This document shows, piece after piece, positions 1 through 64,000 of a DNA stretch of 64,000 nucleotides. Position numbers and translations under genes: made by a program. Within the stretch, counting starts at the first letter, position 1, and every line of letters starts with the position of its first letter. The notes below the pieces were generated by a model that ran no database searches, was not told where the DNA came from, and was given only the letters and a program-made list of their open reading frames with translations. The stretch is from Candidatus Levybacteria bacterium CG2_30_37_29 (GTDB lineage Bacteria; Patescibacteriota; Microgenomatia; Levybacterales; GWA1-39-11): assembly GCA_001873215.1 (NCBI GenBank), contig MNYS01000008.1, positions 2,657 to 66,656 of the forward strand. The letters are read 5' to 3'.

Positions 1-27
1 ACCACTAAAAAGAGTGGTGTTTTTTTA
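1..27 (+). terminator. terminator-like hairpin plus T-run at window edge
   Basis: ACCACT-aaaaag-AGTGGT stem-loop followed by GTTTTTTT. The partner gene lies outside the window, and the hairpin could serve the minus-strand ccdA end instead. Confidence 0.3.
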
Positions 28-64
28 AAAATCTGTTGTTCTGTCCAGATAATTTTTGGTAGTC

Positions 65-760
65 TCATATAGAGATTACTTGTAATGCTAAATAAATTAA
101 ATAAATTCCGGCCAAAAGAATTAATATTCCAGCGCTTTTTTGAATTAACGCCATGTAGCTTGTAAGAAATTTCCGCATTGCATTCTTTGATAAAGACGAG
201 ATAAGTGAAAACAGTATCATTAAACTAGACATGGCAAGAGCATATACAGAAAAATTAACCAATCCTCCGATCGTTCCTGTTTGAGCTAACGACTGAAAAA
301 TAACCAGTAAGAAAATCGGAAGGGTACATCCTATAGACCCAAAAGCGTAAGCAACCCCAAAAAGGTAAAATCTTTTTAATCCATCGGCATGAGTTCCGAG
401 AACAACTGGTGGCTTTATGGCAAACTCGTAGCCAAATAGTGATGATACACCCATAAAAATGAGTAATCCGCCCGCGCTAAGTTCTATCCAGGGAAATATT
501 GGAGCAATGAGACGACCAAAAATAGTGAGGATTACGCCAAAGACCACATAAACACTAATGAGTCCCAAACTAGCAAAAATGCCTGCTTTAAGACCAAAAA
601 GCAACTGCTTTATTTTATTGTCCGCTTCTGTTTCTTCTTTAACATAATAACCGACATACGCAGGGATTAGAGCGATACTGCATGGTGCAAAAAACGCCTG
701 CAATCCCGCCAGAAACGAGAAGGAAAGCAAAACTACGTTCATAGTAAACCAGTTCTCCAT
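65..760 (-). CDS. ccdA: CcdA/DsbD-family thiol-disulfide transporter (cytochrome c biogenesis-type transmembrane protein)
   Basis: Polytopic membrane protein with two conserved membrane cysteines (FFAPCSIALIP and FGSIGCTLP) typical of CcdA/DsbD cores. Ends in a TGA stop. Confidence 0.75.
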   Translation of the reverse strand: MENWFTMNVVLLSFSFLAGLQAFFAPCSIALIPAYVGYYVKEETEADNKIKQLLFGLKAGIFASLGLISVYVVFGVILTIFGRLIAPIFPWIELSAGGLLIFMGVSSLFGYEFAIKPPVVLGTHADGLKRFYLFGVAYAFGSIGCTLPIFLLVIFQSLAQTGTIGGLVNFSVYALAMSSLMILFSLISSLSKNAMRKFLTSYMALIQKSAGILILLAGIYLIYLALQVISI

Positions 761-1021
761 GTTAAGAATTGGTTAAATATAAATCCGAGAATGATGATTA
801 TCAGTAGGACAATGGGTAACTTTTTGAGCAAAGCCGGTGAGTCTACCGTTAATTGCTGTATTTGTGGAATGGACTCATGGCTTTTCATTTTAAGTCCTGA
901 AATTTCCTCATCTGAAATAAAAATATTTTGAAAATTCCTACGAAAAAATAGATAAATGATACTTCCGACTATGGTAAGTGCTCCAGCAAATAAAAAAAAT
1001 CTGTATAGTCGTTTAAATTAA

Positions 1022-1714
1022 TCATTTTACTATTCCATGCCTTCCCTCAGCCCCTGCCCCTCCGTGGGATTCATGGGGCAATGCATTCTCGTTACCGGTA
1101 AACAATAGATAATCTTCTAGCATGCCTTTTGGGTACCAGAGGGCATACCAGCGATGCGACTCACCAACCAGTTGTTCGTCACCATATTGATTACCGTAAT
1201 TTTGAATCAAGAATCGGTACATTCCTCGCACAGCCTTAGCATGAGCACAACCACAGTTTTTAATCATAGCGACATTATTCGGACTACCACAGCAGTAACT
1301 ACAAGTCATCATTAACGAAATCAACTTTTGATATCTTTTTTCTTCATCTGCTGTTAATTTTATTGACGACTCAAAAGCTCCCCATTTCTTTTGTGCGTTA
1401 ACAGGGTCATCGAAAGAAATATCGCCGGGAGCATAAAACGGTTTACCTTTAGCAGTCATTACTACTTTGGCGTCTGTCAGTATATTTCCGCTATGAGGGT
1501 CTGCCATAACTTCAGTCATAGTAGGCCACTCGACTAACGTAGTAGTTTTCCCATCGGAATTTACTTTTGGAGCAACAATCATATGAGTCGTCCCTGTTTG
1601 CATTCCCATTGCGGCAGAAACTTGCGTTAACAAAAGTTGGTTTAAAAGGAATAGCCCTGCCAGAGAGAAAACAAGGATTTTTTGTAGTGGTATAATAACA
1701 ATTTTTCTAGTCAT
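1022..1714 (-). CDS. secreted Cys-rich protein (CSYCCGSP and NCGCAHAK motifs, PCYCGC-like)
   Basis: N-terminal signal/TM segment and clustered cysteines. Sits between the thioredoxin-repeat gene and ccdA on the same strand. Confidence 0.4.
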   Translation of the reverse strand: MTRKIVIIPLQKILVFSLAGLFLLNQLLLTQVSAAMGMQTGTTHMIVAPKVNSDGKTTTLVEWPTMTEVMADPHSGNILTDAKVVMTAKGKPFYAPGDISFDDPVNAQKKWGAFESSIKLTADEEKRYQKLISLMMTCSYCCGSPNNVAMIKNCGCAHAKAVRGMYRFLIQNYGNQYGDEQLVGESHRWYALWYPKGMLEDYLLFTGNENALPHESHGGAGAEGRHGIVK

Positions 1715-1716
1715 AG

Positions 1717-2928
1717 TTATTTTTTTGTTTCACTTGGAGCCGGTGTCACGGCAACTTTACCTACAATCTGATTAGTTACTAAATCTCTATAAATTACCCC
1801 CTGAAGTTGCTGCATTTCCCGAAATACGTACCAGCCATCGGATTCAACCGTCCCAACCCCTTTCCAAACATTTTTTAAGTTCGTGTACTGTTCTACCTCA
1901 GGAGATAGAAGAATCGTGGGTACTTTAGTTATTTTATATTTATCAATTAAACTTTTCCCTTCTCCCGATGAAATATCAACAGTTCGTTCAGATAGAATAC
2001 CCACCCCATATCCTTGTTTCAGAATTGGTTTTTGTACTATATCAGCCTTATAACAATCACTGCATGTCGAATCGGTAAGATATAGCAAATCGACCAGCCC
2101 CAAAACTTGATTCTTCTCCAAATCTCTATAGGGTAAAGACAAATTACGTAGTACATACGTTTTGTCCTGTTCAACAGTGCCTATGCTGACCCAGCTAGAT
2201 TTGACACTATCATAGAAATCAATATCAGAGGATAAGAGAAGGGATGGTATTTTGGTAATCTTGTATTGATTAATAAACCTTTGGCCTTCCGATGAATTCC
2301 ACGCAACTTCCTTTTGATCTGTTACATTTACCCCTGCTTTTTTAAGACCTGCTACAGTCAATTTTGGATCAAGACATTGAGTACACGTTGGGTCGGCTAT
2401 AATAGTTGCAGTAATTCTGCCAACCTCTCGCTTACTTTCTGCATCGATAAAAACCGGAGCAACCTTAGTTAAAACAAAAGTATTGTTGATAACTTCACCA
2501 TTATTTTTAACAAAGGTCTCAAGATTGTTTTTTGTTATTTCTCCAGAAACAATATAGGTTGGAATTCTTTTAATGGAGAACTGCTTAACTAAACTACTGC
2601 CTTCTGCGGAATTAAGGCTATATGTTTTTTCCTCTTCGACTTTGACATTTTGTTTCTTGAAATTAGCGACAGCCGTATCGACATCAAAACAGTCCTGACA
2701 GTCAGAAGCAGTAATTTTAGTTATTTTAACAGTGGCAGGACGAGCTGCTTCTTTTGCCACAGCAATATTTTTATTAACTTCAGTAAGCGTTTTTGTAGAA
2801 AAGAGTGCTCCTGTGACAGTTGTAAAAAGTGCGATAGCTAAAATTATCTTTGGCCAAGAGATGTTCAGTTTCTCTCTTTTGATACCTAGCCACGACACTA
2901 TATTAAATATAACTTTTTTCATTTTCAT
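1717..2928 (-). CDS. secreted protein with three tandem thioredoxin-fold repeats, each with a CxxC motif
   Basis: Three ~110-aa repeats carrying CQDC, CTQC and CSDC. Each repeat has a conserved (K/Q)YKITK(I/V)P(S/T)(L/I)LLS segment, and the repeat is also visible at nucleotide level. N-terminal TM anchor. Confidence 0.55.
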   Translation of the reverse strand: MKMKKVIFNIVSWLGIKREKLNISWPKIILAIALFTTVTGALFSTKTLTEVNKNIAVAKEAARPATVKITKITASDCQDCFDVDTAVANFKKQNVKVEEEKTYSLNSAEGSSLVKQFSIKRIPTYIVSGEITKNNLETFVKNNGEVINNTFVLTKVAPVFIDAESKREVGRITATIIADPTCTQCLDPKLTVAGLKKAGVNVTDQKEVAWNSSEGQRFINQYKITKIPSLLLSSDIDFYDSVKSSWVSIGTVEQDKTYVLRNLSLPYRDLEKNQVLGLVDLLYLTDSTCSDCYKADIVQKPILKQGYGVGILSERTVDISSGEGKSLIDKYKITKVPTILLSPEVEQYTNLKNVWKGVGTVESDGWYVFREMQQLQGVIYRDLVTNQIVGKVAVTPAPSETKK

Positions 2929-2955
2929 AATATTAAAAACGGGTTGCTGTAACCA

Positions 2956-3243
2956 TTAGCACCCGCCGACCATTGACTCTGGTACATCTGCATTGCTTCC
3001 GGTAGTAGATGATCCACTATTTGTGGTTGTTGTAGTAGCCGGAGATTCAGCTCTTACTGAAACTGAACTAGCTTTAGAGCTGATACGTACTAATTGGAAT
3101 GTTTGGAAAAGAGTAATTGCTGCTACCAGTCCCAATACTACAATTTGTAGGTTTGGTTTGGGAACACGCAACACAAATGTTTGATCGTATTTCTTCCTTG
3201 GTGCTTCTTCGACAGAAGAAGCTGTTTGCGATAATTTAGTCAT
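2956..3243 (-). CDS. small membrane-anchored low-complexity protein
   Basis: ORF with one TM segment and a Thr/Ser-rich tail ending in Cys. No recognisable family. Confidence 0.3.
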   Translation of the reverse strand: MTKLSQTASSVEEAPRKKYDQTFVLRVPKPNLQIVVLGLVAAITLFQTFQLVRISSKASSVSVRAESPATTTTTNSGSSTTGSNADVPESMVGGC

Positions 3244-3396
3244 AGTATCTCACCTCCATTCAGAATAAATCGTAATGATTAGTTAAATGTAGCAAGATGA
3301 AAATGAAGAGAAGATGAAATGCTAGTCCGATGATCTTTTGAGACTTATTGTTCTGGCACCAACTAAAAATTCATACATAGGTCCCCAAACTAAACC

Positions 3397-4041
3397 CTAG
3401 GAAAGTCCCCAGAGCATCTCTGTCCAGGGAATATGTTTGAAGATAATAATCCCTTCAGGTTTGCCAGATAACTTCCATATCCAAACCATCCACGCATGAC
3501 CTTCCGGGAAAACTTCCTGCCCCAGAAAGTAGATGGCAAACATCACCCCGGCAACCATTAATGCCGATCCTAACGCATTTGGTATTAGATCAGGGCGCCT
3601 ATAAAGCATGTAAGCGGCAGCAATGATCATTCCTACTGAACTGGCAAAGATTGAATTAAGGCCTAAAAGATTATTTAAAATCAGCATCGAAATTCCTACC
3701 ACTGCAAAGAATACGAATAGAAACCACTCTCGCTTCAACTTTTTCTCTTCGCAGGTACAAAGACCTCTGACAAACAATGATTCATAGGCAAAAGCGCCTA
3801 TGCCGCCAACAGAAAAGCCAAACAGGATATCTTCTACCCCTCCAATAAAAGGAAGCGGTAAGGCTATTTCCGGTTTTCAATAGTCAGCAAAGTACCAAAA
3901 CTCGGAAATCGGACCGAAAGAAGCGGTGATCGAACTCATGATTAGCATCGGCCGACGTAAAACCTTTGCTTTCCAGTAAATGAACAACCAAACAGCAAGA
4001 AAGAAGAAGTTTACGATAAAATATGCGTATTTGAACTCCAT
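3397..4041 (-). pseudogene. polytopic membrane protein interrupted by an in-frame TGA
   Basis: A continuous reading frame runs from the ATG at 4041 to the stop at 3397 (214 codons) with one in-frame TGA at 3877-3879 (…FADY*KPEIALP…). The track reports only the distal 126 aa, starting at a TTG. TGA is a real stop elsewhere, for example in ccdA. Confidence 0.4.
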
Positions 4042-4044
4042 GAT

Positions 4045-4230
4045 TTACATTGTATCTTTTTCTTGGTTGGGTATCCAAGCATCCGGATGAGCCTCAAACA
4101 TTTTTTTGTCATCCTCCGCACAGAAAAAATAAACCTTTCCCTTATAAACTGTTTGGGCTTCCATCTGACTTTTAGGTTTAACCATACCACAAACATAATC
4201 CTTGACTGGTTCATCAATATTTTCAGTCAT
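4045..4230 (-). CDS. YHS-domain (TRASH-like) metal-binding protein
   Basis: 60-aa protein with the CGM…FFCAEDDKKMF motif characteristic of YHS domains. Confidence 0.6.
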   Translation of the reverse strand: MTENIDEPVKDYVCGMVKPKSQMEAQTVYKGKVYFFCAEDDKKMFEAHPDAWIPNQEKDTM

Positions 4231-4572
4231 AGTTCTGAATCACCTCCTATTGCCTACTGTCTGCCAGGACCAGCCGAGTACCCAGCCGGTTACCCAGGCT
4301 GAAACAGCAGCAGTAATGCCTCCCAGCAAGAAATTCTGTTGACGGCGGACAAATAATTTACAGCATAGACATCGGCAAGATCGTTTCTTTGCGCTTCCCG
4401 ACATTTTGGTTTGAGCCAACTCCGCAAGGACTTTTTATGCTTCAAGTCGCCTTTGGCCAGTCAAAATATTATTCTGACAATTTGTCGGAAAATGTAAAGC
4501 GTTGGATTAGGCAAAAACTCAGGCGGGGCGAGCGAGCAACCAAATGCCCCTCAATTTTCAAAATGTCTGAAT

Positions 4573-4648
4573 TGGTCGGGGATAGAGGACTTGAACCTCC
4601 GACCTCACGGTCCCAAACCGCGCGCTCTACCAACTGAGCTAATCCCCG
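4573..4648 (-). tRNA. tRNA-Pro(TGG), CCA encoded
   Basis: Cloverleaf CGGGGAU/AUCCCCG acceptor, anticodon loop UUUGGGA, GGUUCAAGUCC T-arm, then ACCA. The ORFs overlapping it on both strands are spurious. Confidence 0.85.
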
Positions 4649-4735
4649 AAATATTAATAATAAATAAACTGTACTTATTCTATCTTTTATTACATCTAGA
4701 TTCAAGCCTGATTATGGTACAATAGTATCTATATA

Positions 4736-5470
4736 ATGCTTTATCCGATATTATTATTTACATTTTTGGCTTCTATAGCATCGCTTTTTTTAGTTGCGAT
4801 TATGCTTCTTCAGGAAAAAAAAGTGAAAAAAATTTCATTTCATCTTGTGTCTTTTGGAGCGGGAGCCCTTCTTGCAACAGGATTTACAGATACTATGCCT
4901 GAAGCAGTACAGTTATCAAAAAATTCTTTTATGTATGTGACTGCTTTTATTGCTTTGTTTTTCTTAATTGAACGTACTTTCTTGCATTTTCACCACCACG
5001 AGCATGAGGAAGGTAAAAATTTACGGCTTCCTGTTCCATTTTTGATGTTCGGAGACGCACTTCACAATTTTATTGACGGAATTTCTATTGCAACAACTTT
5101 TTTAATTTCTTTTCCGCTTGGCTTTATTACGTCAACCGCAGTTTTTATCCACGAAATTCCCCATGAATTGGGTGATTTTGGTATTCTTTTGCACTCTGGT
5201 TATTCAAGACGAAAAGTTTTGGGATTTAATATTCTTACCGGACTTATGGCATTTGCTGGAGCACTAATTGGATTTTACTTTGCTCAAAACGTTAGCGGCA
5301 CACTACCTATCTTACTATCTCTTACAACTGCTAATTTTATTTATCTTTCATTGACCGATTTGCTTCCTGAAATTCATGAACAATCAAAGGGAAATGCCTT
5401 TGCTCATGTTTTACCTTTTTTTCTGGGTGTTACATTAATGCTTCTTCTTACACAATTCTTCAAGGGATAA
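4736..5470 (+). CDS. zupT: ZIP-family zinc/metal transporter
   Basis: HNFIDG and HEIPHELGDF signature motifs, a His-rich loop (HFHHHEHEE) and 8 predicted TM segments. Confidence 0.8.
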   Translation: MLYPILLFTFLASIASLFLVAIMLLQEKKVKKISFHLVSFGAGALLATGFTDTMPEAVQLSKNSFMYVTAFIALFFLIERTFLHFHHHEHEEGKNLRLPVPFLMFGDALHNFIDGISIATTFLISFPLGFITSTAVFIHEIPHELGDFGILLHSGYSRRKVLGFNILTGLMAFAGALIGFYFAQNVSGTLPILLSLTTANFIYLSLTDLLPEIHEQSKGNAFAHVLPFFLGVTLMLLLTQFFKG

Positions 5471-5497
5471 TAAAAGAAAACACGAGGAAAACAATAC

Positions 5498-6007
5498 CTA
5501 TTCAACAATAAGCTTACCAACCATTCCCATTGCTCTGTGTGTTCCGACACTGCAATAATATTCAAAAGTTCCTTTTTTGCTGGCCACAATAGTTACTGTG
5601 TCGCTTTCTCCGCTTGAAATTCTTTTTGTTCTTACATTAAACTCGTCTATTACAAAATCATGCGTTCCTCCTCTGTTTGTAAAAACTATTTTAATTGTAT
5701 CCCCAAGCTTTGCGCTAATTTTGTTTGGAGAAAATGAAAAATTTTCTCCTGTTATGGTTATTGTTTTTGTCGTAGGAGTCACTACATTACTTGGACTCGG
5801 AGACGCACTTGTGGAAGAAATCGGTGGCGCAACGGCAACTGTAGCCGTTGGCACTGATGTATTTGTAGTTTGAGTTGGTTCAATAGTTTTTTTGGAACCT
5901 CGTAACGCAAAAAATCCAATACCTAGAAGAACAGATGCAATTAGTACTATGGCAGTTATAAGAGGGGCATTACTACCGGTAGAGTCTTGAGTATTTTCCT
6001 CTTCCAT
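5498..6007 (-). CDS. membrane-anchored cupredoxin (plastocyanin/amicyanin-like blue copper protein)
   Basis: C-terminal type-1 copper ligand pattern H…YYCSVGTHRAMGM (Cys, His, Met) on a beta-sandwich-like domain. N-terminal TM anchor plus a Ser/Thr/Pro linker. Confidence 0.65.
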   Translation of the reverse strand: MEEENTQDSTGSNAPLITAIVLIASVLLGIGFFALRGSKKTIEPTQTTNTSVPTATVAVAPPISSTSASPSPSNVVTPTTKTITITGENFSFSPNKISAKLGDTIKIVFTNRGGTHDFVIDEFNVRTKRISSGESDTVTIVASKKGTFEYYCSVGTHRAMGMVGKLIVE

Positions 6008-6057
6008 GTAGCCTTATTTAACAATAAATGCATTTTTTTGTCAAGGCGTCCATGTTC

Positions 6058-6114
6058 TGTGCCAATTTCAGCTTGCCTGAACTTGGCACTGAAATTACGT
6101 TGTAATTTCAGTGG
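6058..6114. repeat. tRNA 3'-flank repeat/hairpin, short version
   Basis: gtgccaatttcagcttgcctgaac followed by ggcactgaaatt-acgttgt-aatttcagtgg. The 3' arm of the hairpin overlaps the last nucleotides of tRNA-Ala. Related to the elements at 30233-30324 and 30584-30626. Confidence 0.5.
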
Positions 6115-6183
6115 ACCGGAAGAGATTCGAACTCTCAACCCCTTCCATGCCATGGAAGTACGCTACCGTTGCGCCACCGGCCC
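6112..6183 (-). tRNA. tRNA-Ala(GGC)
   Basis: GGGCCGG acceptor with a G3:U70 pair, anticodon loop AUGGCAU, GAGUUCGAAUCUC T-arm, discriminator A. Confidence 0.8.
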
Positions 6184-6299
6184 TTATTAGAGAATAGTGA
6201 CTAAGTATTAGGAATTAAAATCTATTACCTATTGTCTAATACCTATTACCTAACTTTGTTATTGTACAAAAAAAGACGTTTGATGTGTAGTGGTACAAT

Positions 6300-7529
6300 A
6301 TGCTTATGGAAATTCCCCTTGCAGAGAGAATGCGACCTGTAACATTATCACAATTTGTCGGGCAAGATCACCTTGCAGGAATTGGCGGGCCAATAAGAAG
6401 CATGATTGAAAATAGGAAAGTCACTTCAATGATTTTATGGGGTCCTCCGGGAGTCGGCAAAACAACTCTTGCTCATATAATCGCTTCGTCAATTGACGCA
6501 AATTTTGTTTTTTTCTCAGCCGTAACAAGCGGAGTAGAGGATGTACGAAAAGTAATTAAACAAGCAAGGATAGACATTGAAAACAACAAGAAGCAAACAG
6601 TGCTTTTTGTCGACGAAATTCATAGATTTAATAAATCTCAACAAGACGGTTTTTTACCTTACGTTGAAGACGGAACAATAATTTTAATTGGTGCAACAAC
6701 TGAAAATCCGGGATTTCGCGTCAACGCGCCTCTTATTTCAAGAAGCCAAGTTTATAAATTGTCAGAACTTGCAGACGTGGATATAAAGAAAGTAGTCGTG
6801 CGAGCAATTAAATTTTATAAAAAAAATAAATGGGACAAAAATGCTCTGGATCATATCATAAAACAAGCAAACGGAGACGCCAGAAATGCGATAAATGCCA
6901 TAGAACTCGCCGCATCAATTTCAAAAAGCGTAACTCTTGAAATTGCTGAAGTCGCCGTTCAGCAAAAAGCAATTTATTATGACAAAAAAGGGGATTTTCA
7001 TTACGATACGATTTCCGCATTCATTAAATCGATGCGGGGAGGCAATCCTGACGCAACTCTTCACTATTTGGCGCGTATGATAAAGTCAGGCGAAGACCCG
7101 CTTTTTATCGCACGAAGAATGGTTATCTTTGCGAGTGAAGATATAGGCAACGCTCAACCTACAGCACTTGTTGTTGCGACGAGCTGCATGCAAGCCGTAC
7201 ATATGATAGGAATGCCTGAATCCCAGCTTATTTTAGCGCAAACAGCAACCTATCTTGCAACTGCAAAAAAATCTATTGCTTCAACAAGCGGAATTTTTGA
7301 AGCTCTATCTGACATAGATGAAACAAGACTTGAGCCTATTCCTTTGCATCTTCGAAACGCAGCAAACAAAGTTATGAAACAATTTGACTACGGAAAAGGA
7401 CATGTACGCTATCCGTGGCTTGTTGAGAAAGAAACCAAACAAAGAGTAGAACAGGCCATGCCTGCCGGCAGGCAGGAATATATGCCAAAAAATCTAAAGG
7501 GGAAAGTTTACTACAAGCGAGATTGGTAA
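6300..7529 (+). CDS. rarA: replication-associated recombination protein A (AAA+ ATPase)
   Basis: Walker A GPPGVGKTT, Walker B LFVDEIHRFNK, and the MgsA C-terminal region. Carries an 18-nt palindrome insertion near the 3' end (see findings). Confidence 0.85.
   Translation: MLMEIPLAERMRPVTLSQFVGQDHLAGIGGPIRSMIENRKVTSMILWGPPGVGKTTLAHIIASSIDANFVFFSAVTSGVEDVRKVIKQARIDIENNKKQTVLFVDEIHRFNKSQQDGFLPYVEDGTIILIGATTENPGFRVNAPLISRSQVYKLSELADVDIKKVVVRAIKFYKKNKWDKNALDHIIKQANGDARNAINAIELAASISKSVTLEIAEVAVQQKAIYYDKKGDFHYDTISAFIKSMRGGNPDATLHYLARMIKSGEDPLFIARRMVIFASEDIGNAQPTALVVATSCMQAVHMIGMPESQLILAQTATYLATAKKSIASTSGIFEALSDIDETRLEPIPLHLRNAANKVMKQFDYGKGHVRYPWLVEKETKQRVEQAMPAGRQEYMPKNLKGKVYYKRDW
7478..7495. repeat. 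GC-rich palindrome TGCCTGCCGGCAGGCAGG (copy 1 of 5), inside rarA
   Basis: Perfect palindrome encoding MPAGRQ in frame. Identical core to the copies at 29680, 31804, 32226 and 33744. Confidence 0.8.
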
Positions 7530-7546
7530 TTGTGTATTATTAATTT

Positions 7547-8416
7547 ATGGGTAAACTTCTTAAAGCAGTAGCTGTTTTAATTGTTCTATATTTTGCAATT
7601 TCTTATTACATTGCTAGTAAAATAACTGAAGAAACTGCAAGAAATATTGACGTATCCGCTGATTTTATTGCTCCTAATTCTGAGAATGTTTCTTTTTTTA
7701 CTACAGATAAACTTACGCTGAAAGGATGGTGGTTTGAACCATCAAGAAAGAAGGTTATCGTTTTCGTGTCGGGGATTTTAGATAATAGAACGAATGCTGG
7801 ATACTATGGTGTAGATTTAACTCGCGAGTTACTTGCAAAGGGATACGGTGTTTTACTTTATGACACTCGCGCAAGAGGGGAGTCTCAAGGCACTGTGCGC
7901 GGAAAAAACGAAGAACTTGATGTAATCGCAGTTGTAAATTATCTTAAACAAAAAGGAGTAGAACCTAAAAATATCGGGATTATTTCATTTTCTTCGGGTG
8001 CATCAGCAACACTCATGGCAATTGACAAAATAAATGACATAGGACCTGTTGTAATCGATAGTTCCCCAACATTTTTTAAACGCGTAACTGACAATATTTT
8101 AATAAAGGAGCAACATGTTCCGTCTTTTATAATTCCGGGTGTATATTTTATGACTAAATTTGCGTTCGGAGTTGACATAAATTCGATTAAGCCAATTGAT
8201 CATGTTGAAAAAGTACCAAATAGGGTTTTTCTCTATCTCCATTGCGCAAATGACACAAGCATACTTCCAGAAAACAGTAAGGAACTTTTGACAAAATCCA
8301 ATTCGAAAAGTAAACTCGTGCTTTTTCCAAAAGGTAAACACGTAGAAACCTATAAAAAGAATCCAGAGATGTATAGAAAAGAAGTTTTCAGTTTTTTAGA
8401 CAAAGCAATGAAGTAA
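7547..8416 (+). CDS. alpha/beta-hydrolase fold protein (membrane-anchored)
   Basis: GxSxG nucleophile elbow (ISFSSGAS) and N-terminal TM. Confidence 0.55.
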   Translation: MGKLLKAVAVLIVLYFAISYYIASKITEETARNIDVSADFIAPNSENVSFFTTDKLTLKGWWFEPSRKKVIVFVSGILDNRTNAGYYGVDLTRELLAKGYGVLLYDTRARGESQGTVRGKNEELDVIAVVNYLKQKGVEPKNIGIISFSSGASATLMAIDKINDIGPVVIDSSPTFFKRVTDNILIKEQHVPSFIIPGVYFMTKFAFGVDINSIKPIDHVEKVPNRVFLYLHCANDTSILPENSKELLTKSNSKSKLVLFPKGKHVETYKKNPEMYRKEVFSFLDKAMK

Positions 8417-8436
8417 TTACTTTAGGTTATTGAATA

Positions 8437-8967
8437 CTATTTACTAATAGTTACGGATCCGTCAGTAAAGGAAGCTTTATATTGCTGTTTTAATTCAATT
8501 TTTGAAAGATCATCTGCAATCAATTTATTAATCACACCTTGCGCTAAAGAAGAAAGTATCGGATTATTCGGAAGCGATCCAAATTGAATGCTTAGATTTG
8601 TTGCATTTGGTACACTTCCCGTTAAATCAACTCCCGCGGTAACATAAAATGAAGGAGTAATTGACCCAAGATTTTTTTTACCTGAAAAGTGGGCGAGTCC
8701 TTTTGTAAAACAAATTTTACCGTCTTCAACTTGTCCTCCAATATAATTCTGGGCTAAGGTTGTTGCCTCACCATCAGTTATGGTAATTGAACCCTTTTCT
8801 AATGCGTCTCCTATTTCCTTATCACTTCTTACCCCTGCGGCTTGACTTTGACACTGCGGTGCTTGTCCGAGCAAAGCTGCCGCTCCCGCTCCTGCGCTTC
8901 CTACAACAATTACACCTAGTACCATAAAAATAATTGCAATAGCTCCGAATCCTTTTTGGCTTCCCAT
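8437..8967 (-). CDS. hypothetical secreted/anchored protein
   Basis: ORF with N-terminal TM segment. No family recognised. Confidence 0.35.
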   Translation of the reverse strand: MGSQKGFGAIAIIFMVLGVIVVGSAGAGAAALLGQAPQCQSQAAGVRSDKEIGDALEKGSITITDGEATTLAQNYIGGQVEDGKICFTKGLAHFSGKKNLGSITPSFYVTAGVDLTGSVPNATNLSIQFGSLPNNPILSSLAQGVINKLIADDLSKIELKQQYKASFTDGSVTISK

Positions 8968-9031
8968 ATTTAACCTTTATACTTTTTTAGCCCGATTTTG
9001 TCAAGCGTTTAAAGATTTATATTTTTTTTGT

Positions 9032-9352
9032 TTAGAGCAATTTAAAATTATGGGCAGTAAAAAACAGTGTAATAATAACAACACCTAGCAGCGTAACCAC
9101 AAAAAGAGAATTGAGCGATCTTCTTAGAAAACCTTCAGGATGCTTTTGGGGTAATAGATAAAACATTGCGGTAGAAATAGCATACAGGTCTATTGCAAAA
9201 ATGCTTTTTGATGTCCAGTGATGACCGGAAAAATTTTTTAACCAATCTTTTAGAGGAACTGATAATTCCGCCCATATAGTAATAATAACGACAAAAGCAA
9301 TTGTTATTATTGCCGCATACGCGGATGAAATAATTAATTTTTGTTTATTCAT
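9032..9352 (-). CDS. small integral membrane protein
   Basis: ORF with 3 predicted TM segments. Confidence 0.35.
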   Translation of the reverse strand: MNKQKLIISSAYAAIITIAFVVIITIWAELSVPLKDWLKNFSGHHWTSKSIFAIDLYAISTAMFYLLPQKHPEGFLRRSLNSLFVVTLLGVVIITLFFTAHNFKLL

Positions 9353-9361
9353 AAAAATATA

Positions 9362-9874
9362 TCAGCTAGTTGCTCCCCAGCGCGCCGCAGCGGAAATTAT
9401 AAATCCCATCGCACCGATAAGAAGACCAAGAATAGCAACGAGTCCTGAAAGCCGAATGGCAAAACTACGAAGCTTTAAATGATCCATATCCTTATTCTCG
9501 AGGAGGGTAATGAATAACACCGTCACGGCAATCGGAATAATGAATAGAAAAATATGCTCTTTTGTTTCCATGATGATATTATGCGCCCATGGCGCAAGAC
9601 CGCTTTTGATTACAGGCTTTACAAGCGTTCCATAATAAACAACGTAGTAATATCCACCGGCAACCCAGCTTATAATAAAAGCAGAAACGCCTATTAATGC
9701 TGTTACAAACTTGCTCTTGAGTGAAGAACTATTATCTTTAAATTTTCCTAGAAGCCATAAAAATGCATCAATTCCGATAATAGCAAAGCCAAGGTGAATG
9801 CCTATAAGAACGGGTTTGTTTTGAAGTATGGAAATTATATCCATAAAACAATAGTAAACAAAAAAATACCACAA
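9362..9874 (-). CDS. integral membrane protein
   Basis: ORF with 4-5 TM segments. An alternative ATG lies at 9844. Confidence 0.35.
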   Translation of the reverse strand: MWYFFVYYCFMDIISILQNKPVLIGIHLGFAIIGIDAFLWLLGKFKDNSSSLKSKFVTALIGVSAFIISWVAGGYYYVVYYGTLVKPVIKSGLAPWAHNIIMETKEHIFLFIIPIAVTVLFITLLENKDMDHLKLRSFAIRLSGLVAILGLLIGAMGFIISAAARWGATS

Positions 9875-9925
9875 TGCAAGTTAGCATTAATTCTTTATAA
9901 AGATAATCCTGATATAATATGGGAT

Positions 9926-10927
9926 ATGGCATTAATTGATGATGTACGAATAAAAGTTAAGGCTGGAAACGGAGGAAACGGAGCAAAATCTTTTCTTACT
10001 ATTACCGGAAATCCGAAAACATTTGCTGACGGAGGAAATGGCGGGCGGGGTGGAAGCGTCTATTTTCAAGCCTCAAATAACATTTCGGATTTAAGTCAAT
10101 TCCGTTTTACTAAAGTAGTTGCTGCAAAAAATGGTCAGAACGGAATGAAAAAAAATCTATTCGGAAAAAAAGGCGAAGACGCGCTTATTCTCGTTCCACC
10201 CGGAACTCAAATTATTAACGAATCGATAGATGAACAGACGGAAATTATAGACCTTGACGTTCCAATCCTTATAGCAAAAGGCGGAGGAGGCGGGCAGGGA
10301 AATCATAATTACAAGCCTGATGCCAGACGCTACGTTCCGCAAAATGAAGTTGGAGGGGCAGGAGAAGAAAAAGACTTACATTTGATATTAAATTTAATCG
10401 CTGATATTGGTCTTATCGGTCTTCCTAATGCAGGAAAAAGTTCGCTTTTAAAAATTCTCACAAATGCAACACCAAAAATCGGAGATTATCTTTTTACGAC
10501 ACTTGAGCCAAATCTCGGAACGGTTCCTGCCAGCCATGATTCGCAAGGCGATGCAGGCGGGGGTAAAATTATTCTTGCAGACATTCCGGGGCTTATTGAG
10601 GGAGCATCTCTTGGCAAAGGGTTAGGTGTAAAATTCCTAAAGCATATTGAGAAAACAAAAATTCTTATGCACTGTATAGACGCACAGGATGCGGATATTC
10701 TCAAAACTTACGAGACAGTACGACGTGAATTTAAAGAATATAGCCAAAAACTTCTTGAAAAAGAGGAAATTATTTTAATTACAAAAAAAGATCTTGTGAG
10801 CTCTAAAAAATTAAAAGAACAAATCACTCTTTTGAAAAAATTTAAGAGGAAAATCCAGCCCGTATCAATTTATGAAGAAACAAGCATTAACACGCTCAAG
10901 GAATTAATCGAATCTTTCAAAATGTAG
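9926..10927 (+). CDS. obg: GTPase Obg
   Basis: Gly-rich Obg fold (GNGGNGAKSF, GGNGGRGGSVYF) followed by the G-domain GLIGLPNAGKSSLL. The start was moved to the in-frame ATG at 9926 to avoid overlapping the upstream membrane gene. Confidence 0.85.
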   Translation: MALIDDVRIKVKAGNGGNGAKSFLTITGNPKTFADGGNGGRGGSVYFQASNNISDLSQFRFTKVVAAKNGQNGMKKNLFGKKGEDALILVPPGTQIINESIDEQTEIIDLDVPILIAKGGGGGQGNHNYKPDARRYVPQNEVGGAGEEKDLHLILNLIADIGLIGLPNAGKSSLLKILTNATPKIGDYLFTTLEPNLGTVPASHDSQGDAGGGKIILADIPGLIEGASLGKGLGVKFLKHIEKTKILMHCIDAQDADILKTYETVRREFKEYSQKLLEKEEIILITKKDLVSSKKLKEQITLLKKFKRKIQPVSIYEETSINTLKELIESFKM

Positions 10928-10957
10928 GTTTTAACCCAAAAATAGTATATTTACAAC

Positions 10958-11407
10958 ATGGAAATTATTGTCAGACCTTTAAAATTAGAAGATTACGAAC
11001 AGGTAAAAAACGTAGACATCTTAACTCAAATTCAATATTTGGGCGAAAACTGGGAAAATAATGAAAATAAGTTAATTTCTAAAAAATCCGAGTTCGAAAC
11101 TAACGCGAATACAGGTTTTTCACTTGTTGCTGAAATAAACGAAAAATTAGTAGGATTTCTTTTTGCTCACGAAACGCTCCCATTTCCGGGCACTCTACAT
11201 ATTAGACACATTGCTATATTACCAGAACACCAAGGTAAGGGAATAGGCGTTAAGCTTTACGAAAAACTTGTAGAAATTGCAAAAGCTAAAAATATACAAA
11301 GAATTGAATCATATATAAACGACGACAATCCTAATTCTCAAAAACTTCACGAAAAAGTAGGATTTAGATTAAGAAAGTGGTGGAGAGGAGAATTGAGAAT
11401 AAAATAA
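10958..11407 (+). CDS. GNAT-family N-acetyltransferase
   Basis: Acetyl-CoA binding motif HQGKGIGVKLYEKLVE. Confidence 0.65.
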   Translation: MEIIVRPLKLEDYEQVKNVDILTQIQYLGENWENNENKLISKKSEFETNANTGFSLVAEINEKLVGFLFAHETLPFPGTLHIRHIAILPEHQGKGIGVKLYEKLVEIAKAKNIQRIESYINDDNPNSQKLHEKVGFRLRKWWRGELRIK

Positions 11408-11499
11408 CCAACGAAAAACTGCAGACCGATGCAGAAAAAATCGGAAAGTTTTAATGCTGTGGGCTAGGTGGGACTCGAACCCAAACTTAATCCGCTTTC

Positions 11500-12198
11500 T
11501 TAAAAACGTTTGGTATACGTATTGTCCTGAAGCGCTTTAACTCCACTTGCCTCCATCTTCTCTCTAAGCGCAATATTACCGGCAAAAGGCTCCCTCGTTT
11601 TTAGCTTCCCAAAAAAATCTTTGTATTTAGGATTAACTATTCCCAAAACTTTCTCTGCAGAGACAAAAAGAACTTTTATGTCTCTAGCGTAAAACTCGTT
11701 CAATATCTGTCTGAATTCCGGATCATCGTTTCCAAGTAATGTCCCAAGTTTGACAAAAGTTACAACAGATCTTTCAATATGGTAATCGTTTGTGACCATT
11801 GCAATTGGCCCTTTCCAGTCGTTATCAACTGCCATCATTACCATTTCCTTAAATTCGTCACGGGTACTTCTGGATTTTTCCTGAAGAGTTATACGCTTAG
11901 GATCAACACCGTGTTTTTCCAGCTGTTGAGCATATACTTTTGCATGGGAAGTTTTCGTCTGGTTATCGATAGAATTTGTTATTATCGGCGCGTTTGGAAA
12001 AAGTTTCGCCATTTCAGCCGCCGCAAGCATTCTATATACGCCGCCTAAATAACCGTATGCATTACCATCTGCAAAATCACCATCAAAAATAGTAGTTGCC
12101 CGCAGACGCTTTACATTTCCTTCTTTGTCAACAACAGGGGCAATTCCGCCGCTCATAAGAAAAAGAATTTGGGGCTCACCTCCGATAAGCTGAACCAC
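11500..12198 (-). CDS. hypothetical Rossmann-like protein (DUF)
   Basis: The ORF as tracked (to 12279) runs into tRNA-Leu on the same strand. A GTG at 12198 is the first start clear of the tRNA. Confidence 0.4.
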   Translation of the reverse strand: MVQLIGGEPQILFLMSGGIAPVVDKEGNVKRLRATTIFDGDFADGNAYGYLGGVYRMLAAAEMAKLFPNAPIITNSIDNQTKTSHAKVYAQQLEKHGVDPKRITLQEKSRSTRDEFKEMVMMAVDNDWKGPIAMVTNDYHIERSVVTFVKLGTLLGNDDPEFRQILNEFYARDIKVLFVSAEKVLGIVNPKYKDFFGKLKTREPFAGNIALREKMEASGVKALQDNTYTKRF

Positions 12199-12250
12199 CT
12201 CGTTTTTGAGAAGTTCCGGTTCGGGTGTATTTTCTCGATTCTCTTTCATG

Positions 12251-12333
12251 TGCCGCGGGGGAGAGTCGAACTCCCACACCCTTGCGGATAAAGGCTCTTA
12301 AGGCCTTCGTGTCTGCCATTCCACCACCGCGGC
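12251..12333 (-). tRNA. tRNA-Leu(TAA), long variable arm
   Basis: GCCGCGG acceptor, anticodon loop CUUAAGA, long variable arm UAUCCGCAAGGGUGU, GGGAGUUCGACUCUCCC T-arm. Confidence 0.85.
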
Positions 12334-12374
12334 AAGTTTTGTATCTAGTATTGTACGAGATTGGCGACTTTATA

Positions 12375-13343
12375 TCAAGAATGTGGTGGAGGAGTGACAC
12401 CTAATGTTTTAAGCGAATAATCAAGTAATTCTGCCATTTCCTGTCTCCTATTTTGACTGTTAAGTAGTACTGCAATAATTTTATGTCCTTGGTATTCAAG
12501 GTATGTTACAAGACATAGCCCTGCTTCATCTGTATATCCTGTTTTTACACCTTTTACGCCGGGGTAGGTTGTCAGTAGGTTTGTTTCGTTAAAAAGCGAA
12601 AATTCTTTATGAGTATTTGTTGGTGGAATATAATATTCATTTGATGCAACAATTTTTGCAAAATCAGTTTTTTTAAGAGCGTAGTTTGTAATCACAAGCA
12701 GGTCGTAAGCCGTTGAATATTGATTACCGTCTCCTTCAAGACCACTTGGATTTGTAAAATGAGTATTTGAAAGTCCAAGATCTTCTGCTTTTTTATTCAT
12801 AAGAAAAACGAAATTATCTCTTCCAAAAGTACTCCCGGAAGCAATAGTTTCTGCCGCATCGTTTCCCGAATGAAGCATTAGACCATAAAGCAAATCCTCA
12901 ATAGTTAGAATCTCACCGGCCGAAAGCCCCATTGAATCCTCGCCAATTTCTGCAGCATTTTTTCCTACCTCAATAGTTTTGGTAATTTTATTGTTTTCCA
13001 AAACAACAACAGCTGTCATAATTTTTGTAAGCGAAGCTATTGGCAGATGTTCTTTAATATTTTTTTCATACAGGAGTGTATCGCTTGTAAGATCATATGA
13101 TATAGCAGAAACTGCTGTTACCGCAGGTTTTTTTGCAAAAATTTCTAAAACAGAATTAATTTTGGGTTTCCAATTTTCTGCGTTTTCAAAAACGTTTGGA
13201 ATTGATTTTGAAAGAAGTACCGGAAGAGGGGAGACGATACTAAATGTTTGTGTATGCTCGGCAATTGTTAAAATGAAAGGATATAAAAAAAACGATACGC
13301 AAAAAATAATTGTTGTAAAAAGCAAAATTGATATCTTTTTCAT
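12375..13343 (-). CDS. dacA: D-alanyl-D-alanine carboxypeptidase (PBP5/6-like serine peptidase S11)
   Basis: SLTKIMT (SxxK) and SGND (SxN) motifs, N-terminal signal anchor. Confidence 0.75.
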   Translation of the reverse strand: MKKISILLFTTIIFCVSFFLYPFILTIAEHTQTFSIVSPLPVLLSKSIPNVFENAENWKPKINSVLEIFAKKPAVTAVSAISYDLTSDTLLYEKNIKEHLPIASLTKIMTAVVVLENNKITKTIEVGKNAAEIGEDSMGLSAGEILTIEDLLYGLMLHSGNDAAETIASGSTFGRDNFVFLMNKKAEDLGLSNTHFTNPSGLEGDGNQYSTAYDLLVITNYALKKTDFAKIVASNEYYIPPTNTHKEFSLFNETNLLTTYPGVKGVKTGYTDEAGLCLVTYLEYQGHKIIAVLLNSQNRRQEMAELLDYSLKTLGVTPPPHS

Positions 13344-13399
13344 TTTGTATTTAAACGGATAATATTTGAGTATATATCATCTTCTTTTAAAAATACCGA

Positions 13400-14032
13400 T
13401 TGACTAAACATATTACTTTGAGTATCATACGTCTTATGTTAAAAACAACAACAAATTACGAAAAGCATTCAAATAAAAATCCTTTCCAGCAATTTTTAAT
13501 CAATAGATTTTATAAAAAATTATTTGAAATTATTAAGCCGTTGAAGCCTAATTCTGTTCTGGACGCAGGAGCAGGAGAAGGATTTACTCTTGTCAAACTT
13601 GCCAGATGCAAAATTGGAAAACGCGTCGAAGGAATCGACAATTCGGAAAGAGCCGTAAAAATTGGAAAGAAAATGTATCCCGGCCTAAATCTTATACAAG
13701 GAGATATCTACAATCTTCCGTACAAAGACAACAGCTTTGATATTGTTTTATGCACCGAAGTATTAGAACATTTAGAAGACCCGGGGAGAGCTCTTGAAGA
13801 ATTGAAGAGAGTGACAAAAAAATATATTATGCTTACAGTCCCAAATGAACCCTTTTTCAGGTTAGCAAACTTTTTTCGAGGAAAATATATTTTAAATTTC
13901 GGGAATCATCCGGAGCATATAAATCTTTGGACAAGTCATAGTTTTGAAAATTTTGTTAAATCAAAAAAGCTAAGAATTTCTTCAAAAAAATATTCATTTC
14001 CATGGACGCTTATTCTTGCAAGAAAGCAGTAG
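13400..14032 (+). CDS. class I SAM-dependent methyltransferase
   Basis: VLDAGAGEG SAM-binding motif, Methyltransf_11-like. Confidence 0.6.
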   Translation: MTKHITLSIIRLMLKTTTNYEKHSNKNPFQQFLINRFYKKLFEIIKPLKPNSVLDAGAGEGFTLVKLARCKIGKRVEGIDNSERAVKIGKKMYPGLNLIQGDIYNLPYKDNSFDIVLCTEVLEHLEDPGRALEELKRVTKKYIMLTVPNEPFFRLANFFRGKYILNFGNHPEHINLWTSHSFENFVKSKKLRISSKKYSFPWTLILARKQ

Positions 14033-14041
14033 ATTGTGAAG

Positions 14042-14527
14042 CTAAGAGTTCTTTTGACCTCTTTTTATAAGTTTTGGAACATAAATAATTTCACGAATGA
14101 TTCCATCTTCTCCTGCAATTTCGTTTACTCCCGACATTCGTTGATATTCCGACAAATAACTTGCAAGACTTTCCTTTGCTTCTTTTAACTCTAGCTTTAT
14201 TCCTTTGAACTTTTCAAAAACGTGTGCAACGTCCGGTCTTTTCAAAATTTCATTTTTTGTAGCAGTTTTTATTCGTTGCGCTTCTTTTGCCGCAGCCGAG
14301 TGTGCCTTAAAAGTTTCATCGTTTTCAAAAATACTATCAAGCATTTCTTTCTGAATACGTACCTCTTCCGTTAATTTATCAATAGAGGAAATATTGCTTT
14401 TTATCATCCCTTCCAAATTTAGAAGAACAATAGCTTCTCCGTCTTGCGCGTTTTGAACTTTTGGTTCTTCAACAATTTCTGCATCTAATACAGTGTCTAA
14501 AGAATTTGTTTTGTCATCCACAGACAA
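14042..14527 (-). CDS. hypothetical coiled-coil protein
   Basis: Charged helical ORF, no family recognised. Confidence 0.3.
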   Translation of the reverse strand: MSVDDKTNSLDTVLDAEIVEEPKVQNAQDGEAIVLLNLEGMIKSNISSIDKLTEEVRIQKEMLDSIFENDETFKAHSAAAKEAQRIKTATKNEILKRPDVAHVFEKFKGIKLELKEAKESLASYLSEYQRMSGVNEIAGEDGIIREIIYVPKLIKRGQKNS

Positions 14528-14567
14528 TAACTATATAAAATAAAGCTTGTTAAAATCAAGAGGCAAT

Positions 14568-15236
14568 TTACTGACTTATGAAGTATTTAATTTTCGCTTT
14601 CTTTTGCAGGTCGTCTAAAAGCTTTTGGAATTGAGAATCATATTTTTGTTGTTTTAACTGTTGTTTTACTTGTTCTTTTGTGTCAGCAGGATTTGATCCT
14701 TCCGGAATACTTGCCTGGTTTTTAGAAATAAAATCATTGATTTCCGCATCTGTTATATTTACGTCTTTGGAAATCATTTTATCAACAAGTTTTTGAAGAC
14801 GAATCCTTTCTTCCAAATCTGCCCTTGTCATACCCTGCGACACTAACAATGTATCAAGTTTTTGTCCTTGTTTTGTAACCGTTTCTTCAATTTTTTTAAT
14901 TTCAGATTTAACTTCGCTGTCAGCGACTTTCAAATTTCTTTTCTGTGCTTCCTGCATAACAAGCATCTTTGAAATAATATTATTAAGAGTTTTCTTTCCG
15001 TCCGCTTTTTGTAATTCCTGATAAAAAGATAGGCTAGTTATAGGCGTTCCGTTAACAGTCGCTACAACAAAAACTCCTTTAAAATAGTAAATGAGGCCAA
15101 TAACAATAACAGCTAAAAGACCAATAATGATTTGTTTTTTGTGTCCCGCCAATCCTGAAGACTTAATATCGCGGGGTTCCGGATTTTTAACCGCTAAAGT
15201 TTTTTTTACTGTCTTTGAAGCTTTTTTTGTTGGCAT
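14568..15236 (-). CDS. SurA N-terminal-domain chaperone-like protein
   Basis: TM anchor followed by a SurA_N-like helical region. Start trimmed to MPTKK. Confidence 0.5.
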   Translation of the reverse strand: MPTKKASKTVKKTLAVKNPEPRDIKSSGLAGHKKQIIIGLLAVIVIGLIYYFKGVFVVATVNGTPITSLSFYQELQKADGKKTLNNIISKMLVMQEAQKRNLKVADSEVKSEIKKIEETVTKQGQKLDTLLVSQGMTRADLEERIRLQKLVDKMISKDVNITDAEINDFISKNQASIPEGSNPADTKEQVKQQLKQQKYDSQFQKLLDDLQKKAKIKYFISQ

Positions 15237-15278
15237 GAAAAAATTATAACATAAATAATATTTTTTGCACAAGCAAAT

Positions 15279-16688
15279 TTGAAGAATTACCAAGTATGGC
15301 TGTATAATACAGTGATGAAGAAAATTGTGACATATACTGTCTTGTTTTATTTACGGGTATTTACAAAACTGGCAATTTTTTTAGGTAAGCCGATAATTAT
15401 TGGCGTTGCTGGTTCTGTTGGTAAATCTTCTACCAGAAATGCTTTATATGCAATTTTTAAAGATAATTCTAAAACTTTTGTAGCAGAGGGCAACTCGGAA
15501 ACCGGGATTCCGCTTGGAATCTTAGGCATAGAAACAAAAGGATTTGGATTTTTTGATTGGATTTCTTATTGTTTAAAAGCTCCTTTTAAAATTTTTAACA
15601 TACGTTCCTATAAATATTTAATTGTTGAGATGGGAATTGACGATCCGTATCCACCAAAAAACATGGAATATCTTCTTTCGATTTTAAAACCGGATATTGC
15701 AGTTTCACTAAACATAGCAGGTCCTCACTTTGAACAATTTGAAAAAACTCTTCTTGGTGCTCCTGACGCGATAAAAGACGATTCTAAAAAAAGGCTCGAC
15801 TTTATTTTGCAAAAAATGGCAGAAGAGGATACAAAAATAATTACAAAATCCAACTGCAGAATAGGAGTATACAATTCAGATGACGAAAATATAGTAAATG
15901 CTCTTTCTTCTCTTGATAAAAATTCGCAAACAAAACTTCTTTCTTTTGGAACTTCAAATAGAGCTTCTATCTGGTACAAGTCTTACTCTGTAACAAATTC
16001 AGGAACAAAATTTTCATATGTAATTTCGGATACAAAAAAAATTGTAACTCTTGATTTTCCAAATCTTTTGCTTCCCAAAGCATACAGAGAAGTCTTTGCT
16101 TCTTCGCTTCTTACTGCAATTTCAAGCGGCATAAATCTTCCAAATGCTATAAATTCTTTATTGAAAAACTTTTATTTGCCCGCCGGCAGGTCAACAATTC
16201 TTAAAGGAGTAAGAAAAACTACAATTATTGATTCTTCATATAACGCTCCAAAAAAGGCAACTCTTGAATTTCTTGCACTGTGCGAACAACTCAAAAAAAA
16301 TACAGGAAAAAAGCTTGTTTTTCTCATGGGAGACATGAGAGAGCTTGGTCAGGAATCAGAAATTGAACACAATGAAGTTGCAAATGAAATTATTAAAGCT
16401 GTTGATTTTCTATATTGCGTAGGAACTCTTACCCAAAAATATATTATGCCAATAGTGGATAAAAAAGTTAAAAGTATGTGGTTTGAAAATTATAAAAAAG
16501 CTGGAGAGTATTTGAAAGATAACATTCCTCAAAATTCACTCGTTTTGGTAAAGGGTTCTCAAAACACTATTTTTCTTGAGGAAGCAATTAAATATCTTCT
16601 GAAAGATAAAGAGGACGAAAAAAAACTATGCAGGCAAGACGATTATTGGTTAAAAATTAAAAAATTAAATTTTTCCAAGAGTTCTTAG
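15279..16688 (+). CDS. murF: Mur ligase family, MurF-like (UDP-MurNAc-tripeptide--D-Ala-D-Ala ligase)
   Basis: IIIGVAGSVGKSST P-loop, MGDMRELG motif, three Mur ligase domains. Confidence 0.65.
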   Translation: MKNYQVWLYNTVMKKIVTYTVLFYLRVFTKLAIFLGKPIIIGVAGSVGKSSTRNALYAIFKDNSKTFVAEGNSETGIPLGILGIETKGFGFFDWISYCLKAPFKIFNIRSYKYLIVEMGIDDPYPPKNMEYLLSILKPDIAVSLNIAGPHFEQFEKTLLGAPDAIKDDSKKRLDFILQKMAEEDTKIITKSNCRIGVYNSDDENIVNALSSLDKNSQTKLLSFGTSNRASIWYKSYSVTNSGTKFSYVISDTKKIVTLDFPNLLLPKAYREVFASSLLTAISSGINLPNAINSLLKNFYLPAGRSTILKGVRKTTIIDSSYNAPKKATLEFLALCEQLKKNTGKKLVFLMGDMRELGQESEIEHNEVANEIIKAVDFLYCVGTLTQKYIMPIVDKKVKSMWFENYKKAGEYLKDNIPQNSLVLVKGSQNTIFLEEAIKYLLKDKEDEKKLCRQDDYWLKIKKLNFSKSS

Positions 16689-17888
16689 CGCAAAACTTAC
16701 TTCTTCGTGTTCGCTCCATTTTTCCTCACCATGTCCATAATTCATTGATTGTTCATGCCCTTTACCAGTAATCAAAACTATATCTTTTGATTGAGCAAGG
16801 CTTATAGCAAACCCTATTGCTTCTTTTCTGTCTTTTATTTTGTAATATACCCGTTTTCCGGAAAGCGGCTTTTCCTTATCAGCAAGATATGTAAAATCTT
16901 TCTGTATTCCAGCCTCTATTTGCTGCATTATTCTCTCAACGGGTTCTGATCTTGGATCTTCGGATGTTAAAATAATTATGTCAGAATATGTGCTCGCGGC
17001 CTTTCCCATTTCTTCCCTTTTGGAACTGTCACGTTGTCCAGCCGCTCCAAACACATGTATAATTCTTCCATTTTTTGTACCCGAAAGGGCAAAAAGCATT
17101 TTATTCAACGCATTTGGTGTATGCGCAAAATCGATAACAATAGTAAAATCCTTATCGTATACAATTTCCTGTCTTCCGACCGGAGGCTTAAATTCTTCGA
17201 TTGTTTTTTTAATAATATCCTCATCTACTCCAATTTCTTTTGAGCACGCTGCCGCTGCAAGACAATTGTAAAAATTAAATTCGCCTACAAGATTTGTTTT
17301 AAAAGGGAAAGATATTTTTGTTATGTCTGCATTTTTATTTTTCAAGGAATAAGTTATAAGCTTGGCTGAATCAAATTTTTCAGAAATAATTTCAAAGGAG
17401 GAATCATCCATATTAACAACTGCTTTTTTGGCAGCCGACAAAAGTTTTAACTTTGACTCAATGTATCTTTTCTGTGTTTTGTGGTAATCAAGGTGTTCGT
17501 GGGTAATATTTGTTAATACACCGATTTGAAAATTTATCCCATAAGTCCTATTTTGATCAAGAGCATGCGAAGTTGTTTCAATTATTGCGTATTCGCATCC
17601 ACTTTCAACGGCTTTTTGTAAATATTTTTGCAAAGAAAAAGCGGATGGAGTAGTGGTGTGAAATCCCGTCTCATAAAGCGTATCGTCAATATACGCGCCA
17701 ATCGTACTAATTAAAGCTGTTTTTTTACCGCTATTTTTCAAAATCTCATACAAAAGCGTTCCCGTAGTTGTTTTTCCGTCTGTTCCGGTAATGCCTATTA
17801 CAAAAAGTTTTTTTCCGGGATTTTTGTAATATAAACAGGCGATGGTTGCAAAAGATTTGTGACCCGTATTTTTCAATTTTCTAAACAT
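16665..17888 (-). CDS. murE: Mur ligase family, MurE-like
   Basis: GITGTDGKTTT P-loop and DFAHTPNAL motif. Shorter than canonical MurE. Confidence 0.6.
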   Translation of the reverse strand: MFRKLKNTGHKSFATIACLYYKNPGKKLFVIGITGTDGKTTTGTLLYEILKNSGKKTALISTIGAYIDDTLYETGFHTTTPSAFSLQKYLQKAVESGCEYAIIETTSHALDQNRTYGINFQIGVLTNITHEHLDYHKTQKRYIESKLKLLSAAKKAVVNMDDSSFEIISEKFDSAKLITYSLKNKNADITKISFPFKTNLVGEFNFYNCLAAAACSKEIGVDEDIIKKTIEEFKPPVGRQEIVYDKDFTIVIDFAHTPNALNKMLFALSGTKNGRIIHVFGAAGQRDSSKREEMGKAASTYSDIIILTSEDPRSEPVERIMQQIEAGIQKDFTYLADKEKPLSGKRVYYKIKDRKEAIGFAISLAQSKDIVLITGKGHEQSMNYGHGEEKWSEHEEVSFALRTLGKI

Positions 17889-18009
17889 ATGTTCTTATTA
17901 TACCTAAAAACTCAAAAAGAAGTCATTTCGCCAAAACGATAATGCATGTGTTTAGATTAAAAATTAAATATAAAGCTTCAATTTCCTCTAATAATAAAAC
18001 TTCTTTCTC

Positions 18010-18038
18010 TTGACAATAATTTTTTTTATGCTTAGACT
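18010..18038 (+). promoter_or_regulatory. sigma70-like promoter
   Basis: TTGACA, 17-nt spacer, TAGACT. A strong RBS AGGAGGTG lies 3 nt before the GTG start of the downstream gene. Confidence 0.35.
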
Positions 18039-18069
18039 CAAATTAGTACAAGAATCTGAAAGGAGGTGA

Positions 18070-18288
18070 GTGATTTTGAAAAACAATAAAATGCTTCATA
18101 TGGTCGCATATTTACTTCTTTGGGTTGGCGGACTTAACTGGGGACTTATAGGACTTTTAAATTTTGACCTTGTAAATACAGTCCTGGGAACATGGCCAAC
18201 AGCTGTAAAAGTAGTATATATCTTAGTCGGTCTTTCAGCAGTATATGTATTTGCAATGCATAAAGGAGATTGCAAAGTTTGCAAATAG
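18070..18288 (+). CDS. DUF378-family small membrane protein
   Basis: Two TM helices with a GGLNWGLIG motif. Confidence 0.5.
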   Translation: MILKNNKMLHMVAYLLLWVGGLNWGLIGLLNFDLVNTVLGTWPTAVKVVYILVGLSAVYVFAMHKGDCKVCK

Positions 18289-18319
18289 AGCTCTGCCTGT
18301 ATCGTGATATAATTACATA

Positions 18320-19549
18320 ATGGCGCAAGATGCACTTTATGTATTTATATTGGGACGAAACGTTGATCTCTCATGCACTGAACTTTTATGCGTATTTAGA
18401 GAAAACAACATTCCATACAAACTTATTCAAAACTCCAATGAAGTAGCGCTTGTTGAGAGTAGAAATAATTTAGATATTGAGTTTTTAAATAAAACGCTTG
18501 GAGGTACGGTGAAAATAGGCAAAGTAGTTTCAGATATACCTCTTGATTCAAATTTAAATAGCGCGTTTTCAAGTGATTTCTTACAAAAGTTTTTTTTTCA
18601 ACAAAATTCAACCAAAGTGGAATTTGGAATAAGTCTTTATGTTTGCGGAGGAAAAAATGATACTTTGTCAAAACTTCAAAGTCAACTTGACAATATAGCA
18701 AAAAGCATTAAGGAAACACTTTTGGAAAATGGAATAAAGTCGCATTACCCAAGGCTTGATAAAAGGTTTTTGTCTTCCGCGTCCGTTGGAAAAAATAAGG
18801 TTCTTGAGAATGGAGCAGAGATTTTATTGATTCTTTGTCAAGATAAAATTTTAATTGCAAAAACCCAGGCCATACAGGAATTTGAAGAATTTAGCCAAAG
18901 AGATTATGGACGACCGGTCAGAGATGTGTCATCCGGAACTATGCCTCCAAAGCTTGCCAGAATTATGATAAATCTTGCGCAAATCGAAAAAAAAGACAAA
19001 TTACTTGACCCTTTTTGCGGAAGCGGAACTATTTTACAGGAAGCTTTAATTCTTGGATACAAAAATGTTGAAGGATCAGATAATTCACAAAAAGCGGTCA
19101 CCGACTCAAAATTAAATCTTGAATGGGCAAAAGATAAATTGAATCTTGATATAAGTTCTGTAAAAATTGAAGAAGCTGATGTAAAAATCCTATCTAAATT
19201 TATAAAACCGGAATCTGTTGATACAATTGTAACAGAGCCGTATTTGGGACCTACATTACAAAAAAGAGCAGAGTATTCTGAAATCTCCCATACTCTTTCC
19301 GACTTAAAAAGTCTTTATCTGTATGCTTTTTCGGAGTTTTTTAAAATATTAAAACGTAGTGCAACAGTAATTATTGTTTTTCCGGCTTTTCCTTATTACA
19401 AAACTTCGCATTATTTGAATATAAAAGAAGAAATAGAACAGTTGGGATTTGAACAAATGCCTTTAAGTCAAACGGTGCGAAAATCAATTATCGTGGGGGA
19501 CAGAAATGATTTTGTGTTAAGGGAAATTGTGAAGTTTAAAAAAATTTAA
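18320..19549 (+). CDS. putative RNA (guanine-N2/adenine-N6) methyltransferase, UPF0020/THUMP-associated class
   Basis: SAM-binding DPFCGSGT motif and a downstream catalytic region. Confidence 0.5.
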   Translation: MAQDALYVFILGRNVDLSCTELLCVFRENNIPYKLIQNSNEVALVESRNNLDIEFLNKTLGGTVKIGKVVSDIPLDSNLNSAFSSDFLQKFFFQQNSTKVEFGISLYVCGGKNDTLSKLQSQLDNIAKSIKETLLENGIKSHYPRLDKRFLSSASVGKNKVLENGAEILLILCQDKILIAKTQAIQEFEEFSQRDYGRPVRDVSSGTMPPKLARIMINLAQIEKKDKLLDPFCGSGTILQEALILGYKNVEGSDNSQKAVTDSKLNLEWAKDKLNLDISSVKIEEADVKILSKFIKPESVDTIVTEPYLGPTLQKRAEYSEISHTLSDLKSLYLYAFSEFFKILKRSATVIIVFPAFPYYKTSHYLNIKEEIEQLGFEQMPLSQTVRKSIIVGDRNDFVLREIVKFKKI

Positions 19550-19558
19550 ACCTCAACA

Positions 19559-20746
19559 TTAATCTACAAAAGTAAGAGCAGTACCTTTTTTATTTGCGCG
19601 TCCAGTTCTTCCAATTCTATGAATATAGTCATCATATGAAGCCGGCATGTCATAATTTATCACGTGGCTTACGTCTTCAATGTCAAGACCCCGTGAAGCA
19701 ACATCTGTTGCCAAAAGTATAGATATTTCATTATTTTTAAATTGATCAAGCGTCCTTTGTCTTTGTCCTTGGCTTTTGTTTCCATGTATTGCGCCTGCCT
19801 TAAAACCTCTTTTTATCAGCTCGTCTGAAAGCTTTTGTATTCCCCATTTTGTTCTGCCGAATACCAAAACTTTGTCAAAATTTTTCTGTATCAAAAGATT
19901 ATGCAGCTGGTCAATTTTTTTATTCTTATGTATAACTTGAACAATATCCTGATCAACATTTTCCGCAGTATCCTGCCGTTTTACGGAAACAGTGACGGGA
20001 TTTGAAACAAAACTTTGTAGAATTTCTTTAACTTTTCCGGAAATTGTTGCGGAGAAAAATAAAGACTGCCGTATGCGAGGCAGAAGAGAGATGAAATATT
20101 TTATATCGTTAATAAATCCTATATCTACCATTCTGTCTGCTTCATCCAGCACAACATTGTTGAATTGTGAAAGCGCCAAAACACGAGTTTTGACAAGATC
20201 TTTTATCCTACCCGGTGTCCCTATTACAAATTGAGGATTACGGAAAAGTTCGCTACGCTGTCTTCCCATCCCGGATCCGCCAATACAAAGCGCCGCATAA
20301 AGAGGCATTCCTTTTGCAAAAAGACGAAATTCGTCGTGAATTTGAACTGCAAGCTCACGAGTCGGCGTCACAATAAGAACTTTTTGATTTCGATTTTTAT
20401 AAAGTTTATCAATAAGAGGAATTAAAAATGCGGCTGTTTTTCCGGTGCCGGTATTTGCAATACCTATAACATCCCGTCCTTGACAAATCGGTATAATTGC
20501 TTCATCTTGAATTGGGGTTGGAACAGTATATTCCTTTTCTTCGATATTTCTTAAAAGCTGGTCTGAAATCGGAAAATCTCTGAATCTGTGACGTGGAGAA
20601 AAATCTTGGGAAAAAGAAGAATTGTTGGTTTTTTTTGCTATTTTTGTTGCACGAACTGCCGCGACAAATTCACTTTTGTTTTGCATAAAGCGTGAATCAT
20701 TTCGCTTAAATTGTTTTCTTTGCTGTCTGTATTTTGGTCTTATCAT
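19559..20746 (-). CDS. DEAD-box ATP-dependent RNA helicase
   Basis: Motifs GTGKTAAF (I), VLDEADRM (II), SAT (III) and HRIGRTGR (VI). Confidence 0.85.
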   Translation of the reverse strand: MIRPKYRQQRKQFKRNDSRFMQNKSEFVAAVRATKIAKKTNNSSFSQDFSPRHRFRDFPISDQLLRNIEEKEYTVPTPIQDEAIIPICQGRDVIGIANTGTGKTAAFLIPLIDKLYKNRNQKVLIVTPTRELAVQIHDEFRLFAKGMPLYAALCIGGSGMGRQRSELFRNPQFVIGTPGRIKDLVKTRVLALSQFNNVVLDEADRMVDIGFINDIKYFISLLPRIRQSLFFSATISGKVKEILQSFVSNPVTVSVKRQDTAENVDQDIVQVIHKNKKIDQLHNLLIQKNFDKVLVFGRTKWGIQKLSDELIKRGFKAGAIHGNKSQGQRQRTLDQFKNNEISILLATDVASRGLDIEDVSHVINYDMPASYDDYIHRIGRTGRANKKGTALTFVD

Positions 20747-20950
20747 AAATTTGTGTGAAATTGATAAAAGGAAACTGCTTAAAAAATTTGTGAGTAGGGG
20801 AGAAGATACGTATTACAAGTCTTATGCGAAGATATCTTTACCTTTATCTAATCAAATTATCTTTTGAGCAGATTCTTTCTTTCAATCTGCCAGTACTAAA
20901 GTATAACAGGCAAAACAAGCAAAGTCAAGAAAACTATAAGCTATTAAATT

Positions 20951-21382
20951 TTAGTTTTGGGATTCCTTTTCTAGAAGGGCTCTGTGTTCTGCTATAAACA
21001 ATCTTGTTGATACTGTCAAATGCAATTTTTCAAGCTCCTTAAGTGTGAAAAACTGAAGAATTTGACCATTTGATCGGTTTATATTATTAACATTTTCGTC
21101 TGTCAACTTAGCATGATAGAAATATTTTCTGATGTCATTAAATAGAGGACTTGCTATAAATTCAATTGTTCTGAGTCTTACGCTTGTTTCTCTTTCTACA
21201 GAACTTGAGATAGATTCTTCAAAAGTTTTATTTTTTTCTTTTGAACCGCTTATAAAACACCAAATATTCTGTTGAGCGAGTGTTTTTTTGTCTTGTTGTG
21301 CGGGGGTATAATTTTGGAGCTTCAAAAGAACTTTACCTTTATAAGTTAGAAGAATAAGACTTATATCAATTTTATTGAGCAC
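20951..21382 (-). CDS. hypothetical protein with a degenerate Nudix-like box
   Basis: SGSKEKNKTFEESISSSVERETSV partly matches GX5EX7REUXEEXGU. Confidence 0.3.
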   Translation of the reverse strand: MLNKIDISLILLTYKGKVLLKLQNYTPAQQDKKTLAQQNIWCFISGSKEKNKTFEESISSSVERETSVRLRTIEFIASPLFNDIRKYFYHAKLTDENVNNINRSNGQILQFFTLKELEKLHLTVSTRLFIAEHRALLEKESQN

Positions 21383-21499
21383 ATTTATATTATAGCACTA
21401 TTTGTAACAAATAGTATGTTGAAAAAATACAACGAACCTTGAAAACCATCGGCGTTCCTTGAAGAGGAGAACTGTTTTTGGTATCATTATCAAGCTTAT

Positions 21500-21570
21500 T
21501 GCCGGATCGTCTAACGGTAGGACAACGGACTTTGGATCCGTTTACCATGGTTCGAATCCATGTCCGGCAG
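21500..21570 (+). tRNA. tRNA-Gln(TTG)
   Basis: UGCCGGA acceptor, anticodon loop CUUUGGA, CAUGGUUCGAAUCCAUG T-arm, discriminator G. Confidence 0.8.
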
Positions 21571-21594
21571 CAAAACCATTATTATTATTCATGT

Positions 21595-21960
21595 ATAAAA
21601 TTCGGGGGGGTTAGAATTGGAAACCAGCGAGGGAAAAAACTTGGGTTTCCTACCGCAAACACAAACCTTTACAAAAATATTCCAGAAGGAATATACATAT
21701 CAAAAACAAAAATAAACAATAAGATTTACCCGTCTCTCGCTTTTATCGGCCGTTCTATAACTTTTAATGAAACAGAGTTTAAAGCGGAAACGCATCTGCT
21801 TTCTTATAAAAAAAGCCTATACAACACTTGGATAAGTATTGATCTTGTAAAAAAACTTCGAGAAAATAAAAGGTTTGATTCTGCAGAAGACTTAATTAAG
21901 CAGATGGAAAAGGATAAAAAAGACGCACAGGAATATTTTAAAAAAAAGAAAGATGTTTAG
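21595..21960 (+). CDS. riboflavin kinase domain protein (possible ribF remnant)
   Basis: GxxLGFPTANT motif. The frame is open from inside the tRNA, with no in-frame ATG/GTG/TTG between the tRNA end and the domain. Confidence 0.5.
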   Translation: MKFGGVRIGNQRGKKLGFPTANTNLYKNIPEGIYISKTKINNKIYPSLAFIGRSITFNETEFKAETHLLSYKKSLYNTWISIDLVKKLRENKRFDSAEDLIKQMEKDKKDAQEYFKKKKDV

Positions 21961-22124
21961 CGGTTATAATAAAACTTACAAGGTGAGGAGAGTTGATCAG
22001 TTCAAAACATCATTCAGGGATGTTGTGAGTTATTTTATACAGAAAGGAAGACAACCGTTCTCTATCTAGCCAACCAGGACAATAATTTGACTATTCAAAT
22101 AACCTACAATATAATTCAACAAGC

Positions 22125-23135
22125 ATGCTGCAAAAATTGTTACATGATAATATTTTAGTTACTGGTGGCGCAGGTTTTATTGGGTCGCATCTTGTTGATA
22201 AACTTATTGATAAAAATCATAAAGTAATTGTAATCGATGACCTTTCGAGTGGATATAAAAGAAACGTTAATCGCAAAGCTAGATTGATTAAATGTGATTT
22301 ACGAGAATATAAATGTGTTGATAGCATAATTAGAAGAACAAAACCCAAAATTATATTTCATTTAGCGGCAAATGCTGCTGAAAATAAGGCTCAATTTTCT
22401 CCTATAGACATTACTACAAGAAATTATAATTCTTTTTTAAACGTATTAGTTGCCGGTTTAAAAAATAGCATGAAGAGAATAGTAATTACATCAAGTATTG
22501 CCGTTTATGGATCAAAACAAATACCTTTCAGCGAAAATGATAAACCCGAACCAGAAGATTTATACGGCTTAAGTAAATTAGAGATGGAAGAGACTCTTAA
22601 AATCTTATCGAAAGTGCATAAATTTGAGTACGTAATTACTAGACCTCACAATGTTTATGGACCAAGACAAAACATGAAAGACCCTTATAGAAACGTCGTT
22701 GTTCTATTTATGAATGCAGTTCTTAAAGGAGAACCATATTATATATATGGCAACGGAGGCCAAAGACGGTGCTTTTCATATATTTCTGACGTTGTAGAAG
22801 CAATATATAAATGTGGTTTTTTAAATGTTTCTGGAAAAATATTCAACATAGGGTCAGATAAGAGTTATAATATTAATGAACTTTCGAAAGAAATTCAAAG
22901 AATTACAAACGTAAAGATTAAACCAAAACACCTTCCATTAAGACCACAGGAAATATTGTTAGCAATATCAGATCACACGCTTTCTAAAAAATATCTTAAA
23001 TATAAAGATCAAACTAGTCTTTCTGTGGGGATAAAAAAGACGTGGGAATATGCAAAAAAAATTGGATACCAGAAACCAGTATTTGGTGGTATTGAATTAG
23101 ATAGCCCTTTATTGCCGAAGAATTGGAAGAATTAA
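22125..23135 (+). CDS. NAD-dependent epimerase/dehydratase (SDR family, UDP-sugar epimerase-like)
   Basis: N-terminal VTGGAGFIGSHL Rossmann motif and a YxxxK region. Confidence 0.7.
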   Translation: MLQKLLHDNILVTGGAGFIGSHLVDKLIDKNHKVIVIDDLSSGYKRNVNRKARLIKCDLREYKCVDSIIRRTKPKIIFHLAANAAENKAQFSPIDITTRNYNSFLNVLVAGLKNSMKRIVITSSIAVYGSKQIPFSENDKPEPEDLYGLSKLEMEETLKILSKVHKFEYVITRPHNVYGPRQNMKDPYRNVVVLFMNAVLKGEPYYIYGNGGQRRCFSYISDVVEAIYKCGFLNVSGKIFNIGSDKSYNINELSKEIQRITNVKIKPKHLPLRPQEILLAISDHTLSKKYLKYKDQTSLSVGIKKTWEYAKKIGYQKPVFGGIELDSPLLPKNWKN

Positions 23136-23140
23136 TACAT

Positions 23141-23737
23141 ATGAAAACAAATTTTAAAGAAAAGGATTATCTCAAAAAAGATAAATCAATGCACTGGAAA
23201 ACTTTAAAATCCCAAATACAAATTACTTCACCTTGGTATAAGATAAAAAAAGATTCTGTTGAATTACCAAATGGAGTAATAATTAATGATTACTATGTAG
23301 GTCAATTGCTTGATGTATCAATTTTATTTGCGATAACAGAAAAAAATGAGGTTGTATTAGTAAAGCAGTACAGACATGGAACTAAAGATATACAACTAGA
23401 ACTACCAGCAGGAACTTTTAAGAGAGGTAAAGAAAATCCATCGTCCGCCGCAAAAAGAGAGTTATTGGAAGAAACAGGGTTTAGAGCAAATAAGCTTATA
23501 AAGCTGGGAGTTATAGAAGAATATCCAACAAAGAATAGTCATTTAGTTCATATGTTTCTTGCGCCCAAAGTAAAATTTACAGGAAAACAACACAACGACA
23601 TTACTGAGGAAATAAAGACTTATCTATTGCCAATAAATGAAGTAATTACTCTTGCAATAAATAACAGAATTATGGTTGGATCATCTATTACAACAATTTT
23701 ATTGGCTGCATTATCTTTGGGTATAATCAAGAACTAA
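23141..23737 (+). CDS. NUDIX hydrolase (ADP-ribose pyrophosphatase-like)
   Basis: Nudix box GTFKRGKENPSSAAKRELLEETGF. Confidence 0.7.
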   Translation: MKTNFKEKDYLKKDKSMHWKTLKSQIQITSPWYKIKKDSVELPNGVIINDYYVGQLLDVSILFAITEKNEVVLVKQYRHGTKDIQLELPAGTFKRGKENPSSAAKRELLEETGFRANKLIKLGVIEEYPTKNSHLVHMFLAPKVKFTGKQHNDITEEIKTYLLPINEVITLAINNRIMVGSSITTILLAALSLGIIKN

Positions 23738-23764
23738 TAATATTTTGCCATCTAACTTTATAGA

Positions 23765-24328
23765 ATGGATCAAGTATTGGTATTATTACTTTTTAAGGGA
23801 TATCCGGCTACGGGGAAGTCTTATTTGGCTAAAAAATTAGGTAATCACTTGAATATTCCCGTCATTGTTAGGGATAAATTTAAAACAATTCTCGTTAAAA
23901 AAGGTTTTTCTTTAAAGGAAATAGGTTATAGAAGCTATGACATAATGTGGAAATACACCATGTTGTATCTGGGCAACAACAAATCTTGCATTTGCGATAC
24001 AAGCTTAATTCAACCTCACGGTTTATCTAGAATAGAATATATTAAAAAACATACACAAGCAAAGATTATTATCATAGAATGCTATTGTAGTGACAAAAAA
24101 ATACACAAAAAACGACTAATTTCTCGTAAAAAGATTCCTTATTATTATGGAATTAAAACTAACGAGCAATTTAAGATTTTTGTAAAGGAAAATAAGAAAT
24201 GGGATAATTTTTTATTTCCATACTGCACAATTAGAGTAGATACCTGTAAGAAATTAAATATTAAGGATTTTTCCTTATTTATAAAAGACATAATTTTATT
24301 AGATGGTAGCAATTTATACTATTATTAA
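23765..24328 (+). CDS. P-loop kinase (AAA_33/zeta-toxin-like fold)
   Basis: Walker A GYPATGKS. Confidence 0.5.
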   Translation: MDQVLVLLLFKGYPATGKSYLAKKLGNHLNIPVIVRDKFKTILVKKGFSLKEIGYRSYDIMWKYTMLYLGNNKSCICDTSLIQPHGLSRIEYIKKHTQAKIIIIECYCSDKKIHKKRLISRKKIPYYYGIKTNEQFKIFVKENKKWDNFLFPYCTIRVDTCKKLNIKDFSLFIKDIILLDGSNLYYY

Positions 24329-24358
24329 TAGAATAATTATAATTAAGTATTGTTAGAC

Positions 24359-25774
24359 ATGAACGAATTACCGACATCACATTTTTCTGAATTGCAAAGT
24401 CAATTAAGACAACTGAGAAAAAATTATAGCATTCCTACCTTTGAGATTTCACCGATGATGAAAAGATCGGACAACCCTTCTATATTCAAAGAGGGCGAAA
24501 TATTTAGCGGATTACTTACTACAAAGAATGCCATGGCTTGCGTCACACTAGTCGCTTCATCTCATACTCCCCCCACTGTTTCTACGGATCAATTTTTATC
24601 TATAGCAAGCGATGTATTTGCAATCAACAGTTCTTTACCAATAGATACCGACATATCCATTTTAGCTCCTCAGGTTATTGTCTGGTGGGGCAAGAATGAT
24701 ACATCAGAGATAGATAGTGATTTTTCTAAATTATATAATTTAGACTCTTTAAATCGTCAAGAATTCATTAGATTAATTTCAGATGAAACAATCTTAGCAG
24801 TAAAACTAATAAAAAAAATTAAACAATCAGCTACAATATGGGGTTCATGGGGAAATGGATCCGATAATGAAAGAGTTTTTACCGGTAGAAGTAGAGGAGG
24901 TCCGACTAATAAAATAGGGCATACTCATGTAACGCATTTTGATGAGGCCAGAAAAATTTCTATTCCTAGACTCCAACAAACAGATGCCAAGGATGCAGTA
25001 AATTTTTACTCTCCTTGGGTAACACTTGTGATGGAAAAGTTTGGTGGGGATTTCTCTAATTTTATCAATCAATCTGTTAAAAACGATACTATTGATATTC
25101 CAGAATTTACAATAGAACAGACAAATATGGATTTAAGTACATCGGGCCATCATGATTTTCATAATGGATTTGAAATAACCTTCTCAAGCCCTGCAAAGTA
25201 TGCAAAGGTGGTGGATATGCTTATTTCAATAGGAGGAAAATCAGAAATTTTATATAAAGATTTATTGTTGTTATATGAAGAATTTTATAAGGATTTATTT
25301 ATGAAAAAATCTACAGATGAAACGTATAATCATGGTTATTTAAAATTGAAATCATACGGTTTTTCTCAAAGAACGGCAGAAAAAATGTTAGGATTTTTAT
25401 TTTCAATTAGACCTACCAATATTCAGATTTCAAATTGGATAGAACAAATGAGTAAGTATAAAAATGTAGACGTAAATTTACTTCTAAATATAGCAAACAG
25501 ATACGCTCACGTGTCAAAAAGAATAAGAAAAAATAAATCTTATAACACGACAGTGAATAGTTTAGTATATGATACTTATCGAGATAAAGAGGAAATTGAA
25601 AATATTAAAACAACTTGGCCTGAACACGCAAGCTACTGGTATCTTATTAATGATTATAAATTATCAGGCGACGAAATACTAGTTAATACTCTTAAACTTT
25701 TTCCTCTAATAGGGACTAGTGTCACTGGGCCAGAAAGAATATTGGGAGGAATAATTAAACGACCCCTAAAATGA
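24359..25774 (+). CDS. hypothetical 471-aa protein
   Basis: Long intact ORF, no recognised family. His cluster GHTHVTHF. Confidence 0.4.
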   Translation: MNELPTSHFSELQSQLRQLRKNYSIPTFEISPMMKRSDNPSIFKEGEIFSGLLTTKNAMACVTLVASSHTPPTVSTDQFLSIASDVFAINSSLPIDTDISILAPQVIVWWGKNDTSEIDSDFSKLYNLDSLNRQEFIRLISDETILAVKLIKKIKQSATIWGSWGNGSDNERVFTGRSRGGPTNKIGHTHVTHFDEARKISIPRLQQTDAKDAVNFYSPWVTLVMEKFGGDFSNFINQSVKNDTIDIPEFTIEQTNMDLSTSGHHDFHNGFEITFSSPAKYAKVVDMLISIGGKSEILYKDLLLLYEEFYKDLFMKKSTDETYNHGYLKLKSYGFSQRTAEKMLGFLFSIRPTNIQISNWIEQMSKYKNVDVNLLLNIANRYAHVSKRIRKNKSYNTTVNSLVYDTYRDKEEIENIKTTWPEHASYWYLINDYKLSGDEILVNTLKLFPLIGTSVTGPERILGGIIKRPLK

Positions 25775-26514
25775 GGACGCTTGTATTTTTTAACTTAGAA
25801 AATTTATTTATTGCCTCGTCTGAATTACGTTATAGTCCTACTCCTTTTTTAAGAAGACAAATAAATAAAATATGGAAGGTTTACCTGCTAAAAGCAAAAA
25901 AAAACAATCGTCCAATATGGAATGGTAAAGTTTATCGGTTAGAAAATATAACTAAAAACCGAAATGCGGTTTATTTGAAATTAGGATTTATTGATTATAA
26001 AACTTATCTTTCTTCCTTTGATTTAAAAAATGTTTTTAATAAATATCCTTTTCAAGAAAGACCTAATGGCTTATACGTTGCATCTCATATTATTACGAAG
26101 GATGGAAAATTTATTATTGGACAAACCGCAGACAATTCACTTTTTAAACATAACTTCGATTTGATAAGTGGTAGCTTAAACTATTATAATAAGAAAAAAA
26201 TTAAAACAGCAGAAGACATAAAATTATTTTGGCAAAGCGAGCTAATGGAAGAAGCATCCATACCCGCTGAATTGATAGAAAAAATAGAAGGAATATGCAT
26301 TACTGTTACGAGCTCTGGAAGAATAGGATTTTTTTTTCAAACAAAACTTAAAATTACTGCTATAGATTTCAAAAAGACGGCAAAAATAAATTTTGAACAC
26401 AAAAAGCTTTTGTTATTAAATAAAGAAGAATTATTACTTTTAATAAATAATAAGAAATTCTTTGTCAATCCAGCCGTAAAATATACGTATAAATTTATTG
26501 AAAATAAATTGTAA
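25771..26514 (+). CDS. hypothetical 247-aa protein
   Basis: Intact ORF overlapping the upstream stop by 4 nt (likely translational coupling). Confidence 0.35.
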   Translation: MRTLVFFNLENLFIASSELRYSPTPFLRRQINKIWKVYLLKAKKNNRPIWNGKVYRLENITKNRNAVYLKLGFIDYKTYLSSFDLKNVFNKYPFQERPNGLYVASHIITKDGKFIIGQTADNSLFKHNFDLISGSLNYYNKKKIKTAEDIKLFWQSELMEEASIPAELIEKIEGICITVTSSGRIGFFFQTKLKITAIDFKKTAKINFEHKKLLLLNKEELLLLINNKKFFVNPAVKYTYKFIENKL

Positions 26515-26575
26515 CAACATATTCATGGTGTGTATTTTACTCAACCAACGATAGTACTATTTTACAATCTATAAA

Positions 26576-27694
26576 CTAACTGTCAGCTCCTACTGCATCG
26601 GCGATATTTTTGAAGCCGTCTATTGCAAGAAGCTTTACCAGGCCTGAATTTATTTCATGAATTAACTGCGGACCTTCAAAAATCATACCGGTAATTAATT
26701 GGACTAAGGATGCGCCTTTTTTTATTTTTACATAGGCGTCTTGGGCGCTAAAAACCCCGCCGCACCCAATAATTGCGAATCTCTTTTTATAATTCTTGTG
26801 TGCAAATTTTATCAGCTCATTTGAGCGTTCAAAAGTAGGCTTTCCGCTAAAATTTCCAATTCTAAACTTTATTACCTCACTTTTTATTAAAGACGGATGA
26901 GAACGGTCTTTTTGTAAATTACCAAAAATGACTCCTTTGGAAGAATGCTTTGCAATCACATCAAGCATAATTTTTATCACCCGAGTGCTGTTTGATATTG
27001 GCATTTTGACAAAAAACGGCTTTTTAAGCCTTAGCTTGTCAATTTCAGACAGTAAATCTTCCAAAGTCTTTTTTTGTGTAAAAAGTAACATTTCCAAAAA
27101 GATTTGGGCAACTGATGTTGAGTTCATAATAACTATTTTTTACGCGAGCTTTTTCAAAAATCTTAAGAGCGCAAATTATGTCTTCAACGCTTTGTTTTTG
27201 ATTTAATTTTGCACTATTTGTTCTACCAATGCTTATTCCTATAGGAATTTCAAAATTTAATTATCCTAATGTTTGTGCAGTTTCTTCTGCCCCGAAATTT
27301 CTAAATCCCTTATTACCATCAGCGATTTTGATTTTGGTAGTCTGCCCAATTGCGGTCTCGGATTTCCTTCATAAGCCATGTTGGTAATTGTTCCAACTGT
27401 TTGAAAACCAAATCCTACACTTAGTGTGATTTGGGTAAGACGCGTTTCATAATCAAACCCTGCGGCAAGACCAATAGGATTGGGGAAATTTATCCCGGAC
27501 AATTCTTGATGCAAAACCGAGTTAGTTATTTTAAATTGCGATGAAATAATTTTTCTTAATCTTTTATTCTGTCCTAATTTCTCCCCAAAAGCAGTTGCTC
27601 CAATGTGAACTTTTTGGGGATCGGTTCTAAAGAAAACAGGATTTAGAATTCCACTATAAGTTTTTTTTGTAATTGTCGGTATTAATCTTCGCAC
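26576..27694 (-). pseudogene. pyrD: dihydroorotate dehydrogenase (pyrD) disrupted by frameshift
   Basis: The N-terminal piece (27266-27694) has FPNPIGLAAGFD. The C-terminal piece (26576-27127) has IIGCGGV…GASLVQ. The two are colinear but in different frames, with a 138-nt gap. Confidence 0.6.
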
Positions 27695-27805
27695 GATTAG
27701 AAATTATGCGCCAAATGATCATTAAACGCAATTAATCACAAGTAAATATCCAGCCAAAACATTCTTCTGTTTACATTTCAGCTTTGTAAATTTATACTGT
27801 TGCAT

Positions 27806-28876
27806 ATGGGACTTTTACGTTTACTATTCGCGCTCACCATAGTAATCTTTCACACGGGAGATATTTTCGGGTACAGGATATTTAACAGCAGACTTGCAAT
27901 TCTTTCTTTTTTCGTCATTTCAGGCTTTTATATGGCTTTTATTTTGGATAGAAAATATTTTAAAAAGAAGCATTCATTCAAGTTATTTATTGTAAACAGA
28001 TTTCTTAAAATTTACCCTATTTATTGGGTTTCACTCTTAATCATTGTCCTTTTTGGGGTTGTAAAATATTTATTTAACGCTGGTGGTCAAGATAATTTCA
28101 TTTCTCATTTTTTTCAGTATTCAACACACATAAATGGATTGGCAATGCTTTTATATTCTGTTAATTTTATTACAAGAAATATTACGCTTGTTGTAAATTC
28201 TGACTATTTTTTCAAGCCTGATATGACACCGGGATATTTACTTGTTCAGCAAGCTTGGACTCTACAAATAGAATTATTATTCTACGTTCTTGCACCATTT
28301 CTTATGTTTTTTTCAAAAAAACATTTTTTATTGCTTTGCTCTTTATATTTAGTACTTGCCCATATCGTTTTAGCAAATTTTATAAGCAAAAACCAAATCT
28401 TTCTTAGCGCGCAATTTGTTTACTACTTGGTTTTTTTCTTAATGGGCATGTCTTCATATAGATTTTTATTTGGTTTTTTAGAAAAGAACAAAGCAAAACA
28501 ACAAATTTTTAAAACAATATTTGGGGCAGCCGTTATCATTATTCTGATTTATAATTACACACCATTATCAATGCTTTCCGTAACACCGGTTTTTGAGCTA
28601 GTTTTCTCCTTTATTTTTGCGTTATTTGTACCTATTATTTTCTCAGTAACAAAAAATTTTAAATTTGATAGGTTTTTGGGCGAATTGTCTTATCCTCTTT
28701 ATATAATTCATTTTATTATTGTAAAGATGTTTGTGAATTTTACGCTTGTTGATACAAATTTAAAAAAGCTTATGATAGTAACTATATCGCTTGTTATATC
28801 GTACAGTCTTTATAAATTTATTGAATTTCCCATAGACAAATTCCGCCAAAAAAGGGTAGCATCTTCATCGGAATGA
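27806..28876 (+). CDS. acyltransferase-3 family membrane O-acyltransferase
   Basis: 10-11 TM segments with N-terminal FHTGDIFG-type motifs of the Acyl_transf_3 family. Confidence 0.65.
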   Translation: MGLLRLLFALTIVIFHTGDIFGYRIFNSRLAILSFFVISGFYMAFILDRKYFKKKHSFKLFIVNRFLKIYPIYWVSLLIIVLFGVVKYLFNAGGQDNFISHFFQYSTHINGLAMLLYSVNFITRNITLVVNSDYFFKPDMTPGYLLVQQAWTLQIELLFYVLAPFLMFFSKKHFLLLCSLYLVLAHIVLANFISKNQIFLSAQFVYYLVFFLMGMSSYRFLFGFLEKNKAKQQIFKTIFGAAVIIILIYNYTPLSMLSVTPVFELVFSFIFALFVPIIFSVTKNFKFDRFLGELSYPLYIIHFIIVKMFVNFTLVDTNLKKLMIVTISLVISYSLYKFIEFPIDKFRQKRVASSSE

Positions 28877-28921
28877 ACACGGCTTTACTTTTTCTTCCCT
28901 ATTTTATATGCTAAAGATGAA

Positions 28922-29593
28922 ATGCTAACCAATGTCCGCGAACGTTTTTTGCAAATTCGCATAAGACGAGACGAAAAAGAAATTAAAATTGGATTTTTCA
29001 TAACAGGCATAATAATAATTATTCTTTTGGCCAACGTTGTCTATCTCAATTTTTTTCTTTTAAAAAATAAAGGTGTTGCAAATACGAATATTTCACCTAG
29101 AAAAAGTTCTGTTGATACTATTATTCCATCTCCAACACAAATTCAAGCTCAAAATCAAACTTTAAGTCCTACGCCTATTCCTCCAACCATTGCCATACAA
29201 AATACTTATCGAACAACGACATCAAATACAATAAAAGATTATTTTATTCCCCTAGGCTCGGGGACAAATCAATCAAGCGACTGGGTGGATGTCCCGGGAG
29301 CACAAGTCGCTATTGATTTAGGTCAATATCAAAATGTTAAAGAAGTTCATTTTGAGGCGTCTGTCACTATGCCCACCTCAAACGGATCTGTTTATGTACG
29401 GCTTTTTAACGTTACGGATAAACATCCTGTATGGAATTCCGACGTTAGCGGAGTAGGGAATTCAATATATACTCTTACTTCGCCGGCTATTATTTATGAT
29501 AAGAGCGCAAAAGTGTATCAAGTACAAATGAAAACGCAAATGCAGGTTGCGGCAAATCTTACTCAATCAAGAATCCATGTCACCCTTGAGTAA
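28922..29593 (+). CDS. hypothetical membrane-anchored secreted protein
   Basis: TM anchor, Thr/Pro-rich linker, beta-rich C-terminal domain. Confidence 0.35.
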   Translation: MLTNVRERFLQIRIRRDEKEIKIGFFITGIIIIILLANVVYLNFFLLKNKGVANTNISPRKSSVDTIIPSPTQIQAQNQTLSPTPIPPTIAIQNTYRTTTSNTIKDYFIPLGSGTNQSSDWVDVPGAQVAIDLGQYQNVKEVHFEASVTMPTSNGSVYVRLFNVTDKHPVWNSDVSGVGNSIYTLTSPAIIYDKSAKVYQVQMKTQMQVAANLTQSRIHVTLE

Positions 29594-29623
29594 CAATAAA
29601 CATTTTGAGCGGGAGACGGGAAT

Positions 29624-29655
29624 CGCTCAATTTCTACGAAATTGCGCGCTTTTTT
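29624..29655 (+). terminator. Rho-independent terminator
   Basis: CGCTCAATTTC-tac-GAAATTGCGCG stem followed by CTTTTTT, 30 nt after the stop at 29593. Confidence 0.55.
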
Positions 29656-29679
29656 CCAACAAAAAGAGCGAACCCGCTA

Positions 29680-29697
29680 CCTGCCTGCCGGCAGGCA
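29680..29697. repeat. GC-rich palindrome CCTGCCTGCCGGCAGGCA (copy 2 of 5)
   Basis: Located 27 nt downstream of the tRNA-Gly 3' end, minus-strand sense, before an AGCGGGUUCGCU hairpin with a U-run. Confidence 0.8.
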
Positions 29698-29724
29698 TCT
29701 TCCTTGACCTGCCCGCTAATACTG

Positions 29725-29796
<72 letters not shown>

Positions 29797-29941
29797 ATAA
29801 GCTCTGCAGGCGGGCAAGGAAGCATTCTTAGGCGCACAGTGAAACGAGCACCGCAAGCTCTTGCTTACCGGTGAATTACTCCCGCTGAAAAAACTTGTTT
29901 TTTCAGCACCAGGTTCTCGCAGTGCTCGAAACTGGCGCAGT

Positions 29942-30196
29942 CTATGTTTTTAAACTCATTACTAATTTTAATTTTCTTTCTCTTGGCCAACTTTTAATTT
30001 CCATTTCGCGTTTCAATGCCTGTGACTTTGTTTTATATTCTTCTGAATGAACTAATTCAACAGGCAACTTACCTTTTATTGATTTTGCGCCCTGCTTTCC
30101 AAAATTATGTTGCCACAATCTGTTTTTTATATTTAATGTATATCCTGTATAAAAAGAGCCGTCACTACATTCGACAATATAAACATAATGCTTCAT
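29942..30196 (-). CDS. small GIY-YIG nuclease-family protein (YhbQ/UPF0213-like)
   Basis: The YVYIVECSDGSFYTGYT…RLWQHN…GAK catalytic motif set fills essentially the whole 84 aa. Confidence 0.75.
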   Translation of the reverse strand: MKHYVYIVECSDGSFYTGYTLNIKNRLWQHNFGKQGAKSIKGKLPVELVHSEEYKTKSQALKREMEIKSWPRERKLKLVMSLKT

Positions 30197-30232
30197 TGTT
30201 CTATCTTAGTTATAAGCTCTGCGAAAATCTAG

Positions 30233-30324
30233 CGTGCCAATTTCAACCTGCCTGAACATAGACTGTGCCACATACGAACAACGTGAGTACGTGGCACTGA
30301 AATTTTAGTAAAAATTTCAGTGCC
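30233..30324. repeat. tRNA 3'-flank repeat with two hairpins
   Basis: The 43-nt core at 30241-30283 is identical to 30584-30626. It is followed by the GGCACTGAAATTTT-agta-AAAATTTCAGTGCC hairpin, whose 3' arm overlaps the tRNA-Phe 3' end. Related to 6058-6114. Confidence 0.6.
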
Positions 30325-30393
30325 GAGACCAAGAATTGCACTCGGATAGCCTGTTCTTCAGACAGGTGCCTTGACTACCTCGGCCATCTCGGC
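30321..30393 (-). tRNA. tRNA-Phe(GAA)-like
   Basis: GCCGAGA/UCUCGGC acceptor and anticodon loop CUGAAGA. The D-stem is 3 bp with a Ser/Leu-like D-loop (GAGGUAGUCAA), and the T-loop UGCAAUU is non-canonical. Discriminator A. Confidence 0.55.
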
Positions 30394-30403
30394 AAAAAAA
30401 TAC

Positions 30404-30454
30404 TATATTCGATTGCGAATTCAATGCAATCTCAGACAGTGATTGCATTATATC
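30404..30454. repeat. 51-nt IS-target/IS-end-like repeat (intact copy)
   Basis: TATATTCGATTGCGAATTCAATGCAATCTCAGACAGTGATTGCATTATATC. The first 31 nt are 29/31 identical to 47105-47135, and the tail matches 48255-48271. Confidence 0.55.
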
Positions 30455-30461
30455 AAATGTG

Positions 30462-30534
30462 TGGGCGGTGCAAGACTTGAACTCGCGACATCTTCGGTGT
30501 AAACGAAGCGCTCTACCAGCTGAGCTAACCGCCC
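30462..30534 (-). tRNA. tRNA-Val(TAC)
   Basis: GGGCGGU acceptor, anticodon loop UUUACAC, GCGAGUUCAAGUCUUGC T-arm. Confidence 0.85.
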
Positions 30535-30583
30535 TTTAAACTTTCCTTAGCACAAACCAACATTTGAACAAACCATGTGTTAG

Positions 30584-30626
30584 TTTCAACCTGCCTGAAC
30601 ATAGACTGTGCCACATACGAACAACG
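30584..30626. repeat. tRNA 3'-flank repeat core (second copy)
   Basis: 43/43 nt identical to 30241-30283, ending 10 nt before the tRNA-Leu(GAG) 3' end. Confidence 0.6.
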
Positions 30627-30635
30627 GGAGAAATG

Positions 30636-30722
30636 TGCCGAGGACAGGACTTGAACCTGCACGTCTTATTTAAGGACACAAGAACCTCAATCTTGCGTGT
30701 ATACCAATTTCACCACCTCGGC
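30636..30722 (-). tRNA. tRNA-Leu(GAG), long variable arm
   Basis: GCCGAGG acceptor, anticodon loop UUGAGGU, 17-nt variable arm, GCAGGUUCAAGUCCUGU T-arm. Confidence 0.8.
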
Positions 30723-30776
30723 AAGCTTCGGCGCAAACACCCAACTTGTACAGTTAGTATTTTACCAAACATAGTC

Positions 30777-31757
30777 ATGTTAAAACAAGAACACATTGCT
30801 ATAATGTTTTTAATGGATGTTATTTTTATATTTTTTACAATTCTTGGTCTATCTCTTTTTGAAATAATTACAAGCATTGACAATGCAATTATTAATGCTG
30901 AAGTGCTCGGAGGAATGAGCAATAGAGCAAAAAAATGGTTTTTGACATGGGGAATAGTATCATCTATTTTCATTGTCAGAGGAGTCTTACCCTTTCTTAT
31001 TCTTTATGCAACCGTTCCACAACTTGGTGTTGTAAATACCATAACCGCAGCTTTTTCATCAGATCCCAATATTGCTGAAACCATAAAAGAATCATCTCAT
31101 GTTCTGCTTATTGCAGGGGGGGTCTTTTTAATTTTTCTTTTTTTTCACTGGCTTTTCTTAGAACCTAAAAATTTTGGCCTTAGGGGCGAAAGGTTTTTCC
31201 ATTCAAAAGGTGTTTGGTTTTATGCAATCGTATCAATACTTTTAACAGTAATTGTGTGGTTTGCATTCAAACAAAACAATCCATTGCTTCAGTTTGGCGC
31301 CGTTGTAGGATCTACAATGTTTTTTATAATTCATGGATTCAAAGGATATGCAGAAGAGCAGGAAAAAAAACTTTTATCGGTTGGCGTATCTGATTTTGCA
31401 AAAATTGCATACCTTGAAATACTGGACGCAAGCTTTTCAATTGATGGAGTAATCGGGGCTTTTGCATTTACCTTTGCAATTCCTCTTATACTTATAGGGA
31501 ATGGCTTAGGAGCAATCGTATTGAGGCAAATAACAATTAGCAATATAGAACGGATAAAAAAATATAAATACCTAAAAAACGGAGCAATGTATTCGATTTT
31601 AATACTTGGTATTGTAATGCTTTTGCATAGCTTTAGAATTGAGATTCCTGAATGGTTATCACCCGTTGCAACATTTGCAATTGTTGGTTACTTTTTTTAC
31701 AAGTCAAATATTGACCTTAAAACAATTACTGACTTATCTGAACCAAATAAAAAGTAG
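30777..31757 (+). CDS. TerC/DUF475-family integral membrane protein
   Basis: SIDNAIINAEV motif and ~8 TM segments. The track ORF starts earlier (TTG at 30564), inside the tRNA genes. Trimmed here to the first ATG past them. Confidence 0.55.
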   Translation: MLKQEHIAIMFLMDVIFIFFTILGLSLFEIITSIDNAIINAEVLGGMSNRAKKWFLTWGIVSSIFIVRGVLPFLILYATVPQLGVVNTITAAFSSDPNIAETIKESSHVLLIAGGVFLIFLFFHWLFLEPKNFGLRGERFFHSKGVWFYAIVSILLTVIVWFAFKQNNPLLQFGAVVGSTMFFIIHGFKGYAEEQEKKLLSVGVSDFAKIAYLEILDASFSIDGVIGAFAFTFAIPLILIGNGLGAIVLRQITISNIERIKKYKYLKNGAMYSILILGIVMLLHSFRIEIPEWLSPVATFAIVGYFFYKSNIDLKTITDLSEPNKK

Positions 31758-31782
31758 AGAAGTCCCACTTCATTTTTCAAAG

Positions 31783-31874
31783 TGCCCGAGAGAGGACTCG
31801 AACCCTGCCTGCCGGCAGGCAGGCTCCACACCATTGCTGGTACAGCGTTCTGAACGCTGCTTGTCTACCTGCCA
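31783..31874 (-). pseudogene. tRNA-Leu(CAG) 3' three-quarter fragment with a 20-nt palindrome in the T-stem
   Basis: D-arm, CAGCG-UUCAGAA-CGCUG anticodon arm, long variable arm and CUCGGGC-A acceptor 3' strand are all present. Removing CCTGCCTGCCGGCAGGCAGG (31804-31823) restores a GGAGG/CCUCU T-stem. There is no matching 5' acceptor strand locally. Confidence 0.6.
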
Positions 31875-31881
31875 AAGCATG

Positions 31882-31962
31882 TGCCAGGAGGGGGACTCGA
31901 ACCCCCACATCTTGCGATACACGGTTCTGAACCGTGCTTGTCTACCATTTCAACATCCTGGC
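31882..31962 (-). tRNA. tRNA-Leu(CAG), intact
   Basis: GCCAGGA/UCCUGGC acceptor, anticodon loop UUCAGAA, 13-nt variable arm, GGGGGUUCGAGUCCCCC T-arm. Begins 4 nt after the GIY-YIG stop. Confidence 0.8.
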
Positions 31963-31966
31963 TTAT

Positions 31967-32212
31967 TTATGTTGCGCTATTTATCTCTTGTATTATCTCA
32001 CGACCAAACCCTGATTTAAAGAACTTCTCGAGTTTAATTGCGTCCCCTAGCGACACACAGATTTCTACATGAATAAGCTTAAATGGTGCTAAATGTTTTA
32101 TGGAAGCTGTTTTATTATTGTTGTGTTCGGAAAGTCTTCTTAAGATATTATTCGTATAACCTTTATAAAAAACGTCCTTTTTTTGACTTTTAATAACATA
32201 TACGTAATACAT
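31967..32212 (-). CDS. small GIY-YIG nuclease-family protein (second copy)
   Basis: The YVYVIKSQKKDVFYKGYT…RRLSEHN motif set fills essentially the whole 81 aa. The start ATG directly abuts the tRNA 5' fragment. Confidence 0.75.
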   Translation of the reverse strand: MYYVYVIKSQKKDVFYKGYTNNILRRLSEHNNNKTASIKHLAPFKLIHVEICVSLGDAIKLEKFFKSGFGREIIQEINSAT

Positions 32213-32213
32213 A

Positions 32214-32261
32214 TGCGTGTCTACCCCTGCCTGCCGGCAGGCAGGATTCCAACACTCGGGC
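32214..32261 (-). repeat. tRNA 5' fragment (acceptor plus D-arm) with palindrome in the D-loop
   Basis: GCCCGAG-UG-UUG-GAAUCC[UGCCUGCCGGCAGGCAGG]GGUAGA-CAC-GCAU. The acceptor strand is the exact complement of the 3' strand of the fragment at 31783. Near-identical to the plus-strand unit at 33727-33773. Confidence 0.6.
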
Positions 32262-32291
32262 TCATACGTATTGTACCAATACTAATTTTTC

Positions 32292-32324
32292 TTGACAAGA
32301 AATAGCAATTTATGTAATTATAAT
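32292..32324 (+). promoter_or_regulatory. putative promoter
   Basis: TTGACA at 32292 with TAATTA/TATAAT about 17-21 nt downstream. The ATG at 32332 is very close, suggesting a short leader or leaderless transcript. Confidence 0.3.
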
Positions 32325-32331
32325 GTATTAA

Positions 32332-32925
32332 ATGAAAAAGCTTGTTCTGCTCGCAAGTTACTCGATTTTTATGCCGATTTTTTTACTCGCCTTAATTATA
32401 TATTCCATGTCGCTTACCAAAGTGGCTGTCGCAAATTTTAACGACGCAAACACAGAGGTTTTGGGTACAGAAACAGCATCATCTCATCTCATTTCCAATA
32501 ATACAAATAGGGATATTATTGCTGCATCCGGTGAAAAAGGGCGTACTACAATTTTGAAAGAATTTTTGAACAAATATAATTCGCCTCTTTTACCATACGC
32601 GGTGCACATTGTTTCTGCGGCAGACTTTTACGGAATTGACTACCGTCTTCTTCCGGCAATTGCACTTCAAGAAAGCACGCTTTGCAAAAAAATTCCAAAA
32701 GAATCTTATAATTGTTGGGGATTTGGAATTTATGGAGGAAATGTTACACGATTTACAAGTTATGAGGATGCAATAGAAACAATTTCAAAAACTTTGGCAA
32801 AAGAATACAAAGCAAAAGGCCTTGAACATCCGACAGAAATAATGACAAAATACACGCCGCAAAGCAATGGAAGCTGGGCGAAAAATGTAAGCTACATAAT
32901 GGACAGAATAAGCCCCTCGCTTTAG
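32332..32925 (+). CDS. membrane-anchored secreted protein, possible peptidoglycan-hydrolase (lytic transglycosylase/lysozyme-like) domain
   Basis: TM anchor. Central LLPAIALQESTL…CWGFGIYGG region paralogous to the gene at 33137-33685. Confidence 0.35.
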   Translation: MKKLVLLASYSIFMPIFLLALIIYSMSLTKVAVANFNDANTEVLGTETASSHLISNNTNRDIIAASGEKGRTTILKEFLNKYNSPLLPYAVHIVSAADFYGIDYRLLPAIALQESTLCKKIPKESYNCWGFGIYGGNVTRFTSYEDAIETISKTLAKEYKAKGLEHPTEIMTKYTPQSNGSWAKNVSYIMDRISPSL

Positions 32926-33136
32926 GTATTTCTTAAACTTCAATCTACTTTAAGGTGATTTTGAACATTTTTGTGCATAAAACTACATATTATGGCCTGT
33001 AGTAAAGTACTTGACAAACCTATAGTTCTATGATAAGATACTGATTAGATCCTAAGGTAGCCCAAAACTACTTTAGGATTTTTTAATGGTTTGAGTAATC
33101 CTCAAGTTTCTATTTGTCATAGGCACTTGAATAATT

Positions 33137-33685
33137 ATGAAAACTACAAAAACTTTTTTAATCCTTGTAGCACTTCTTATTGCTACACTTACATTTTCCA
33201 AAAATGCATACGCGGAAGGTACTGCTGTACCCTCAGCAAAGCTTTTGTCATTTGACAGCTCAAAAATCATTGAAAAGGACGTACGCAGTATTGCAATTGA
33301 AAATATTTTCAAAAAATACAATTCTCCACTTCTAGGCCTTGGCGCAACTTATGTAAAATACGCTGATAAATACGGCGTGGACTGGAAGCTTTTACCTTCA
33401 ATATCAGGGCTTGAATCAAGCTTTGGACAATTTCTTATGCCCGGCTCTTATAATGGTTACGGATGGGGCGGAGGCTACATATATTTTGAAAGTTGGGAAG
33501 ACGGAATTGACATAATTAACAAAACTTTGCGCGGCAACTACATGGATAAATGGGGCGCAACCGACGTTTGGAGTATTGGTCCTATTTATGCAGAGTCAAA
33601 AACATGGTCTGTGAGGGTAAACGGCTTTATGAATGAAATCGAAGCAGAATACAAATCTCTTCTCGCAGTCACCCCCACAATCTAA
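33137..33685 (+). CDS. paralogue of 32332-32925
   Basis: Shares NSPLL…YGVDWKLLPSISGLESSFGQ…GYGWGG with the upstream gene. Confidence 0.35.
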   Translation: MKTTKTFLILVALLIATLTFSKNAYAEGTAVPSAKLLSFDSSKIIEKDVRSIAIENIFKKYNSPLLGLGATYVKYADKYGVDWKLLPSISGLESSFGQFLMPGSYNGYGWGGGYIYFESWEDGIDIINKTLRGNYMDKWGATDVWSIGPIYAESKTWSVRVNGFMNEIEAEYKSLLAVTPTI

Positions 33686-33726
33686 CTCTTTTTCCAAAGC
33701 TGGTTAAACTGTATAATACCTTTATT

Positions 33727-33773
33727 GCCCGGGTGGTGAAATTCTGCCTGCCGGCAGGCAGGAGTATACACGC
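33727..33773 (+). repeat. tRNA 5' fragment with palindrome in the D-loop (plus-strand copy)
   Basis: GCCCGGG-UG-GUG-AAAUUC[UGCCUGCCGGCAGGCAGG]AGUAUA-CAC-GCAU, followed by CGCAA-GACC-UUGCG and a U-run. No 3' half is present. Confidence 0.6.
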
Positions 33774-33825
33774 ATGGTTTAAGAACTTGCTCTCAAGTTC
33801 GCAAGACCTTGCGACCTTAATTTTT

Positions 33826-33906
33826 GCGGATGTGGTGAAATGGTATACACGATAGGTTTAGGACCTATTGCCGTAAGGCGTGGAGGTTCAAGTCCTCTCA
33901 TCCGCA
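33826..33906 (+). tRNA. tRNA-Leu(TAG), long variable arm
   Basis: GCGGAUG acceptor, anticodon loop UUUAGGA, variable arm UGCCGUAAGGCGU, GGAGGUUCAAGUCCUCU T-arm. Confidence 0.85.
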
Positions 33907-33953
33907 CAAATACAGCTTTACTTATAGGCTCATTTCCAGTATAATATCTCTCT

Positions 33954-34862
33954 ATGGCAAACGTGAAGAAAGAAAATACGGACCAAACAGCAGTTAAAAC
34001 CTATTCTACTGCAAAACCTCGAGTAATCGTAAATCGGCTTTCTGATTCATCTGTTGAAATAAAAATTGTTGTCCCGTGGGGAGACGTAGAAAAGGTTCGA
34101 AAAGAAGTAGTAGATAAGCTTGCGCAAACTGTAACCGTGCCTGGATTTAGACCCGGAAAGGCGCCAAAAAATGTTGCCTCTGCAAAAATTCCAAAAGAAA
34201 AAGTACAGGAAGAAATGCTCAAAATTATTTTAACCAATGAGTATACAAAAGCCGTAAAGGACAATGATATAAAGCCGATTATAAATCCTAAAATTCACAT
34301 AGAAGCTTTTGAGGAGGGAACCCCGCTTGAATTCGAGGCAATGACTTGTGAAGAACCAATAGTTGAATTAGGAAATTACAAAGACGCTATCAAAAAAATC
34401 ACTGCTCCTTCTAAAATTGTTTTACCCGGCAAAGACCCTTCGGCTAGCTCAGGGCAGGAGAAGATTCCGCTTGATGATGTATTAAAAGCTGCGCTTTCGG
34501 CAACAACAACAAATATTCCACACGTGTTAGTAGAACAAGAAACAAACCGACTTTTATCACAACTTCTTGACGAAATTAAAAGGCTTGGAGTAAGTCTTGA
34601 CCAATATCTTGCATCACGCAGTAAAAATTCGGATCAGCTAAGAACAGAATATGAAGAAAAGGCAAAATCTGATATAAAGCTTGAATTTATGCTAAGAAAA
34701 ATTGCCGATACCGAAAAAATTGTTGTTGAACAAAAAGATATTGAAACCGCTCTTGCAACGATTGAAGACCAGAACCAAAGAAAAGAAATAGCACAAAATC
34801 CGTATATGCTTGCAGGAATTATCCGTCAGCAAAAAACTCTTGATTTTCTTTCAAAGCTTTGA
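33954..34862 (+). CDS. tig: trigger factor (shortened form)
   Basis: N-terminal ribosome-binding motif GFRPGKAP plus a PPIase-like middle region. 302 aa, versus about 430 aa canonically. Confidence 0.6.
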   Translation: MANVKKENTDQTAVKTYSTAKPRVIVNRLSDSSVEIKIVVPWGDVEKVRKEVVDKLAQTVTVPGFRPGKAPKNVASAKIPKEKVQEEMLKIILTNEYTKAVKDNDIKPIINPKIHIEAFEEGTPLEFEAMTCEEPIVELGNYKDAIKKITAPSKIVLPGKDPSASSGQEKIPLDDVLKAALSATTTNIPHVLVEQETNRLLSQLLDEIKRLGVSLDQYLASRSKNSDQLRTEYEEKAKSDIKLEFMLRKIADTEKIVVEQKDIETALATIEDQNQRKEIAQNPYMLAGIIRQQKTLDFLSKL

Positions 34863-34925
34863 TAAAATCCTTGATTTTTAAGTCTTTAGGTATATAATAT
34901 TGGGGTAAAAAGGTTTGTTAGGAAA

Positions 34926-35558
34926 ATGAAAACTACACAAAAAAGACAAGTTAGCCAAGAATCAATTGAGGCTAAAAGAATCGACTCATCTTCTGATTTT
35001 AAAGATATTCCCAAAGGAATAACAAAGACTACATGGAATGAGTTTTTTGCAAAAATGCCCGGTGGCATTCTTGACCAAACACTAGGACTTGATAATAAAA
35101 CAGAGCAACAGCTTTTAGAAGGCGAAGAGTTTATTCTCAAGAAAAAAGAAGAGAAAAGAGTAGAGGGGGTACAAATGCACCGAGAAACTTATTTTCGACA
35201 AGTTGAAAATGCCGATTTAATGCATCAGAACAAAGAAGAATATCAAATAAGAAATCAGGTTGACCAAATAAGAATGGAGATAAAAAAACTTATTAAAACT
35301 TCAAAAATTGTTGAGGAGACTGTAAAAGGAGCAGTTGCCGAACAAGCACCTGTGAGACCGGGAAAATACCATGTATCTTTTTTTGAATTTGTACTGAACA
35401 CAATAAAAGACGCAACAAGACAGCTTGAGGATAGCGTTTCTTTTGGCTCAGTATTTCAAAATAAAAAACAACAAAAATCATATTGGAAAATGTATAAAAA
35501 ACACGGTACGACTTTCGGCCTTTCGGGTGAACGCACCACAGCCACCCAAACAGGTTAA
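34926..35558 (+). CDS. hypothetical charged protein
   Basis: ORF preceded by a promoter-like TTGATT-16-TATAAT. No family recognised. Confidence 0.3.
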   Translation: MKTTQKRQVSQESIEAKRIDSSSDFKDIPKGITKTTWNEFFAKMPGGILDQTLGLDNKTEQQLLEGEEFILKKKEEKRVEGVQMHRETYFRQVENADLMHQNKEEYQIRNQVDQIRMEIKKLIKTSKIVEETVKGAVAEQAPVRPGKYHVSFFEFVLNTIKDATRQLEDSVSFGSVFQNKKQQKSYWKMYKKHGTTFGLSGERTTATQTG

Positions 35559-35671
35559 CTTGACAACAAAAAAAGTTTTGTTATAAAATAAATCAAATGA
35601 AAAATCAAATAGTTATCATTACACGCCTTCTTCTTAGCTTGCGCTAGGGGAGGTAAATAGTGGTTATGCAC

Positions 35672-35697
35672 GGCCTCCCACACGGGAGGTTTTTTTA
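35672..35697 (+). terminator. Rho-independent terminator (repeat family copy A)
   Basis: GGCCUCCC-ACAC-GGGAGG followed by 7 U. The same module recurs at 39994-40019. Confidence 0.55.
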
Positions 35698-35828
35698 TGG
35701 GAAATTCAAGGAAACCCCGATCTATCGGGGAGGAATTGAAATGACCAAAGAGCTTCCTTCAGAGGCAAAGTCCTCCAAAAGAGGAAAGCTCTTATGGAAA
35801 TTCAAGGAAAGAGAGGAGGTGAAAAAAT

Positions 35829-36038
35829 ATGAACAAATCAGAACGAGAATATGCAGAATCAAACCATGCCAGAAACAGGATTAATTCTAGGTTTGGTGTT
35901 GATGAAACACCAAATCCTAAAGTAGGTCCAAACAGACAGATGTATGAAATCCGTCTTGAAGAAGACTTTGAAAGCGATCCAAGACTTTTTGCAACGCGAA
36001 TGGCTGAAGAAGCCGAAGGATTTAATACAAATCAATAA
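35829..36038 (+). CDS. hypothetical small protein
   Basis: 69-aa ORF with a strong RBS GGAGGTG 7 nt upstream. Confidence 0.3.
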   Translation: MNKSEREYAESNHARNRINSRFGVDETPNPKVGPNRQMYEIRLEEDFESDPRLFATRMAEEAEGFNTNQ

Positions 36039-36213
36039 GTGGAATAAAAATTCAGCAACAAACCATATAGCTTTATTATTTATAATTTGCTAGAATCAAA
36101 GCTACGTACGGGCTCATAAGATTATTAGGATAATCTTGAGTGCCCTCATTTCATTCGGGCTCATAGCCATGCCCCGCTTCGCGGGGTCAGTTGGAAATCA
36201 ACTTTTGAAAAAT

Positions 36214-36290
36214 GGACGATTAGCTCAGTTGGTTAGAGCGTTGCATTGACATTGCAAAGGTCACAGGTTCAAATCCTGTATCGTCCACCA
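36214..36290 (+). tRNA. tRNA-Val(GAC), CCA encoded
   Basis: GGACGAU/AUCGUCC acceptor, anticodon loop UUGACAU, ACAGGUUCAAAUCCUGU T-arm, then ACCA. Confidence 0.85.
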
Positions 36291-36303
36291 TTTTCCAAAA
36301 GGC

Positions 36304-36395
36304 AGAGCGTTGCATTGACACCCGCCCGCAACGCTAAAGCGTAGCTTTGCGGGCGTGGTTGCAAAGGTAATCCCGATTCAATCGGGATTGGGCCC
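36304..36395 (+). other. partial tandem copy of tRNA-Val with a 38-nt hairpin at anticodon-loop position 37/38
   Basis: AGAGCGUUGCAUUGACA (identical to tRNA positions 21-37), then a 38-nt GC-rich hairpin at 36321-36358, then UUGCAAAGG (identical to positions 38-46). A divergent T-arm UCCCG-AUUCAAU-CGGGA and UUGGGCC follow. There is no 5' acceptor or D-stem. Confidence 0.5.
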
Positions 36396-36416
36396 ACAAT
36401 TTGTTATACTAATGTT

Positions 36417-37013
36417 ATGGACGAGACTACAATTAAATCACAAACCCGTGCCGAAGCTTTCGCAAACCTCGAAACTCTGATAAAAAATCCAAATCTTATA
36501 AAACATCATTTGGCGGCTGAAGCTGCTATGCGTGAAATAGCGCTATATTTAAAGACAAAAAGCGACCTACTTATAAACGAAGATGATTGGGCAATTGTGG
36601 GTCTTTTACACGATGCGGATTATGAAATAACACATGATAAGCCTGCGCGCCATACAATAGAACTTGAAGAAAGACTTGGGAAAACATTAAAGCCTGAAAT
36701 CATGTATGCCATAAAATCCCACAATTGGAAACATAACGGGATTGAACCAAAAAGCCTTATGGATTGGGCAATTTATACTTGCGATGAGTTAACTGGGATT
36801 ATTATCGCCGCAGCTCTTATAAGCCCTGACAAAAATCTTGCAAACTTAACATCTGATTTTATTTTGAAGAGAATAAAAGAGAGATCTTTTGCAAAATCTG
36901 TTGACCGTAAACAAATTTCAGTATGCGAGGAAAAGCTTGGCATACCTCTTTCCGAGTACGTACAATTGGTTTTGGTAAGTATGCAGAAAATTGCCCCAAG
37001 TCTTGGATTATAA
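36417..37013 (+). CDS. HD-domain phosphohydrolase
   Basis: H…HD metal-binding motif (GLLHDADYE). Confidence 0.6.
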   Translation: MDETTIKSQTRAEAFANLETLIKNPNLIKHHLAAEAAMREIALYLKTKSDLLINEDDWAIVGLLHDADYEITHDKPARHTIELEERLGKTLKPEIMYAIKSHNWKHNGIEPKSLMDWAIYTCDELTGIIIAAALISPDKNLANLTSDFILKRIKERSFAKSVDRKQISVCEEKLGIPLSEYVQLVLVSMQKIAPSLGL

Positions 37014-37021
37014 GAAAAAAA

Positions 37022-37246
37022 ATGGAAACAAAACACGACAACATAAATAAACCTCTTAAAAGAATATTCATAAATAACTTTGTAGGAGGAATAGCTTGGG
37101 GTCTCGGAGCAACAGTTGGCGCCGGAATACTTTTGGCATTTTTCGGATTTCTCCTTTCACAAATAAATCTTATACCTGTAATTGGTGTATTTGTGTCTGA
37201 TATATTTAAATTTGTTGTATATAATAACCCAAATCTGATAAAATGA
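37022..37246 (+). CDS. small membrane protein
   Basis: ATG at 37022, within the longer track ORF. Two TM helices. Confidence 0.35.
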   Translation: METKHDNINKPLKRIFINNFVGGIAWGLGATVGAGILLAFFGFLLSQINLIPVIGVFVSDIFKFVVYNNPNLIK

Positions 37247-37261
37247 TAGCCTCAAACCGAT

Positions 37262-38503
37262 ATGGACGATAAACAACCAAAAGACCACAAACAAATAGGG
37301 CAGGAACAAGAGCTATTTTTTACCAACGAAGTAGCACCGGGAGCACCATTTTGGCTACCTCGCGGCATGATAATTTTTAAGGAACTTGAAAAATATATTA
37401 GAGAACTTACCGAAAAAGCAGGATATCTTGAAACATCAACCCCAATAATGGTGAAAAGCGAATTGTTTAAGCAATCGGGACACTGGACTAAGTTTGGGTC
37501 TCACAATATGTACAATCTTTTATTGTCTGATGAAGATGAGGATGCAGACGGAATAAGCTACACCCTAAAACCCATGAATTGCCCGGAATCAACTGTAATT
37601 TACAGATTTAGACCACGTTCTTACCGAGAACTTCCACTTAGACTGTCTGAGCTTGGACGGCTTCACAGACGTGAAAAGAGTGGCGAAGTTAACGGACTTT
37701 TTCGAGTGCGTCAAATTACGATGGACGATGCGCATATTTTCGTAACGGAAGACCAAATTTTTGAGGAAATTGGAAATATTTTGGACATTATGAATAATTT
37801 TTATACGATGTTTGGTTTTTCTGTCGAATTCAAGCTTGCAACAAGACCGGAGGGTAGGGCAGGAACGGATATAATGTGGGATAAAGCTGAAAAAGATTTG
37901 GAAGAAGTTTTAAAAGCTAAAAAAATAAAATCATCAGATAAAAAAGGTGACGGAGCATTTTACGGTCCTAAAATTGATGCTCACATAGAAGACTCGCTTG
38001 GAAGAAGCTGGCAGCTTGCTACGGTTCAACTTGACTTTCACATGCCTGAAGCATTCGGACTTACCTATATTAACGACCAAGGTCAAGAAAAAAGACCCGT
38101 TATGATTCACCGCGCAATTCTCGGATCCTTCGAAAGATTTATAGGCATTCTAACAGAACACTACCAAGGAGCATTTCCAATCTGGCTTTCGCCTGTACAA
38201 GTTGCTATATTGCCTGTTTCTGAAAAAGTCCATCCATTTGCTCAAAAAATATTAGACTTGATAAAAGACGAAAATATCAGAGCAGAACTTGATACTTCAA
38301 ATAAAACGGTTGGTGCAAAAATACGAGAAGCTTCTTTACAAAGAGTGCCGTACCTTGTTATAATAGGAGAGAAAGAACATGGCGCATCAAGCGAGGATAA
38401 ATATTTTGTATCGGTTAGAACGCGCACAGGAGAAGACCTAGGAACAATTTTACTTGATAAATTTTTGCAAACTGTAAAAAACGAAATTGAAAAAAAATCT
38501 TAA
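37262..38503 (+). CDS. thrS: threonine--tRNA ligase, catalytic core plus anticodon-binding domain only
   Basis: KPMNCPES (class II motif region), RVRQITMDDAHIF and a C-terminal anticodon-binding domain. 413 aa, lacking the TGS and editing domains. Confidence 0.8.
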   Translation: MDDKQPKDHKQIGQEQELFFTNEVAPGAPFWLPRGMIIFKELEKYIRELTEKAGYLETSTPIMVKSELFKQSGHWTKFGSHNMYNLLLSDEDEDADGISYTLKPMNCPESTVIYRFRPRSYRELPLRLSELGRLHRREKSGEVNGLFRVRQITMDDAHIFVTEDQIFEEIGNILDIMNNFYTMFGFSVEFKLATRPEGRAGTDIMWDKAEKDLEEVLKAKKIKSSDKKGDGAFYGPKIDAHIEDSLGRSWQLATVQLDFHMPEAFGLTYINDQGQEKRPVMIHRAILGSFERFIGILTEHYQGAFPIWLSPVQVAILPVSEKVHPFAQKILDLIKDENIRAELDTSNKTVGAKIREASLQRVPYLVIIGEKEHGASSEDKYFVSVRTRTGEDLGTILLDKFLQTVKNEIEKKS

Positions 38504-38513
38504 AATTCATTAG

Positions 38514-39050
38514 ATGCAGAGGCGCCGTAAACAATATAAGCCAAGCGTATTCTATAGAAGGAATTACCAGATTACTGCTCAAACAATAAGGCTTATTGCA
38601 GATGATGGAAGACAAATTGGAGTAGTTAGTCGGGAAGATGCGCTGAAGATGTCCCAAGATCAAAATGTTGATCTTGTAGAAATAGGGCCAACCGCTATTC
38701 CGCCTGTTGTAAAGCTTATTGACTACAGTAAATTTCTGTACCAATTAAAAAAGAAAAAACAGGAGGAAAAGAAAAAAACCCAAACTTCTGAGACAAAACA
38801 GATACAACTTGGACCTTTTATTGATGACCATGATTTGGACATAAAATTGAAGAGAGCGGATGAATTTATAAAAGACGGAGATAAAGTAAAATTTGTTTTA
38901 AAATTTAGAGGACGAGAGATAACAAAAAAAGAATTGGGCGAAGAAGTACTAAAAAAAGTTATGGAAAAAATGCAAAGTGTTGCAAAAGTTGAAAAAGATA
39001 TGCATATGGAAGGACGACAAATGATACTAGTAATGTCAAAACTAAAATAG
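38514..39050 (+). CDS. infC: translation initiation factor IF-3
   Basis: IF3 N and C domains (…VDLVEIGPTAIPPVVKLIDYSKFLY…) with a Lys/Glu linker. Confidence 0.8.
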   Translation: MQRRRKQYKPSVFYRRNYQITAQTIRLIADDGRQIGVVSREDALKMSQDQNVDLVEIGPTAIPPVVKLIDYSKFLYQLKKKKQEEKKKTQTSETKQIQLGPFIDDHDLDIKLKRADEFIKDGDKVKFVLKFRGREITKKELGEEVLKKVMEKMQSVAKVEKDMHMEGRQMILVMSKLK

Positions 39051-39060
39051 TAATAAAAAT

Positions 39061-39261
39061 ATGGGAAAACAAAAACTTAAAACAAAAAATGCCGTAAGTA
39101 AAAGATTTCGGGTTACAAAAACAGGAAAGGTTATGCATGGACATCAGATGAGAAGCCATCTTAGAAGCAAAAAATCAAAAAGCAACCTGAGACGTAAAAA
39201 GATTCTTGGACAAGCACACGGCACGTTTGCAAAAAAAATAAAACAATTACTTAGTGTCTAA
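39061..39261 (+). CDS. rpmI: 50S ribosomal protein L35
   Basis: Typical basic 66-aa sequence MGKQKLKTKNAVSKRFRVTKTGKV. Confidence 0.85.
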   Translation: MGKQKLKTKNAVSKRFRVTKTGKVMHGHQMRSHLRSKKSKSNLRRKKILGQAHGTFAKKIKQLLSV

Positions 39262-39509
39262 ATGCTAAAAAGATTTACAAAGAGGATAAATATTAATTTT
39301 AAAGAAACGCGGAATGAAAGATCTGCAACGCAATCGTACAGCAATTACAATCAGAAATTGCGGAGGGTGTTTCAAAAAGCGAATTTTTTTAGTAAAATAG
39401 GCGGAAATAAAACAATTTTTAATTTTAGGAAGAAAATAGACTAATTTTAAAAATTAAAACATTTAATATTCACTAAAAATTGTAAATTTAAAATTTAAAA
39501 TTAAATAAT

Positions 39510-39878
39510 ATGACAAGAGTAAAAAGGGGATTAACAAGCAATAGACGACACAATAAACTACGAAACCTTAATAAGGGTTACCGTGGAACACAGTCAAAGC
39601 TTACAAAAGTCGCCCAAGAGGCGGCTCTTCACGCGGGTGCATATGCGTATCATGGACGAAAAAGAAAGAAAAGAGACTTCCGAAGACTATGGATAACCAG
39701 AATTTCAGAAGCCGTCAAAATTGAAGGAATATCGTACAGTAAATTCATAGCGGCGCTTGCCAAGAAAAAAATAGGGCTTGATAGAAAAATTCTTGCGGAC
39801 CTTGTTTTAAACGACCCTGAAACCTTCAAATACATTGTTGATCAAGCCAGGCTGATCAATCCGCCTCTGGAGGATTGA
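39510..39878 (+). CDS. rplT: 50S ribosomal protein L20
   Basis: MTRVKRGLTSNRRHNKL… Conserved along the full length. Confidence 0.9.
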   Translation: MTRVKRGLTSNRRHNKLRNLNKGYRGTQSKLTKVAQEAALHAGAYAYHGRKRKKRDFRRLWITRISEAVKIEGISYSKFIAALAKKKIGLDRKILADLVLNDPETFKYIVDQARLINPPLED

Positions 39879-39993
39879 CACAGCAAAAAAAACAGCTTAA
39901 CCTTAATTTCTATGAATAGAATCTTTTACTTTACTTACTTTACTTCCCAAGCCGGGAGGTAATGTAGTGATCTAAGGTTTTAGAAACACACAT

Positions 39994-40019
39994 AGCCTCC
40001 CACACGGGAGGTTTTTTTT
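39994..40019 (+). terminator. Rho-independent terminator (repeat family copy B)
   Basis: AGCCUCCC-ACAC-GGGAGG followed by 8 U, after rplT. An upstream GGGAGG at 39954 could pair alternatively. Confidence 0.55.
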
Positions 40020-40101
40020 GTGGTTTAAAGCCGATGTAGTTTTAGCTATATCGGACGAAAGGATGTGATTTAATACGACAAAAGAAGGACAACCAATACA
40101 A

Positions 40102-40284
40102 ATGGAACAACAAATTGCTGCGCTATCAACTCGTTTGATAAGTATAAGAGATGTTGCGCCGGGATCAGAACATCATCAACATGCACTAAAAGAACTTATG
40201 ACAATTTTGGCATCCGACAAGAAAGCGGTTGATGTCTTAGCAAAACAACAGGGAAGAGAGGTTCAAAAGGACGATCGAATATGA
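40102..40284 (+). CDS. hypothetical small protein
   Basis: 60-aa ORF between the terminator and pheS. Confidence 0.25.
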   Translation: MEQQIAALSTRLISIRDVAPGSEHHQHALKELMTILASDKKAVDVLAKQQGREVQKDDRI

Positions 40285-40299
40285 TATCCTTAAGAAAAC

Positions 40300-41337
40300 A
40301 TGGAAGAAGAATTAATCAACCTACAAACAAACGCAAGTTCTTTGATTATCTCAACAGATGACGCGGAGGAACTTGAAAAAATAAGAGAGGATTTTTTGGG
40401 AAAAGACGGGAGTCTGACAGACGCCATTAAACGTATAGGAAAGCTTCCGCAAGAATCACGCCCTGAAATAGGAAAACTTGCAAACGAAATAAAAAATACA
40501 ATTGAAGATTTAATTTCCCACAAACTTAAGTCAAAAAAAATAAATACCGGGCCCGCAAAACGGTCAAAAAAAATTGACGTGACAATGCCGGGTCAGGCTT
40601 TACCACTTGGGCACCTTCACCTTATTACTCAAGGAATCGAGGAAATAACAAATATTTTCGAACATATAGGATTTACCCGCGTACGATATCCGGAAGTCGA
40701 ATGGGATTGGTATGCTTTTACTGCTTTGAATTTTCCAGAAAATCATCCTGCACGCGACGATTGGGAAACTTTTTTTGTAAAAGAAGAACCGCATCCAAAA
40801 AATGGGCAAATGGTTTTAACTCCGCATACATCATCCGGACAAATCCGTGAAATGGAAAAGGGGGAACTTCCAATTAAAATGTTGAATGTTGCAAAGTGTT
40901 ATCGCCGACAATCTGATGTTTCACATGTTCCAATGTTTCATCAATTTGAAGGACTTGTTGTTGGAGAAAATATCTCAATAACACATTTAAAAGGTGTGCT
41001 TGATTACTTTTTTAAGTCTTATCTTGGAGAAAAAAGAAAATTCAGAATCCGCCCATACCATTTTCAATTTACAGAACCTTCTTTTGAAATCGATGTTTCT
41101 TGCGGCGTATGTAATGGCCGGGGATGCAAGCTTTGCAAAGCAGGCTGGCTTGAGCTAGGAGGGGCGGGAATGGTACACCCGAATGTTTTAAAAAATGGAG
41201 GCATTGATACAAAAAAATACACAGGGTTTGCTTTTGGGTGGGGAGTTGAACGGGTCCTTATGATGAAAGAGGATCTAGCGCTTGAGGATTTGAGGATTTT
41301 GTACTCAAACGATCTTAGATTTTTAGAACAATTTTAA
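40300..41337 (+). CDS. pheS: phenylalanine--tRNA ligase alpha subunit
   Basis: Class II motifs (HPARDDWETFF, FQFEGLVVG, GWLELGGAGMVHPNVL). Confidence 0.9.
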   Translation: MEEELINLQTNASSLIISTDDAEELEKIREDFLGKDGSLTDAIKRIGKLPQESRPEIGKLANEIKNTIEDLISHKLKSKKINTGPAKRSKKIDVTMPGQALPLGHLHLITQGIEEITNIFEHIGFTRVRYPEVEWDWYAFTALNFPENHPARDDWETFFVKEEPHPKNGQMVLTPHTSSGQIREMEKGELPIKMLNVAKCYRRQSDVSHVPMFHQFEGLVVGENISITHLKGVLDYFFKSYLGEKRKFRIRPYHFQFTEPSFEIDVSCGVCNGRGCKLCKAGWLELGGAGMVHPNVLKNGGIDTKKYTGFAFGWGVERVLMMKEDLALEDLRILYSNDLRFLEQF

Positions 41338-41338
41338 A

Positions 41339-43294
41339 ATGAACATAAAAATACTTGATAGCTGGTTAAGGGATTATTTAGAAACAAAAGCAAGTCCTAG
41401 TAAAATTGCCGAAATTCTTTCTTTGACAAGCGTTTCAATAGAACGCATAGAAAAACTAGGAGACGATTTTCTGTACGATATAGAAATTACAACCAATAGA
41501 CCGGATCTTATGGGAGTTATCGGTCTTGCGCGCGAAGCAGCAACAGTACTTCCGGCAACAGGAATTGATGCAACATTTATTCCTCCCCGATTTTCCAAAC
41601 CAAAAGACGTAAGTGATGAAGTTACTCTTCCGGTTATTAAAAATGACGATACTCTTGTAAATAGAATTTGCGCGGTTATTATGGAAGTAGAATTCGGAAA
41701 TTCTCCGGAATATATTAAAAAGCGGCTTGAATCTTCAGGAATTCGAAGCATCAATAATGTAGTAGACGTCACAAATTATGTCATGCGGGAAACTGGACAC
41801 CCCGCTCATGTTTTTGACTACGACAGACTGAATTCCAAAACTTTGATTATCAAAGCTGCAAAAAAGGGCGAGAAAGTTATAACTCTTGACGGGAAAGAAT
41901 ATACGCTTTCTGGAGGAGATATTGTTGCATACAACGGTGAAGGAAAAATTGTTGACTTATTAGGCATTATGGGCATACAAAACAGCGTTGTTACAGACTC
42001 GACAAAAAGAATTTTATATTTTATTGATAATAATAATCCGGTTCAAATAAGAAAAACTTCTATGGAGCATGGAATAAGAACGGAAGCCGCTGTAATAAAT
42101 GAAAAAGGACCGGACCCGGAAATTGCTTTTGGGGCACTTCTTTGCGGAATAAAATTATTTGAAAAAATTGCGAAAGGAAAAGTTGTATCAAAAATTCTTG
42201 ACATTTATTTTAATAAGCCGGCGTCTAAAACAGTTACTGTTGACGAAAGTAAAATTAATTCTGTAATTGGCATTGATATTCCCTTAAAAGATGCCAAATC
42301 AACACTTGATAACCTAGGTTTTGAGACAAAAATTACTGGAAAATCTATTGCTGCTAGTGTTCCTTCATTCCGACTTGGAGATATAACAATTGCCGAGGAT
42401 ATTATTGAAGAAATAGCGCGCGTTTATGGATATTCCCGCCTACCAAGCATTCTCCCAACTTTCCAAAACAATACTCCTTTTCATCAGGAAAAAAATCTTT
42501 TTTATTGGGAAGCGCGCTGCCGAAATTTTTTCAAATATTCAGGTTTTACGGAAATCTATACTTACGCGCTTGTTTCCCCCGAATTATATGAAGGTAATCT
42601 TGACGATGCGGTAACGCTTCAAAATCCACTGAATGAAGAAATGGCATACATGAGGCGTACTCTTGTCCCAAGCCTTCTACAAGTAGCCAGCGATAATCCA
42701 TCACGAGAAGAGTTTTCAATTTTTGAAATAGCAAATGTTTATTTAAAAAAAGGAAGAGATCTCCCTGATGAACGCCTAACTCTTGCCGGGATAATTAAAA
42801 TGCAGAAGATAGACTTTTTTACCGTAAAAGGAGTTATTGAAAACCTTTTTTTTGATTTTGGAATAAAGAACATAGAGTGGAAAGAAGACTCGGGGGGCGG
42901 AAACGGAGCAGATATTTATATTGATAACATAAAAATCGGAACAATAGAATTGCTTTCTGATTCACTTGCTGATTTTGAGATTGATTTTGCATCTATTTTT
43001 GAACATGCAACACTTAAAAAGATATACAACCCAATTCCAAAATTTCCTCCTGTAATTGAGGATATCAGAATAAAACTTTCTGAAAATACTACTTTTGAAA
43101 AAGCAATAAAATTAATTAAAAAACAAAGTTCTCTTATTTCGTCTGTTAAGCTTTTGGATATTTATGGTGACAAAATTACACTTCGAATTACTTATCAAAA
43201 TTCTAATAAAAACTTAACAAACGAAGAAATAACACCAATTCGAAAAAAAATAATTTCCAATCTAAAACACAGCCTCAAAGCAGAAATTGCTTAA
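41339..43294 (+). CDS. pheT: phenylalanine--tRNA ligase beta subunit (N-terminally reduced)
   Basis: B3/B4, B5 and catalytic-like domains plus a C-terminal FDX-ACB-like domain. 651 aa, against about 800 canonically. Start is 2 nt after the pheS stop. Confidence 0.85.
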   Translation: MNIKILDSWLRDYLETKASPSKIAEILSLTSVSIERIEKLGDDFLYDIEITTNRPDLMGVIGLAREAATVLPATGIDATFIPPRFSKPKDVSDEVTLPVIKNDDTLVNRICAVIMEVEFGNSPEYIKKRLESSGIRSINNVVDVTNYVMRETGHPAHVFDYDRLNSKTLIIKAAKKGEKVITLDGKEYTLSGGDIVAYNGEGKIVDLLGIMGIQNSVVTDSTKRILYFIDNNNPVQIRKTSMEHGIRTEAAVINEKGPDPEIAFGALLCGIKLFEKIAKGKVVSKILDIYFNKPASKTVTVDESKINSVIGIDIPLKDAKSTLDNLGFETKITGKSIAASVPSFRLGDITIAEDIIEEIARVYGYSRLPSILPTFQNNTPFHQEKNLFYWEARCRNFFKYSGFTEIYTYALVSPELYEGNLDDAVTLQNPLNEEMAYMRRTLVPSLLQVASDNPSREEFSIFEIANVYLKKGRDLPDERLTLAGIIKMQKIDFFTVKGVIENLFFDFGIKNIEWKEDSGGGNGADIYIDNIKIGTIELLSDSLADFEIDFASIFEHATLKKIYNPIPKFPPVIEDIRIKLSENTTFEKAIKLIKKQSSLISSVKLLDIYGDKITLRITYQNSNKNLTNEEITPIRKKIISNLKHSLKAEIA

Positions 43295-43304
43295 AAATTA
43301 ATGT

Positions 43305-43535
43305 ATGAAAGCGGCTTCAACAATTTCAAAAAGAGACAGGGAAAAATATGTTTTGAAAGAGGCGATTGATGAAGAAATACTAATCAAGTGTAAGAGACTT
43401 GAAACAACGGAGTTGAACGATCAAGATAAATTATTAGTAAAATTGATTAAAACACAACTTGAAGATGACTGGCGCACACCCCTTGTTAAAGAAATAGCTA
43501 GAGTGTTTAAAAAATACTTCAAGTCCGAGATATAA
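43305..43535 (+). CDS. hypothetical small protein
   Basis: 76-aa charged ORF. Confidence 0.25.
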   Translation: MKAASTISKRDREKYVLKEAIDEEILIKCKRLETTELNDQDKLLVKLIKTQLEDDWRTPLVKEIARVFKKYFKSEI

Positions 43536-43678
43536 TGAAAAAAAAGAACACGCTAACTCCGCAGACAAAGCAACCATTAACCTTTTTCTCAAAAATCTAA
43601 AACCATAATTTTTTTATATCTTTATCTTACATTCGTACGAACATACGAACGATATGATATTATAAAAATAATGAAATT

Positions 43679-43948
43679 ATGCTAAGGAAAAGAACAATTG
43701 AACAAATTGTCAGAAGTTTTTCAAACCACAGAAGGATAGCTATGCTATGCTTGCTCGATGAAAATCCTGAACTTTCGGTTTCTCAAATAGCGGGTGACTT
43801 AAAAATTGATATAAAGCTTGCAAGCTTTTATTTGAGAAAGCTCACTATTGCAGGTTTAATTATGAAAAAAAGTAATGGAAAATTTATTAGACACAAACTT
43901 ACAAAACGTGGTGTTTTTGTTCTTACATTCATACGAACATTAGAATGA
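43679..43948 (+). CDS. ArsR-family winged-helix transcriptional regulator
   Basis: HxxR…VSQIAGDL…LRKLTIAGLI HTH pattern. Palindromic TTCGTACGAA operator-like repeats lie upstream. Confidence 0.5.
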   Translation: MLRKRTIEQIVRSFSNHRRIAMLCLLDENPELSVSQIAGDLKIDIKLASFYLRKLTIAGLIMKKSNGKFIRHKLTKRGVFVLTFIRTLE

Positions 43949-43971
43949 AGATTCAAGTTTATTAATTGTTT

Positions 43972-44694
43972 CTACACAAATTTATTAAACCAAGCGAGAG
44001 TTTCTTGGAAAAGGTTTTCTTCGGCTCCGTCTTCGTCAAAACAATGAGTGGCATTTGGTATAACCACAAATTTCTTTGGTTCGTTTGCATTTTTAAAAAA
44101 CTTTTTCCCACCATCAACTAATTCCCCATTTCCTGCTACCACAACAAGACTAGGTTTATTAATTTTTTTTATCAGATCGCGTGGATTAAGCGTTTGAGTC
44201 TCCTCAAACATTTCTTTCCCGATTGTAAAACCGTATGAAGCTTCAGCCGTTACGTAATATTTATCAAGTTCTGTTACGTATTTTGATTTCGTAACCTTAG
44301 ATGGATTATCTGAAGCTTCCCAAAGCACCATGGCGTCGAAGTCTTTTTTCTTTGATAATAAAACCGTAACCCCACCAAAGCTATGTCCAACAACAAATAA
44401 CTTCTCGACTCCTTCTTTACGAAAAAAATCTACAACCCTATCAAGATCTTGCCCATGCAACGATAAAGTACAATCTTCAAGTTTTCTCGCATCTTCTTCC
44501 CAACCATACAAATCGAATCTGAAAGTTGAAAATCCCTTATCTTCAAAAAATCTCGCAGCATTAAAAAATTGATGTTCATTTTTGTGTCCGGTAAATCCGT
44601 GAACGAAAATAATTAAAGGGGATGAGAGATCTCCTCTTAATATTCCGTATATATTTTTACTGTTTTTAAGCGGAATTTTAATCGTCTTTTCCAT
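43972..44694 (-). CDS. alpha/beta hydrolase
   Basis: GHSFGG nucleophile elbow. Confidence 0.55.
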   Translation of the reverse strand: MEKTIKIPLKNSKNIYGILRGDLSSPLIIFVHGFTGHKNEHQFFNAARFFEDKGFSTFRFDLYGWEEDARKLEDCTLSLHGQDLDRVVDFFRKEGVEKLFVVGHSFGGVTVLLSKKKDFDAMVLWEASDNPSKVTKSKYVTELDKYYVTAEASYGFTIGKEMFEETQTLNPRDLIKKINKPSLVVVAGNGELVDGGKKFFKNANEPKKFVVIPNATHCFDEDGAEENLFQETLAWFNKFV

Positions 44695-44714
44695 TCAATT
44701 ATTATACCATTGCC

Positions 44715-47021
44715 TTATGGCGTAAGGGTGGGAGTAAGAGTTGGAGTGGGGGAGATTGAAACTGTCGGCGTGGGAGTCGGCGTAGTATCATTATTTGAAT
44801 TTTGATCGTATTTATAATCAGACGTGTCTTTCGACGGGTGATATTTTGAATCATCTTTGTGGTTTTGCTCAACCCATGCATTAATCGCATCCTGCCATCG
44901 ATTTTTCCCGTCCGTACTCACCGGATCTGACTCATCAAAAACTATAAAATCTTTTACATCAAAATCCGAGTGTAAAATTTCGTCACTATTTGCTAGTTTG
45001 TCTGTCTGCTTTTTTGAAATTTTAAGTTTTTTATAAATAGAAGCAAGCGTAGTTGGCTCGGTTCCTTTTACAAAATATTCTGTCCTTTTCGGCTGACCGT
45101 CAATTGGAAGTCCTCCTGAAAAAGAATCTATTTCCAACGGAATAACACTGTCCGGTTTTTTCGGCTGTTCATCAGGCTTTCCTTTCAGAACAAATTTCAT
45201 TATTTTACTCCAAATTGGAGTAGCCCCCGTGACTCCGGAAGCAATACGCGGATTCATTGGTGAATTATCATTATTTCCAACCCAAACACCAACTACATAA
45301 CTTGGGGTGTATCCAACAGTCCAGTTATCACGTTTGCTGTCGGTTGTTCCTGTTTTGACAGAAACTGTTCTACCGGAAACAACTAAATAGGAGTTCGGAC
45401 CAAAAACAAGCTGCCGCGCATTATTATCAAGAAGAATGTGTGAAATTATAAATGCGACTTCAGAAGAGAGTACGCGTGTCCCATCTTCGTTTTTATGCTT
45501 ATACAAACTTTTACCTCTTGAATCTTTTACCTCAACTATTGAAAATGGCTCTTTTTTTATACCGCTTGCTGCAAAAACAGAATAAGCCGAGGATATTTGA
45601 AGAAGTGTTGCCTCTCTTCCTCCAAGAACAAGCGATAATCCAACGCTTCTTAAATTTTCGCTCGTCGGCTTCCAATTTTCAATTCCCATGCTGTATGCTT
45701 TTTGCATAACAGGCTTTATTCCAACACGTGCAAGCATTTTAACCGCGGGAATATTTATAGAATTTCCAAGAGCAAATCTAAGCTGCATTGGTCCGTTATA
45801 CTTTCCGTCATAATTTACGGGTGTATAAATCGGAAGTGTCGGATCATTTGTCGGAAAGTCTGTTTTTAAATCCATTATCAAACTTGAAGCCGTATATCCT
45901 TTCTCAAAAGCAGTTGCATACATAATAGGCTTAAGACTTGATCCTGGCTGGCGAAGAGCAGTCGCAGCATTGAAATTTCCCTCGTTTTTTGTATCAAAAT
46001 AATCATGACTTCCTACCATTGCCAGAATTCCTCCGGTTTTTGCATCCAAAACAACAGCTGCTCCATTTCCCACGTTGAATCCTTTAAGATTTTTTTCAAA
46101 CTCGTTTGTAACTATATCTTCGGCGTTTTTTTGTACTTCATAGTCAAGCGAGGTCGTAACAGTCAAATTACCGTTTTCTACAGCCGCTTCTCCGTACATT
46201 TTTACCAATTGCTCCTTGACATACTGCACGAAATGCGGAGCCTTCAAATTACCCTGTTTTTGTGTAAACGTGAAGCCTTCTACCTGACGTATTGCATCGT
46301 CTGACTGTTTTTTTGAAATTCTTCCATCTTCGCGCATTCTTCTCAAAACATATTTTGTTCTATCAATATAAGATTTGTTTTTTCCAGCAAAAGGAGAGTA
46401 ATAAGTGGGCGCTTGGGGGAGGCCCGCTAAGAATGCACTTTGAGCAAGATCCAATTCTTTTACATGCTTTCCGAAATATAAATTGCTTGCTGCTTCAACG
46501 CCAATTGCCGTTCCTCCATATCCGACATTGTTTAAATACATTTCTAAAATTTGGTCTTTTGAAAATCTTTGATCGACTTGAACTGCCAAAATAAGCTCCT
46601 TTGCCTTTCTCGTTAAATTCCTCTCAGGAGACAAAAGCACGTTTTTTACAAGCTGTTGAGTTATTGTAGAACCTCCTGTAACCCTGTGAAAAAAAATCGG
46701 GTCTATAAACGCTCTAAATAACCCTTTGACAGAAAACCCAGGGTTGGTATAAAAATCCTTGTCTTCTGTTGAAACTGTTGCCTCAAGCAGGATCTTCGAC
46801 ATATCAGTCAGCGGAACATAAAGCCTATTGTAATCTTTGAAAATTGAGTAAAGAACAACTCCTTTTTTATCAAGTATTTTGGTTGAGTCGCGTATTTCGG
46901 AATTGGAAAGTTTGCCCGGAGTCGGCAAGTCTCGGGAAATCCACAAAAAATACAAGAAAAACAAAACTACAAACCCTATTATTCCGAAAAGTGTAAAACG
47001 GGTTATCTTACTTAACAACAT
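44715..47021 (-). CDS. bifunctional penicillin-binding protein 1A (transglycosylase plus transpeptidase)
   Basis: GT51 motifs (GGSTITQQL) and transpeptidase SxxK/SxN/KTG (SSLKP, KTGTT). Thr/Pro-rich C-terminal tail. Start trimmed to the ATG preceding the TM anchor. Confidence 0.8.
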   Translation of the reverse strand: MLLSKITRFTLFGIIGFVVLFFLYFLWISRDLPTPGKLSNSEIRDSTKILDKKGVVLYSIFKDYNRLYVPLTDMSKILLEATVSTEDKDFYTNPGFSVKGLFRAFIDPIFFHRVTGGSTITQQLVKNVLLSPERNLTRKAKELILAVQVDQRFSKDQILEMYLNNVGYGGTAIGVEAASNLYFGKHVKELDLAQSAFLAGLPQAPTYYSPFAGKNKSYIDRTKYVLRRMREDGRISKKQSDDAIRQVEGFTFTQKQGNLKAPHFVQYVKEQLVKMYGEAAVENGNLTVTTSLDYEVQKNAEDIVTNEFEKNLKGFNVGNGAAVVLDAKTGGILAMVGSHDYFDTKNEGNFNAATALRQPGSSLKPIMYATAFEKGYTASSLIMDLKTDFPTNDPTLPIYTPVNYDGKYNGPMQLRFALGNSINIPAVKMLARVGIKPVMQKAYSMGIENWKPTSENLRSVGLSLVLGGREATLLQISSAYSVFAASGIKKEPFSIVEVKDSRGKSLYKHKNEDGTRVLSSEVAFIISHILLDNNARQLVFGPNSYLVVSGRTVSVKTGTTDSKRDNWTVGYTPSYVVGVWVGNNDNSPMNPRIASGVTGATPIWSKIMKFVLKGKPDEQPKKPDSVIPLEIDSFSGGLPIDGQPKRTEYFVKGTEPTTLASIYKKLKISKKQTDKLANSDEILHSDFDVKDFIVFDESDPVSTDGKNRWQDAINAWVEQNHKDDSKYHPSKDTSDYKYDQNSNNDTTPTPTPTVSISPTPTLTPTLTP

Positions 47022-47135
47022 AATGCGGTTGAGGGATGAAGTGCGGTATCTTAGTCTTCTTGCATGAAACCTACCAGGGCGCCTGTAATTTTGCATATTT
47101 CTATTATATTCGCTTGCGAATTCAATGCAAGCTCA

Positions 47136-48256
47136 TGTAATGACTTTATAATTATAGTGTTTTATTGTACTTGTTTCAAATTCTGTCATGGACATATAGA
47201 TACCGTAACACTTCCTCTTTTCTTTTCTTGTAGTATCCTAACATAATCTGCCGGTCTTTTGTAACCTAGTGAATGATGGTATCGTAGGTTGTTGTACTTG
47301 TAGTTAAATATTTTGCAATGTTCGTTAATCATATCAAGGTCATCAAGCAGGTCATATTGATAGTTAAAATATTCGTACTCGGCTGTCTGGTGGAGACGCT
47401 CAACTCTCCCATTTTGTTTGGGACAATGGGGATCTGTAAAGAAATGGGGGATATTCCAGGAGATAATCTCTTTGTGAAATTCAAACAGATATTCTGAGCC
47501 ATTATCAGTATTAATTGCTTGTATGGGGAAAGGGAAATAATCTCTCACTTTGCAAATGAAGTCTTTTCCTGAGACAGAAGATATTGTTTTGTAACAATGG
47601 ATAAAGGCGTATCGGCTCTTGCAGTCAATTGCCGAGAATATATAGAATTTCTTTCCTAATACGTAGAAGTATTTAGTATCAACTTGGACAAGAGAGCCGA
47701 GATTCTTCTCTCGTAGCTCAATTGCAGCCTTGATGCGAGCGATCTTGAAGTTTCTGTGTTTTTTGAGACGCTTCTTGTGCTGGATATTTAAAAGCTTTGG
47801 ATCTCTGTTGATTACCTTCTGAATTGTGGTTGTTCCACAAGTTACTCCCTCGTTTTTTAGTTCTGCCTGTATCTCATACTTTGATTTTTCAATATCACCT
47901 TCACGAATACTTTTAATTCTGTCAATTATAAACTGTGCTGTTGTCATTTCTCTTGTTTTCTTTGGTCTCCGGGTTTTTAAATCATCCTCAAGTCCTAAAA
48001 GCCCTAATTTACTAAACCGCTTAAGCCACCTGTAAAACACATCTGGAGATAAAGCGAAATGGCGAAGAGTTAAACGAACCTTTCCTCCATGAAAATGGTA
48101 CCAATCAATCCATATAAGTCTTTCTTGTGCCTTTTTTGACAACCTCACATCTCTCACCTGCGCCCAAGGAACAATTCTGTATGCTCGCATATACGAGCCA
48201 TTGTACCGTCCTTTCAAAATGTATCAAGTGTAACGGGATGTATCGCGTCCTAGACA
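47136..48256. mobile_element. IS481-family insertion sequence (boundaries ±30 nt)
   Basis: Single DDE transposase ORF. Terminal TGTAATGAC…GACAATTCA imperfect inverted ends. Flanks correspond to the two halves of the 51-nt repeat that is intact at 30404-30454. Confidence 0.55.
47186..48217 (-). CDS. IS481-family DDE transposase
   Basis: N-terminal HTH and an rve integrase core with D(VQVDTKYF), D(INTDNGSEY) and E(PKQNGRVERLH). Confidence 0.75.
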   Translation of the reverse strand: MKGRYNGSYMRAYRIVPWAQVRDVRLSKKAQERLIWIDWYHFHGGKVRLTLRHFALSPDVFYRWLKRFSKLGLLGLEDDLKTRRPKKTREMTTAQFIIDRIKSIREGDIEKSKYEIQAELKNEGVTCGTTTIQKVINRDPKLLNIQHKKRLKKHRNFKIARIKAAIELREKNLGSLVQVDTKYFYVLGKKFYIFSAIDCKSRYAFIHCYKTISSVSGKDFICKVRDYFPFPIQAINTDNGSEYLFEFHKEIISWNIPHFFTDPHCPKQNGRVERLHQTAEYEYFNYQYDLLDDLDMINEHCKIFNYKYNNLRYHHSLGYKRPADYVRILQEKKRGSVTVSICP

Positions 48257-48279
48257 ATTCACAGTTATTGCATTCCCAA

Positions 48280-48307
48280 TGACAATTCACCCAAACTTTT
48301 GTATAAT
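48280..48307 (+). promoter_or_regulatory. putative tyrS promoter
   Basis: TGACAA, 16-nt spacer, TATAAT. The ATG at 48314 is only 7 nt downstream, so the mRNA is leaderless or has a very short leader. Confidence 0.35.
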
Positions 48308-48313
48308 GACTTC

Positions 48314-49504
48314 ATGGACAAGATTACGGAATTGTTAACTCGAGGCGTAGACAAAATTTATCCTTCACGTGAAGAACTTGAAAAAGTTTTAAGATCGGGG
48401 GATAAATTAAAACTCTACCAAGGATTCGATCCTACAGGAAATATGCTTCATATTGGACATATGATTGGATTGAGAAAATTAAAACAATGGCAAGAACTTG
48501 GACACGAAGTAATTTTTTTAATTGGAGATTTTACGGGTATGGTAGGAGATCCATCTGGAAAAACAACAATTCGAAAAATGCTATCAAAAGAAGAAGTAAA
48601 GACAAATGCCAAAGCCTATGTAGACCAAGCAGGAAGAATCTTGAGGTTTGATGAAAAAAATCCTGTTAAAGTTCTTTATAATTCTGAATGGTTAGAAAAA
48701 CTATCCTCATTAGAATTTATACAAATAACACATAACTTATCTGTTCAACAAGTATACGAAAGAGACATGTTCCAAAGGCGTCAAAAAGAAGGAAATGATA
48801 TTTACTTAAACGAATTTCTGTATCCCGTTATGCAAGCCTATGATTCCGTAGCAATGAACGTCGACCTTGAAATTGGGGCAACAGACCAAACTTTTAATAT
48901 GTTAATGGGAAGAAAACTAATGCGTAACATGCTTAAAAAGGATAAGTTTGTTATGACAACTCCACTTTTAACAGACTCTGAAGGTAAAAAAATTGGAAAG
49001 ACGGAAGGAAATGTCATAGGAATAACAGACGCACCAAATGAATTATTTGGAAAAATTATGAGTCTTTCAGATGATGTTATTGTAAAAGGATTAGAATGGT
49101 TAACAGATGTATCGATTAAGGAAATCGAAAATATTGCTACCAAAATAAAATACGGAGCTAACCCTATTGAATTCAAGAAAAAGCTGGCATTAGAAATTGT
49201 TAAAGAATTAAACTCGGAAGAAGAAGCGCAAAAAGCACAGGAATTCTTTGAAAAAACAATTCAAGGAAGTGAAATACCAGAAAATATTCCAACCTTTACA
49301 ATTAATGGCAATCTAACAGTATCTGACGTTTTAATTAAAATTAATGCTGTATCAAGCAAATCAGAAGGAAAAAGATTAATCGAACAAGGAGGTGTATCTG
49401 TTGATAATAAAACAGTTACAAATCCGTTTAAACCATTCCCAAAAGCTAATGACGAATACATAATAAAAACTGGAAGAAAATTTGCTAAAATTAAATCAAG
49501 ATAA
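48314..49504 (+). CDS. tyrS: tyrosine--tRNA ligase
   Basis: HIGH motif (LHIGHMIG), KMSKS-like (KIGKTEG) and a C-terminal S4 domain. Start set at MDKITELL. Confidence 0.9.
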   Translation: MDKITELLTRGVDKIYPSREELEKVLRSGDKLKLYQGFDPTGNMLHIGHMIGLRKLKQWQELGHEVIFLIGDFTGMVGDPSGKTTIRKMLSKEEVKTNAKAYVDQAGRILRFDEKNPVKVLYNSEWLEKLSSLEFIQITHNLSVQQVYERDMFQRRQKEGNDIYLNEFLYPVMQAYDSVAMNVDLEIGATDQTFNMLMGRKLMRNMLKKDKFVMTTPLLTDSEGKKIGKTEGNVIGITDAPNELFGKIMSLSDDVIVKGLEWLTDVSIKEIENIATKIKYGANPIEFKKKLALEIVKELNSEEEAQKAQEFFEKTIQGSEIPENIPTFTINGNLTVSDVLIKINAVSSKSEGKRLIEQGGVSVDNKTVTNPFKPFPKANDEYIIKTGRKFAKIKSR

Positions 49505-49614
49505 AAATATGGATTTCATAAGAAAAAAAAAGTGGATTTGGAAAACGATTGTTATTATTTCATCCGTTGCGCTGATTGCCAGTGCGTTTCTTCCGTTGAT
49601 ACTTCAATAGGGTT

Positions 49615-51645
49615 ATGGAACTTGCAACCCCAATAAAGACGCTTGGCAGAGCATACGCCATGAAAACGAGGCTTTTGGAAAAGCTCGGACTTTACACAAT
49701 AGAAGATCTGCTTTACTACATTCCCTATAGATATGAGGATATGTCGCTTATTTCTGAAATTTCCATGGTTCAGGCGGGAGAAAACATCACGGTGCAAGGA
49801 ACGGTTACTGCTACAAAAAATGTTTTTACAAGAAGACGAAATTTCACAATTCAAAAAATAACCATTGAGGACACAACGGGAGAAATTGAATGCACATGGT
49901 TTAATCAAATATATCTTTTAAGAACGGTGCACAAAGGAGATTTTCTTAGCGTTGCTGGCAGAGTAGAACAAACGGGAAATAAAAAATCACTATTTGTAAA
50001 AGAGTATGAAATTTTAAAAACGAAAGATATGCCGCCAACACATACCGGGCGTCTTGTTCCTGTTTATTCTGAAACGCGCGGACTCACTTCAAAGTGGCTA
50101 AGAAATAGAATTTCCGACATTCTTACCTCAAAAGATGTAAAAATTGAAGACTTTTTCCCTAAAGACTTTTTAGAAAAATACAATTTAGTTGATTTGAAAA
50201 CTGCTCTATCTCAAATTCATTTTCCCATATCCATTTCTGACGCAGAAATTGCCCGAAAACGATTATCGTTTGAAGAATTATTTATTACAAACATGTCTTC
50301 CTTAAAAAGAAAAAAAGAATGGGAGCAAAAATTACACACATCGCCTTTTAAAGTTTTGGGATTTGCATCTAAAATACAAGCTCTTTGGGAAAGTCTACCG
50401 TTTCAATTAACCCTTGCGCAAAACCGCGCTATTGATGAAATTTCTTCAGATCTTGCGCGCGACATTCCCATGAACAGAATGCTACAAGGAGACGTAGGGT
50501 CGGGAAAAACAGTTGTCGCATCAATTGCAATATATATTTCACATTTAAACGGTTTCCAATCTGCTCTTATGGCACCGACGGAAATTCTTGCGCAACAACA
50601 TTTCGAAACGGTTTCAAAGCTTCTAAAACCTTTAGGTATAAAAGTTAAGCTTTTTACCTCCAAAATAAAACCAAAAGAGAATGAGAGATTTGATATTGCC
50701 ATTGGCACACATGCTCTTTTACAAAAAAGCATAAAATTTAAAAATTTGGGACTTGTCGTAATCGACGAACAACAAAGATTCGGAGTGGAGCAGAGGGCAA
50801 TTTTACGGGAAAAAGGTAATAACCCGCACTTTTTGAGTATGACCGCAACGCCAATTCCTCGGACAATATTTTTGACTGTATATGGAGACCTTAACCTTTC
50901 GTACCTCGATGAAATGCCCAAAGGAAGAAAGGAAATAAAAACTTGGCTTGTGCCTGAAGAAAAACGTGACGCAGGATACGCGTGGATTAAAACGCAAATA
51001 AAAAAAACTTCAGCTCAAGTATTTATTGTATGCCCTTTTATTGAAATTTCAGAAACTATTACAACCGTCAAAGCTGCAACAGAAGAATTTGAAAGGTTAT
51101 CAAAAGATATTTTTGCCGATTTAAAACTTGGACTTTTACACGGAAAAATGAAGTCTTCCCAAAAAGAAGAAGTACTTTCTAAATTTAAAAATGGAAAATT
51201 GGATATACTTGTTGCAACACCGGTTGTCGAGGTAGGAATTGACATCCCGTCTGCAACAATAATCATTATTGAAGGAGCAGAAAGATTTGGCCTTGCTCAA
51301 CTTCATCAATTAAGAGGTCGTGTAGGAAGAAGCGACAAGGAATCATACTGTTTACTATTTACACAGGCAACAACTGAAACTGCACGCCAAAGACTTAAAT
51401 ATCTTGAGAGAATGCATTTGGGGGCCCAACTTGCAGAGCTTGATTTGCGCCTGCGTGGTCCGGGAGAAGTTTATGGTACCCTTCAACACGGAACGCCTTT
51501 TTTAAAAATTGCATCTTTCTCAGATACACCTCTTATAAAAGAAACTCGGGATGCGGTGCAAAACCTTTTCCCCAATCTTTCTAGCTACCCCCTATTGCAA
51601 GAGAAGCTTAAATCTAATATAATACAGAAAGTCACACCAGACTAA
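49615..51645 (+). CDS. recG: ATP-dependent DNA helicase RecG
   Basis: Wedge domain plus helicase motifs GDVGSGKT, DEQQRFGV, TATPIPRT and QLHQLRGRVGR. Confidence 0.9.
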   Translation: MELATPIKTLGRAYAMKTRLLEKLGLYTIEDLLYYIPYRYEDMSLISEISMVQAGENITVQGTVTATKNVFTRRRNFTIQKITIEDTTGEIECTWFNQIYLLRTVHKGDFLSVAGRVEQTGNKKSLFVKEYEILKTKDMPPTHTGRLVPVYSETRGLTSKWLRNRISDILTSKDVKIEDFFPKDFLEKYNLVDLKTALSQIHFPISISDAEIARKRLSFEELFITNMSSLKRKKEWEQKLHTSPFKVLGFASKIQALWESLPFQLTLAQNRAIDEISSDLARDIPMNRMLQGDVGSGKTVVASIAIYISHLNGFQSALMAPTEILAQQHFETVSKLLKPLGIKVKLFTSKIKPKENERFDIAIGTHALLQKSIKFKNLGLVVIDEQQRFGVEQRAILREKGNNPHFLSMTATPIPRTIFLTVYGDLNLSYLDEMPKGRKEIKTWLVPEEKRDAGYAWIKTQIKKTSAQVFIVCPFIEISETITTVKAATEEFERLSKDIFADLKLGLLHGKMKSSQKEEVLSKFKNGKLDILVATPVVEVGIDIPSATIIIIEGAERFGLAQLHQLRGRVGRSDKESYCLLFTQATTETARQRLKYLERMHLGAQLAELDLRLRGPGEVYGTLQHGTPFLKIASFSDTPLIKETRDAVQNLFPNLSSYPLLQEKLKSNIIQKVTPD

Positions 51646-51650
51646 CAAAT

Positions 51651-51830
51651 ATGCCACACGAACCAAAAAGAAGACATTCTGTTGCAAGAAAAGGAAAGAG
51701 AAGAGCAAGTATAGCTATTTCTGCATCCTCTATTTCAATTTGTAAAAATTGCAAAACTCCAAATTCTCCACATACTGTTTGCAAAACATGTGGGTATTAC
51801 AAGGGTAAAAAGGTGATTCAGGCAAAATAA
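51651..51830 (+). CDS. rpmF: 50S ribosomal protein L32
   Basis: 59-aa basic protein with a CxxC…CxxC zinc ribbon (CKNC…CKTC). Below the track's size cutoff. Confidence 0.8.
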   Translation: MPHEPKRRHSVARKGKRRASIAISASSISICKNCKTPNSPHTVCKTCGYYKGKKVIQAK

Positions 51831-51840
51831 ATTCTACTCC

Positions 51841-52203
51841 ATGAAAACTTCGCTTGACCCTCGTCATAAAAAAAGGCAGGAAACTATAAAAGTACTTTAT
51901 GCAGAAAGTTTTCACACACAACCCACAGACAACTTAACCGCAAAAGCAATTCTTTCAAGTCTTAAAAAAGTTGACCGGATGCTTTTTAAAGTCGCACCTG
52001 GGTTTCCTATAGAAAAGATAAATAAGGTTGATTTAGCAATCCTACGTCTTGGAATTTATGAGATTTTGATAGAAAAAAAACAACCTCAAAAAGTAGTAAT
52101 AGACGAAGCGATAGAACTTGCAAAAGAATTTGGGGGAGATACTTCCCCTGGATTTGTAAACGGCGCGCTTGGTAAACTAATAAAGGTTATAGAAAAAAAA
52201 TGA
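51841..52203 (+). CDS. nusB: transcription antitermination factor NusB
   Basis: NusB-like all-helical 120 aa with an N-terminal R-rich segment. Confidence 0.7.
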   Translation: MKTSLDPRHKKRQETIKVLYAESFHTQPTDNLTAKAILSSLKKVDRMLFKVAPGFPIEKINKVDLAILRLGIYEILIEKKQPQKVVIDEAIELAKEFGGDTSPGFVNGALGKLIKVIEKK

Positions 52204-52865
52204 AAATTCCGAACTTTAACGATAAAAATCTTTTAGAACAAGTGTTTATGCACCGTTCATATCTTAACGAATCGGCAGTAAAAGTTGAATCGAATGAAAG
52301 ACTTGAGTTCTTGGGAGATAGTATTCTTTCTTTTGTCGTATCATCATATATTTTCAACCACAATAAAAGTTTTCATGAAGGAGAATTAACAAATTTGCGG
52401 TCTGTTCTTACTAACACGCAAACTCTTTACGTAGTTTCAAAAGAGTTGGGACTTGGTCAATACTTAAAACTTTCAAAAGGCGAAGAAACAGGAAAGGGAC
52501 GGGAAAACAAGACAATTCTTGCAAACACTCTGGAAGCGCTTATCGGAGGAATATATATAGACCAGGGAATTGAGGCTGCACGACAATTTATTGAAGAATC
52601 AATTATTGCACGAAGTGAAGAAATCATAACCTCACAAGGTCTGAAAGATGCAAAGAGCAGTTTGCAGGAAATACTACAAGAAAAACACAAACAGTCCCCG
52701 CTTTACAAAATTCTTTCGGAAGCTGGACCGGACCACGATAAAAAATACACAATAGGTGTTTTTCTGAAAGACAAACTTTTAGCAAAAGGGGTAGGGCATT
52801 CAAAACAAGAAGCGGAAAAAGACGCTGCAGCCAACGCTCTCTTGATTTATTCTGCGAGCTTCTAA
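52200..52865 (+). CDS. rnc: ribonuclease III
   Basis: ERLEFLGDSIL catalytic signature plus a C-terminal dsRBD. Confidence 0.85.
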   Translation: MKIPNFNDKNLLEQVFMHRSYLNESAVKVESNERLEFLGDSILSFVVSSYIFNHNKSFHEGELTNLRSVLTNTQTLYVVSKELGLGQYLKLSKGEETGKGRENKTILANTLEALIGGIYIDQGIEAARQFIEESIIARSEEIITSQGLKDAKSSLQEILQEKHKQSPLYKILSEAGPDHDKKYTIGVFLKDKLLAKGVGHSKQEAEKDAAANALLIYSASF

Positions 52866-52993
52866 TACTTCAGGGTGTGAGTTCGGGGTACAACGCGATA
52901 AATTATCGCGAAGTGAGCAGAAGAAGATACCGCGAATGTAAGTTCGTGGATCTTCATTGACTCTTTCGCTTCAATTTGGTAAACTTACACTCT

Positions 52994-53227
52994 ATGTCTT
53001 TGGTTATTAGATTTTCAACAATTGGACGACGCGGTGAACGCAAATATAGAATTGTCGTGAAAGAAAAGCGAAGCAAAAGAGATGGTAAAGCGCTTGACAC
53101 GTTGGGATTTTATGAAAAAATGGTAGGTGGGAAAATTTCCAAAGAAATTGACCAAAAAAAGCTGTTAGAGTGGCAAAAAAAGGGCGCATTACTTTCACCA
53201 TCTGTTAAAAAAGCACTTGCTTTATAA
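52994..53227 (+). CDS. rpsP: 30S ribosomal protein S16
   Basis: MSLVIRFSTIGRRGERKYRIVV… The start is at the internal ATG. Confidence 0.8.
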   Translation: MSLVIRFSTIGRRGERKYRIVVKEKRSKRDGKALDTLGFYEKMVGGKISKEIDQKKLLEWQKKGALLSPSVKKALAL

Positions 53228-53230
53228 ATC

Positions 53231-53467
53231 ATGAAAGATCTTCTCAATTATATTTTAGAAAACATCGTCGAAGGTAAATTTAGCGTTGAAGAAGAAGATC
53301 AAGACGGGTTTATTATTTATAAGGTGACGGCGCCTGCCGACGAAATCGGAAAAATTATCGGAAAAGGCGGCAAAACAATAAATGCTTTAAAAAACATTCT
53401 TAAAATAAGAGCTATAAAGGAAAATAAAAAAATTGATATCCAAATAGCTGAGCCAGACCTCTCATAG
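53231..53467 (+). CDS. KH-domain RNA-binding protein (YlqC-like)
   Basis: GKIIGKGGKTINALK KH motif. Conserved position between rpsP and trmD. Confidence 0.7.
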   Translation: MKDLLNYILENIVEGKFSVEEEDQDGFIIYKVTAPADEIGKIIGKGGKTINALKNILKIRAIKENKKIDIQIAEPDLS

Positions 53468-53481
53468 TTTTTTTTCAAACT

Positions 53482-54174
53482 ATGCGCATTACCATTATTA
53501 CTTTATTCCCCGAGATGTTTGAGTCTGTTTTTTCCAGTTCCATTCTTAAAAGAGCCCAGAGTCAAAAAAAGATTGAAATAAAAATTGTTAATCTCCGTGA
53601 TTTTGGAATAGGACGCCACAAGTTAGTTGATGATAAACCTTACGGTGGAGGAGTGGGAATGCTTTTAAGAGTTGATGTTTTGGACCGCGCTATAAGAGCG
53701 GTAAAAAATAGTGGTAAAAATCAAAAAGTTATACTTCTTGACCCAAAAGGTGAAAAATATAATCAAGGGATTGCAGAAAAACTTGTAAATGCTACCAATA
53801 TTATACTTATTTGCGGACACTATGAAGGGTATGATGAGAGAGTAAGAAAACTTGTTGACATGGAAATTTCAATTGGGGATTATATTACCTCCGGTGGTGA
53901 AATACCCGCGATGGTAGTAGTTGAGTCGGTTGCTCGTCTGATACCTGGTGTTCTTATTAAAAAAGAGGCGGTGATGTATGAGTCTTTTTCTAAAAATTCC
54001 TTAGGAAGACGTCTTGAACATCCTCATTATACAAGACCACAGACATATAAAAACATGACAGCTCCAAAAGAGCTCCTTTCGGGAAACCCCCAAATTGTTG
54101 ATGCATTTAGAAATAAAGAAGCGGACAAAATAACAAAGAAAAGAAGACCTGAAATGTTAAAAAGGCAAAAATAG
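53482..54174 (+). CDS. trmD: tRNA (guanine37-N1)-methyltransferase
   Basis: SPOUT fold with TrmD motifs (ITLFPEMF, DDKPYGGGVGM). Confidence 0.85.
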   Translation: MRITIITLFPEMFESVFSSSILKRAQSQKKIEIKIVNLRDFGIGRHKLVDDKPYGGGVGMLLRVDVLDRAIRAVKNSGKNQKVILLDPKGEKYNQGIAEKLVNATNIILICGHYEGYDERVRKLVDMEISIGDYITSGGEIPAMVVVESVARLIPGVLIKKEAVMYESFSKNSLGRRLEHPHYTRPQTYKNMTAPKELLSGNPQIVDAFRNKEADKITKKRRPEMLKRQK

Positions 54175-54831
54175 TTATTTACTTCCTTCCCACTCTTTTA
54201 ATTGTTCCAGAATTTTTTCTTCTGATGCGGAAAGCGGAATTACTTTATTCTGTTTTGCCAAAACCGTCAAATCGTAAGGCTTGTAATAAAAATTTACTTC
54301 AAGCGTTCCAGATGAACCCTGAATGTTTATATTATTTACTTCCGATATCGGCATACCTTTTTGAATTTCTGACGCAAAACGTATAAAACTTTGCGCGTCT
54401 GGGCTTGAAAGGCGTATCAAAACAGTCAAAAATGGAATACCCTTCTTATCTGAATTAGGAGAATTCACTTGTTTGCCATAAATATTACCAACCTTAAATG
54501 AATATTGTTTTAATTCAACTTTGCTTTTCTCGGCAGCACTTACCATAGCTTGAAATACTGCAGATGGATCTTTTGATGTTGGCAGTGCTAATTTTACAAT
54601 TTTTAAATCATCTCCAATTTTTGTATCGTCTTGAGAGGAAAGTACCTGAAAAGTTTTTTTTAAAGTCTCAATTTCCATTTTTTGTGTTTCAATTGTGCGT
54701 TTTTCTTCAGAAATTGAAGTTAATTCCGGTAAAAAAACTTTAAAGATAATAAAAAACGACACACAAATTAATACAATCGGAAGAATATATTGTTTGTATT
54801 TACTATAATATGGAGCAAGCATTTTTTGCAT
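54175..54831 (-). CDS. pilO: type IV pilus assembly PilO-like protein
   Basis: Single TM segment plus a coiled-coil and periplasmic domain, downstream of pilN and pilM. Confidence 0.5.
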   Translation of the reverse strand: MQKMLAPYYSKYKQYILPIVLICVSFFIIFKVFLPELTSISEEKRTIETQKMEIETLKKTFQVLSSQDDTKIGDDLKIVKLALPTSKDPSAVFQAMVSAAEKSKVELKQYSFKVGNIYGKQVNSPNSDKKGIPFLTVLIRLSSPDAQSFIRFASEIQKGMPISEVNNINIQGSSGTLEVNFYYKPYDLTVLAKQNKVIPLSASEEKILEQLKEWEGSK

Positions 54832-54836
54832 TTTTT

Positions 54837-55385
54837 TTATTTCTTTACTGCTTTAGACGTAAAGAAAAAATCAAGCGTGAGCCTATAAGCATCTTTTGCT
54901 ACGGAAAGAGAAGAAGAATCGATTTTTTTAATTCCGAGTTTTGAGTTTTTAGCAAACTTGAGCATAGTATCTTGGGTTAGTAAATCAAGTTCATTAAGAC
55001 TTGGAGATGAAAGACGAAGGGTAATTTTTTGATCATCTGCATTAACACCAACAACTACAATTCCTTTCGGAATTTCGGACACTATAGAGGATGTATTAGA
55101 TTCAACTTTTTTTAGGTTGTTTAAAATTTTTTGTATATTAGTCAATCGATCTTTTATAATAATTGTTTTTTCGCGGCGGTCTCCAAGCCCACTAATGCTT
55201 AGCTGTATCGTTTTTGATTGTGCATCAAGAGAAGACGATGTACTATGCAAAAAAAAAGTGTAAAAAAACGCGGCAACAGTAATAGCAAAAACACTACCAA
55301 ACACTATAAAAGATGTTAAAACTATTTTTCTTATTGCGCTCTTTGTAATTTTTCTTGGTGTAATAAGGTTTATATCATCTTTCAT
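54837..55385 (-). CDS. pilN: type IV pilus assembly PilN-like protein
   Basis: Bitopic protein following pilM. Confidence 0.5.
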   Translation of the reverse strand: MKDDINLITPRKITKSAIRKIVLTSFIVFGSVFAITVAAFFYTFFLHSTSSSLDAQSKTIQLSISGLGDRREKTIIIKDRLTNIQKILNNLKKVESNTSSIVSEIPKGIVVVGVNADDQKITLRLSSPSLNELDLLTQDTMLKFAKNSKLGIKKIDSSSLSVAKDAYRLTLDFFFTSKAVKK

Positions 55386-56413
55386 ACTAAATTACGGAGT
55401 GCCAAACCTATAACCACATTATAACTAGGCGCCTCGGCCTTAATTTCGGGAGGAACATTCTGTATATTATAAGCATCCCAACAATTACCCAAAACAACTT
55501 GTATACCCAACATATTTGCGATATATGTGTCAATTCCCGGCAAAAGAGCAGTGCCTCCTGAAAGAATAATTTGCTTTACCTCTTCGTTATTATTTTTTTC
55601 CTTAAAAGATAAAAGGGATTTTTTAATATCTCCAATAATTGAATCTAAGATTGGGTGAAGACTTTTTCCAACTTTACCCTCAAAAGCTTCCTGACTAAGT
55701 CCGTAAGCTTTCTTATAATTTTCTGCCTGCGCGGTATCAATGCCGAGATCCAAGGAAATCGCCCTAGTTATAGCAAACCCGCCCAAACCAATAGTAAACA
55801 CAATATTTATAGCGCTATCCTTAATTATTGCAACGTTTGTTGTGGTTGCACCAACATGAACAATGATATTTGTATCTGTACTGGCAATTAAAGGAAGAAG
55901 GGCTCTATGTACTGAAATAATTTCTGTCTCTATTGTTTCCACGTTAACTCCTGCCAAAGACAAAATTTTGTCATATTTTTCAAGAAGAGATGTTGGAGCC
56001 GCAACTATCATAACATTCATGCCTTTTTTACCCTCTGTCTCGGTCTGCCCTAAGATTTGCCAGTCAGTTCTTACCTGGTCTAGTGGAAGAGGAATGTACT
56101 GTTCCATTTGAAATTTAAGCGCAGCGGAAAGTTCCTGCTCTGAAAGAACTGGCATTTCAATGACTTTAGTATATACCTGAATTTCAGGAATTGAGATGCT
56201 AGCATCTACAATTTTTATACCAGAGTTTGTGTGCATTTGCTTTATTTGAGAAGCGAGTTCTTGCTGATCAGAAATAGATTCTGAAATAACGCCTTTTTTT
56301 GTAGTAGGCGCGACCGCTATTGCATCAAGCATGTATGTTTCCCCTTGTTTTCTTACCAATGCAATTTTTAGGGACGTCGTTCCAATATCAAGACCGAAAA
56401 GTGTTGTTTTCAT
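55382..56413 (-). CDS. pilM: type IV pilus assembly ATPase-fold protein PilM
   Basis: Actin-like fold with N-terminal FGLDIGTTSLKIAL and a HVGATTTNV second phosphate motif. Confidence 0.75.
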   Translation of the reverse strand: MKTTLFGLDIGTTSLKIALVRKQGETYMLDAIAVAPTTKKGVISESISDQQELASQIKQMHTNSGIKIVDASISIPEIQVYTKVIEMPVLSEQELSAALKFQMEQYIPLPLDQVRTDWQILGQTETEGKKGMNVMIVAAPTSLLEKYDKILSLAGVNVETIETEIISVHRALLPLIASTDTNIIVHVGATTTNVAIIKDSAINIVFTIGLGGFAITRAISLDLGIDTAQAENYKKAYGLSQEAFEGKVGKSLHPILDSIIGDIKKSLLSFKEKNNNEEVKQIILSGGTALLPGIDTYIANMLGIQVVLGNCWDAYNIQNVPPEIKAEAPSYNVVIGLALRNLV

Positions 56414-57261
56414 TATTGCGAAATTACAGAATAGGGAAATATCTCCAATGGAATCTGCGGGTAGGAGGAATAATAAACAACTTTGCGAACAGTATCTCCT
56501 GACGTTCCTGTTGATTCGATTAAGGAACCCTGAGAAGGAAGTGCGACACTTGATCCAACGGCGATTTTTGTTGAATTATATATTGGAATTACTTTCATAA
56601 TAAGACCGTTTGTAACAGAGATTGTTGCTTGGTAATTAAAAGTTATACCCCCAACCGTTTGCTTTGTTACATTATCATATATGTCCGAACTGGGAATCCT
56701 TGCGCACGGATCGAATACTTTCTTGGTAAAAGTAGGGGACGTAACACTTCCTGACAATAATACTACTTCAAGCGCTGAATGCACGCTGCTTCCATCGGTT
56801 TTACCACACTTTTCAGGACTTCCGGAAAGCTGGATGTCCTGATTGCTCCAGAAAATCGTAACATCGCCGGTCGTAGGAGAACTATAATCAGGATAGGTTG
56901 AAAGCCAAACATCCATACCGCTATCCTGATCGACAGATTCTCCGTTATTCAACAATATGTTATTTCCGCCTTCGGCTGAAATTACTGTAGTTTTGGTATC
57001 AGAACTTGAACTATTTGAAAAATTTTGAGTTAAAAGAGAAGGATTACCGGTTTGTGCAGAACTTAAAGCTTGTTCTATTCCCCCTTCTGCGGCTTGGAAA
57101 GCACGCTGGCTTTCTTCGTTTTGCTTTGATATCTTAAGGTTTGTGATCGTACGAGAAACAATTGTAAGCCCAACCGTAAGAGATACAATCGTTGTCAATA
57201 CAACAATAAGAAGCACTTGACCTCTATTCCCATTGCTAAATAAACCTTTACAATATTTCAT
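56413..57261 (-). CDS. pilus-associated pseudopilin/minor pilin-like protein
   Basis: N-terminal hydrophobic helix (LLIVVLTTIVSLTVGL), operon context. Confidence 0.4.
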   Translation of the reverse strand: MKYCKGLFSNGNRGQVLLIVVLTTIVSLTVGLTIVSRTITNLKISKQNEESQRAFQAAEGGIEQALSSAQTGNPSLLTQNFSNSSSSDTKTTVISAEGGNNILLNNGESVDQDSGMDVWLSTYPDYSSPTTGDVTIFWSNQDIQLSGSPEKCGKTDGSSVHSALEVVLLSGSVTSPTFTKKVFDPCARIPSSDIYDNVTKQTVGGITFNYQATISVTNGLIMKVIPIYNSTKIAVGSSVALPSQGSLIESTGTSGDTVRKVVYYSSYPQIPLEIFPYSVISQ

Positions 57262-57324
57262 TTAGTCCTTTAATCATAGGCAAAGATAGAATACGTTGTC
57301 AAGCTTTTAAACGTTAGAGCGAAG

Positions 57325-57876
57325 CTATGGGTTGTAGTTTCTTAGAGAAGTAGACGATTTAAATGTTGCCTGAGATTTTGTTTCAAATAAACCGCCTGCC
57401 GCATTTTTATCCGAAAGCGTAAAACTATATTCAACAGTTGGCACAGAGTAAGGATCGCTTTCTGATTGAATACATTTGAAATAACATGTCGAGGAATCAT
57501 TTTCAACCTGAGACTTATCTATAAGGTCGACAAGGGGCTCTGCCAAAGATCCACTCGAAGAAGCGATAGTACTATTTAAACACGAAAGTGTGGTTACGCC
57601 TCCGTCATATCTTATTAAATCAATTGTTTGCCCGGATGGGCTAGTAGTACAATCAGAGATATCTGTATCATTTATTTTTATAACCGACTCTGATGTAGTA
57701 ATAGTATTTGAAATTACCGATAGTGCATAATTTCCGTTTTGGGCAACTGTTGTTGTAATTCGTGTTTTATTACTTCCACGAAGAGTAGTGTAAACAATTC
57801 CTATAATAATATTTGATATAACTACAAGAATTCCCATAACAGTCACAAGCTCTATCAAAGTATAACCTTTTTTCAT
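57325..57876 (-). CDS. type IV pilin-like protein
   Basis: Prepilin N-terminus KKGYTLIELV plus a hydrophobic helix. Confidence 0.55.
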   Translation of the reverse strand: MKKGYTLIELVTVMGILVVISNIIIGIVYTTLRGSNKTRITTTVAQNGNYALSVISNTITTSESVIKINDTDISDCTTSPSGQTIDLIRYDGGVTTLSCLNSTIASSSGSLAEPLVDLIDKSQVENDSSTCYFKCIQSESDPYSVPTVEYSFTLSDKNAAGGLFETKSQATFKSSTSLRNYNP

Positions 57877-57878
57877 TG

Positions 57879-58382
57879 TTATAATGAACCACCGCTTTTT
57901 GATGGATCTGCAAAACAAGACACAAGAATACTTGTATGACAATAAATATTTGCAGCTCCGCATTTTGTGTCTCTCCAGGAAACTTTTACAGTTACTTCTG
58001 TTTGAGAAAGCTGGGTTTCTGTGGGCGAGGGACAATTAAATGTATTTTTAGAGAAATCTACTTCTCTTATAAATTCTCCCTTTATATTTGGAGTGAGGCA
58101 CAGTAGGGTAAAGGGGTCATCCTTGTTCAGGTCAGTCACCTCATCCAGGCAATATGCTCCGTTTTTTGATTGAAATGATGAGAGATTATTGTTTCTAAGA
58201 TATCGGACATATTCCATTCCGTCCTGCGCGTATTTTGCGGCTGTACTTTGCGCTTTAATAAAAGAAGAGTTACTTATGCTTATCGTAACCAGTATTGAAA
58301 TAGACGCAAGAGTAATAAGTATTGCGCCTAAAGCTATTACAATTTCAATTAAGGTTTGACCTGAATTTGAAAATTTTTTCAT
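57879..58382 (-). CDS. type IV pilin-like protein
   Basis: N-terminal GQTLIEIV plus a hydrophobic helix. Confidence 0.5.
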   Translation of the reverse strand: MKKFSNSGQTLIEIVIALGAILITLASISILVTISISNSSFIKAQSTAAKYAQDGMEYVRYLRNNNLSSFQSKNGAYCLDEVTDLNKDDPFTLLCLTPNIKGEFIREVDFSKNTFNCPSPTETQLSQTEVTVKVSWRDTKCGAANIYCHTSILVSCFADPSKSGGSL

Positions 58383-58385
58383 TTC

Positions 58386-58916
58386 TTAATTTATTGCGAC
58401 ATTTCCTCCGCTGTCTAACGAAAGCGTTTGAGTAGCTCCATATCCTTGTAATTTGATCGAGCAGGGTACGCCGGTTATATAATTTGAAAGAGAATCAAAT
58501 TTTATCTCAGTACAGTCTGTATCATTTGTAACAATTGAAACGTTGTCAGGAAGTTTCTTTGAAGAAACTAGTGAATTATCAAGACCTGATCCGCACACAG
58601 CATAAATTTCATAAAAATTAGAAGGAGCATTACTACCCGGACACGTACCTCCGAGAGATTTCGCACATAAAACCACTTTATATCCAACCAGTGAATCTCC
58701 GGAGCAAGATGATGATTGTTTTATACTTGAAAGTGCATTAAATTTTGCAACTTCAATTGTTAATTTAAAATCATATGCTGCTTGCGTAAGTGTTTGTTTT
58801 CTACTGTAAGAAACAAAAGACGCAAGACCAATGCCGGAAACAATTGCTACAAGAGAAAATACAACCATCAACTCAATTAACGAAAAACCGTTCTGGTATT
58901 TCTTTTTCTTAATCAT
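58386..58916 (-). CDS. type IV pilin-like protein
   Basis: N-terminal NGFSLIELMVV. Confidence 0.55.
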   Translation of the reverse strand: MIKKKKYQNGFSLIELMVVFSLVAIVSGIGLASFVSYSRKQTLTQAAYDFKLTIEVAKFNALSSIKQSSSCSGDSLVGYKVVLCAKSLGGTCPGSNAPSNFYEIYAVCGSGLDNSLVSSKKLPDNVSIVTNDTDCTEIKFDSLSNYITGVPCSIKLQGYGATQTLSLDSGGNVAIN

Positions 58917-58922
58917 ACTAAT

Positions 58923-59408
58923 CTAGGGGTTTTCAAGAGTAAAAGAAACGTTTGTTTTGTCCGCACCGGTACAATCCGGCTGTAAATTTGGCGTTCTATT
59001 CTGATTTTTATCCGACTCGGTATCTCCATCGTTTTCCAAACATGCATAAAGAGTATATGTAAAAGTTACATTATCATAACTATATGAATAAGGAACTTTT
59101 GTAAGCGGGTCGCATGGCGTTTTTTTCATATATGTCGTGTTTCCTGTTGCGTCAGTAATTGACAACCCGCAACTGGGTAAAACGTCAGGATATAACCCAC
59201 TATCAGAACGGTAAAGCTCCAAAGCCGACTGAACCTGACGGAGATCAGACTTTCTTTGTGCATCACGTCCACGCTGCCTAACCCCGACAAAGTTTGCCAA
59301 TAGTAAAGACGCAAGAATCGAAATAATTGATATTACAACCAAAAGCTCTATGAGGGTAAACCCTTTACGAATTGAGAATTGAGAATTTAGAATTGAAAGT
59401 TTTTTCAT
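58923..59408 (-). CDS. type IV pilin
   Basis: KGFTLIELLVV prepilin motif. The leader is encoded by the AATTGAGAATT repeat. Start at the ATG at 59408. Confidence 0.6.
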   Translation of the reverse strand: MKKLSILNSQFSIRKGFTLIELLVVISIISILASLLLANFVGVRQRGRDAQRKSDLRQVQSALELYRSDSGLYPDVLPSCGLSITDATGNTTYMKKTPCDPLTKVPYSYSYDNVTFTYTLYACLENDGDTESDKNQNRTPNLQPDCTGADKTNVSFTLENP

Positions 59409-59761
59409 AATTTTAAACGTGATTTCTTTATGCTTGATACCAGTATAGCAATAATTTCTTGACATTCGCAATATTCTTTTTCCACCAACTTTGCAGGCAA
59501 TAATGCTGATAATTTAATAACTTCTAACCAATAAAGAGTTTCCTTCGCCTCTCTTAAAGATATTGACAGTTTTTGAATAAAATCTTTAGTAGAGGAAGCA
59601 TCTTGCGCCTCTTCCACGTTAGCACCTACAGCAGTTCCTGATCTTACTGTCTGCGAAGCGATAGCAAAACCGGCTGGGGTTTTGGGAAGCTTATTTGCTA
59701 GCAAAACTATAGTAACAGAAAAATTAAGTAATCTTTTTAAAAACTCTTTTTTCCATTCCAT
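59405..59761 (-). CDS. four-helix-bundle protein (23S rRNA intervening-sequence protein family)
   Basis: Characteristic ~120-aa helical protein (…GANVEEAQDASSTKDFIQKLSISLREAKETLYWL…). Flanked by inverted AATTGAGAA-unit repeats. Confidence 0.65.
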   Translation of the reverse strand: MEWKKEFLKRLLNFSVTIVLLANKLPKTPAGFAIASQTVRSGTAVGANVEEAQDASSTKDFIQKLSISLREAKETLYWLEVIKLSALLPAKLVEKEYCECQEIIAILVSSIKKSRLKL

Positions 59762-59795
59762 AATTTTCAATTCTCAATTTTCAACTTTCAATTAG

Positions 59796-60440
59796 TTACG
59801 GCGATGTGTTAGGACTTGATATGCCGTAATTACAAATAGAGCTTGCGCCTCCACATGTTTCAGTAGGTATACCGTTTGTTGAAAGACTAGCACAAATTCC
59901 TCCGCTACATGCCTGCGTATCTTTTATTCCTCTTTCCAAAGAAGCATAAAGGTAGTAAGTTTGATTGCCTGAAGGCGAATAATAAACATAAGTGCGGCTT
60001 TTTGAAGGGTCTTTAGGCAAAATGTCCATATATGGAGAAAACTGATTACTTCCCCAATCAAGAGCTGTTAATACGCCATTTATTGTAATATTTATCTTAT
60101 AACTATTACTTGCCGGATATTTTCCGTTGTCCTGATAATAGACTTCAAGAGCCCGCGCAATTTGAGCAAGGTCTGATTTTCTTTTTACATCTTGGGCTTT
60201 TTCAAATTGAGCCATAGGATTTAGCGCAGTCAAAACAAAAGTTGCAAGAATCGATATTATTCCAATTGCTACAATAAGCTCAATTAATGTAAACCCTTTT
60301 TTTACATTTTTGTTGTTTAGGAAAAAAACTGGAAGAAGGATATAAGAATTTGATTTCCAAAAAAATAAGCGACAAGCATTGAGGCAATAAGAAACGGACC
60401 AAATGGGATTGTCCCTTTTTTGAATGATTTTTTCTTCCAT
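59796..60440 (-). CDS. type IV pilin-like protein (start uncertain)
   Basis: KKGFTLIELIV prepilin motif. No in-frame ATG lies close to it, and the track start overlaps pilD. Confidence 0.45.
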   Translation of the reverse strand: MEEKIIQKRDNPIWSVSYCLNACRLFFWKSNSYILLPVFFLNNKNVKKGFTLIELIVAIGIISILATFVLTALNPMAQFEKAQDVKRKSDLAQIARALEVYYQDNGKYPASNSYKINITINGVLTALDWGSNQFSPYMDILPKDPSKSRTYVYYSPSGNQTYYLYASLERGIKDTQACSGGICASLSTNGIPTETCGGASSICNYGISSPNTSP

Positions 60441-61087
60441 ATAACCAGTATGATTGATACAACCGCGCCTGTCAAGAATGCTAAATATAGACCTGCAACA
60501 ATTCTTGGAAAAGACAAGAAAAATCCTATTATAAAAGACAGCTTTACGTCACCAAATCCCATACCTCTTCCTTTTGTAAACAAAAAAAGAAGAAAAAACA
60601 GTGAAAATGCAGCGAAAGCCGACAACAGTTTTAACGATAATTCATTCTGCGCAAAAAGTAATGTGTAGGCGGTAATTGTAACACCCGTTGCAAATAGAAT
60701 CTCATCCGGAATAATTCCGTATTCCAAATCAGTAAAAAAAATTGCGATAGAGGATGAAACGATAATAAGAAGGTAAATAAATGTTTGAAGAGAATATCCG
60801 GCTAATAAAAAATGTAAATAGATTACTGAAAAAAACATTCCTGTTGAAAATTCTACAAAAAAAATGCGAAATGGAATATCTGCCTTGCATTTGTGACACT
60901 TGCCGCGCAAAAAAAGGTAAGAAAAAAGTGGAACCAGCTCAAGAGGCGAAAGTATTTTTTTACAATTTACGCAGTGCGAACGACCTAGAAGAGTATGGTT
61001 TTTTTTCGGAAGCCTATCAATTAATACATTTAAAAAACTTCCTACAATAGATCCTAAAACAAAAAAATAAAGCGTGAACAAAACCAT
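60317..61087 (-). CDS. pilD: prepilin peptidase (A24 family)
   Basis: N-terminal zinc-knuckle-like CVNC…CHKC plus the polytopic peptidase core. Confidence 0.8.
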   Translation of the reverse strand: MVLFTLYFFVLGSIVGSFLNVLIDRLPKKNHTLLGRSHCVNCKKILSPLELVPLFSYLFLRGKCHKCKADIPFRIFFVEFSTGMFFSVIYLHFLLAGYSLQTFIYLLIIVSSSIAIFFTDLEYGIIPDEILFATGVTITAYTLLFAQNELSLKLLSAFAAFSLFFLLFLFTKGRGMGFGDVKLSFIIGFFLSFPRIVAGLYLAFLTGAVVSIILVIWKKKSFKKGTIPFGPFLIASMLVAYFFGNQILISFFQFFS

Positions 61088-61159
61088 ATTAATAGTATAT
61101 CAATAAAACTAAATATTTAGATGTGCGCATTTAAAATTAAACACGGAGGAAATCAATTT

Positions 61160-61726
61160 TTATCGAGTACACCAATAGCAGGAGGTTTGATGTGCGTCTT
61201 TTAGTGCTACAGTGCCGCAATTAACAGCATCTTCATCACCATTAATATCAAACTTAGTGTTTGTATTGTGAAGCAGCGATTTTGACTGTGGATTAAAACA
61301 TCCTATTGTTTGATTAGTTAATGTATCTTGAGTTATGAGTACATATTTTAAATTAGCCGCGCTTTTAAATGCCGCTTTAAGCTCATTGTCATTAATGAGC
61401 GCATCAAGGCAGTCTCCCATTGTACTTCCTGCCCCACCTAGCGCACTGGCAGCCGGAGCCGTAGCGAGATTACAGTCCGCCCCTCCATCAGCCTCTGTAT
61501 CCCATGGATAAGCTGTACGAGACGTATAATATCTGGTAACTGAAGTTATGAATTCTGTTAATATGTTAGTGGTTGTAGTATCCTGAGCTTTTTTTAACTG
61601 CTCAAAAGGATCAATCGTTGCGACAAGAGCTGCTGCAAGAATACCAAGAATTCCAATAACAACTAAGAGTTCAATGAGAGTGAAACCTTTTTTAGCATTA
61701 TACTTCAGGGCAGTGAATAATTTCAT
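61160..61726 (-). CDS. type IV pilin-like protein
   Basis: KKGFTLIELLVVIGILGILAA. C-terminal Cys pairs. Confidence 0.55.
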   Translation of the reverse strand: MKLFTALKYNAKKGFTLIELLVVIGILGILAAALVATIDPFEQLKKAQDTTTTNILTEFITSVTRYYTSRTAYPWDTEADGGADCNLATAPAASALGGAGSTMGDCLDALINDNELKAAFKSAANLKYVLITQDTLTNQTIGCFNPQSKSLLHNTNTKFDINGDEDAVNCGTVALKDAHQTSCYWCTR

Positions 61727-61761
61727 ATCTGTAATTATCAAAACACAAAAAAAATACCTTG

Positions 61762-62451
61762 TCAATAGGTAATTTTACTCATAAATACTTTTAAAAAGGA
61801 GTTTTCTAGAAACAATCTGATATTGATATTGTTTTCAAAGATAAGTGGAAGATTTTTCTCAAGAAGGAATGTAAATTCTACGAGCTTCTTAATATTATTT
61901 GGAGATATGTTCTTTTTTTCAAAAACTCCCTGAATAAGAATTTTCCGCGAGCAAAGTAATATTTTCTCAATTTCTTTATTTTCTTTCTTGGCTGACAGAC
62001 TTTCACAAAACGAAAAAGCTGAATATATCGCGCTATTCATTTTTCCCTGACTAAAAACATTCAATAATCCAGAATCAATTTTCTTATCTTCCTCAAAAAC
62101 TTGCGTACCGCTTTCAAGATGTAGGATTTTTGCCCTTGAAAGGATTGTCGGAATAAATTCTTCTTTTGTTGAGGCAAGAAAAATAATAAAAGTATTATCA
62201 GATAATTCTTCTAAAGTCTTTAGAAGTGCGTTTTGCGCAGCCTGTAAAATTCCTTCTCTTATAAGTATCACTCTTTTTTCGTTTTGACCAATTTTTTTTG
62301 AAATAATTTTTTTTATTTCCCTAGCTTGTTCTATTTTTACAATATCCTGATATTCATATATATAAAACGGTGGAATTTTTTGTGTTTTAAAAAAAAGAGA
62401 AAGAAATTCTTCTTGGCTTGGATGATTACCTATTATTATTTGTGCTTGCAT
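61762..62451 (-). CDS. DNA polymerase III delta'/delta-like clamp-loader subunit (truncated)
   Basis: LLKTLEELSDNTFIIFLAS and IPTILSRAKILHL resemble HolB sensor motifs. It has no Walker A. Confidence 0.4.
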   Translation of the reverse strand: MQAQIIIGNHPSQEEFLSLFFKTQKIPPFYIYEYQDIVKIEQAREIKKIISKKIGQNEKRVILIREGILQAAQNALLKTLEELSDNTFIIFLASTKEEFIPTILSRAKILHLESGTQVFEEDKKIDSGLLNVFSQGKMNSAIYSAFSFCESLSAKKENKEIEKILLCSRKILIQGVFEKKNISPNNIKKLVEFTFLLEKNLPLIFENNINIRLFLENSFLKVFMSKITY

Positions 62452-62488
62452 ATTGACATTATATCATTGTATCCAATACGATTATTAT

Positions 62489-64000
62489 ATGGATGAACAA
62501 AACCAGAATAAAATTGTGGGAAGTTCGACTCCGGCTAATCCTTCTACTCAACCTGTTGGAAAAAGCGTAGCTGACATTCTCGCTGGCGAGCATATATTGA
62601 CTCCGGATCAACTCGTTCAATTAAAAACTCAAGCGGCAAATAACGGAACATCGGTTGACAAGCTTTTGCTTGATACAAAAATAGTAGGAGAAGAAAAATA
62701 CTATGAAGCACGAGCAAAACTTATCGATTATCCTTTTATATCAGTTGCAACTCTTCCATTTTCGCCTGAAGCTCTAAGCTTTGTTCCCAAAGCTGTCGCC
62801 GAAAGATTTAATTTAATTCCATTTGCTTACGACAAAGCGCAAAACACTCTTTCTGTCGCGATGTCCAATCCTCTTGAAATGGATACGGTCGGCTTCATAC
62901 GGCAAAAAACGGGGCTTACGATAAATGTTTTTCAGGGATTACCAAGCGAAATCACACAAGCAGTTCAAAACCAGTACACTTTTGGTCTTGTCGGCGAAGT
63001 AAAAGAAGCACTGAAAGAAACAGAACAAGTAGGCGCTGTTAAAACTTTTGATAAAGACAGCATATCCCAAGTTATTAAGGAAGCCCCAATTGCAAAAATC
63101 GTTTCAACGATTCTTGAATACGCAATAAAAAGCAGAGCATCTGACGTACATATGGAACCGCAAGAAGATAGAGTTAGGGTTAGATATAGAATCGACGGAA
63201 TTCTTTATGAAAGACTTTCTCTGCCGCACGGAGTACAGGAATCTGTCATTTCACGAATAAAGATTCTTTCTGAAATGAAAATAGATGAACATAGAACGCC
63301 ACAAGACGGACGGTTTAATTTTAAATTTGGAGATGAAGAAATAGATTTGCGTGTCAGCGCTCTTCCTACAGTCTTTGGTGAGAAAATTGTAATGCGTCTT
63401 TTAAAAAAATCTGGCGGTATACCGACCCTTCCGGAACTCGGAATCAGAAGTTCGGCTTTAAGAAATCTTGAAGCAAGCATCTTAAAACCTCACGGAATAA
63501 TAATTGTTTGCGGACCTACGGGTTCTGGAAAAACAACAACTCTTTATTCGGTTTTATCAAAATTAAATACAACCCGAGTAAATATTATGACTTTGGAAGA
63601 CCCCGTAGAATACCAAATTATGGGAGCAAATCAGGTTCAGATAAATCCCGATGTGGGACTCACTTTTGCAACCGGGTTGCGCGCTTTCTTGCGCCAGGAT
63701 CCAAACATTATTCTTGTCGGAGAAATCCGGGACAAAGAAACAACAGAGCTTGCAATACAAGCCTCTCTTACCGGTCACTTGGTATTCTCAACACTTCATA
63801 CATCAAGCGCGGCAGGCGCCCTTCCAAGACTAATTGATATGGGAGCCGAAACTTTTCTTTTAGCATCAACCATGAATGCGATTATGGGACAGCGAATTGC
63901 CAGAAAAATTTGTGCCCATTGCAAAACTACATATGTTCCGCCAAAAGAGTTAGTTCTCGAACTTAGAAAAACTCTTGGCTCTCTTATGACTGCAAAGGAT
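62489..64000 (+). CDS. pilB: type IV pilus assembly ATPase PilB/GspE family (3' partial)
   Basis: Open frame to the window end (504 codons). Walker A GPTGSGKTT, Asp box, Walker B and His box (LVFSTLHT). Confidence 0.85.
   Translation, partial: MDEQNQNKIVGSSTPANPSTQPVGKSVADILAGEHILTPDQLVQLKTQAANNGTSVDKLLLDTKIVGEEKYYEARAKLIDYPFISVATLPFSPEALSFVPKAVAERFNLIPFAYDKAQNTLSVAMSNPLEMDTVGFIRQKTGLTINVFQGLPSEITQAVQNQYTFGLVGEVKEALKETEQVGAVKTFDKDSISQVIKEAPIAKIVSTILEYAIKSRASDVHMEPQEDRVRVRYRIDGILYERLSLPHGVQESVISRIKILSEMKIDEHRTPQDGRFNFKFGDEEIDLRVSALPTVFGEKIVMRLLKKSGGIPTLPELGIRSSALRNLEASILKPHGIIIVCGPTGSGKTTTLYSVLSKLNTTRVNIMTLEDPVEYQIMGANQVQINPDVGLTFATGLRAFLRQDPNIILVGEIRDKETTELAIQASLTGHLVFSTLHTSSAAGALPRLIDMGAETFLLASTMNAIMGQRIARKICAHCKTTYVPPKELVLELRKTLGSLMTAKD

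Follow-up and report, generated by a model that had tools for sequence, protein, structure and literature searches.

Results

The PBP1A-tyrS spacer

In the window, by which we mean the whole stretch of 64,000 nucleotides analysed here, the PBP1A and tyrS genes diverge from a spacer that houses an insertion sequence (IS) with a DDE transposase. Gene calls bear out this placement, which the first-pass annotation had already given. The features of the locus are:

44715-47096, minus strand: PBP1A gene, ATG at 47096
47103-47148, minus strand: copy B of a repeat, the putative promoter cassette (29/31 to the tRNA-side copy; 41/41 to L015/L068)
47151-47179, minus strand: P1, promoter-like site TTGAAA-17-TATAAT toward PBP1A and target of the IS (11/12 consensus match; geometry as at 16 other junctions)
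47180-47183: target-site duplication ATTC, PBP1A side (read directly)
47184-48256, minus strand: IS481-like insertion sequence, 1,073 bp, 5'-TGTC...GACA-3' (comparison with more than 20 related copies)
47184-47213, plus strand: right inverted repeat IRR, TGTCATGGACATATAGATACCGTAACACTT (inverted-repeat call; matches the IRR position in L012-L014 and L019-L063)
47186-48190, minus strand: transposase gene, 334 aa, single ORF without frameshift (Pfam rve, rve_3, HTH_28, HTH_32)
48200-48227, minus strand: promoter-like site of the transposase gene, TTGATA-16-TACAAT, 9 nt before the ATG (consensus match)
48227-48256, minus strand: left inverted repeat IRL, TGTCTAGGACGCGATACATCCCGTTACACTT (conserved start of every related copy)
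48257-48260: target-site duplication ATTC, tyrS side (read directly)
48261-48274, plus strand: ACAGTTATTGCATT, probable relic of the cassette upstream arm (13/14 to 30436-30449)
48279-48307, plus strand: tyrS promoter-like site ATGACA-17-TATAAT, 6 nt before the ATG (consensus match; untouched by the IS)
48314-49504, plus strand: tyrS gene, ATG at 48314

The IS is present in all 17 contigs that bear the exact TyrS protein, and the 2-kb region comprising IS and flanks shows 99.85-100% identity between samples, the insertion being fixed in all populations sampled. The sampled contigs yielded no empty-site allele, and divergence prevents an alignment with the nearest relative that lacks the IS.

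Boundaries and family of the insertion sequence

The 5' end of the IS (48256) is the point at which six unrelated flanks (L010-L014) diverge. Its 3' end (47184) follows from the IRR alignment of relatives and from BLAST of the whole IS, positions 1-1073 corresponding to 48256-47184. One contig (L028) consists of exactly one related IS of 1,073 bp. The termini read TGTCTAGGAC... and ...GTCCATGACA; IRL and IRR pair imperfectly over roughly 30 bp (about 24 of 34 positions, one gap), and the transposase stop codon TGA sits in the IRR tip.

The first-pass annotation had taken 47105-47135 to lie just outside the IS, an end that is wrong by 48 bp (47136 instead of 47184). The 48 bp concerned (47136-47183) are host DNA with the TTGAAA-17-TATAAT promoter. 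In a third copy of the repeat (L015) the identity extends across 47136-47148, 13 nt beyond the supposed IS end, and TGTAATGA is therefore repeat sequence and not the IS tip. The exact termini and the duplication that the annotation had wished to see defined are 47184-48256, from the comparison with relatives, and ATTC/ATTC, read directly. Since the similarity it had noticed lies in flanking DNA, outside the IS inverted repeats, its own counter-explanation of a match within the terminal repeats does not apply.

The duplication in the window measures 4 bp, one base short of the 5 bp that is the rule among the relatives, where 5-bp duplications occupy the same place. Matched pairs are AAGTG (L019), TCCCT (L039), AGTAC (L036), AAAAT (L012) and ATTTC (L063). 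Several other contigs have cross-matching duplication pairs, which we interpret as assemblies that are chimeric across IS copies.

The transposase is a single-ORF DDE enzyme with an rve core and an N-terminal HTH, and its DD(35)E candidates D171, D229 and E264 are invariant in eight homologues. Its best NCBIfam match is IS481 (NF033577; E 1.1e-45, 156 bits, 2-283 of 284 positions), followed by IS3 with 77 bits; the ISNCY model was matched weakly and partially (E 1.2e-7). Because 156 bits fall below the NCBI curated cut-off of 224, the transposase is placed on a distant IS481 branch. The TGT...ACA ends, the length of 1,073 bp and the transposase architecture all fit the IS481 family; the earlier family assignment stands in the form "IS481-like", with a profile score below the cut-off. 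The exact transposase protein was found on 22 contigs, and the IS lineage is common in Patescibacteria (CPR) genomes.

The insertion target

Together with the PBP1A junction, 17 independent 3' junctions of the IS lineage are available. The same geometry was observed at each: a 5-bp duplication (4 bp in the window), a -35 hexamer and, about 17 nt on, a -10 box. At P1 the -35 hexamer begins directly after the duplication, which puts the IS 4 bp upstream of the PBP1A promoter, and relatives sit 5 bp upstream of 16 other promoters. Positions 1-5 of the junctions vary. All 17 read TTG at positions 6-8, and the consensus continues with A at position 9 (16/17), C at position 10 (12/17) and A at position 11 (14/17), followed by a TAnnnT box at positions 29-34; the TTGACA is perfect at 10 of the 17 junctions. 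One promoter hosts two different IS elements stacked on the same 5 bp (L021, L044, L019). A second IS of the lineage has left a remnant in the window itself:

21997-22081, plus strand: solo 3' end of this second IS (BLAST 81-95% to 3' ends of P0167-/P0179-type IS)

Its 3' flank (ATAAT, then TTGACT-17-TATAAT, 9 nt and an ATG at 22125) obeys the same rule.

The 51-nt repeat, proposed earlier as the preferred target, is contained in 0 of the 16 other independent insertion sites of the lineage. The suggested survey of further IS copies thus returned 16 junctions devoid of it, with nothing in common except N5 followed by TTGAC. To judge from these sequences, the lineage has a preferred target, and that is the -35 edge of promoters and not the 51-mer. 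We found no published description of such a -35-edge specificity in the literature. The transposase or a partner would appear to read the -35 hexamer. All insertions seen here have passed through selection, and the -10 box common to their sites could therefore stem from the loss of insertions beside non-promoter TTGAC motifs instead of recognition of whole promoters.

It had also been suggested that the IS supplies or displaces promoters of the adjacent genes. The IS does lie at a promoter edge, but the core promoters of tyrS and the PBP1A sites P1 and P2 are intact. The tyrS arrangement TATAAT-6-ATG is kept in a relative (L018) that has neither IS nor cassette, and no terminator is predicted between the transposase gene and PBP1A. 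Across the window, TATAAT is followed by ATG at 6-8 nt in 14 cases, versus 4-5 at control offsets, and at least 12 of the 14 start long ORFs (13 hexamer-start pairs). This pattern suggests that the hexamers act as promoters and that the starts are leaderless.

The 51-nt repeat

The intact copy of the repeat lies elsewhere in the window:

30401-30454, minus strand: cassette copy A, between tRNA-Val and tRNA-Phe (29/31 to copy B)

The similarity reported for its left half was recovered, with 30404-30434 and 47105-47135 agreeing at 29 of 31 positions on the same strand. At up to three mismatches the window contains no further match, and 100 shuffles contain none. The inverted repeat described within it, AATGCAATC/GATTGCATT, is likewise present in the tRNA-side copy. 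In copy A the arm AATGCAATC is followed by a 9-nt loop, by GATTGCATT overlapping the -35 hexamer TTGCAT (30429-30424), by a 16-nt spacer and TATAGT (30407-30402), and after 8 nt by the tRNA-Phe 5' end (30393). On the minus strand copy B reads CATTACATGAGC-TTGCAT (47130-47125)-16 nt-TATAAT (47108-47103), with 6 nt left before the PBP1A ATG. The third copy (L015/L068), from another metagenome contig, is 41/41 identical to the PBP1A copy. TTGCAT-16-TATAAT (TATAGT in one) is common to all three and constantly placed 6-8 nt ahead of a gene that begins in the same orientation, the downstream genes (PBP1A, tRNA-Phe and a 117-aa ORF) being non-homologous. An exact scan of the metagenome collection with the 21-nt core returned two contigs, and three copies are known. 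The promoter scanner made no call at P2 because TTGCAT matches TTGACA at only 3/6 positions.

As an intrinsic terminator or structured RNA the 51-mer was rejected, since its hairpins are AU-rich and not unusually stable (z = -0.4 to -2.3 versus shuffles), no terminator was called and the tRNA-side copy matches no Rfam family. The idea of a miniature IS derivative is not supported either: the repeat shares nothing with the IS inverted repeats, BLAST of the IS ends against the cassette was negative, and a MITE origin also fits neither the missing duplication nor a mere three copies. What precedes PBP1A, tRNA-Phe and the 117-aa ORF is near-identical sequence (29/31 and 41/41), as in reused promoters, and the shared descent of the three copies argues for promoter reuse and not convergence. 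The 51-nt repeat is thus most likely a reused promoter cassette, neither target nor offspring of the IS, and its layout is read as that of a leaderless-type promoter.

The right-hand half needs more care. The match formerly given, 48255-48271 to 30438-30454, amounts to 5/17; in a shifted register a match does exist, 48261-48274 ACAGTTATTGCATT agreeing with 30436-30449 ACAGTGATTGCATT at 13/14 positions. By chance such a match would occur 0.33 times across the window; for correctly oriented matches up to 1.2 kb downstream the expectation is 0.003, and for a distance of at most 100 nt it is 2.6e-4. Given this low expectation near copy B, it is probably real, if modest. The arm is now parted from core B by P1 and the IS, and an alignment with L015 that allows a single gap brings AATGCAAT next to CATTACA, which suggests that the arm at 48267 once belonged to copy B. 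The simple reconstruction from two contiguous halves, as had been supposed, is not supported: once the IS and a single ATTC are taken out, the 41-nt core and the ATTGCATT arm remain about 46 nt apart, with non-repeat DNA between them that carries a promoter. The window shows no enrichment of ATTGCATT (7 observed, 6.7 expected), nor is the arm a general upstream element of promoters (7 versus 4.8 expected).

Discussion

Our analysis argues, with good though not complete confidence, for two separate things lying side by side: a promoter-edge IS481-like element and an unrelated promoter cassette. In the scenario we propose, members of the IS lineage integrate with IRR, the end distal to the transposase, facing a sigma-70-type promoter, and the 5-bp duplication (4 bp here) arising from integration directly abuts the -35 hexamer. 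The IS would have entered the tyrS-PBP1A spacer immediately upstream of the P1 TTGAAA, keeping the core promoters of both genes, pushing the DNA upstream of P1, including the short arm (ATTGCATT), 1.07 kb away and leaving the transposase gene to read toward PBP1A. From the cassette core (TTGCAT, 16-nt spacer, TATAAT/TATAGT) transcription would start at, or a few nt before, the downstream gene, so that the mRNAs of PBP1A and the 117-aa ORF would be leaderless and tRNA-Phe nearly so. With the -35 region, the upstream arm forms an inverted repeat.

The older model, in which the IS spans 47136-48256/60 and splits the loop of a complete 51-mer that is its preferred target or a MITE-like derivative, is hardly credible. 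Its appeal is understandable: 47136 starts TGT, TGTAATGAC loosely resembles the true tip TGTCATGGAC, the minus-strand succession CATTACA, TGAGC, TTGCAT mimics the "end, 5 bp, -35" geometry of the lineage, and matches of 29/31 (left) and 13/14 (right) flank the region. Yet every relative ends, with a well-aligned IRR, at the equivalent of 47184. ATTC/ATTC flanks 47184-48256, while GCTCA/ATTCA at the claimed ends agree at 3/5; L015 carries the same CATGTAATGA in an uninterrupted cassette with no IS; and the cassette is unlike the IS inverted repeats, lacks its own duplication and is missing from the 16 other insertion sites. We consider it unlikely, if much less far-fetched, that the right 13/14 match is a coincidence, in which case copy B would still be whole where it stands, its arm having decayed at 47149-47162, and the IS would have landed about 20 bp beyond. 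MAFFT aligns 47149-47165 to the L015 arm at about 10/17, and a 13/14 match somewhere in 64 kb is no rare event. Against this stand a chance of 3e-4 to 3e-3 once position and orientation beside copy B are taken into account, and a single 46-nt gap that yields perfect 8/8 and 41/41 identity with L015.

The nature of the repeat invites two further explanations. A REP- or MITE-like palindrome, small and either mobile or recombinogenic, with hexamers and gene-proximal position incidental, would account for two hairpin-forming inverted repeats, for 41/41 identity at non-homologous loci in two assemblies, and for the absence of the repeat both from the PBP1A-tyrS spacer of a relative and from the L070 locus (the closest retrieved homologue of the neighbouring gene, not syntenic downstream). 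It is improbable all the same: only three copies were found, the 21-nt scan returning two contigs, the edges carry neither terminal inverted repeats nor duplications, and random insertion would not bring the -10 box to within 6-8 nt of a gene start, in matching orientation, in 3/3 copies. Slightly more improbable still is an operator of one transcription factor, a palindrome AATGCAAT-N-ATTGCATT overlapping the -35 and kept by regulon selection instead of cassette duplication. The inverted repeat does overlap the -35 in copies A and L015, and with the IS removed a -35 follows the arm after 10-12 nt at 3/3 loci, but identity spans the whole 16-nt spacer and the loop (41/41, 29/31), beyond the need of a half-site, and neither ATTGCATT nor the arm upstream of promoters exceeds expectation appreciably. 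A reused promoter cassette beside an independent IS thus remains our preferred reading.

IS481 itself targets NCTAGN. The element described here resembles its family in the single DDE (rve) ORF with N-terminal HTH and no frameshift, the length of about 1.07 kb, the TGT...ACA ends and the imperfect repeats. Target duplications in the IS481 family range from 2 to 15 bp and are mostly 6 bp, with TGT..ACA ends (PMC10045372); ATTC and the 5 bp of the relatives lie within this range. In contrast to the family, the duplication is 5 bp (4 here) and not the usual 6, and the target is the upstream edge of the -35 hexamer. The IS1202 family is related to the IS481 clade (PMC10045372), and its ISAba32 subgroup shows oriented insertion, with IRL 5 bp from a XerCD recombination site (xrs/dif) and a 5-bp duplication (Siguier et al., bioRxiv 10.1101/2022.12.17.520857). 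Our lineage shares the orientation specificity, the distance of exactly 5 bp between one end and a defined protein-binding site, and the length of the duplication; it however abuts via IRR and not IRL, targets a promoter -35 hexamer and not xrs/dif, and has a much shorter transposase. Membership of the ISAba32 subgroup was rejected on the weak, partial ISNCY match, the abutting IRR and the neighbouring motif, TTGACA and not xrs.

IS1397 and ISKpn1 are REP-targeting insertion sequences. Another example is ISPpu9 of the IS110 family (bioRxiv 10.1101/2025.01.17.633520). Such elements home to short repeated non-coding motifs and therefore avoid genes, the very behaviour once proposed for the 51-mer. 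Here, in contrast, the motif is a promoter -35 box and no palindromic repeat, and transposase family and chemistry differ.

Highly similar promoters before unrelated genes, within and between genomes, have been described as promoter reuse or "putative mobile promoters" (PMC3575422). The near-identical cassette before PBP1A, tRNA-Phe and the 117-aa ORF behaves likewise; it differs in its three known copies, a predicted (leaderless) start at the first codon and an arm complementary to its own -35 region. Outward and hybrid promoters borne by ISs are reviewed in the introduction of PMC4803752. As in these, the IS directly precedes a gene and points the same way, and its tip ATGACA resembles a -35 hexamer. 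In contrast, the resident promoter is complete and preserved, and we propose that the IS was drawn to a promoter and did not create one.

The broader generalization, for which we see about an even chance, is that a widespread Patescibacteria IS481-like lineage homes to the upstream edge of sigma-70-type promoters with single-nucleotide precision, in fixed orientation and with a 5-bp duplication abutting the -35 TTGACA, presumably through recognition of the -35 hexamer or of RNA polymerase bound to the promoter. If true, promoter homing would amount to a "safe-haven" strategy suited to very compact genomes, in which ISs would pile up at promoters and transposase read-through would become coupled to host genes. 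The lineage could then also help to move promoter cassettes such as the 31-51-mer between loci.

Results

Insertion sequence and its boundaries

The insertion sequence (IS) between the PBP1A gene (44715-47096, minus strand) and tyrS (48314-49504, plus strand), a solo IS end elsewhere in the window and two copies of a promoter-like repeat are the features of concern here.

47186-48190, minus strand: transposase ORF, 334 aa, domains rve, rve_3 and HTH_28
47180-47183 and 48257-48260: ATTC, target duplication on either side of the IS
47179-47151, minus strand: P1, TTGAAA-17-TATAAT, 11/12 match to the promoter consensus, directed at PBP1A
30401-30454: repeat copy A, on the tRNA-Phe side
47103-47148: repeat copy B, on the PBP1A side
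21997-22081: solo 3' end (85 nt) left by another IS of this lineage; identity to the ends of the related P0167 and P0179 IS types is 81-95%

The element resembles the IS481 family in its single DDE ORF, TGT...ACA ends, length of about 1 kb and short duplication (PMC10045372). It differs in that its transposase, for which IS481 is the best NCBIfam match over the whole profile (E 1.1e-45), scores 156 bits, below the curated cut-off of 224; the second match, IS3, reaches 77 bits. Residues D171, D229 and E264 are invariant among eight homologues, corresponding to a DD(35)E spacing. An exact protein look-up found the 334-aa ATG form on record and no record of the 343-aa TTG-start form. The exact protein is present on 22 public contigs, including PFPM01000014.1 of GCA_002793055.1, with the tyrS/PBP1A genes as neighbours in all but one, and the 2-kb IS region is 99.85-100% identical between samples.

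A transposase search of genome contigs returned four relatives. For the four relatives from other genomes (56-82% amino-acid identity) the alignment starts at 48256, with TGTCTAGG..., and contig L010 matches the window up to 48256 only before running into another IS. The relatives' 3' ends read ...GTATAGGTCC(C/A)GCACA or ...CTAGGCAACCAGCACA, matching in inverted complement the left end of the same copy; the window IS ends in ...GTATCTATATGTCCATGACA (plus strand TGTCATGGACATATAG... from 47184). The shared start at 48256 and the equivalent end at 47184 therefore define the IS as 47184-48256. Twenty-odd further copies bear out both ends; they were retrieved via five transposase homologues, of which three are 87%, 81% and 69% identical. 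In a whole-element BLAST, positions 1-1073 of the 87% relative correspond to window 48256-47184, and the metagenome contig L028 consists of exactly one related IS copy of 1,073 bp.

The first-pass annotation had set the PBP1A-side end of the IS at 47136, which is 48 bp too far out: 47136-47183 is host DNA and contains P1. A joint move of the 48 bp and the IS, as one unit with GTCATTACA at its end, was rejected, since this heptamer also occurs in the IS-free repeat copy of metagenome contig L015 (OBEQ010429390.1).

On contig L010 (JGI Ga0100392_1007259, 2600-2700) a different IS meets the left inverted repeat (IRL) of the window IS head to head, 2 nt apart; in this strain or assembly variant the tyrS side of the locus has given way to the other IS. 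A direct repeat of 10 nt, GACAATTCAC, is found at 48253-48262, where it comprises the IS tip, the duplication and 2 nt, and at 48281-48290, where it overlaps the tyrS -35 hexamer ATGACA; it is possibly a coincidence.

A repeat read as a promoter cassette

It had been proposed that the IS splits one copy of a 51-nt repeat whose halves are contiguous in another copy at 30404-30454. The left half stands, with 29/31 agreement between 30404-30434 and 47105-47135, no third match in the 64 kb at ≤3 mismatches and none in 100 shuffles. The right half was placed in the wrong register: 48255-48271 and 30438-30454 agree at 5/17 bases, no second copy was found in the window at ≤3 mismatches, and a match is obtained only after shifting, between ACAGTTATTGCATT (48261-48274) and ACAGTGATTGCATT (30436-30449; 13/14).

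A metagenome scan with a 21-nt core returned two contigs, the PBP1A locus itself and L015; it missed the tRNA-side copy and the collection samples the organism thinly, so that the scan gives no copy number. L015 (...ATTATATTCGCTTGCGAATTCAATGCAAGCTCATGTAATGATTGCATTATAAC...) equals the PBP1A copy over 41 nt (window 47103-47143), spanning the supposed IS junction at 47136, and continues into a right arm TTGCATTATA as in the tRNA-side copy. Since L015 carries TGTAATGA without the IS, TGTAATGA is repeat sequence and not an IS tip. Both the repeat and the IS are real, the latter having been drawn 48 bp too long, and the suggestion that the 51-mer is an IS target or a miniature derivative (MITE) was built on the wrong end and falls with it.

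All three copies share a minus-strand layout in which the arm AATGCAAT is followed by a loop of 12 nt (CACTGTCTGAGA or CATTACATGAGC); TTGCAT and TATAGT or TATAAT come next, 16 nt apart, and the spacer between them, TGAATTCGCAA(T/G)CGAA, is conserved. Genes start 6-8 nt further on (tRNA-Phe with its 5' end at 30393, PBP1A with its ATG at 47096 and, in L015, a 117-aa ORF with its ATG), which is the spacing that a leaderless transcript needs. A structured RNA or terminator is discarded, as Rfam gives no family for the tRNA-side copy, hairpin stability is unremarkable and no terminator is called at the repeat. Two further readings, AATGCAA (the arm) as an upstream element common to promoters and ATTGCATT as an enriched motif, were dropped: the arm-to-TTG arrangement and ATTGCATT both lack enrichment in the window. 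Scans of viral contigs gave four matches to a 17-mer, which are chance matches inside a coding region. Given the layout, the gene-start spacing and the failure of other readings, the best explanation of the repeat is a leaderless promoter cassette that is reused ahead of unrelated genes and whose firing we infer. The phenomenon is known as promoter reuse, or under the name of putative mobile promoters (PMC3575422).

In L015, the gene next to the cassette has its closest retrieved homologue (84% amino-acid identity) in a locus (L070) that is not syntenic downstream. Upstream of the L015 cassette (L015/L068, 878-920) the leading TATAAT of the cassette itself lies 19 nt from a perfect TTGACA, and a GC hairpin (ACACGC...GCGTGT) falls in the interval; the arrangement may be a terminator, a second promoter, or both.

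Pre-insertion site and consequences for the locus

With the IS and one ATTC removed, the reconstructed minus strand reads GGGAATGCAAT AACTGT GAAT TTGAAA-17-TATAAT TATAAAGT CATTACATGAGC TTGCAT-16-TATAAT AGAAAT ATG. In an alignment with L015 (8/8 and 41/41, single gap) the cassette is the same but for 46 additional nt between arm and loop, and these 46 nt hold P1. It is this additional segment, and not the cassette loop, that received the IS. The arm at 48267-48274 is favoured as a relic of copy B because of the chance figures for the 13/14 match: such a match is expected 0.33 times anywhere in the window; in the right orientation the expectation drops to 0.003 over 1.2 kb downstream and to 2.6e-4 over 100 nt. 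It is possible that the arm is a coincidence next to copy B, whose own arm decayed in place, and an alignment of about 10/17 for such an in-place arm speaks for this. No IS-free allele was found among 17 contigs with the exact TyrS protein (IS in 17/17); the closest IS-free relatives have TyrS proteins 69-72% identical and a spacer that is not alignable.

The IS neither broke a repeat nor destroyed a promoter, and the three predicted core promoters were left intact. It entered one helical half-turn upstream of the -35 box, and P1 is cut off from its upstream DNA. PBP1A now lies downstream of the transposase gene, and as the stretch from 47186 to 47097 holds no predicted terminator, transcripts of the transposase gene can extend into it.

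A -10 box a few nt ahead of the start codon is a general trait of this genome. TATAAT followed by ATG at 6-8 nt occurs at 14 sites in the window versus 4-5 at control offsets, and at least 12 of these open long ORFs; such ATGs include 9926, 15236, 15315, 17888, 18320, 30813, 32332, 33954, 44694, 47096, 48314 and 62451. The tyrS gene has TATAAT-6-ATG and the transposase gene TACAAT-9-ATG. The tyrS arrangement is kept in a relative (L018, GCA_964406795.1) that retains the divergent PBP1A/tyrS synteny without the IS and without the cassette. These motif counts suggest frequent leaderless mRNAs in this Patescibacteria genome.

Target preference of the IS lineage

All independent 3' junctions that could be retrieved, 17 in number, were aligned: 15 from other contigs plus the window IS and the solo end. 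After the terminal ...GACA, positions 1-5 are variable in these junctions, positions 6-8 are TTG in 17/17, position 9 is A in 16/17, position 10 C in 12/17 and position 11 A in 14/17; a perfect TTGACA is present at 10/17. Positions 29-34 form a TAnnnT box (T 13, A 12, ..., T 13) among the 16 junctions long enough for scoring. The transposase gene is directed toward the promoter in every case. The window IS obeys the rule minus one base (GACA/GAAT/TTGAAA), and the solo end terminates in ...CCAACCAGGACA at 22081, followed by ATAAT, TTGACT-17-TATAAT, 9 nt and the ATG (22125) of a 336-aa ORF.

The five variable bases are the target duplication, as seen from the matched pairs AAGTG (L019), TCCCT (L039), AGTAC (L036), AAAAT (L012) and ATTTC (L063). 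Several contigs have mismatched pairs whose partners are found on other contigs, and we interpret these as assemblies chimeric across the multicopy IS. At different sites of the same IS the DNA downstream of the hexamer is unrelated, which makes the hexamer a part of the target site rather than of the IS. Two to three different ISs are stacked on the same five bases before one promoter (L019, L021, L044), which argues that the downstream motif, not upstream DNA, is recognised. Stacks are seen in L019-L027, L044 and L012, e.g. IS(309 aa)/AAGTG/IS/AAGTG/TTGACA and IS/TTAGC/IS; L012 also has a 13-nt tip resembling a right inverted repeat (IRR) 5 nt before the IRL, like a junction of abutted ends.

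The junctions show that placement next to -35 hexamers is nucleotide-precise and orientation-specific, which selection alone cannot yield. The transposase, or a complex of it with promoter-bound RNA polymerase, would read the -35 hexamer. Pfam finds no sigma-70 region-4-like HTH in the N-terminal 148 transposase residues, even at E ≤ 10, and reports transposase-type HTH families only. The -10 box at all sites may reflect recognition of the whole promoter or, equally, the survival of gene-sparing insertions alone. The pattern expected as the footprint of an old insertion (RACA-N5-TTGAM) is not enriched beyond the known remnant, and scans of viral contigs gave no transposase relatives. The window IS is a member of a CPR-wide IS481-like lineage that appears to home to the upstream promoter edge.

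Other repeats in the window

The two full copies of a 54-nt minus-strand repeat (30234-30287 and 30577-30630, 93% identical; partial third copy 6059-6082) follow tRNA-Phe and tRNA-Leu(gag) on the 3' side at a distance of about 5-30 nt, the partial copy lies 3' of tRNA-Ala, and all hold hairpin-like parts GTGCCA...TGGCAC. The GC-rich palindrome CTGCCTGCCGGCAGGCAGG occurs five times (7459, 29678, 31806, 32228, 33745) in a window of otherwise 36% GC; two of its copies lie inside a 49-nt inverted repeat (88%; 32213-32261 and 33727-33775) around a 1.5-kb segment. A tRNA-like 3' half at 31782-31805 has no ARAGORN or Rfam call. Identical 24-mers GCCTCCCACACGGGAGGTTTTTTT at 35673-35696 and 39995-40018, 4.3 kb apart, comprise a hairpin and a T-run and are terminator-like.

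Discussion

To our knowledge, a promoter-selecting IS has its closest analogues in ISAba32, which inserts at Xer sites, in REP-seeking ISs and, among eukaryotic elements, in the Ty elements found at Pol III genes. No literature on an IS seeking -35 boxes was found among open-access papers, which makes this a weak negative. In its geometry the targeting comes nearest to that of the ISAba32 subgroup of the IS1202 family, whose IRL lies 5 bp from XerCD sites with a 5-bp duplication (bioRxiv 10.1101/2022.12.17.520857); both the motif and the abutting end differ here.

The corrected IS boundaries alter the biological reading of the locus. The putative leaderless promoter cassette, through its reuse, adds a tangible example of promoters spreading within CPR genomes and from one to another. 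If true, nucleotide-resolution choice of promoters by a DDE transposon would be a mode of target selection new to bacterial ISs, and promoter homing would help to explain how ISs persist in streamlined CPR genomes. Every insertion would also flag a -35 box and would thereby provide an independent, evolution-derived promoter annotation for unculturable organisms.

Follow-up and report, generated by a model that had tools for sequence, protein, structure and literature searches.

The minus strand of the window, by which is meant the whole 64,000-nucleotide stretch of Candidatus Levybacteria DNA analysed here, carries a tRNA-Leu(CAG) gene in two separated pieces. Along that strand, a promoter-like site is followed by a 48-nt tRNA 5′ piece, an 81-aa GIY-YIG ORF, an intact tRNA-Leu(CAG) gene and a tRNA 3′ piece (Table 1). 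The first-pass annotation had described the two pieces, the ORF, the intact tRNA and the 4-nt gap between the ORF stop and that tRNA, and each was found where it had been placed. The 5′ piece reads GCCCGAG TG TTGG AAT-PAL-GGTAGACACGCA, PAL being a 20-nt palindrome (CCTGCCTGCCGGCAGGCAGG) that occurs, as had also been reported, once in the D-loop of the 5′ piece and once in the T-stem of the 3′ piece. A spacer of 6-7 nt (31881-31876/31875) sets the intact tRNA off from the 3′ piece, which terminates in CTCGGGCA, and the 340-nt interval between the two pieces is filled by the ORF and the intact tRNA. The promoter-like site ends 8 nt ahead of the 5′ piece, and similar TTGTCAAG...TATAAT boxes lie upstream of the uninterrupted tRNA-Leu(CAG) genes of the relatives L015 and L009; it is probably the old promoter of the resident tRNA, now serving the 5′ stub, the ORF and the tRNA.

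Table 1. Features of the interrupted tRNA-Leu(CAG) locus and of other relics and ORFs in the window.
Feature	Position	Strand	Remarks
Promoter-like site, TTGTCA-17 nt-(TG)TACAAT	32270..32298	-	10/12 matches, extended -10, best in region
5′ relic of resident tRNA-Leu(CAG)	32214..32261	-	acceptor 5′ strand, D-arm and start of anticodon stem (positions 1-29), PAL-interrupted
PAL copy 1	32226..32245	.	exact 20-nt insertion in D-loop, between positions 16 and 17
GIY-YIG ORF, 81 aa	31967..32212	-	ATG at 32212, stop TAA 31969-31967
Intact tRNA-Leu(CAG), probably cassette-borne	31882..31962	-	ARAGORN; Rfam tRNA 53.8 bits
3′ relic of resident tRNA-Leu(CAG)	31783..31875 (start 31875/31874)	-	D-arm to 3′ end (about positions 10-76), PAL-interrupted
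PAL copy 2	31804..31823	.	exact 20-nt insertion between T-stem positions 52 and 53
PAL variant	29680..29699	.	25 nt downstream of tRNA-Gly(GCC), in apparent decayed tRNA-Gly 3′ remnant (by eye, weak)
Second GIY-YIG ORF, 84 aa	29942..30196	-	between tRNA-Phe and tRNA-Gly; Pfam E=2.7e-17; family HMM E=5e-25
43-nt repeat, half-PAL then tRNA-Leu-like D-loop	30241..30283	-	upstream of second GIY-YIG ORF
Third relic, tRNA-Leu 5′ part	33727..33786	+	UAA-like anticodon loop; PAL (33743-33762) in D-loop

The two pieces together contain a whole tRNA. The CTCGGGC acceptor 3′ strand of the 3′ piece (CUCGGGC as RNA) is the exact complement of the GCCCGAG of the 5′ piece, itself identical to the acceptor strand of L009, and deletion of the first PAL copy restores the D-loop. 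When the pieces were joined at their common GGTAGACA with both PALs deleted, ARAGORN called an 83-nt tRNA-Leu(CAG) with a 7/7 acceptor stem, D-arm, anticodon arm, long variable arm and T-arm, the MFE fold of which is a cloverleaf (-34.1 kcal/mol, z=-3.0); the acceptor pairing proposed from the first reading holds, and the joined PAL-free pieces form a perfect tRNA-Leu(CAG) cloverleaf. With either PAL retained in the joined pieces, ARAGORN calls no tRNA. The pieces are not clean halves, as they overlap over a D-arm segment of about positions 10-29 that is present in both (TTGGAATGGTAGACACGCA versus TTGGCA-GGTAGACAAGCA). An Rfam search at E<=10 over 29400-34000 missed the tRNA pieces, which were found by alignment and by ARAGORN on edited sequences. 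The 3′ piece alone was rejected as a complete second gene, the ARAGORN call obtained from it after PAL removal having a spurious 4/7 acceptor stem that pairs with the end of the inner tRNA. The inner tRNA itself has a cloverleaf as its MFE fold (-34.9 kcal/mol) and is presumably the working gene. Because the locus is the same in five independent assemblies, with a single SNP, an assembly artefact is ruled out.

Comparison with related genomes separates the outer gene from the inner one. The tRNA-Leu(CAG) of L009, a relative whose DUF475 neighbour shows 79% identity, is 90% identical to the joined outer gene and 77% identical to the inner one. The closest match of the inner gene lies elsewhere: it is 88% identical to the tRNA of the more distant relative L012, as against 78% for the outer gene, and reaches 77-83% with the tRNA-Leu(CAG) of the nearest relatives. 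L012 has an inner-type tRNA and, after it, a decayed 3′ relic of the outer type that carries a GC hairpin at the same point of the T-stem. L006, L007, L009 and L015 each have one uninterrupted tRNA-Leu(CAG) in a matching neighbourhood from which the ORF is absent, while the ORF is present at tRNA-Leu(CAG) in the window, L163, L203, L206 and L207. These alignments support a native, vertically inherited type for the outer gene and another lineage for the inner tRNA, and together with the uninterrupted genes of the relatives they argue that a resident gene was invaded and functionally replaced. The comparative data thus back the reading preferred in the first-pass annotation, in which a native tRNA-Leu(CAG) was broken by a cassette carrying the GIY-YIG gene and a replacement tRNA, and indicate that the intact tRNA, whose origin it had asked about, is foreign; the rearrangement of a tandem gene pair, also proposed there, leaves both the nesting of the inner in the outer gene and the family-wide pattern unexplained. 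On the 3′ side, the 99.2% identity between the L163 cassette and the window stops precisely where the outer 3′ piece ends, the sequences beyond being unrelated, a boundary that speaks for mobility; an integrase island was considered behind this differing flank, in which no recombinase-like ORF was evident by eye.

The 81-aa ORF matches Pfam PF01541 (E=1.9e-15), and its residues Y5, Y16, G18, R26, H30 and E62 are invariant (100%) in 65 homologues. Among solved structures, 1YWL (E=2.4e-5) and 1ZG2 are nearest; the two are UPF0213 proteins that a 2006 survey placed in the Slx1 cluster (PMC1564403), and the direct match to Slx1 is weak; NCBIfam has no named family for it. By these matches, the protein is a minimal Slx1/UPF0213-type GIY-YIG enzyme (YhbQ-like branch) made of a stand-alone domain: the catalytic domain fills the 81 aa, with no separate DNA-binding module. 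Values of dN/dS of 0.11-0.20, taken from less distant pairs of homologues, dS being saturated between the window ORF and its closest homologues, indicate purifying selection. The GIY-YIG gene that had been noted near tRNA-Gly is a member of the same family, with an orthologue at the same place in L006 (63% identity). The repeat upstream of it, composed of half-PAL (CAGGCAGG) and a tRNA-Leu-like D-loop (TTGAAATTGG), has a second copy at 30584-30626. The third tRNA relic of the window lies 40 nt upstream of an intact tRNA-Leu(TAG) (33826-33907), without an ORF.

The same architecture recurs across the family. At about 32 of 80 homologue loci, a same-strand tRNA begins -38 to +20 nt from the ORF stop, and at least 10 isotypes are represented. 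Of the homologous loci with an abutting tRNA, 33 have that tRNA on the same strand no more than 60 nt from the stop and 60 nt or more of sequence upstream; in 29 of these, a significant 5′ stub of the same tRNA precedes the ATG (99th percentile of the null, 10.4). In 728 kb picked regardless of GIY-YIG, five of eight ORFs abut a tRNA, where the expectation is about 0.007 each. Both junctions follow a fixed pattern: the stub immediately precedes the ATG, and the stop codon adjoins nucleotide 1 of the tRNA. The order stub with PAL, ORF and tRNA is seen again in independent tRNA-Leu(CAG) cassettes of L203, L205, L206 and L207 (Amesbacteria and others); in L203, the final 23 codons of an older copy of the ORF persist ahead of the stub. 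Mirror forms, composed of intact tRNA, ORF, hairpin and 3′ stub, are found in L203, L201, L132 and L117. Truncated ORF copies and iterated stubs also occur among the homologue loci. Further homologues lie beside tmRNA or inside 16S/23S rRNA hairpin loops (16S helix-6, 16S near position 1100 and 23S loops), where inverted repeats bracket them; these rRNA sites agree with the GIY-YIG ORFs already reported from CPR rRNA genes with non-intron insertions (PMC11270868). That the stub is itself part of a travelling cassette was partly rejected, since it matches the local tRNA in L102, L126 and L115, all of which have PAL at the same D-loop position. No description of a GIY-YIG/tRNA stub-cassette architecture was found in the searchable literature, nor anything relevant on the PAL sequence, and the recurrence suggests a family of selfish, tRNA-gene-colonising elements with GIY-YIG that is apparently undescribed.

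Altogether, we consider it probable that a nuclease-driven selfish cassette invaded and replaced the resident tRNA-Leu(CAG) of this Levybacteria-like CPR genome, the host being kept viable by the supplied tRNA. The mobile cassette would consist of the small Slx1/UPF0213-type GIY-YIG gene and its own tRNA-Leu(CAG), joined within 4 nt. Its landing in the D-arm/anticodon-stem region would have left a 5′ relic (1-29) and a 3′ relic (about 10-76) that have a duplicated segment of about 20 nt in common. Both relics would be dead, each broken by a PAL copy and the two overlapping instead of complementing each other. Leu-CAG decoding would now come from the cassette tRNA, so that the host could not simply lose the element. 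We infer that the former tRNA promoter drives the nuclease gene, whose 5′ leader would comprise the stub and hairpin; RNase P, cutting at the 5′ end of the tRNA, would then free the tRNA and set the mRNA 3′ end. Nuclease-driven spread may then proceed as in intron-less homing: the nuclease would cut a cassette-free tRNA gene and repair would copy the ORF together with the tRNA, the tRNA sequence itself serving as homology. The outcome of repair would be either a whole foreign tRNA nested in the resident gene, as in the window, or, the commoner case among relatives, a tRNA rebuilt from its duplicated 5′ (or 3′) portion.

Several points count against this reading or parts of it. It is not obvious how a protein lacking a DNA-binding domain would home to a specific sequence, and the 2006 survey regarded the Slx1-like clade as non-selfish and for the most part vertically inherited (PMC1564403). 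A regenerated or intact tRNA would still contain any target site, so that the model does not account for immunity of the carrier allele. The 20-nt duplication is unlike the product of a 2-nt staggered GIY-YIG cut followed by clean homing, and the five strain-level assemblies show no presence/absence polymorphism. The strong purifying selection and the second ORF kept at the same site in L006 could also reflect a host function.

PAL has a distribution of its own. The window contains five copies with at most three mismatches, against none in 100 shuffles, and PAL lies within 120 nt of the ATG at about 16 of 80 ORF loci, against a background of 8 copies in 662 kb. It sits solo, nested in other copies and in frame, MgsA containing a 21-nt in-frame copy; together these copies show a multicopy sequence that, as far as sequence can tell, is mobile and moves on its own. 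Palindromic repeats of the REP/RAYT or MITE type are multicopy, have a cognate transposase and usually show target-site features; as to the latter, no target duplication surrounds PAL in the tRNA relics, and some viral copies are flanked by 7-14-nt direct repeats. An assembly or adapter artefact was rejected given the same position in five assemblies, the small natural variants and the nested and MgsA copies. In IMG/VR, 35 stretches, most of them of high GC, contain PAL in its exact form, and 34 of these have no GIY-YIG family member; PAL does not, therefore, always travel with the GIY-YIG nuclease and is independent of it.

A role for PAL is central to a second explanation, a poison-antidote system acting as a two-part gene drive for tRNA loci. 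Mobile PAL, or a clade-specific GC hairpin, would cripple the resident tRNA, the Slx1-like nuclease would cut the extruded cruciform, and repair from the donor would install the ORF and a clean tRNA; PAL or the hairpin would thus be the mobile partner of the nuclease, and the element would create the need that it fills. Indeed, a GC-rich hairpin, often PAL itself, interrupts nearly all 5′ stubs (29 of 33), and the type of hairpin tracks the ORF clade, which may, however, merely mirror host lineage. In L086, PAL occupies the same two tRNA positions as in the window, despite an ORF of 66% identity, another isoacceptor and unrelated flanks. L089 has the hairpin not only in the stub but also in the downstream native copy, which dates it before the cassette at that locus. 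The clustering of PAL near the ORF start codons and its solo and nested copies, which suggest independent movement, fit the same scheme, and Slx1 relatives are known to cleave branched and hairpin DNA (PMC1564403). The nuclease-free viral stretches nevertheless argue against such a partnership, as does the cost expected from disabling a single-copy tRNA first, and among 78 sites there is no PAL-only dead tRNA lacking an adjacent intact copy. On balance, we regard this drive as unlikely.

It appears quite improbable that the GIY-YIG protein is instead a non-selfish host factor co-transcribed with tRNAs, such as a repair nuclease or an RNA-processing enzyme, with the tRNA pieces as tandem-duplication debris in a recombination-prone cluster and the palindromes as unrelated miniature repeats surviving only in dead DNA. 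The low dN/dS, the conserved position of the second ORF in the window and L006 and the PAL copies far from any GIY-YIG gene would suit such a factor, as would the vertical view of the Slx1-like clade, a prokaryotic member of which is fused to the tRNA G18 methyltransferase TrmH, hinting at an RNA link (PMC1564403). Yet the inner tRNA is nested in an outer gene of different lineage, the nearest relatives have the same tRNA without the ORF, and the neighbours of the homologues include more than 10 tRNA isotypes and tmRNA, other homologues lying in rRNA loops. A host factor also fits poorly with the truncated ORF copies and iterated stubs, and the stereotyped stub-ATG and stop-tRNA junctions would not be expected from random decay.

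A genuinely split or intron-like tRNA, also listed in the first-pass annotation, whose pieces would be assembled or ligated and whose palindromes would perhaps pair or be removed at the RNA level, is hardly credible: although the acceptor strands are exact complements, the sequence joined without PAL folds into a perfect cloverleaf and the two PALs can pair together in silico, the pieces overlap by about 20 nt and do not abut, PAL lies at unrelated positions (D-loop versus T-stem) and abolishes the cloverleaf in each piece, an intact isoacceptor sits between them, the relatives' gene is uninterrupted, comparable stubs at other loci lack any 3′ partner, there is no bulge-helix-bulge geometry, and 29400-34000 gave no match at E<=10 to Intron_gpI, to another catalytic intron or to another RNA family. 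Split tRNA genes are known from Nanoarchaeum equitans and permuted ones from Cyanidioschyzon, and there, as here, two separated pieces contain a whole tRNA. The present locus is, in contrast, bacterial, its pieces are overlapping and disrupted, it has neither a complementary leader nor a bulge-helix-bulge, and an intact copy is present; the archaeal splicing endonuclease is not known from bacteria.

The selfish cassette that we favour can be compared with other mobile sequences. Integrase-type islands and prophages insert in tRNA genes and duplicate their 3′ end. The likeness is that function would be repaired via a carried partial copy, leaving an intact gene and a stub; the differences are that no integrase is present here, that the duplicated part is usually 5′, that the cargo is one 80-aa nuclease gene and that a GC hairpin marks the junction. 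In the window, the GIY-YIG gene is the sole ORF between the pieces and the duplicated segment is the D-arm. As for the palindrome, mobile GC-rich palindromes of other AT-rich genomes include the mitochondrial PstI palindromes of Neurospora, which flank tRNA genes, and the palindromic elements of Rickettsia. PAL resembles these and the yeast mitochondrial GC clusters (PMC4478555) in being a short GC-rich palindrome scattered in an AT-rich genome, close to tRNA genes and, in MgsA, in frame within a protein. It differs from such mobile palindromes in its length of only 20 bp, its lack of target duplication in the tRNA relics, its identity across very distant genomes and its strong tie to CPR GIY-YIG cassettes.

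Among nuclease genes, T4 SegB and other free-standing GIY-YIG homing endonucleases likewise combine a GIY-YIG gene among tRNA genes with a neighbouring tRNA allele that co-travels and with no intron or intein (PMC2330249, PMC2988022). The Seg analogy drawn at first reading holds for this behaviour, target-gene presence/absence polymorphism among relatives included, but not for the protein: SegB has about 220 aa, a DNA-binding domain and HEase/UvrC ancestry, whereas the protein here is an 81-aa bare single domain of Slx1/UPF0213 type with no Seg-type DNA-binding domain. SegB is also a phage protein, whereas the present element lies in a cellular chromosome, leaves its target as nested relics or a duplicated stub and has GC-rich hairpins at the junction. 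The rRNA GIY-YIG insertions of CPR (Tsurumaki et al. 2024, PMC11270868) involve the same protein family and the same host group; unlike rRNA genes, however, tRNA genes cannot tolerate insertion, and the element accordingly brings a duplicated or replacement tRNA with it. In the case of 'fractured genes' (Dassa et al. 2009, PMC2677866), a host gene is similarly halved by an inserted endonuclease gene. There, split inteins restore function at the protein level, whereas here a complete second gene takes over from the dead halves.

Homing endonuclease genes ordinarily depend on an intron or intein if they are to lie in an essential gene without harm. In the present case, the bare gene for an 80-residue nuclease seems to become harmless by carrying or regenerating the whole target gene, which would be a third route to 'harmless' invasion and would leave the host dependent on the element for an essential tRNA. 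In CPR genomes, tRNA annotation and tRNA-based completeness checks will be confused by the stubs and by pseudo-tRNAs that carry hairpins, and phylogenies can be led astray by tRNAs that came with a cassette. A mobile sequence worth its own study is the exact 20-bp palindrome common to CPR bacteria and high-GC viral contigs. If the poison-antidote drive were true, an essential RNA gene would be held hostage by a selfish element, in a first selfish, mobile use of the 'housekeeping' Slx1 branch. The family links the rRNA GIY-YIG insertions of CPR to tRNA, tmRNA and probably RNase P RNA genes, and it points to a likely selfish, mobile life-style for minimal Slx1/UPF0213 GIY-YIG proteins, which are annotated generically and thought to be vertical housekeeping enzymes.

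The first-pass annotation had described a tRNA-Leu(CAG) gene split into a 5′ and a 3′ piece (together, the outer gene) around a GIY-YIG ORF and an intact tRNA-Leu(CAG) (the inner gene), with one palindrome shared by both pieces. This observation is confirmed, and an artefact is dismissed, because the locus is identical in five independent metagenome assemblies. An exact copy of the 20-nt GC-rich palindrome (PAL, CCTGCCTGCCGGCAGGCAGG) indeed lies in each piece, and the window holds five copies of PAL or close variants, where 100 shuffles gave none. Fusing the pieces at their common GGTAGACA and deleting both PALs yields a flawless 83-nt tRNA-Leu(CAG) in ARAGORN, and the cloverleaf is the minimum-energy fold of the joined RNA; no tRNA is called by ARAGORN from the joined pieces when either PAL is retained. 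The pieces are not clean halves, since a D-arm segment (about positions 10-29) is present in both with a few differences.

Features of the split tRNA-Leu(CAG) locus and of related sites in the window
Feature	Position	Strand	Remark
Strong promoter-like site, TTGTCA-17-(TG)TACAAT	32298-32270	minus	
tRNA 5′ piece, 48 nt	32261-32214	minus	acceptor strand GCCCGAG, D-arm, first anticodon-stem bases
GIY-YIG ORF, 81 codons	32212-31967	minus	
Intact tRNA-Leu(CAG)	31962-31882	minus	four-base spacer after ORF
tRNA 3′ piece	31875/31874-31783	minus	6-7-base spacer after inner tRNA; end = CTCGGGCA
Second GIY-YIG ORF	29942-30196	minus	between tRNA-Phe and tRNA-Gly
PAL variant, possible tRNA-Gly 3′ remnant	29680-29699		downstream of tRNA-Gly
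43-nt repeat, cgttgttcgtatgtggcacagtctatgttCAGGCAGGttgaaa	30241-30283, 30584-30626	minus	after tRNA-Phe and tRNA-Leu(GAG)
Decayed tRNA-Leu 5′ portion	33727-33786	plus	UAA-like anticodon loop; PAL in D-loop
Intact tRNA-Leu(TAG)	33826-33907		immediately 3′ of the decayed portion; no ORF between
PAL variant, 21 nt, in frame	7455-7476		in ORF 6300-7529 (plus)

Judging by a DUF475 membrane-protein gene next to the locus, the window belongs with Levybacteria/Microgenomates within the candidate phyla radiation (CPR). In its nearest relatives among the comparison sequences (L006, L007, L009 and L015), the same neighbourhood contains a single uninterrupted tRNA-Leu(CAG) with no adjoining GIY-YIG gene. 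The L009 tRNA shares 90% identity with the joined outer gene and only 77% with the inner one, while the more distant L012 gene gives the reverse (inner 88%, outer 78%). In L012 itself, an inner-type gene precedes the decayed 3′ relic of an outer-type one, which bears a GC hairpin at the equivalent T-stem position. The strain-level variant L163 (253-2566) matches the window at 99.2% from the end of the ORF through the inner tRNA and the outer 3′ piece, and identity stops exactly at the last base of the outer piece; the sequence past that point is unrelated, with ORFs of 261 and 273 aa of unknown function in place of DUF475, which makes the tRNA end a strain-variable island boundary. Judged from these comparisons, the outer gene is therefore the resident, invaded by a unit of ORF and tRNA that has undergone lateral movement or recombination at tRNA boundaries. 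This bears out the proposal that a native tRNA was disrupted by a GIY-YIG cassette carrying a replacement, and answers with a yes the question whether the intact copy is foreign. Extra 5′ or 3′ tRNA-Leu(CAG) relics with T-loop insertions and no ORF also lie beside the intact gene in L009 (~10225-10290) and L014 (~7050-7120 and ~7215-7290), as would be expected from earlier invasion followed by loss.

The layout is not confined to the window. An ORF-based scan of metagenome contigs returned 80 loci, about 32 of which have a same-strand tRNA starting at -38 to +20 nt from the stop codon; these abutting tRNAs are of Leu, Arg, Asn, Ser, Pro, Glu, Ala, Gln, Lys and Asp isotypes. Among the 33 loci with a same-strand tRNA at most 60 nt from the stop and enough upstream sequence, 29 show a statistically clear 5′ partial copy (stub) of the same tRNA immediately before the ATG, which often reproduces exactly the opening 17-44 nt of the intact gene. 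Almost every stub is broken by a GC-rich hairpin, very often PAL and sometimes PAL nested in PAL; in other clades its place is taken by arrays of C-GNA-G/UUCG mini-hairpins or by a hairpin that is either 50 nt long or of the form TCCGCC...GGCGGA. Of the eight family members in 728 kb of CPR DNA sampled without regard to the GIY-YIG gene, five abut a tRNA. Protein homologues led to four more tRNA-Leu(CAG) cassettes, in Amesbacteria and others, each with a PAL-bearing stub, the ORF and an intact tRNA whose nucleotide 1 is contacted by the stop codon; in one, an earlier copy of the ORF survives ahead of the stub as its last 23 codons. Mirror-image forms (intact tRNA, ORF, hairpin, 3′ stub) also occur, one of them in a non-CPR Ignavibacteriaceae genome.

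Several stubs have features of their own. The same 20-nt hairpin motif, GGTCGCCTCAGGCGACAGGT, stands between stub and GIY-YIG ORF, right before the latter, after a Val-like stub (L017, 9480-9680) and a Gly stub (L059, 3640-3700), and another, older tRNA-Val stub upstream in L017 is suggestive of repeated invasions. In a Glu/Asp/Ser-associated clade (L114, L148, L151, L160, L164), stubs carry tandem C-GAA-G, C-GCA-G and C-UUCG-G mini-hairpins; the first two fit d(GCGNAGC), a DNA mini-hairpin motif of great stability, which hints at a role at the DNA rather than the RNA level.

Where no tRNA adjoins them, family members are located in 16S and 23S rRNA, in hairpin loops, or directly before tmRNA. 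In L098, L107 and L109 they sit between smpB and ssrA, with the ORF stop ~50-70 nt from the tmRNA start and a GC-rich hairpin (gcccgcaacgc...gcgatgcgggc) between the ORF and the tmRNA 5′ end. The L091 ORF appears by eye to lie in RNase P RNA, with GGAGGAAAGUCCG just past the stop and no Rfam call. Other tRNA-less ORFs (L090, L096, L100, L108, L118, L111, L128-L130, L135, L138, L140, L150, L162) are bracketed by 12-15-nt inverted repeats flush with the start and stop codons, e.g., CCCCCACCACTTTT-ATG...TAA-AAGTGGTGGGGG, which puts the ORF in the loop of a long hairpin; some of these units are apparently within protein-coding or intergenic DNA.

PAL is a real, mobile sequence. Its copies in tRNA relics are exact 20-nt insertions that left the target unduplicated, and nested copies exist. 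Perfect hairpins rich in GC number only 12 in 662 kb of unbiased CPR DNA; eight are PAL, and half of the 12 are at tRNA genes or pieces, regions that hold 4.7% of bases. Near the GIY-YIG ATG, PAL is enriched more than a hundred-fold, and in a rough tree the hairpin type tracks the ORF clade. The two tRNA positions that hold PAL in the window also hold it in L086, where the ORF is 66% identical and the tRNA and flanks are different. The hairpin of L089 is older than the cassette, being present both in the stub and in the native downstream copy. Within the window, each of the 43-nt repeats contains a tRNA-Leu-like D-loop preceded by a half-PAL, and the 8-mer CAGGCAGG is confined to PAL copies and these two repeats. 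The decayed tRNA-Leu portion before tRNA-Leu(TAG) may be a cassette minus its nuclease gene. The in-frame variant falls in the C-terminal domain of an MgsA/RarA ATPase, where it inserts AMPAGRQ within an otherwise canonical VEQ-EYMP motif, much like the palindromic elements found within Rickettsia proteins; a similar LPAGKAG stretch is found in a 351-aa ORF of L086.

PAL may have one of three roles. It may be the cognate cruciform or hairpin site of the Slx1-like nuclease, in a poison-antidote relationship; it may interrupt the direct repeat as a spacer, thereby shielding the ORF from deletion; or it may act in the ORF mRNA as a hairpin that protects the end or is recognised by RNase III. As regards the last of these, two PALs in one transcript are predicted to pair together, an arrangement resembled by the inverted repeats bracketing rRNA-borne ORFs. 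The exact 20-mer is also found in 35 IMG/VR viral-contig stretches (L166-L200; e.g., L174 8396, L184 3391, L168 1660), mostly of high GC (55-68%) and often between 7-14-nt direct repeats or in heptamer-like low-complexity repeats; 34 of the 35 (all except L197) have no GIY-YIG gene, which counts against a strict PAL-nuclease partnership. Among 78 sites, no PAL-interrupted full-length tRNA lacks an intact neighbour, save one phage tRNA-Met, and this argues that PAL-bearing copies are dead. In a high-GC phage-type tRNA-Met(CAT) (L190 2239-2330; L167 ~8570-8660), PAL sits exactly at the variable-loop position, like a long variable arm; ARAGORN still calls it (92 nt, long extra arm), and PAL may be tolerated there.

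The ORF product is a GIY-YIG domain alone (Pfam E=1.9e-15). Its nearest solved structures are the bacterial UPF0213 proteins 1YWL and 1ZG2, of a group that a 2006 superfamily survey placed in a minimal, stand-alone Slx1 cluster (PMC1564403), then, weakly, Slx1. All 65 homologues retain the catalytic Tyr, Tyr-x-Gly, Arg, His and Glu, dN/dS is 0.11-0.20 where measurable, and public annotation gives the family only generic names. The second GIY-YIG ORF has a 63%-identical counterpart in L006 (4633-4869), likewise between tRNA-Phe and tRNA-Gly, and this conserved placement marks it as an older, vertically inherited copy. Such conservation, together with purifying selection, is what a co-transcribed host factor for repair or RNA processing amid ordinary tRNA debris would display; we consider this improbable, given the nesting of one tRNA in another, the lineage mismatch between inner and outer genes, the many targets and the stereotyped junctions. 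A genuinely split tRNA, also listed in the first-pass annotation, is very unlikely: the two pieces overlap, both are disrupted, the locus contains an intact isoacceptor, and in relatives the gene is uninterrupted.

We conclude that the cassette is most likely selfish and lodges in genes for structured RNAs. It would offset the damage to its target by carrying the target along. The resident gene of the window, and probably those of L086, L089 and L103, has a complete foreign tRNA nested in it, and in most relatives only the 5′ (or 3′) part is duplicated, regenerating an intact gene beside the stub. The latter form could arise directly by break repair, if the ends of a cut tRNA gene invaded the donor stub and the donor intact tRNA, one each, so that the ORF and the tRNA 5′ part were copied; alternatively, the nested form could give rise to it if the inner tRNA recombined with the outer 3′ relic. 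As only 8 nt separate the promoter from the stub and the stop-tRNA gap is 0-5 nt, ORF and tRNA are probably expressed from the resident tRNA promoter and the tRNA freed by RNase P. The conserved active site, selection and patchy distribution suggest that the nuclease drives cassette spread, although the protein has no DNA-binding domain and the immunity of the carrier allele is unexplained, both of which weaken the case.

The closest known system in behaviour is T4 segB, a free-standing GIY-YIG gene of a phage tRNA cluster that undergoes intron-less homing (PMC2330249). The Seg-type likeness drawn earlier thus holds for behaviour but not for protein family, since the window protein lies outside the homing-endonuclease branch, in the Slx1/UPF0213 branch. 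GIY-YIG ORFs have been published in non-intron insertions of CPR rRNA genes (PMC11270868), in agreement with the rRNA-located members found here; that report does not mention tRNA genes, nor does a recent survey of tRNA introns in Patescibacteria (PMC13011429) mention GIY-YIG genes, stubs or palindromes. No account was found in the searchable literature of a target restored via a nested or partly duplicated tRNA, of an obligate hairpin in the stub, or of a target range spanning tRNA, rRNA, tmRNA and probably RNase P RNA genes. The finding would gain weight if PAL and the nuclease turned out to be a functional pair.

Follow-up and report, generated by a model that had tools for sequence, protein, structure and literature searches.

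The window analysed here, a 64,000-nucleotide stretch of a Candidatus Levybacteria genome, contains an inverted pair of 49-nt units that are 88% complementary to each other. Both consist of a tRNA-Leu acceptor strand and D-arm with the palindrome CCTGCCTGCCGGCAGGCAGG inside the D-loop, and in alignments both match the front portion of the four tRNA-Leu genes in the window, apart from a D-loop insert of 18–20 nt. No complete tRNA is called at either unit by ARAGORN or by Rfam RF00005, at the gathering threshold or at E ≤ 10. On the basis of these alignments each unit appears to be the cut-off front end (5′ stub) of a leucine tRNA gene. An initial annotation had described two near-identical units with a common CACGCAT end, one followed by a gene start and the other by a terminator-like hairpin, and our analysis agrees on each point: the ATG of an open reading frame (ORF) directly follows unit 1, and a hairpin with a T run lies 3′ of unit 2 (Table 1). 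The likeness between the units is not confined to the palindrome, and what remains outside it is generic tRNA-Leu sequence.

Table 1 Positions of the tRNA-derived, nuclease and palindrome features in the window
Feature	Position	Strand	Description and basis
Inverted pair	32213–32261 / 33727–33775	− / +	Repeat search of the window
Palindrome copy	7459–7476		Inside RarA/MgsA-like coding sequence (6300–7529), in frame as AMPAGRQ
Palindrome copy, 18/20 nt	29680–29697		27 nt after tRNA-Gly(GCC); TAGCGGG on both flanks
Second GIY-YIG ORF, 84 aa	29942–30196 (locus 29901–30302)	−	'KSWPR' subfamily; between tRNA-Phe and tRNA-Gly
Repeats around second ORF	29901–29948 / 30255–30302		48-nt imperfect inverted repeats
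F3, 3′ part of resident tRNA-Leu(CAG)	31782–31873	−	Perfect cloverleaf once two inserts are removed; ends with CTCGGGCAC, pairing with unit 1
F3, start	31868–31873		Half-palindrome remnant GGCAGG, followed by GGTAGACAAG-CAGCG-TTCAGAA-CGCTG, variable arm and T-arm
Second 20-nt palindrome copy	31804–31823		Inserted in T-stem 5′ strand of F3
T′, intact tRNA-Leu(CAG)	31881–31962	−	ARAGORN; Rfam, 53.8 bits; alignment
GIY-YIG ORF, 81 aa	31967–32212	−	ATG at 32212; catalytic domain only, UPF0213-like; PF01541
Unit 1 (F5, 5′ stub of resident tRNA-Leu(CAG))	32213–32261	−	Repeat search, alignment, rebuilt tRNA
Unit 1, end	32213–32225		GGTAGACACGCAT, remaining D-arm; its CAC is unpaired with TTG of unit 1
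Unit 1, palindrome	32226–32245		20 nt
Unit 1, start	32246–32261	−	GCCCGAGTGTTGGAAT: acceptor 5′ strand, U8G9, D-stem 5′ strand, start of D-loop
Promoter-like site	32270–32298	−	TTGTCA-17 nt-TACAAT, TG before −10; 10/12 consensus match only
Extended −10-like motif	33710–33717	+	TGTATAAT; 9 nt upstream of unit 2
Unit 2 (tRNA-Leu 5′ stub)	33727–33790	+	Alignment, repeat search; no ORF, no 3′ partner; acceptor GCCCGGG, D-arm with palindrome, CACGCATGGTTTAAGAAC (anticodon stem 5′ strand and loop), then degenerate
Unit 2, palindrome	33744–33762		Within D-arm
Terminator-like hairpin and tail	33799–33825	+	Hairpin 33799–33814, tail CCTTAATTTTT; between unit 2 and intact tRNA
Intact tRNA-Leu(UAG)	33826–33907	+	ARAGORN, Rfam; downstream of unit 2

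The missing part of the gene begun by unit 1 lies 376 nt downstream on the same strand (F3), where the acceptor 3′ strand CTCGGGC pairs at all 7 of 7 positions with the GCCCGAG of unit 1. Joining the first 16 nt of unit 1 to F3 and removing the T-stem palindrome gives a perfect 84-nt tRNA-Leu(CAG) with all stems paired, and keeping either palindrome in this rebuilt construct abolishes detection by both ARAGORN and Rfam. The gene is broken at D-loop position 17/18, not in the anticodon loop. The earlier statement that neither unit has a 3′ half thus does not apply to unit 1 but is correct for unit 2, for which no partner (CCCGGGC) is present anywhere in the window.

The 376 nt between unit 1 and F3 hold an 81-aa GIY-YIG ORF and, starting 4 nt after its stop codon, a complete divergent tRNA-Leu(CAG) (T′). 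The acceptor (GCCAGGA) and anticodon stem (CACGG/CCGTG) of T′ are unlike those of the interrupted gene, and T′ is predicted to be the functional copy, lodged between the two pieces. The rebuilt tRNA matches the uninterrupted gene of two relatives at 74/83 (L021) and 70/83 (L023) positions, has the same anticodon arm as that gene, and carries a compensatory A6:T67 pair, identifying it by sequence as the ortholog of the relatives' gene. Identity to the two relatives is 89% and 84% for the rebuilt gene and 77% and 83% for the intact copy, and the assignment of resident and incoming roles to the two CAG tRNAs from these values rests on modest differences. A promoter-like site ends 8 nt upstream of unit 1, and a single transcript starting there could span the stub, the ORF and the tRNA.

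Searches of positions 29400–34100 with group I, group II and other intron models gave no match at E ≤ 10. We considered and rejected an intron-containing tRNA of the group I type, because the insert is in the D-loop, lacks a ribozyme core match and contains an ORF and a whole tRNA, and a split tRNA of the Nanoarchaeum type, because the two pieces enclose an intact tRNA-Leu(CAG) and the break is not at 37/38. Since the insert has these contents, a second hairpin sits in the T-stem and no intron family is matched, we describe the gene as interrupted rather than as intron-containing. The initial annotation had held that recovery of a full-length tRNA across a long intron would overturn its reading; formally such a tRNA is recovered at unit 1, but the 'intron' in question includes a protein gene and a second tRNA-Leu(CAG).

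Unit 2 is, as judged from its sequence features, the same kind of stub, placed before tRNA-Leu(UAG) in a copy lacking the ORF. Its acceptor GCCCGGG is unlike that of the adjacent tRNA and unlike that of the adjacent tRNA's ortholog. In an alignment with L023, TGTATAAT is homologous to a motif that precedes the uninterrupted tRNA-Leu(UAG).

L023 has the same gene order as the window, with intact tRNA-Leu(CAG) and tRNA-Leu(UAG) genes, and lacks the units, the palindrome and the GIY-YIG gene. This is the presence and absence at an otherwise conserved site by which free-standing homing endonuclease genes are recognized. Orthologs of the two secreted-protein genes that separate the units are found in L023 in the same order between both tRNA-Leu genes (46% and 58% identity), and no Pfam domain, integrases included, is detected in either of the two secreted proteins of the window. 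The variable DNA consists of positions 31782–32261 and 33727–33825, outside the segment between the units, which contradicts the earlier suggestion that the units might border a variable segment at 32.2–33.8 kb. Within the species, 20 loci representing 11 distinct public contigs (JGI, ENA and NCBI) are at least 99.8% identical over positions 29500–34000, and no informative differences are present among them.

Both GIY-YIG ORFs of the window match PF01541 (E = 1.9 × 10−15 for the 81-aa ORF and 2.7 × 10−17 for the second), and the 81-aa protein also matches UPF0213 structures in the PDB (1YWL, E = 2.4 × 10−5; 1ZG2, E = 1.7 × 10−3). Residues Y5, Y16, G18, R26, H30 and E62 are invariant in a five-sequence alignment. 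These comparisons place the proteins in the GIY-YIG superfamily, in its UPF0213/YhbQ-like minimal branch; neither is given a name by NCBIfam or PADLOC.

Allowing up to 3 mismatches, CTGCCTGCCGGCAGGCAG is matched 6 times in the window, where one overlapping pair at 29677–29698 brings the number of distinct sites to 5; the expectation from 100 dinucleotide shuffles is 0.00. The copy within the RarA/MgsA-like gene is apparently an in-frame addition of 21 nt. Beyond the window, exact copies of the 20-mer are present in at least 120 stretches of genome from many phyla, among them the cultured isolates Winogradskyella echinorum KCTC 22026, Flagellimonas yonaguniensis, Longitalea luteola, Agriterribacter humi and Aquiflexum lacus. 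Only 3 of about 125 genomic palindromes have a GIY-YIG gene next to them, as does 1 of the roughly 45 copies on viral contigs, and 35 of 121 palindromes lie inside long ORFs. The viral copies (35 stretches) are mostly in GC-rich contigs without ORF or tRNA and point to no vector; in one phage tRNA-Met the palindrome occupies the variable region and the gene still scores 50 bits as a tRNA. All-against-all clustering of 1,085 ORFs near solo palindromes found no other enzyme family in more than 4 of 155 loci. Target-site duplications of 2–6 nt, such as a MITE would be expected to leave, are no more frequent at 119 palindrome copies than in a permuted control. Hairpin-apex targeting of solo palindromes was rejected, with ungapped flank pairing of 2.59 versus 2.57 in the control (of 10 pairs); folding gave a weak apex signal (−4.9 versus −3.8 kcal, p = 0.02).

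An unbiased sample of 80 metagenome loci that encode relatives of the nuclease (36–58% identical) shows the arrangement at unit 1 recurring. Where enough sequence is available, a same-strand tRNA starts a median of 11 nt after the end of the nuclease domain in 35 of 73 loci, and a copy of the 5′ part of this downstream tRNA lies upstream of the ORF in about 30 of the 34 loci tested (z of 7–49 relative to shuffles). The insert in 27 of 28 delimited stubs is a GC-rich hairpin of 19–95 nt with CCYGCC...GGCRGG ends, and with a single exception it lies within the D-arm or next to it. A strict version of the arm motif adjoins the ORF in 40 of 80 loci versus 0.026 occurrences per kb elsewhere, making it more than 100-fold enriched within 130–260 nt of the ORFs; in 17 loci it forms a closed hairpin upstream of the ORF, and in about 10 its two arms stand on either side of the ORF. 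The hairpins and the ORF-bearing element thus have terminal inverted repeats in common (CCYGCCYRCC/GGYRGGCRGG), as a MITE does with its parent. A generic test for inverted repeats around the ORFs picked out only 9 of 73 loci at z ≥ 5, because the arms are imperfect, and told less than the search for the arm motif. Covariation between the arms is mixed (position 7 is Watson–Crick in 22 of 30 cases, position 3 a C:A mismatch in 13 of 30), and we accordingly make no claim of a conserved RNA structure for the stem.

Individual loci reproduce the layouts seen in the window. L153, L214 and L039 have an F5 stub, an ORF or tRNA, and then F3, as at unit 1, and L054 and L108 lack the ORF, as at unit 2. 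At four Leu loci with divergent stubs (L146, L153, L154 and L180), as in the CAG pair of the window, stub and intact tRNA agree in anticodon but differ in sequence. In most loci the D-arm of the stub is shared by the intact tRNA next to the ORF, which makes the D-arm problematic as a simple target, since a nuclease aimed at it would cut its own host copy. A clean tRNA copy accompanies the hairpin-bearing copy in every examined locus with enough flanking sequence (the flanks of L165, L110 and L125 are too short). The 13 ORFs with the exact 20-mer upstream encode proteins only 37–66% identical to one another. Hairpins occupy differing positions in the stubs or remnants of L214, L200, L175 and L194, which fits independent colonization as well as it fits a built-in role; in L214 the F5 and F3 hairpins are at different positions, some stubs have a pair of hairpins, each at a different loop, and one tRNA copy in L192 has at least four. 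L208 has a related GIY-YIG ORF and a hairpin inside a 16S rRNA gene.

We consider it probable that both units were left by a small selfish cassette of nuclease and tRNA that lives in tRNA genes and has a MITE-like hairpin derivative; we infer the mobility of the cassette and the target of its nuclease from the patterns above. The full cassette would comprise an F5 stub with a GC-rich hairpin in its D-loop, an ORF of about 80 aa, a complete tRNA with the same anticodon, whose position +1 would abut the end of the ORF, and sometimes F3. The palindrome would be the minimal form of the hairpin family, in which the two 10-nt arms are directly abutted in the manner of a MITE; in other members, the arms flank the ORF like terminal inverted repeats. 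We propose that the cassette is transcribed from the promoter of the tRNA itself and that the nuclease stimulates recombination between like tRNA genes, by which the ORF and tRNA copy would be pasted into the resident gene with the same anticodon. The insertion would be tolerated because the host retains a working tRNA. The hairpin may serve as the cis site of a structure-specific nuclease, and ORF-less hairpins could spread in trans; as these would persist only where harmless, they would accumulate in dead pieces of tRNA.

The main competing account, which we judge unlikely, regards the palindrome as a selfish, REP- or MITE-like hairpin that stands on its own and is functionally unconnected with the GIY-YIG gene. 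It would colonize stubs produced by partial duplications or cassette insertions because these are highly transcribed, structured and free of selection, and the two units would resemble each other through coincidental colonization and tRNA-Leu homology, perhaps with gene conversion between the inverted copies. Such a hairpin would fit the predominance of solo palindromes and the rarity of GIY-YIG genes beside them, the many copies in GC-rich viral contigs without tRNA or ORF, the copies inside long ORFs (including the in-frame one of the window), the paired hairpins at different loops of one stub, the discordant positions in L214, and the hairpin-laden tRNA copy of L192. It sits poorly with the concentration of the arm motif around the ORFs, with the arms enclosing the ORF instead of forming a closed hairpin in about 10 loci, with the near-universal presence of a hairpin in delimited stubs, and with retention of the exact 20-mer beside ORFs that have diverged so far.

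The remaining accounts carry far less weight. It is very improbable that unit 1 and F3 work as a tRNA gene, whether as one with a very long insert or as a split tRNA joined or held together at the RNA level, with the palindromes acting as processing or pairing signals. The cloverleaf is perfect in all stems without the two inserts, its acceptor shows the compensatory A:T pair, the palindromes could pair with each other, and the phage tRNA-Met tolerates a palindrome in its score; but the intervening sequence holds a protein gene and a complete tRNA with the same anticodon, matches no intron model and begins at the wrong place for a tRNA intron, a further 20 nt would have to be removed from within the T-stem, neither program finds a tRNA with either palindrome kept, and elsewhere a clean copy stands beside the hairpin-bearing one. 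Splicing of such a kind is not known for bacterial tRNAs. The initial annotation had preferred a tRNA-like mobile module or attachment-site duplications over two independent tRNA pseudogenes. The mobile module is supported by its recurrence in many genomes, which also speaks against independent pseudogenes, and the synteny of L023 without units removes the attachment sites. There is hardly any prospect that a site-specific recombinase produced the units as attL/attR-type duplications around an island with the two secreted-protein genes: near-identical tRNA-derived repeats do flank two paralogous genes, and tRNA genes are classic integration sites, but the repeats are inverted, not direct, they derive from the 5′ part of the tRNA when integrases duplicate the 3′ part, and the enclosed genes encode no integrase and are conserved in L023. 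Equally implausible is an assembly or library artefact, for which the sharing of an exact 20-mer by unrelated metagenome-assembled genomes, as with a technical sequence, might be adduced; all copies are present in the 20 near-identical loci of the species, the sequence occurs in genomes of cultured isolates and in frame within a coding sequence, and diverged relatives have the same ends at the same structural position.

The proposed cassette has partial counterparts among known systems. The Seg endonucleases of phage T4, in particular SegB in the tRNA cluster, are likewise GIY-YIG nucleases encoded among tRNA genes, and are thought to spread without an intron through nuclease-stimulated recombination that carries neighbouring tRNA sequence. 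Seg genes are not known to have a stub-with-hairpin architecture or terminal hairpin arms. Besides the catalytic domain, Seg proteins and I-TevI contain one that binds DNA, whereas the 81-aa protein is a catalytic domain alone, and the genomes that host it are cellular and belong to many phyla. Rearrangement of tRNA loci driven by SegB has been described (PMC13096335). REPtrons (REP sequences with the Y1 HUH enzyme RAYT) also place a small nuclease-type gene between inverted GC-rich palindromic units with many dispersed ORF-less copies. They differ in that the enzyme here has the GIY-YIG fold, with no other family recurring near solo copies, in that REPs are species-specific whereas the 20-mer is identical across phyla, and in that coding regions and the loops of tRNA-derived sequences are among the targets here.

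Integrative elements directed at tRNA genes similarly insert with a partial tRNA duplicate and leave an intact gene, but theirs is a 3′ duplicate forming direct repeats tens of kb apart and made by a tyrosine or serine integrase, whereas the present insert, of about 300 bp, comes with a duplicate of the 5′ part and without an integrase. Rickettsia palindromic elements and the GC clusters of yeast mitochondria are GC-rich palindromic selfish sequences of AT-rich genomes, found in RNA genes and in frame in protein genes. In general terms the in-frame copy of the window resembles them; they are 30–150 nt long and lineage-specific, with no associated nuclease gene in such an architecture. The intervening sequences of bacterial rRNA genes are hairpin-enclosed inserts, sometimes with a small ORF, in loops of a structured RNA gene, reminiscent of L208. 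RNase III removes them without harm to the rRNA, whereas a tRNA cut in its D-loop would be expected to fail, and the interrupted copies here are always accompanied by an intact one.

More tentatively, the cassette may belong to an undescribed class of prokaryotic mobile element, in which a minimal SLX1/UPF0213-like structure-specific GIY-YIG nuclease and hairpin arms suffice without transposase or integrase. Such an element would insert itself into looped regions of genes for structured RNAs, among them the D-, anticodon- and T-loops of tRNAs and helices of 16S rRNA, disable the resident tRNA while bringing a replacement, as in a 'cleave and rescue' drive, and shed a 20-bp ORF-less derivative kept identical by the specificity of the enzyme across Patescibacteria, Bacteroidota, Omnitrophota, Planctomycetota, Proteobacteria and phages. 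In the openly searchable papers, the palindrome string does not appear and no cassette of GIY-YIG gene, tRNA stub and hairpin is described; a prior description in subscription journals is possible.

The cassette would explain tRNA-like fragments that are likely to be met repeatedly in genomes of Patescibacteria, Bacteroidota and other groups, where they can mislead tRNA annotation, gene calling (through spurious ...PAGRQ... or ...ACRQAG... ORFs) and synteny analysis. It also connects the minimal, UPF0213-like GIY-YIG proteins, which are very common and uncharacterized, with a concrete behaviour in genomes and suggests a candidate substrate on DNA, so that their function becomes testable. A 20-bp sequence that is identical across phyla beside proteins of 37–66% identity implies a strong and portable constraint, either protein–DNA or structural. 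If the nuclease recognizes the 20-mer, the two would form a compact, programmable-looking nuclease and site system, and if resident tRNA genes are indeed replaced and rescued, the cassette would represent a natural gene-drive-like strategy acting on essential bacterial tRNA genes.

The two units form a 49-nt inverted pair that is 88% complementary (repeat search of the window) and lies within a tRNA cluster. Alignment with the four tRNA-Leu genes of the window identifies each as the acceptor 5′ strand and D-arm of a tRNA-Leu, into which a palindrome has been inserted ahead of G18G19. The palindrome is a GC-rich 20-mer, CCTGCCTGCCGGCAGGCAGG, in a window of 35.8% G+C; allowing up to three mismatches it gives six matches, two of which overlap, at five distinct window sites, where 0.00 are expected. 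The initial annotation had described the pair accurately, except in denying both units a 3′ half.

Coordinates of the features in the window (sequences 5′ to 3′ on their own strand, inserted palindromes in single outer brackets)
Feature	Position	Strand	Details
tRNA cluster	29.7-33.9 kb		
Unit 1	32213-32261	-	GCCCGAG-TG-TTG-GAAT-[CCTGCCTGCCGGCAGGCAGG]-GGTAGA-CAC-GCAT
GIY-YIG ORF	32212-31967	-	81 aa; ATG directly after unit 1
Intact tRNA-Leu(CAG)	31962-31881	-	four bases past ORF
3′ piece	ends 31782	-	GGCAGG-TAGACAAG-CAGCG-TTCAGAA-CGCTG-TACCAGCAATGGTGT-GGAG-[CCTGCCTGCCGGCAGGCAGG]-GTTCGAGTCCTCT-CTCGGGC-AC
Unit 2	33727-33775	+	GCCCGGG-TG-GTG-AAATT-[CTGCCTGCCGGCAGGCAGG]-AGTATA-CAC-GCAT
Region compared with L023:1739-1830	32262-32331		
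Second GIY-YIG ORF	30196-29942		
Its inverted repeats	29901-30302		48 nt, imperfect
Solo copy of left repeat arm	30577-30630		54 nt, 93% identical
Partial copy of repeat arm	6059-6096		
RarA/MgsA-like CDS	6300-7529	+	palindrome copy at 7459-7476
Region with palindrome copy 3′ of tRNA-Gly	29660-29720		
Dihydroorotate dehydrogenase gene	26576-27694	-	in-frame TAA near 27262
14-nt palindrome in that gene	27235-27248		ATTCCTATAGGAAT

Unit 1 does have a partner. It is followed on the minus strand by the ORF, an intact tRNA-Leu(CAG), ATGCTTT and a 3′ piece, the final seven paired bases of which (CTCGGGC) are complementary to the GCCCGAG of unit 1. Joining the first 16 nt of unit 1 at GGTAGA to the 3′ piece, with the 20-nt palindrome in the T-stem deleted, yields a perfect 84-nt tRNA-Leu(CAG) in ARAGORN; constructs retaining either palindrome give no ARAGORN tRNA. 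The initial annotation had named the recovery of full-length functional tRNAs, with a long intron allowed, as an outcome that would speak against its reading. For unit 1 the rebuilt gene formally fits this, but not as an intron: the intervening stretch holds a protein gene and a second tRNA-Leu(CAG), Rfam (E ≤ 10, 29400-34100) finds no intron or other RNA family beyond six intact tRNAs, and the T-stem palindrome must also be removed.

Judged by homologues of the DUF475 membrane protein encoded nearby, the organism belongs with the Microgenomates-type Patescibacteria. A relative with an 81% identical DUF475 protein (L023) has the gene order DUF475, DUF1761, intact tRNA-Leu(CAG), two 193-aa genes and tRNA-Leu(UAG), with GIY-YIG gene, stub and palindrome all absent. 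The two 193-aa proteins are orthologous to proteins of 197 and 182 aa in the window (46% and 58% identity). The segment between the units is therefore conserved in a genome without them, contrary to the proposal that the units are attachment-site duplications bounding a variable part.

The rebuilt tRNA has the anticodon arm CAGCG/CGCTG and acceptor GCCCGxG in common with the uninterrupted genes of L023 and a second relative, L021; it is identical to L021 at 74/83 positions and to L023 at 70/83, and where they have G:C it has a compensatory A6:T67 pair. The intact copy differs in acceptor and anticodon stem and is identical to L021 and L023 at 64/83 and 69/83 positions. Because the interrupted gene is closer to those of the relatives in acceptor, anticodon arm and identity, sequence comparison supports moderately, though not strongly, the view that it is the resident, ancestral gene and that the intact copy is a replacement that arrived with the ORF. 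The interrupted gene is inverted relative to L023 and L021 (comparing the promoter-like region upstream of unit 1 with L023:1739-1830), and what lies 3′ of the tRNA in L023 directly adjoins its 5′ end in the window. One palindromic TTGACAAG core is common to the −35 hexamers of the divergent promoter-like sites.

Unit 2 occupies the exact start of the ancestral tRNA-Leu(UAG), beside a conserved promoter motif, extends through the anticodon loop (CATGG-TTTAAGA) and is degenerate beyond it. Without its palindrome it is identical at 33/40 positions to the 5′ part of the L023 tRNA-Leu(UAG). The acceptor GCCCGGG is unlike both that gene and the adjacent intact tRNA and resembles that of unit 1; gene conversion between the inverted copies could plausibly explain the 88% identity of the units. 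Two ORF-less loci elsewhere (L054 and L108) match this layout, with a stub, a short spacer or first seven codons, and an intact tRNA.

A scan for the 18-mer core of the palindrome, using one genome per species, returned at least 120 stretches (L025-L144) from about ten phyla. Many classes of Patescibacteria are represented among the matches listed, as are Bacteroidota (cultured isolates among them), Omnitrophota, Planctomycetota, Bdellovibrionales, Proteobacteria, Thermodesulfovibrionales and further groups; 119 of 123 copies in these matches contain the full 20-mer. A complete WWE3 genome (L062) carries a tRNA-Lys 5′ part with a D-loop palindrome, 19 nt, a GIY-YIG ORF and an intact tRNA-Lys. 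L133 has this layout with tRNA-Gly, its palindrome lying at the anticodon stem-loop junction, and L039, in which a stub and intact tRNA-Met precede a 3′ remnant with an acceptor pairing to the stub, resembles unit 1.

An alignment of five of these GIY-YIG proteins, searched against metagenomes, provided an unbiased sample of 80 loci whose proteins share 36-58% identity with that of the window. A same-strand tRNA follows in 35 of the 73 loci with enough downstream sequence, starting a median of 11 nt past the domain end; the identities represented are Leu, Arg, His, Asn, Lys, Gly, Met, Gln and Glu. In many of the 35 the ORF lacks its own stop and terminates in the tRNA U8-A9-G10 or D-loop TAG. 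A 5′ copy of the downstream tRNA precedes the ORF in about 30 of 34 loci tested (z 7 to 49 versus shuffles). The insert could be delimited in 28 stubs, and in 27 of them it is a GC-rich hairpin, 19-95 nt long, that with one exception lies in or beside the D-arm. The exact 20-mer is both the shortest and the most frequent version, and longer ones retain the ends CCYGCC...GGCRGG. Stub and intact tRNA have the same anticodon and different sequences in the divergent-stub Leu loci (L146, L153, L154, L180) and the window CAG pair. L153 and L214 also have a 3′ remnant, each with a hairpin. The suggestion of a tRNA-like mobile module stands in outline, a cassette of this anatomy recurring over tRNA identities and phyla, with shared arms, and being absent from relatives; the attachment-site and boundary version fails.

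The 81-aa protein is a GIY-YIG catalytic domain alone (PF01541, E=1.9e-15). Among solved structures it comes closest to 1YWL and 1ZG2, both UPF0213 proteins; the SLX1 match is faint, and neither NCBIfam nor PADLOC gives it a name. Thirteen ORFs with the exact 20-mer upstream have a mutual protein identity of only 37-66%, so the 20 bases are either strongly constrained or repeatedly re-introduced. About ten loci that lack a tRNA have the ORF between CCCGCCCGCCTCGCCTGAGCGAG and GGCTCGCGATGGCGGGCAGG, and hence inside the hairpin. In 40 of 80 loci a strict arm motif (CCYGCCYRCC, GGYRGGCRGG) lies no more than 130 nt before or 260 nt after the ORF, against a background of 0.026 per kb elsewhere in the same loci. 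Because the arms also enclose or adjoin ORFs, the 20-mer looks, from sequence, like two terminal arms of an element family abutted in MITE-like fashion.

Other GIY-YIG family members have inverted repeats around the ORF that are unrelated to the arm motif. The second GIY-YIG ORF of the window, of another subfamily, lies between tRNA-Phe and tRNA-Gly within imperfect inverted repeats of 48 nt. The left arm has a solo copy 3′ of tRNA-Leu(GAG) and a partial copy occurs 3′ of tRNA-Ala; within the arm, a half-palindrome CAGGCAGG precedes a degenerate tRNA-Leu D-arm. In L208:1-758 a 16S rRNA gene (Rfam SSU 283.8 bits spanning the insert) is interrupted by a GIY-YIG ORF of this family within a 23-nt inverted repeat, with a group II intron D1-D4 fragment just downstream (979-1064).

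The majority of palindromes are solo: a GIY-YIG ORF adjoins only 3 of about 125 genome copies among the matches listed and 1 of about 45 IMG/VR copies, and no other protein family recurs in the ORFs near the listed copies of either set. Among the genome matches listed, no target-site duplication is seen, A is mildly preferred at −1 and −3, flanks tend only weakly to be foldable, and 35 of 121 copies lie within long ORFs. The exact 20-mer occurs in 35 IMG/VR stretches (L225-L259), many of 60-68% G+C. Copies are nested in L042 and L067, and some lie in short tandem-repeat contexts. A four-helix-bundle protein assigned by eye, from its sequence, to the '23S rRNA intervening sequence protein' type, another small gene known from hairpin-bounded inserts, is encoded within 1.5 kb of a palindrome in 4 of 155 loci listed (L075 and three others).

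In the window, the copy in the RarA/MgsA-like gene reads through in frame as AMPAGRQ directly before the conserved EYMPKNLKGKVYY tail; it leaves the ORF open and has the look of a 21-nt in-frame addition. The copy after tRNA-Gly has TAGCGGG on either side, then a small hairpin and T run, and may be either left over from another stub or a colonised terminator. In every public contig the dihydroorotate dehydrogenase gene is split into two called ORFs (142 and 183 aa); it contains a palindrome unrelated to the GC-rich one.

Some stubs and remnants have two hairpins, or hairpins at differing positions. A tRNA-Arg(CCG) copy in L192 (1727-1960) carries at least four separate hairpins, two in the D-loop and others in the anticodon loop and T-stem, in tRNA segments otherwise identical to a clean copy upstream of the ORF. 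These cases indicate that hairpins insert repeatedly; that stubs universally have them may in part be due to build-up in dead sequence and not to a fixed place in the cassette. The hairpin stem shows no clean covariation. In L165:1-470 two full-length tRNA-Arg(CCT) copies, each with a D-loop hairpin, flank the ORF, with no clean copy in the 1.8 kb of this locus examined. A viral-contig tRNA-Met(CAT) (L249:2239-2330), still called by ARAGORN and Rfam (50.2 bits), has the palindrome in its variable region, where it may be a tolerated extra arm.

The tRNA promoter would transcribe the cassette. A TTGTCA-17-TACAAT promoter-like site ends 8 nt upstream of unit 1, TGTATAAT, whose homologue in L023 is the uninterrupted gene's promoter, lies 9 nt upstream of unit 2, and the ORF-tRNA gap is too short for a promoter. 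We propose that the hairpin is the cis site of a structure-specific minimal nuclease, and that the cassette would spread among like-sequence tRNA genes by nuclease-stimulated recombination, with the stub, plus the remnant in loci that have one, supplying homology and the intact tRNA preserving host viability. ORF-less hairpins would be mobilised in trans and survive only at harmless sites. Stub and intact tRNA next to the ORF usually share one D-arm; under a simple model of cutting the D-arm of the empty allele, the element would therefore cut its own host copy.

A literature search found no description of such a cassette. The units are dead tRNA pieces, and in that sense ordinary; what makes them unusual is that they expose a widespread cassette combining GIY-YIG gene, tRNA and hairpin, along with a 20-bp palindrome that phyla have in common.
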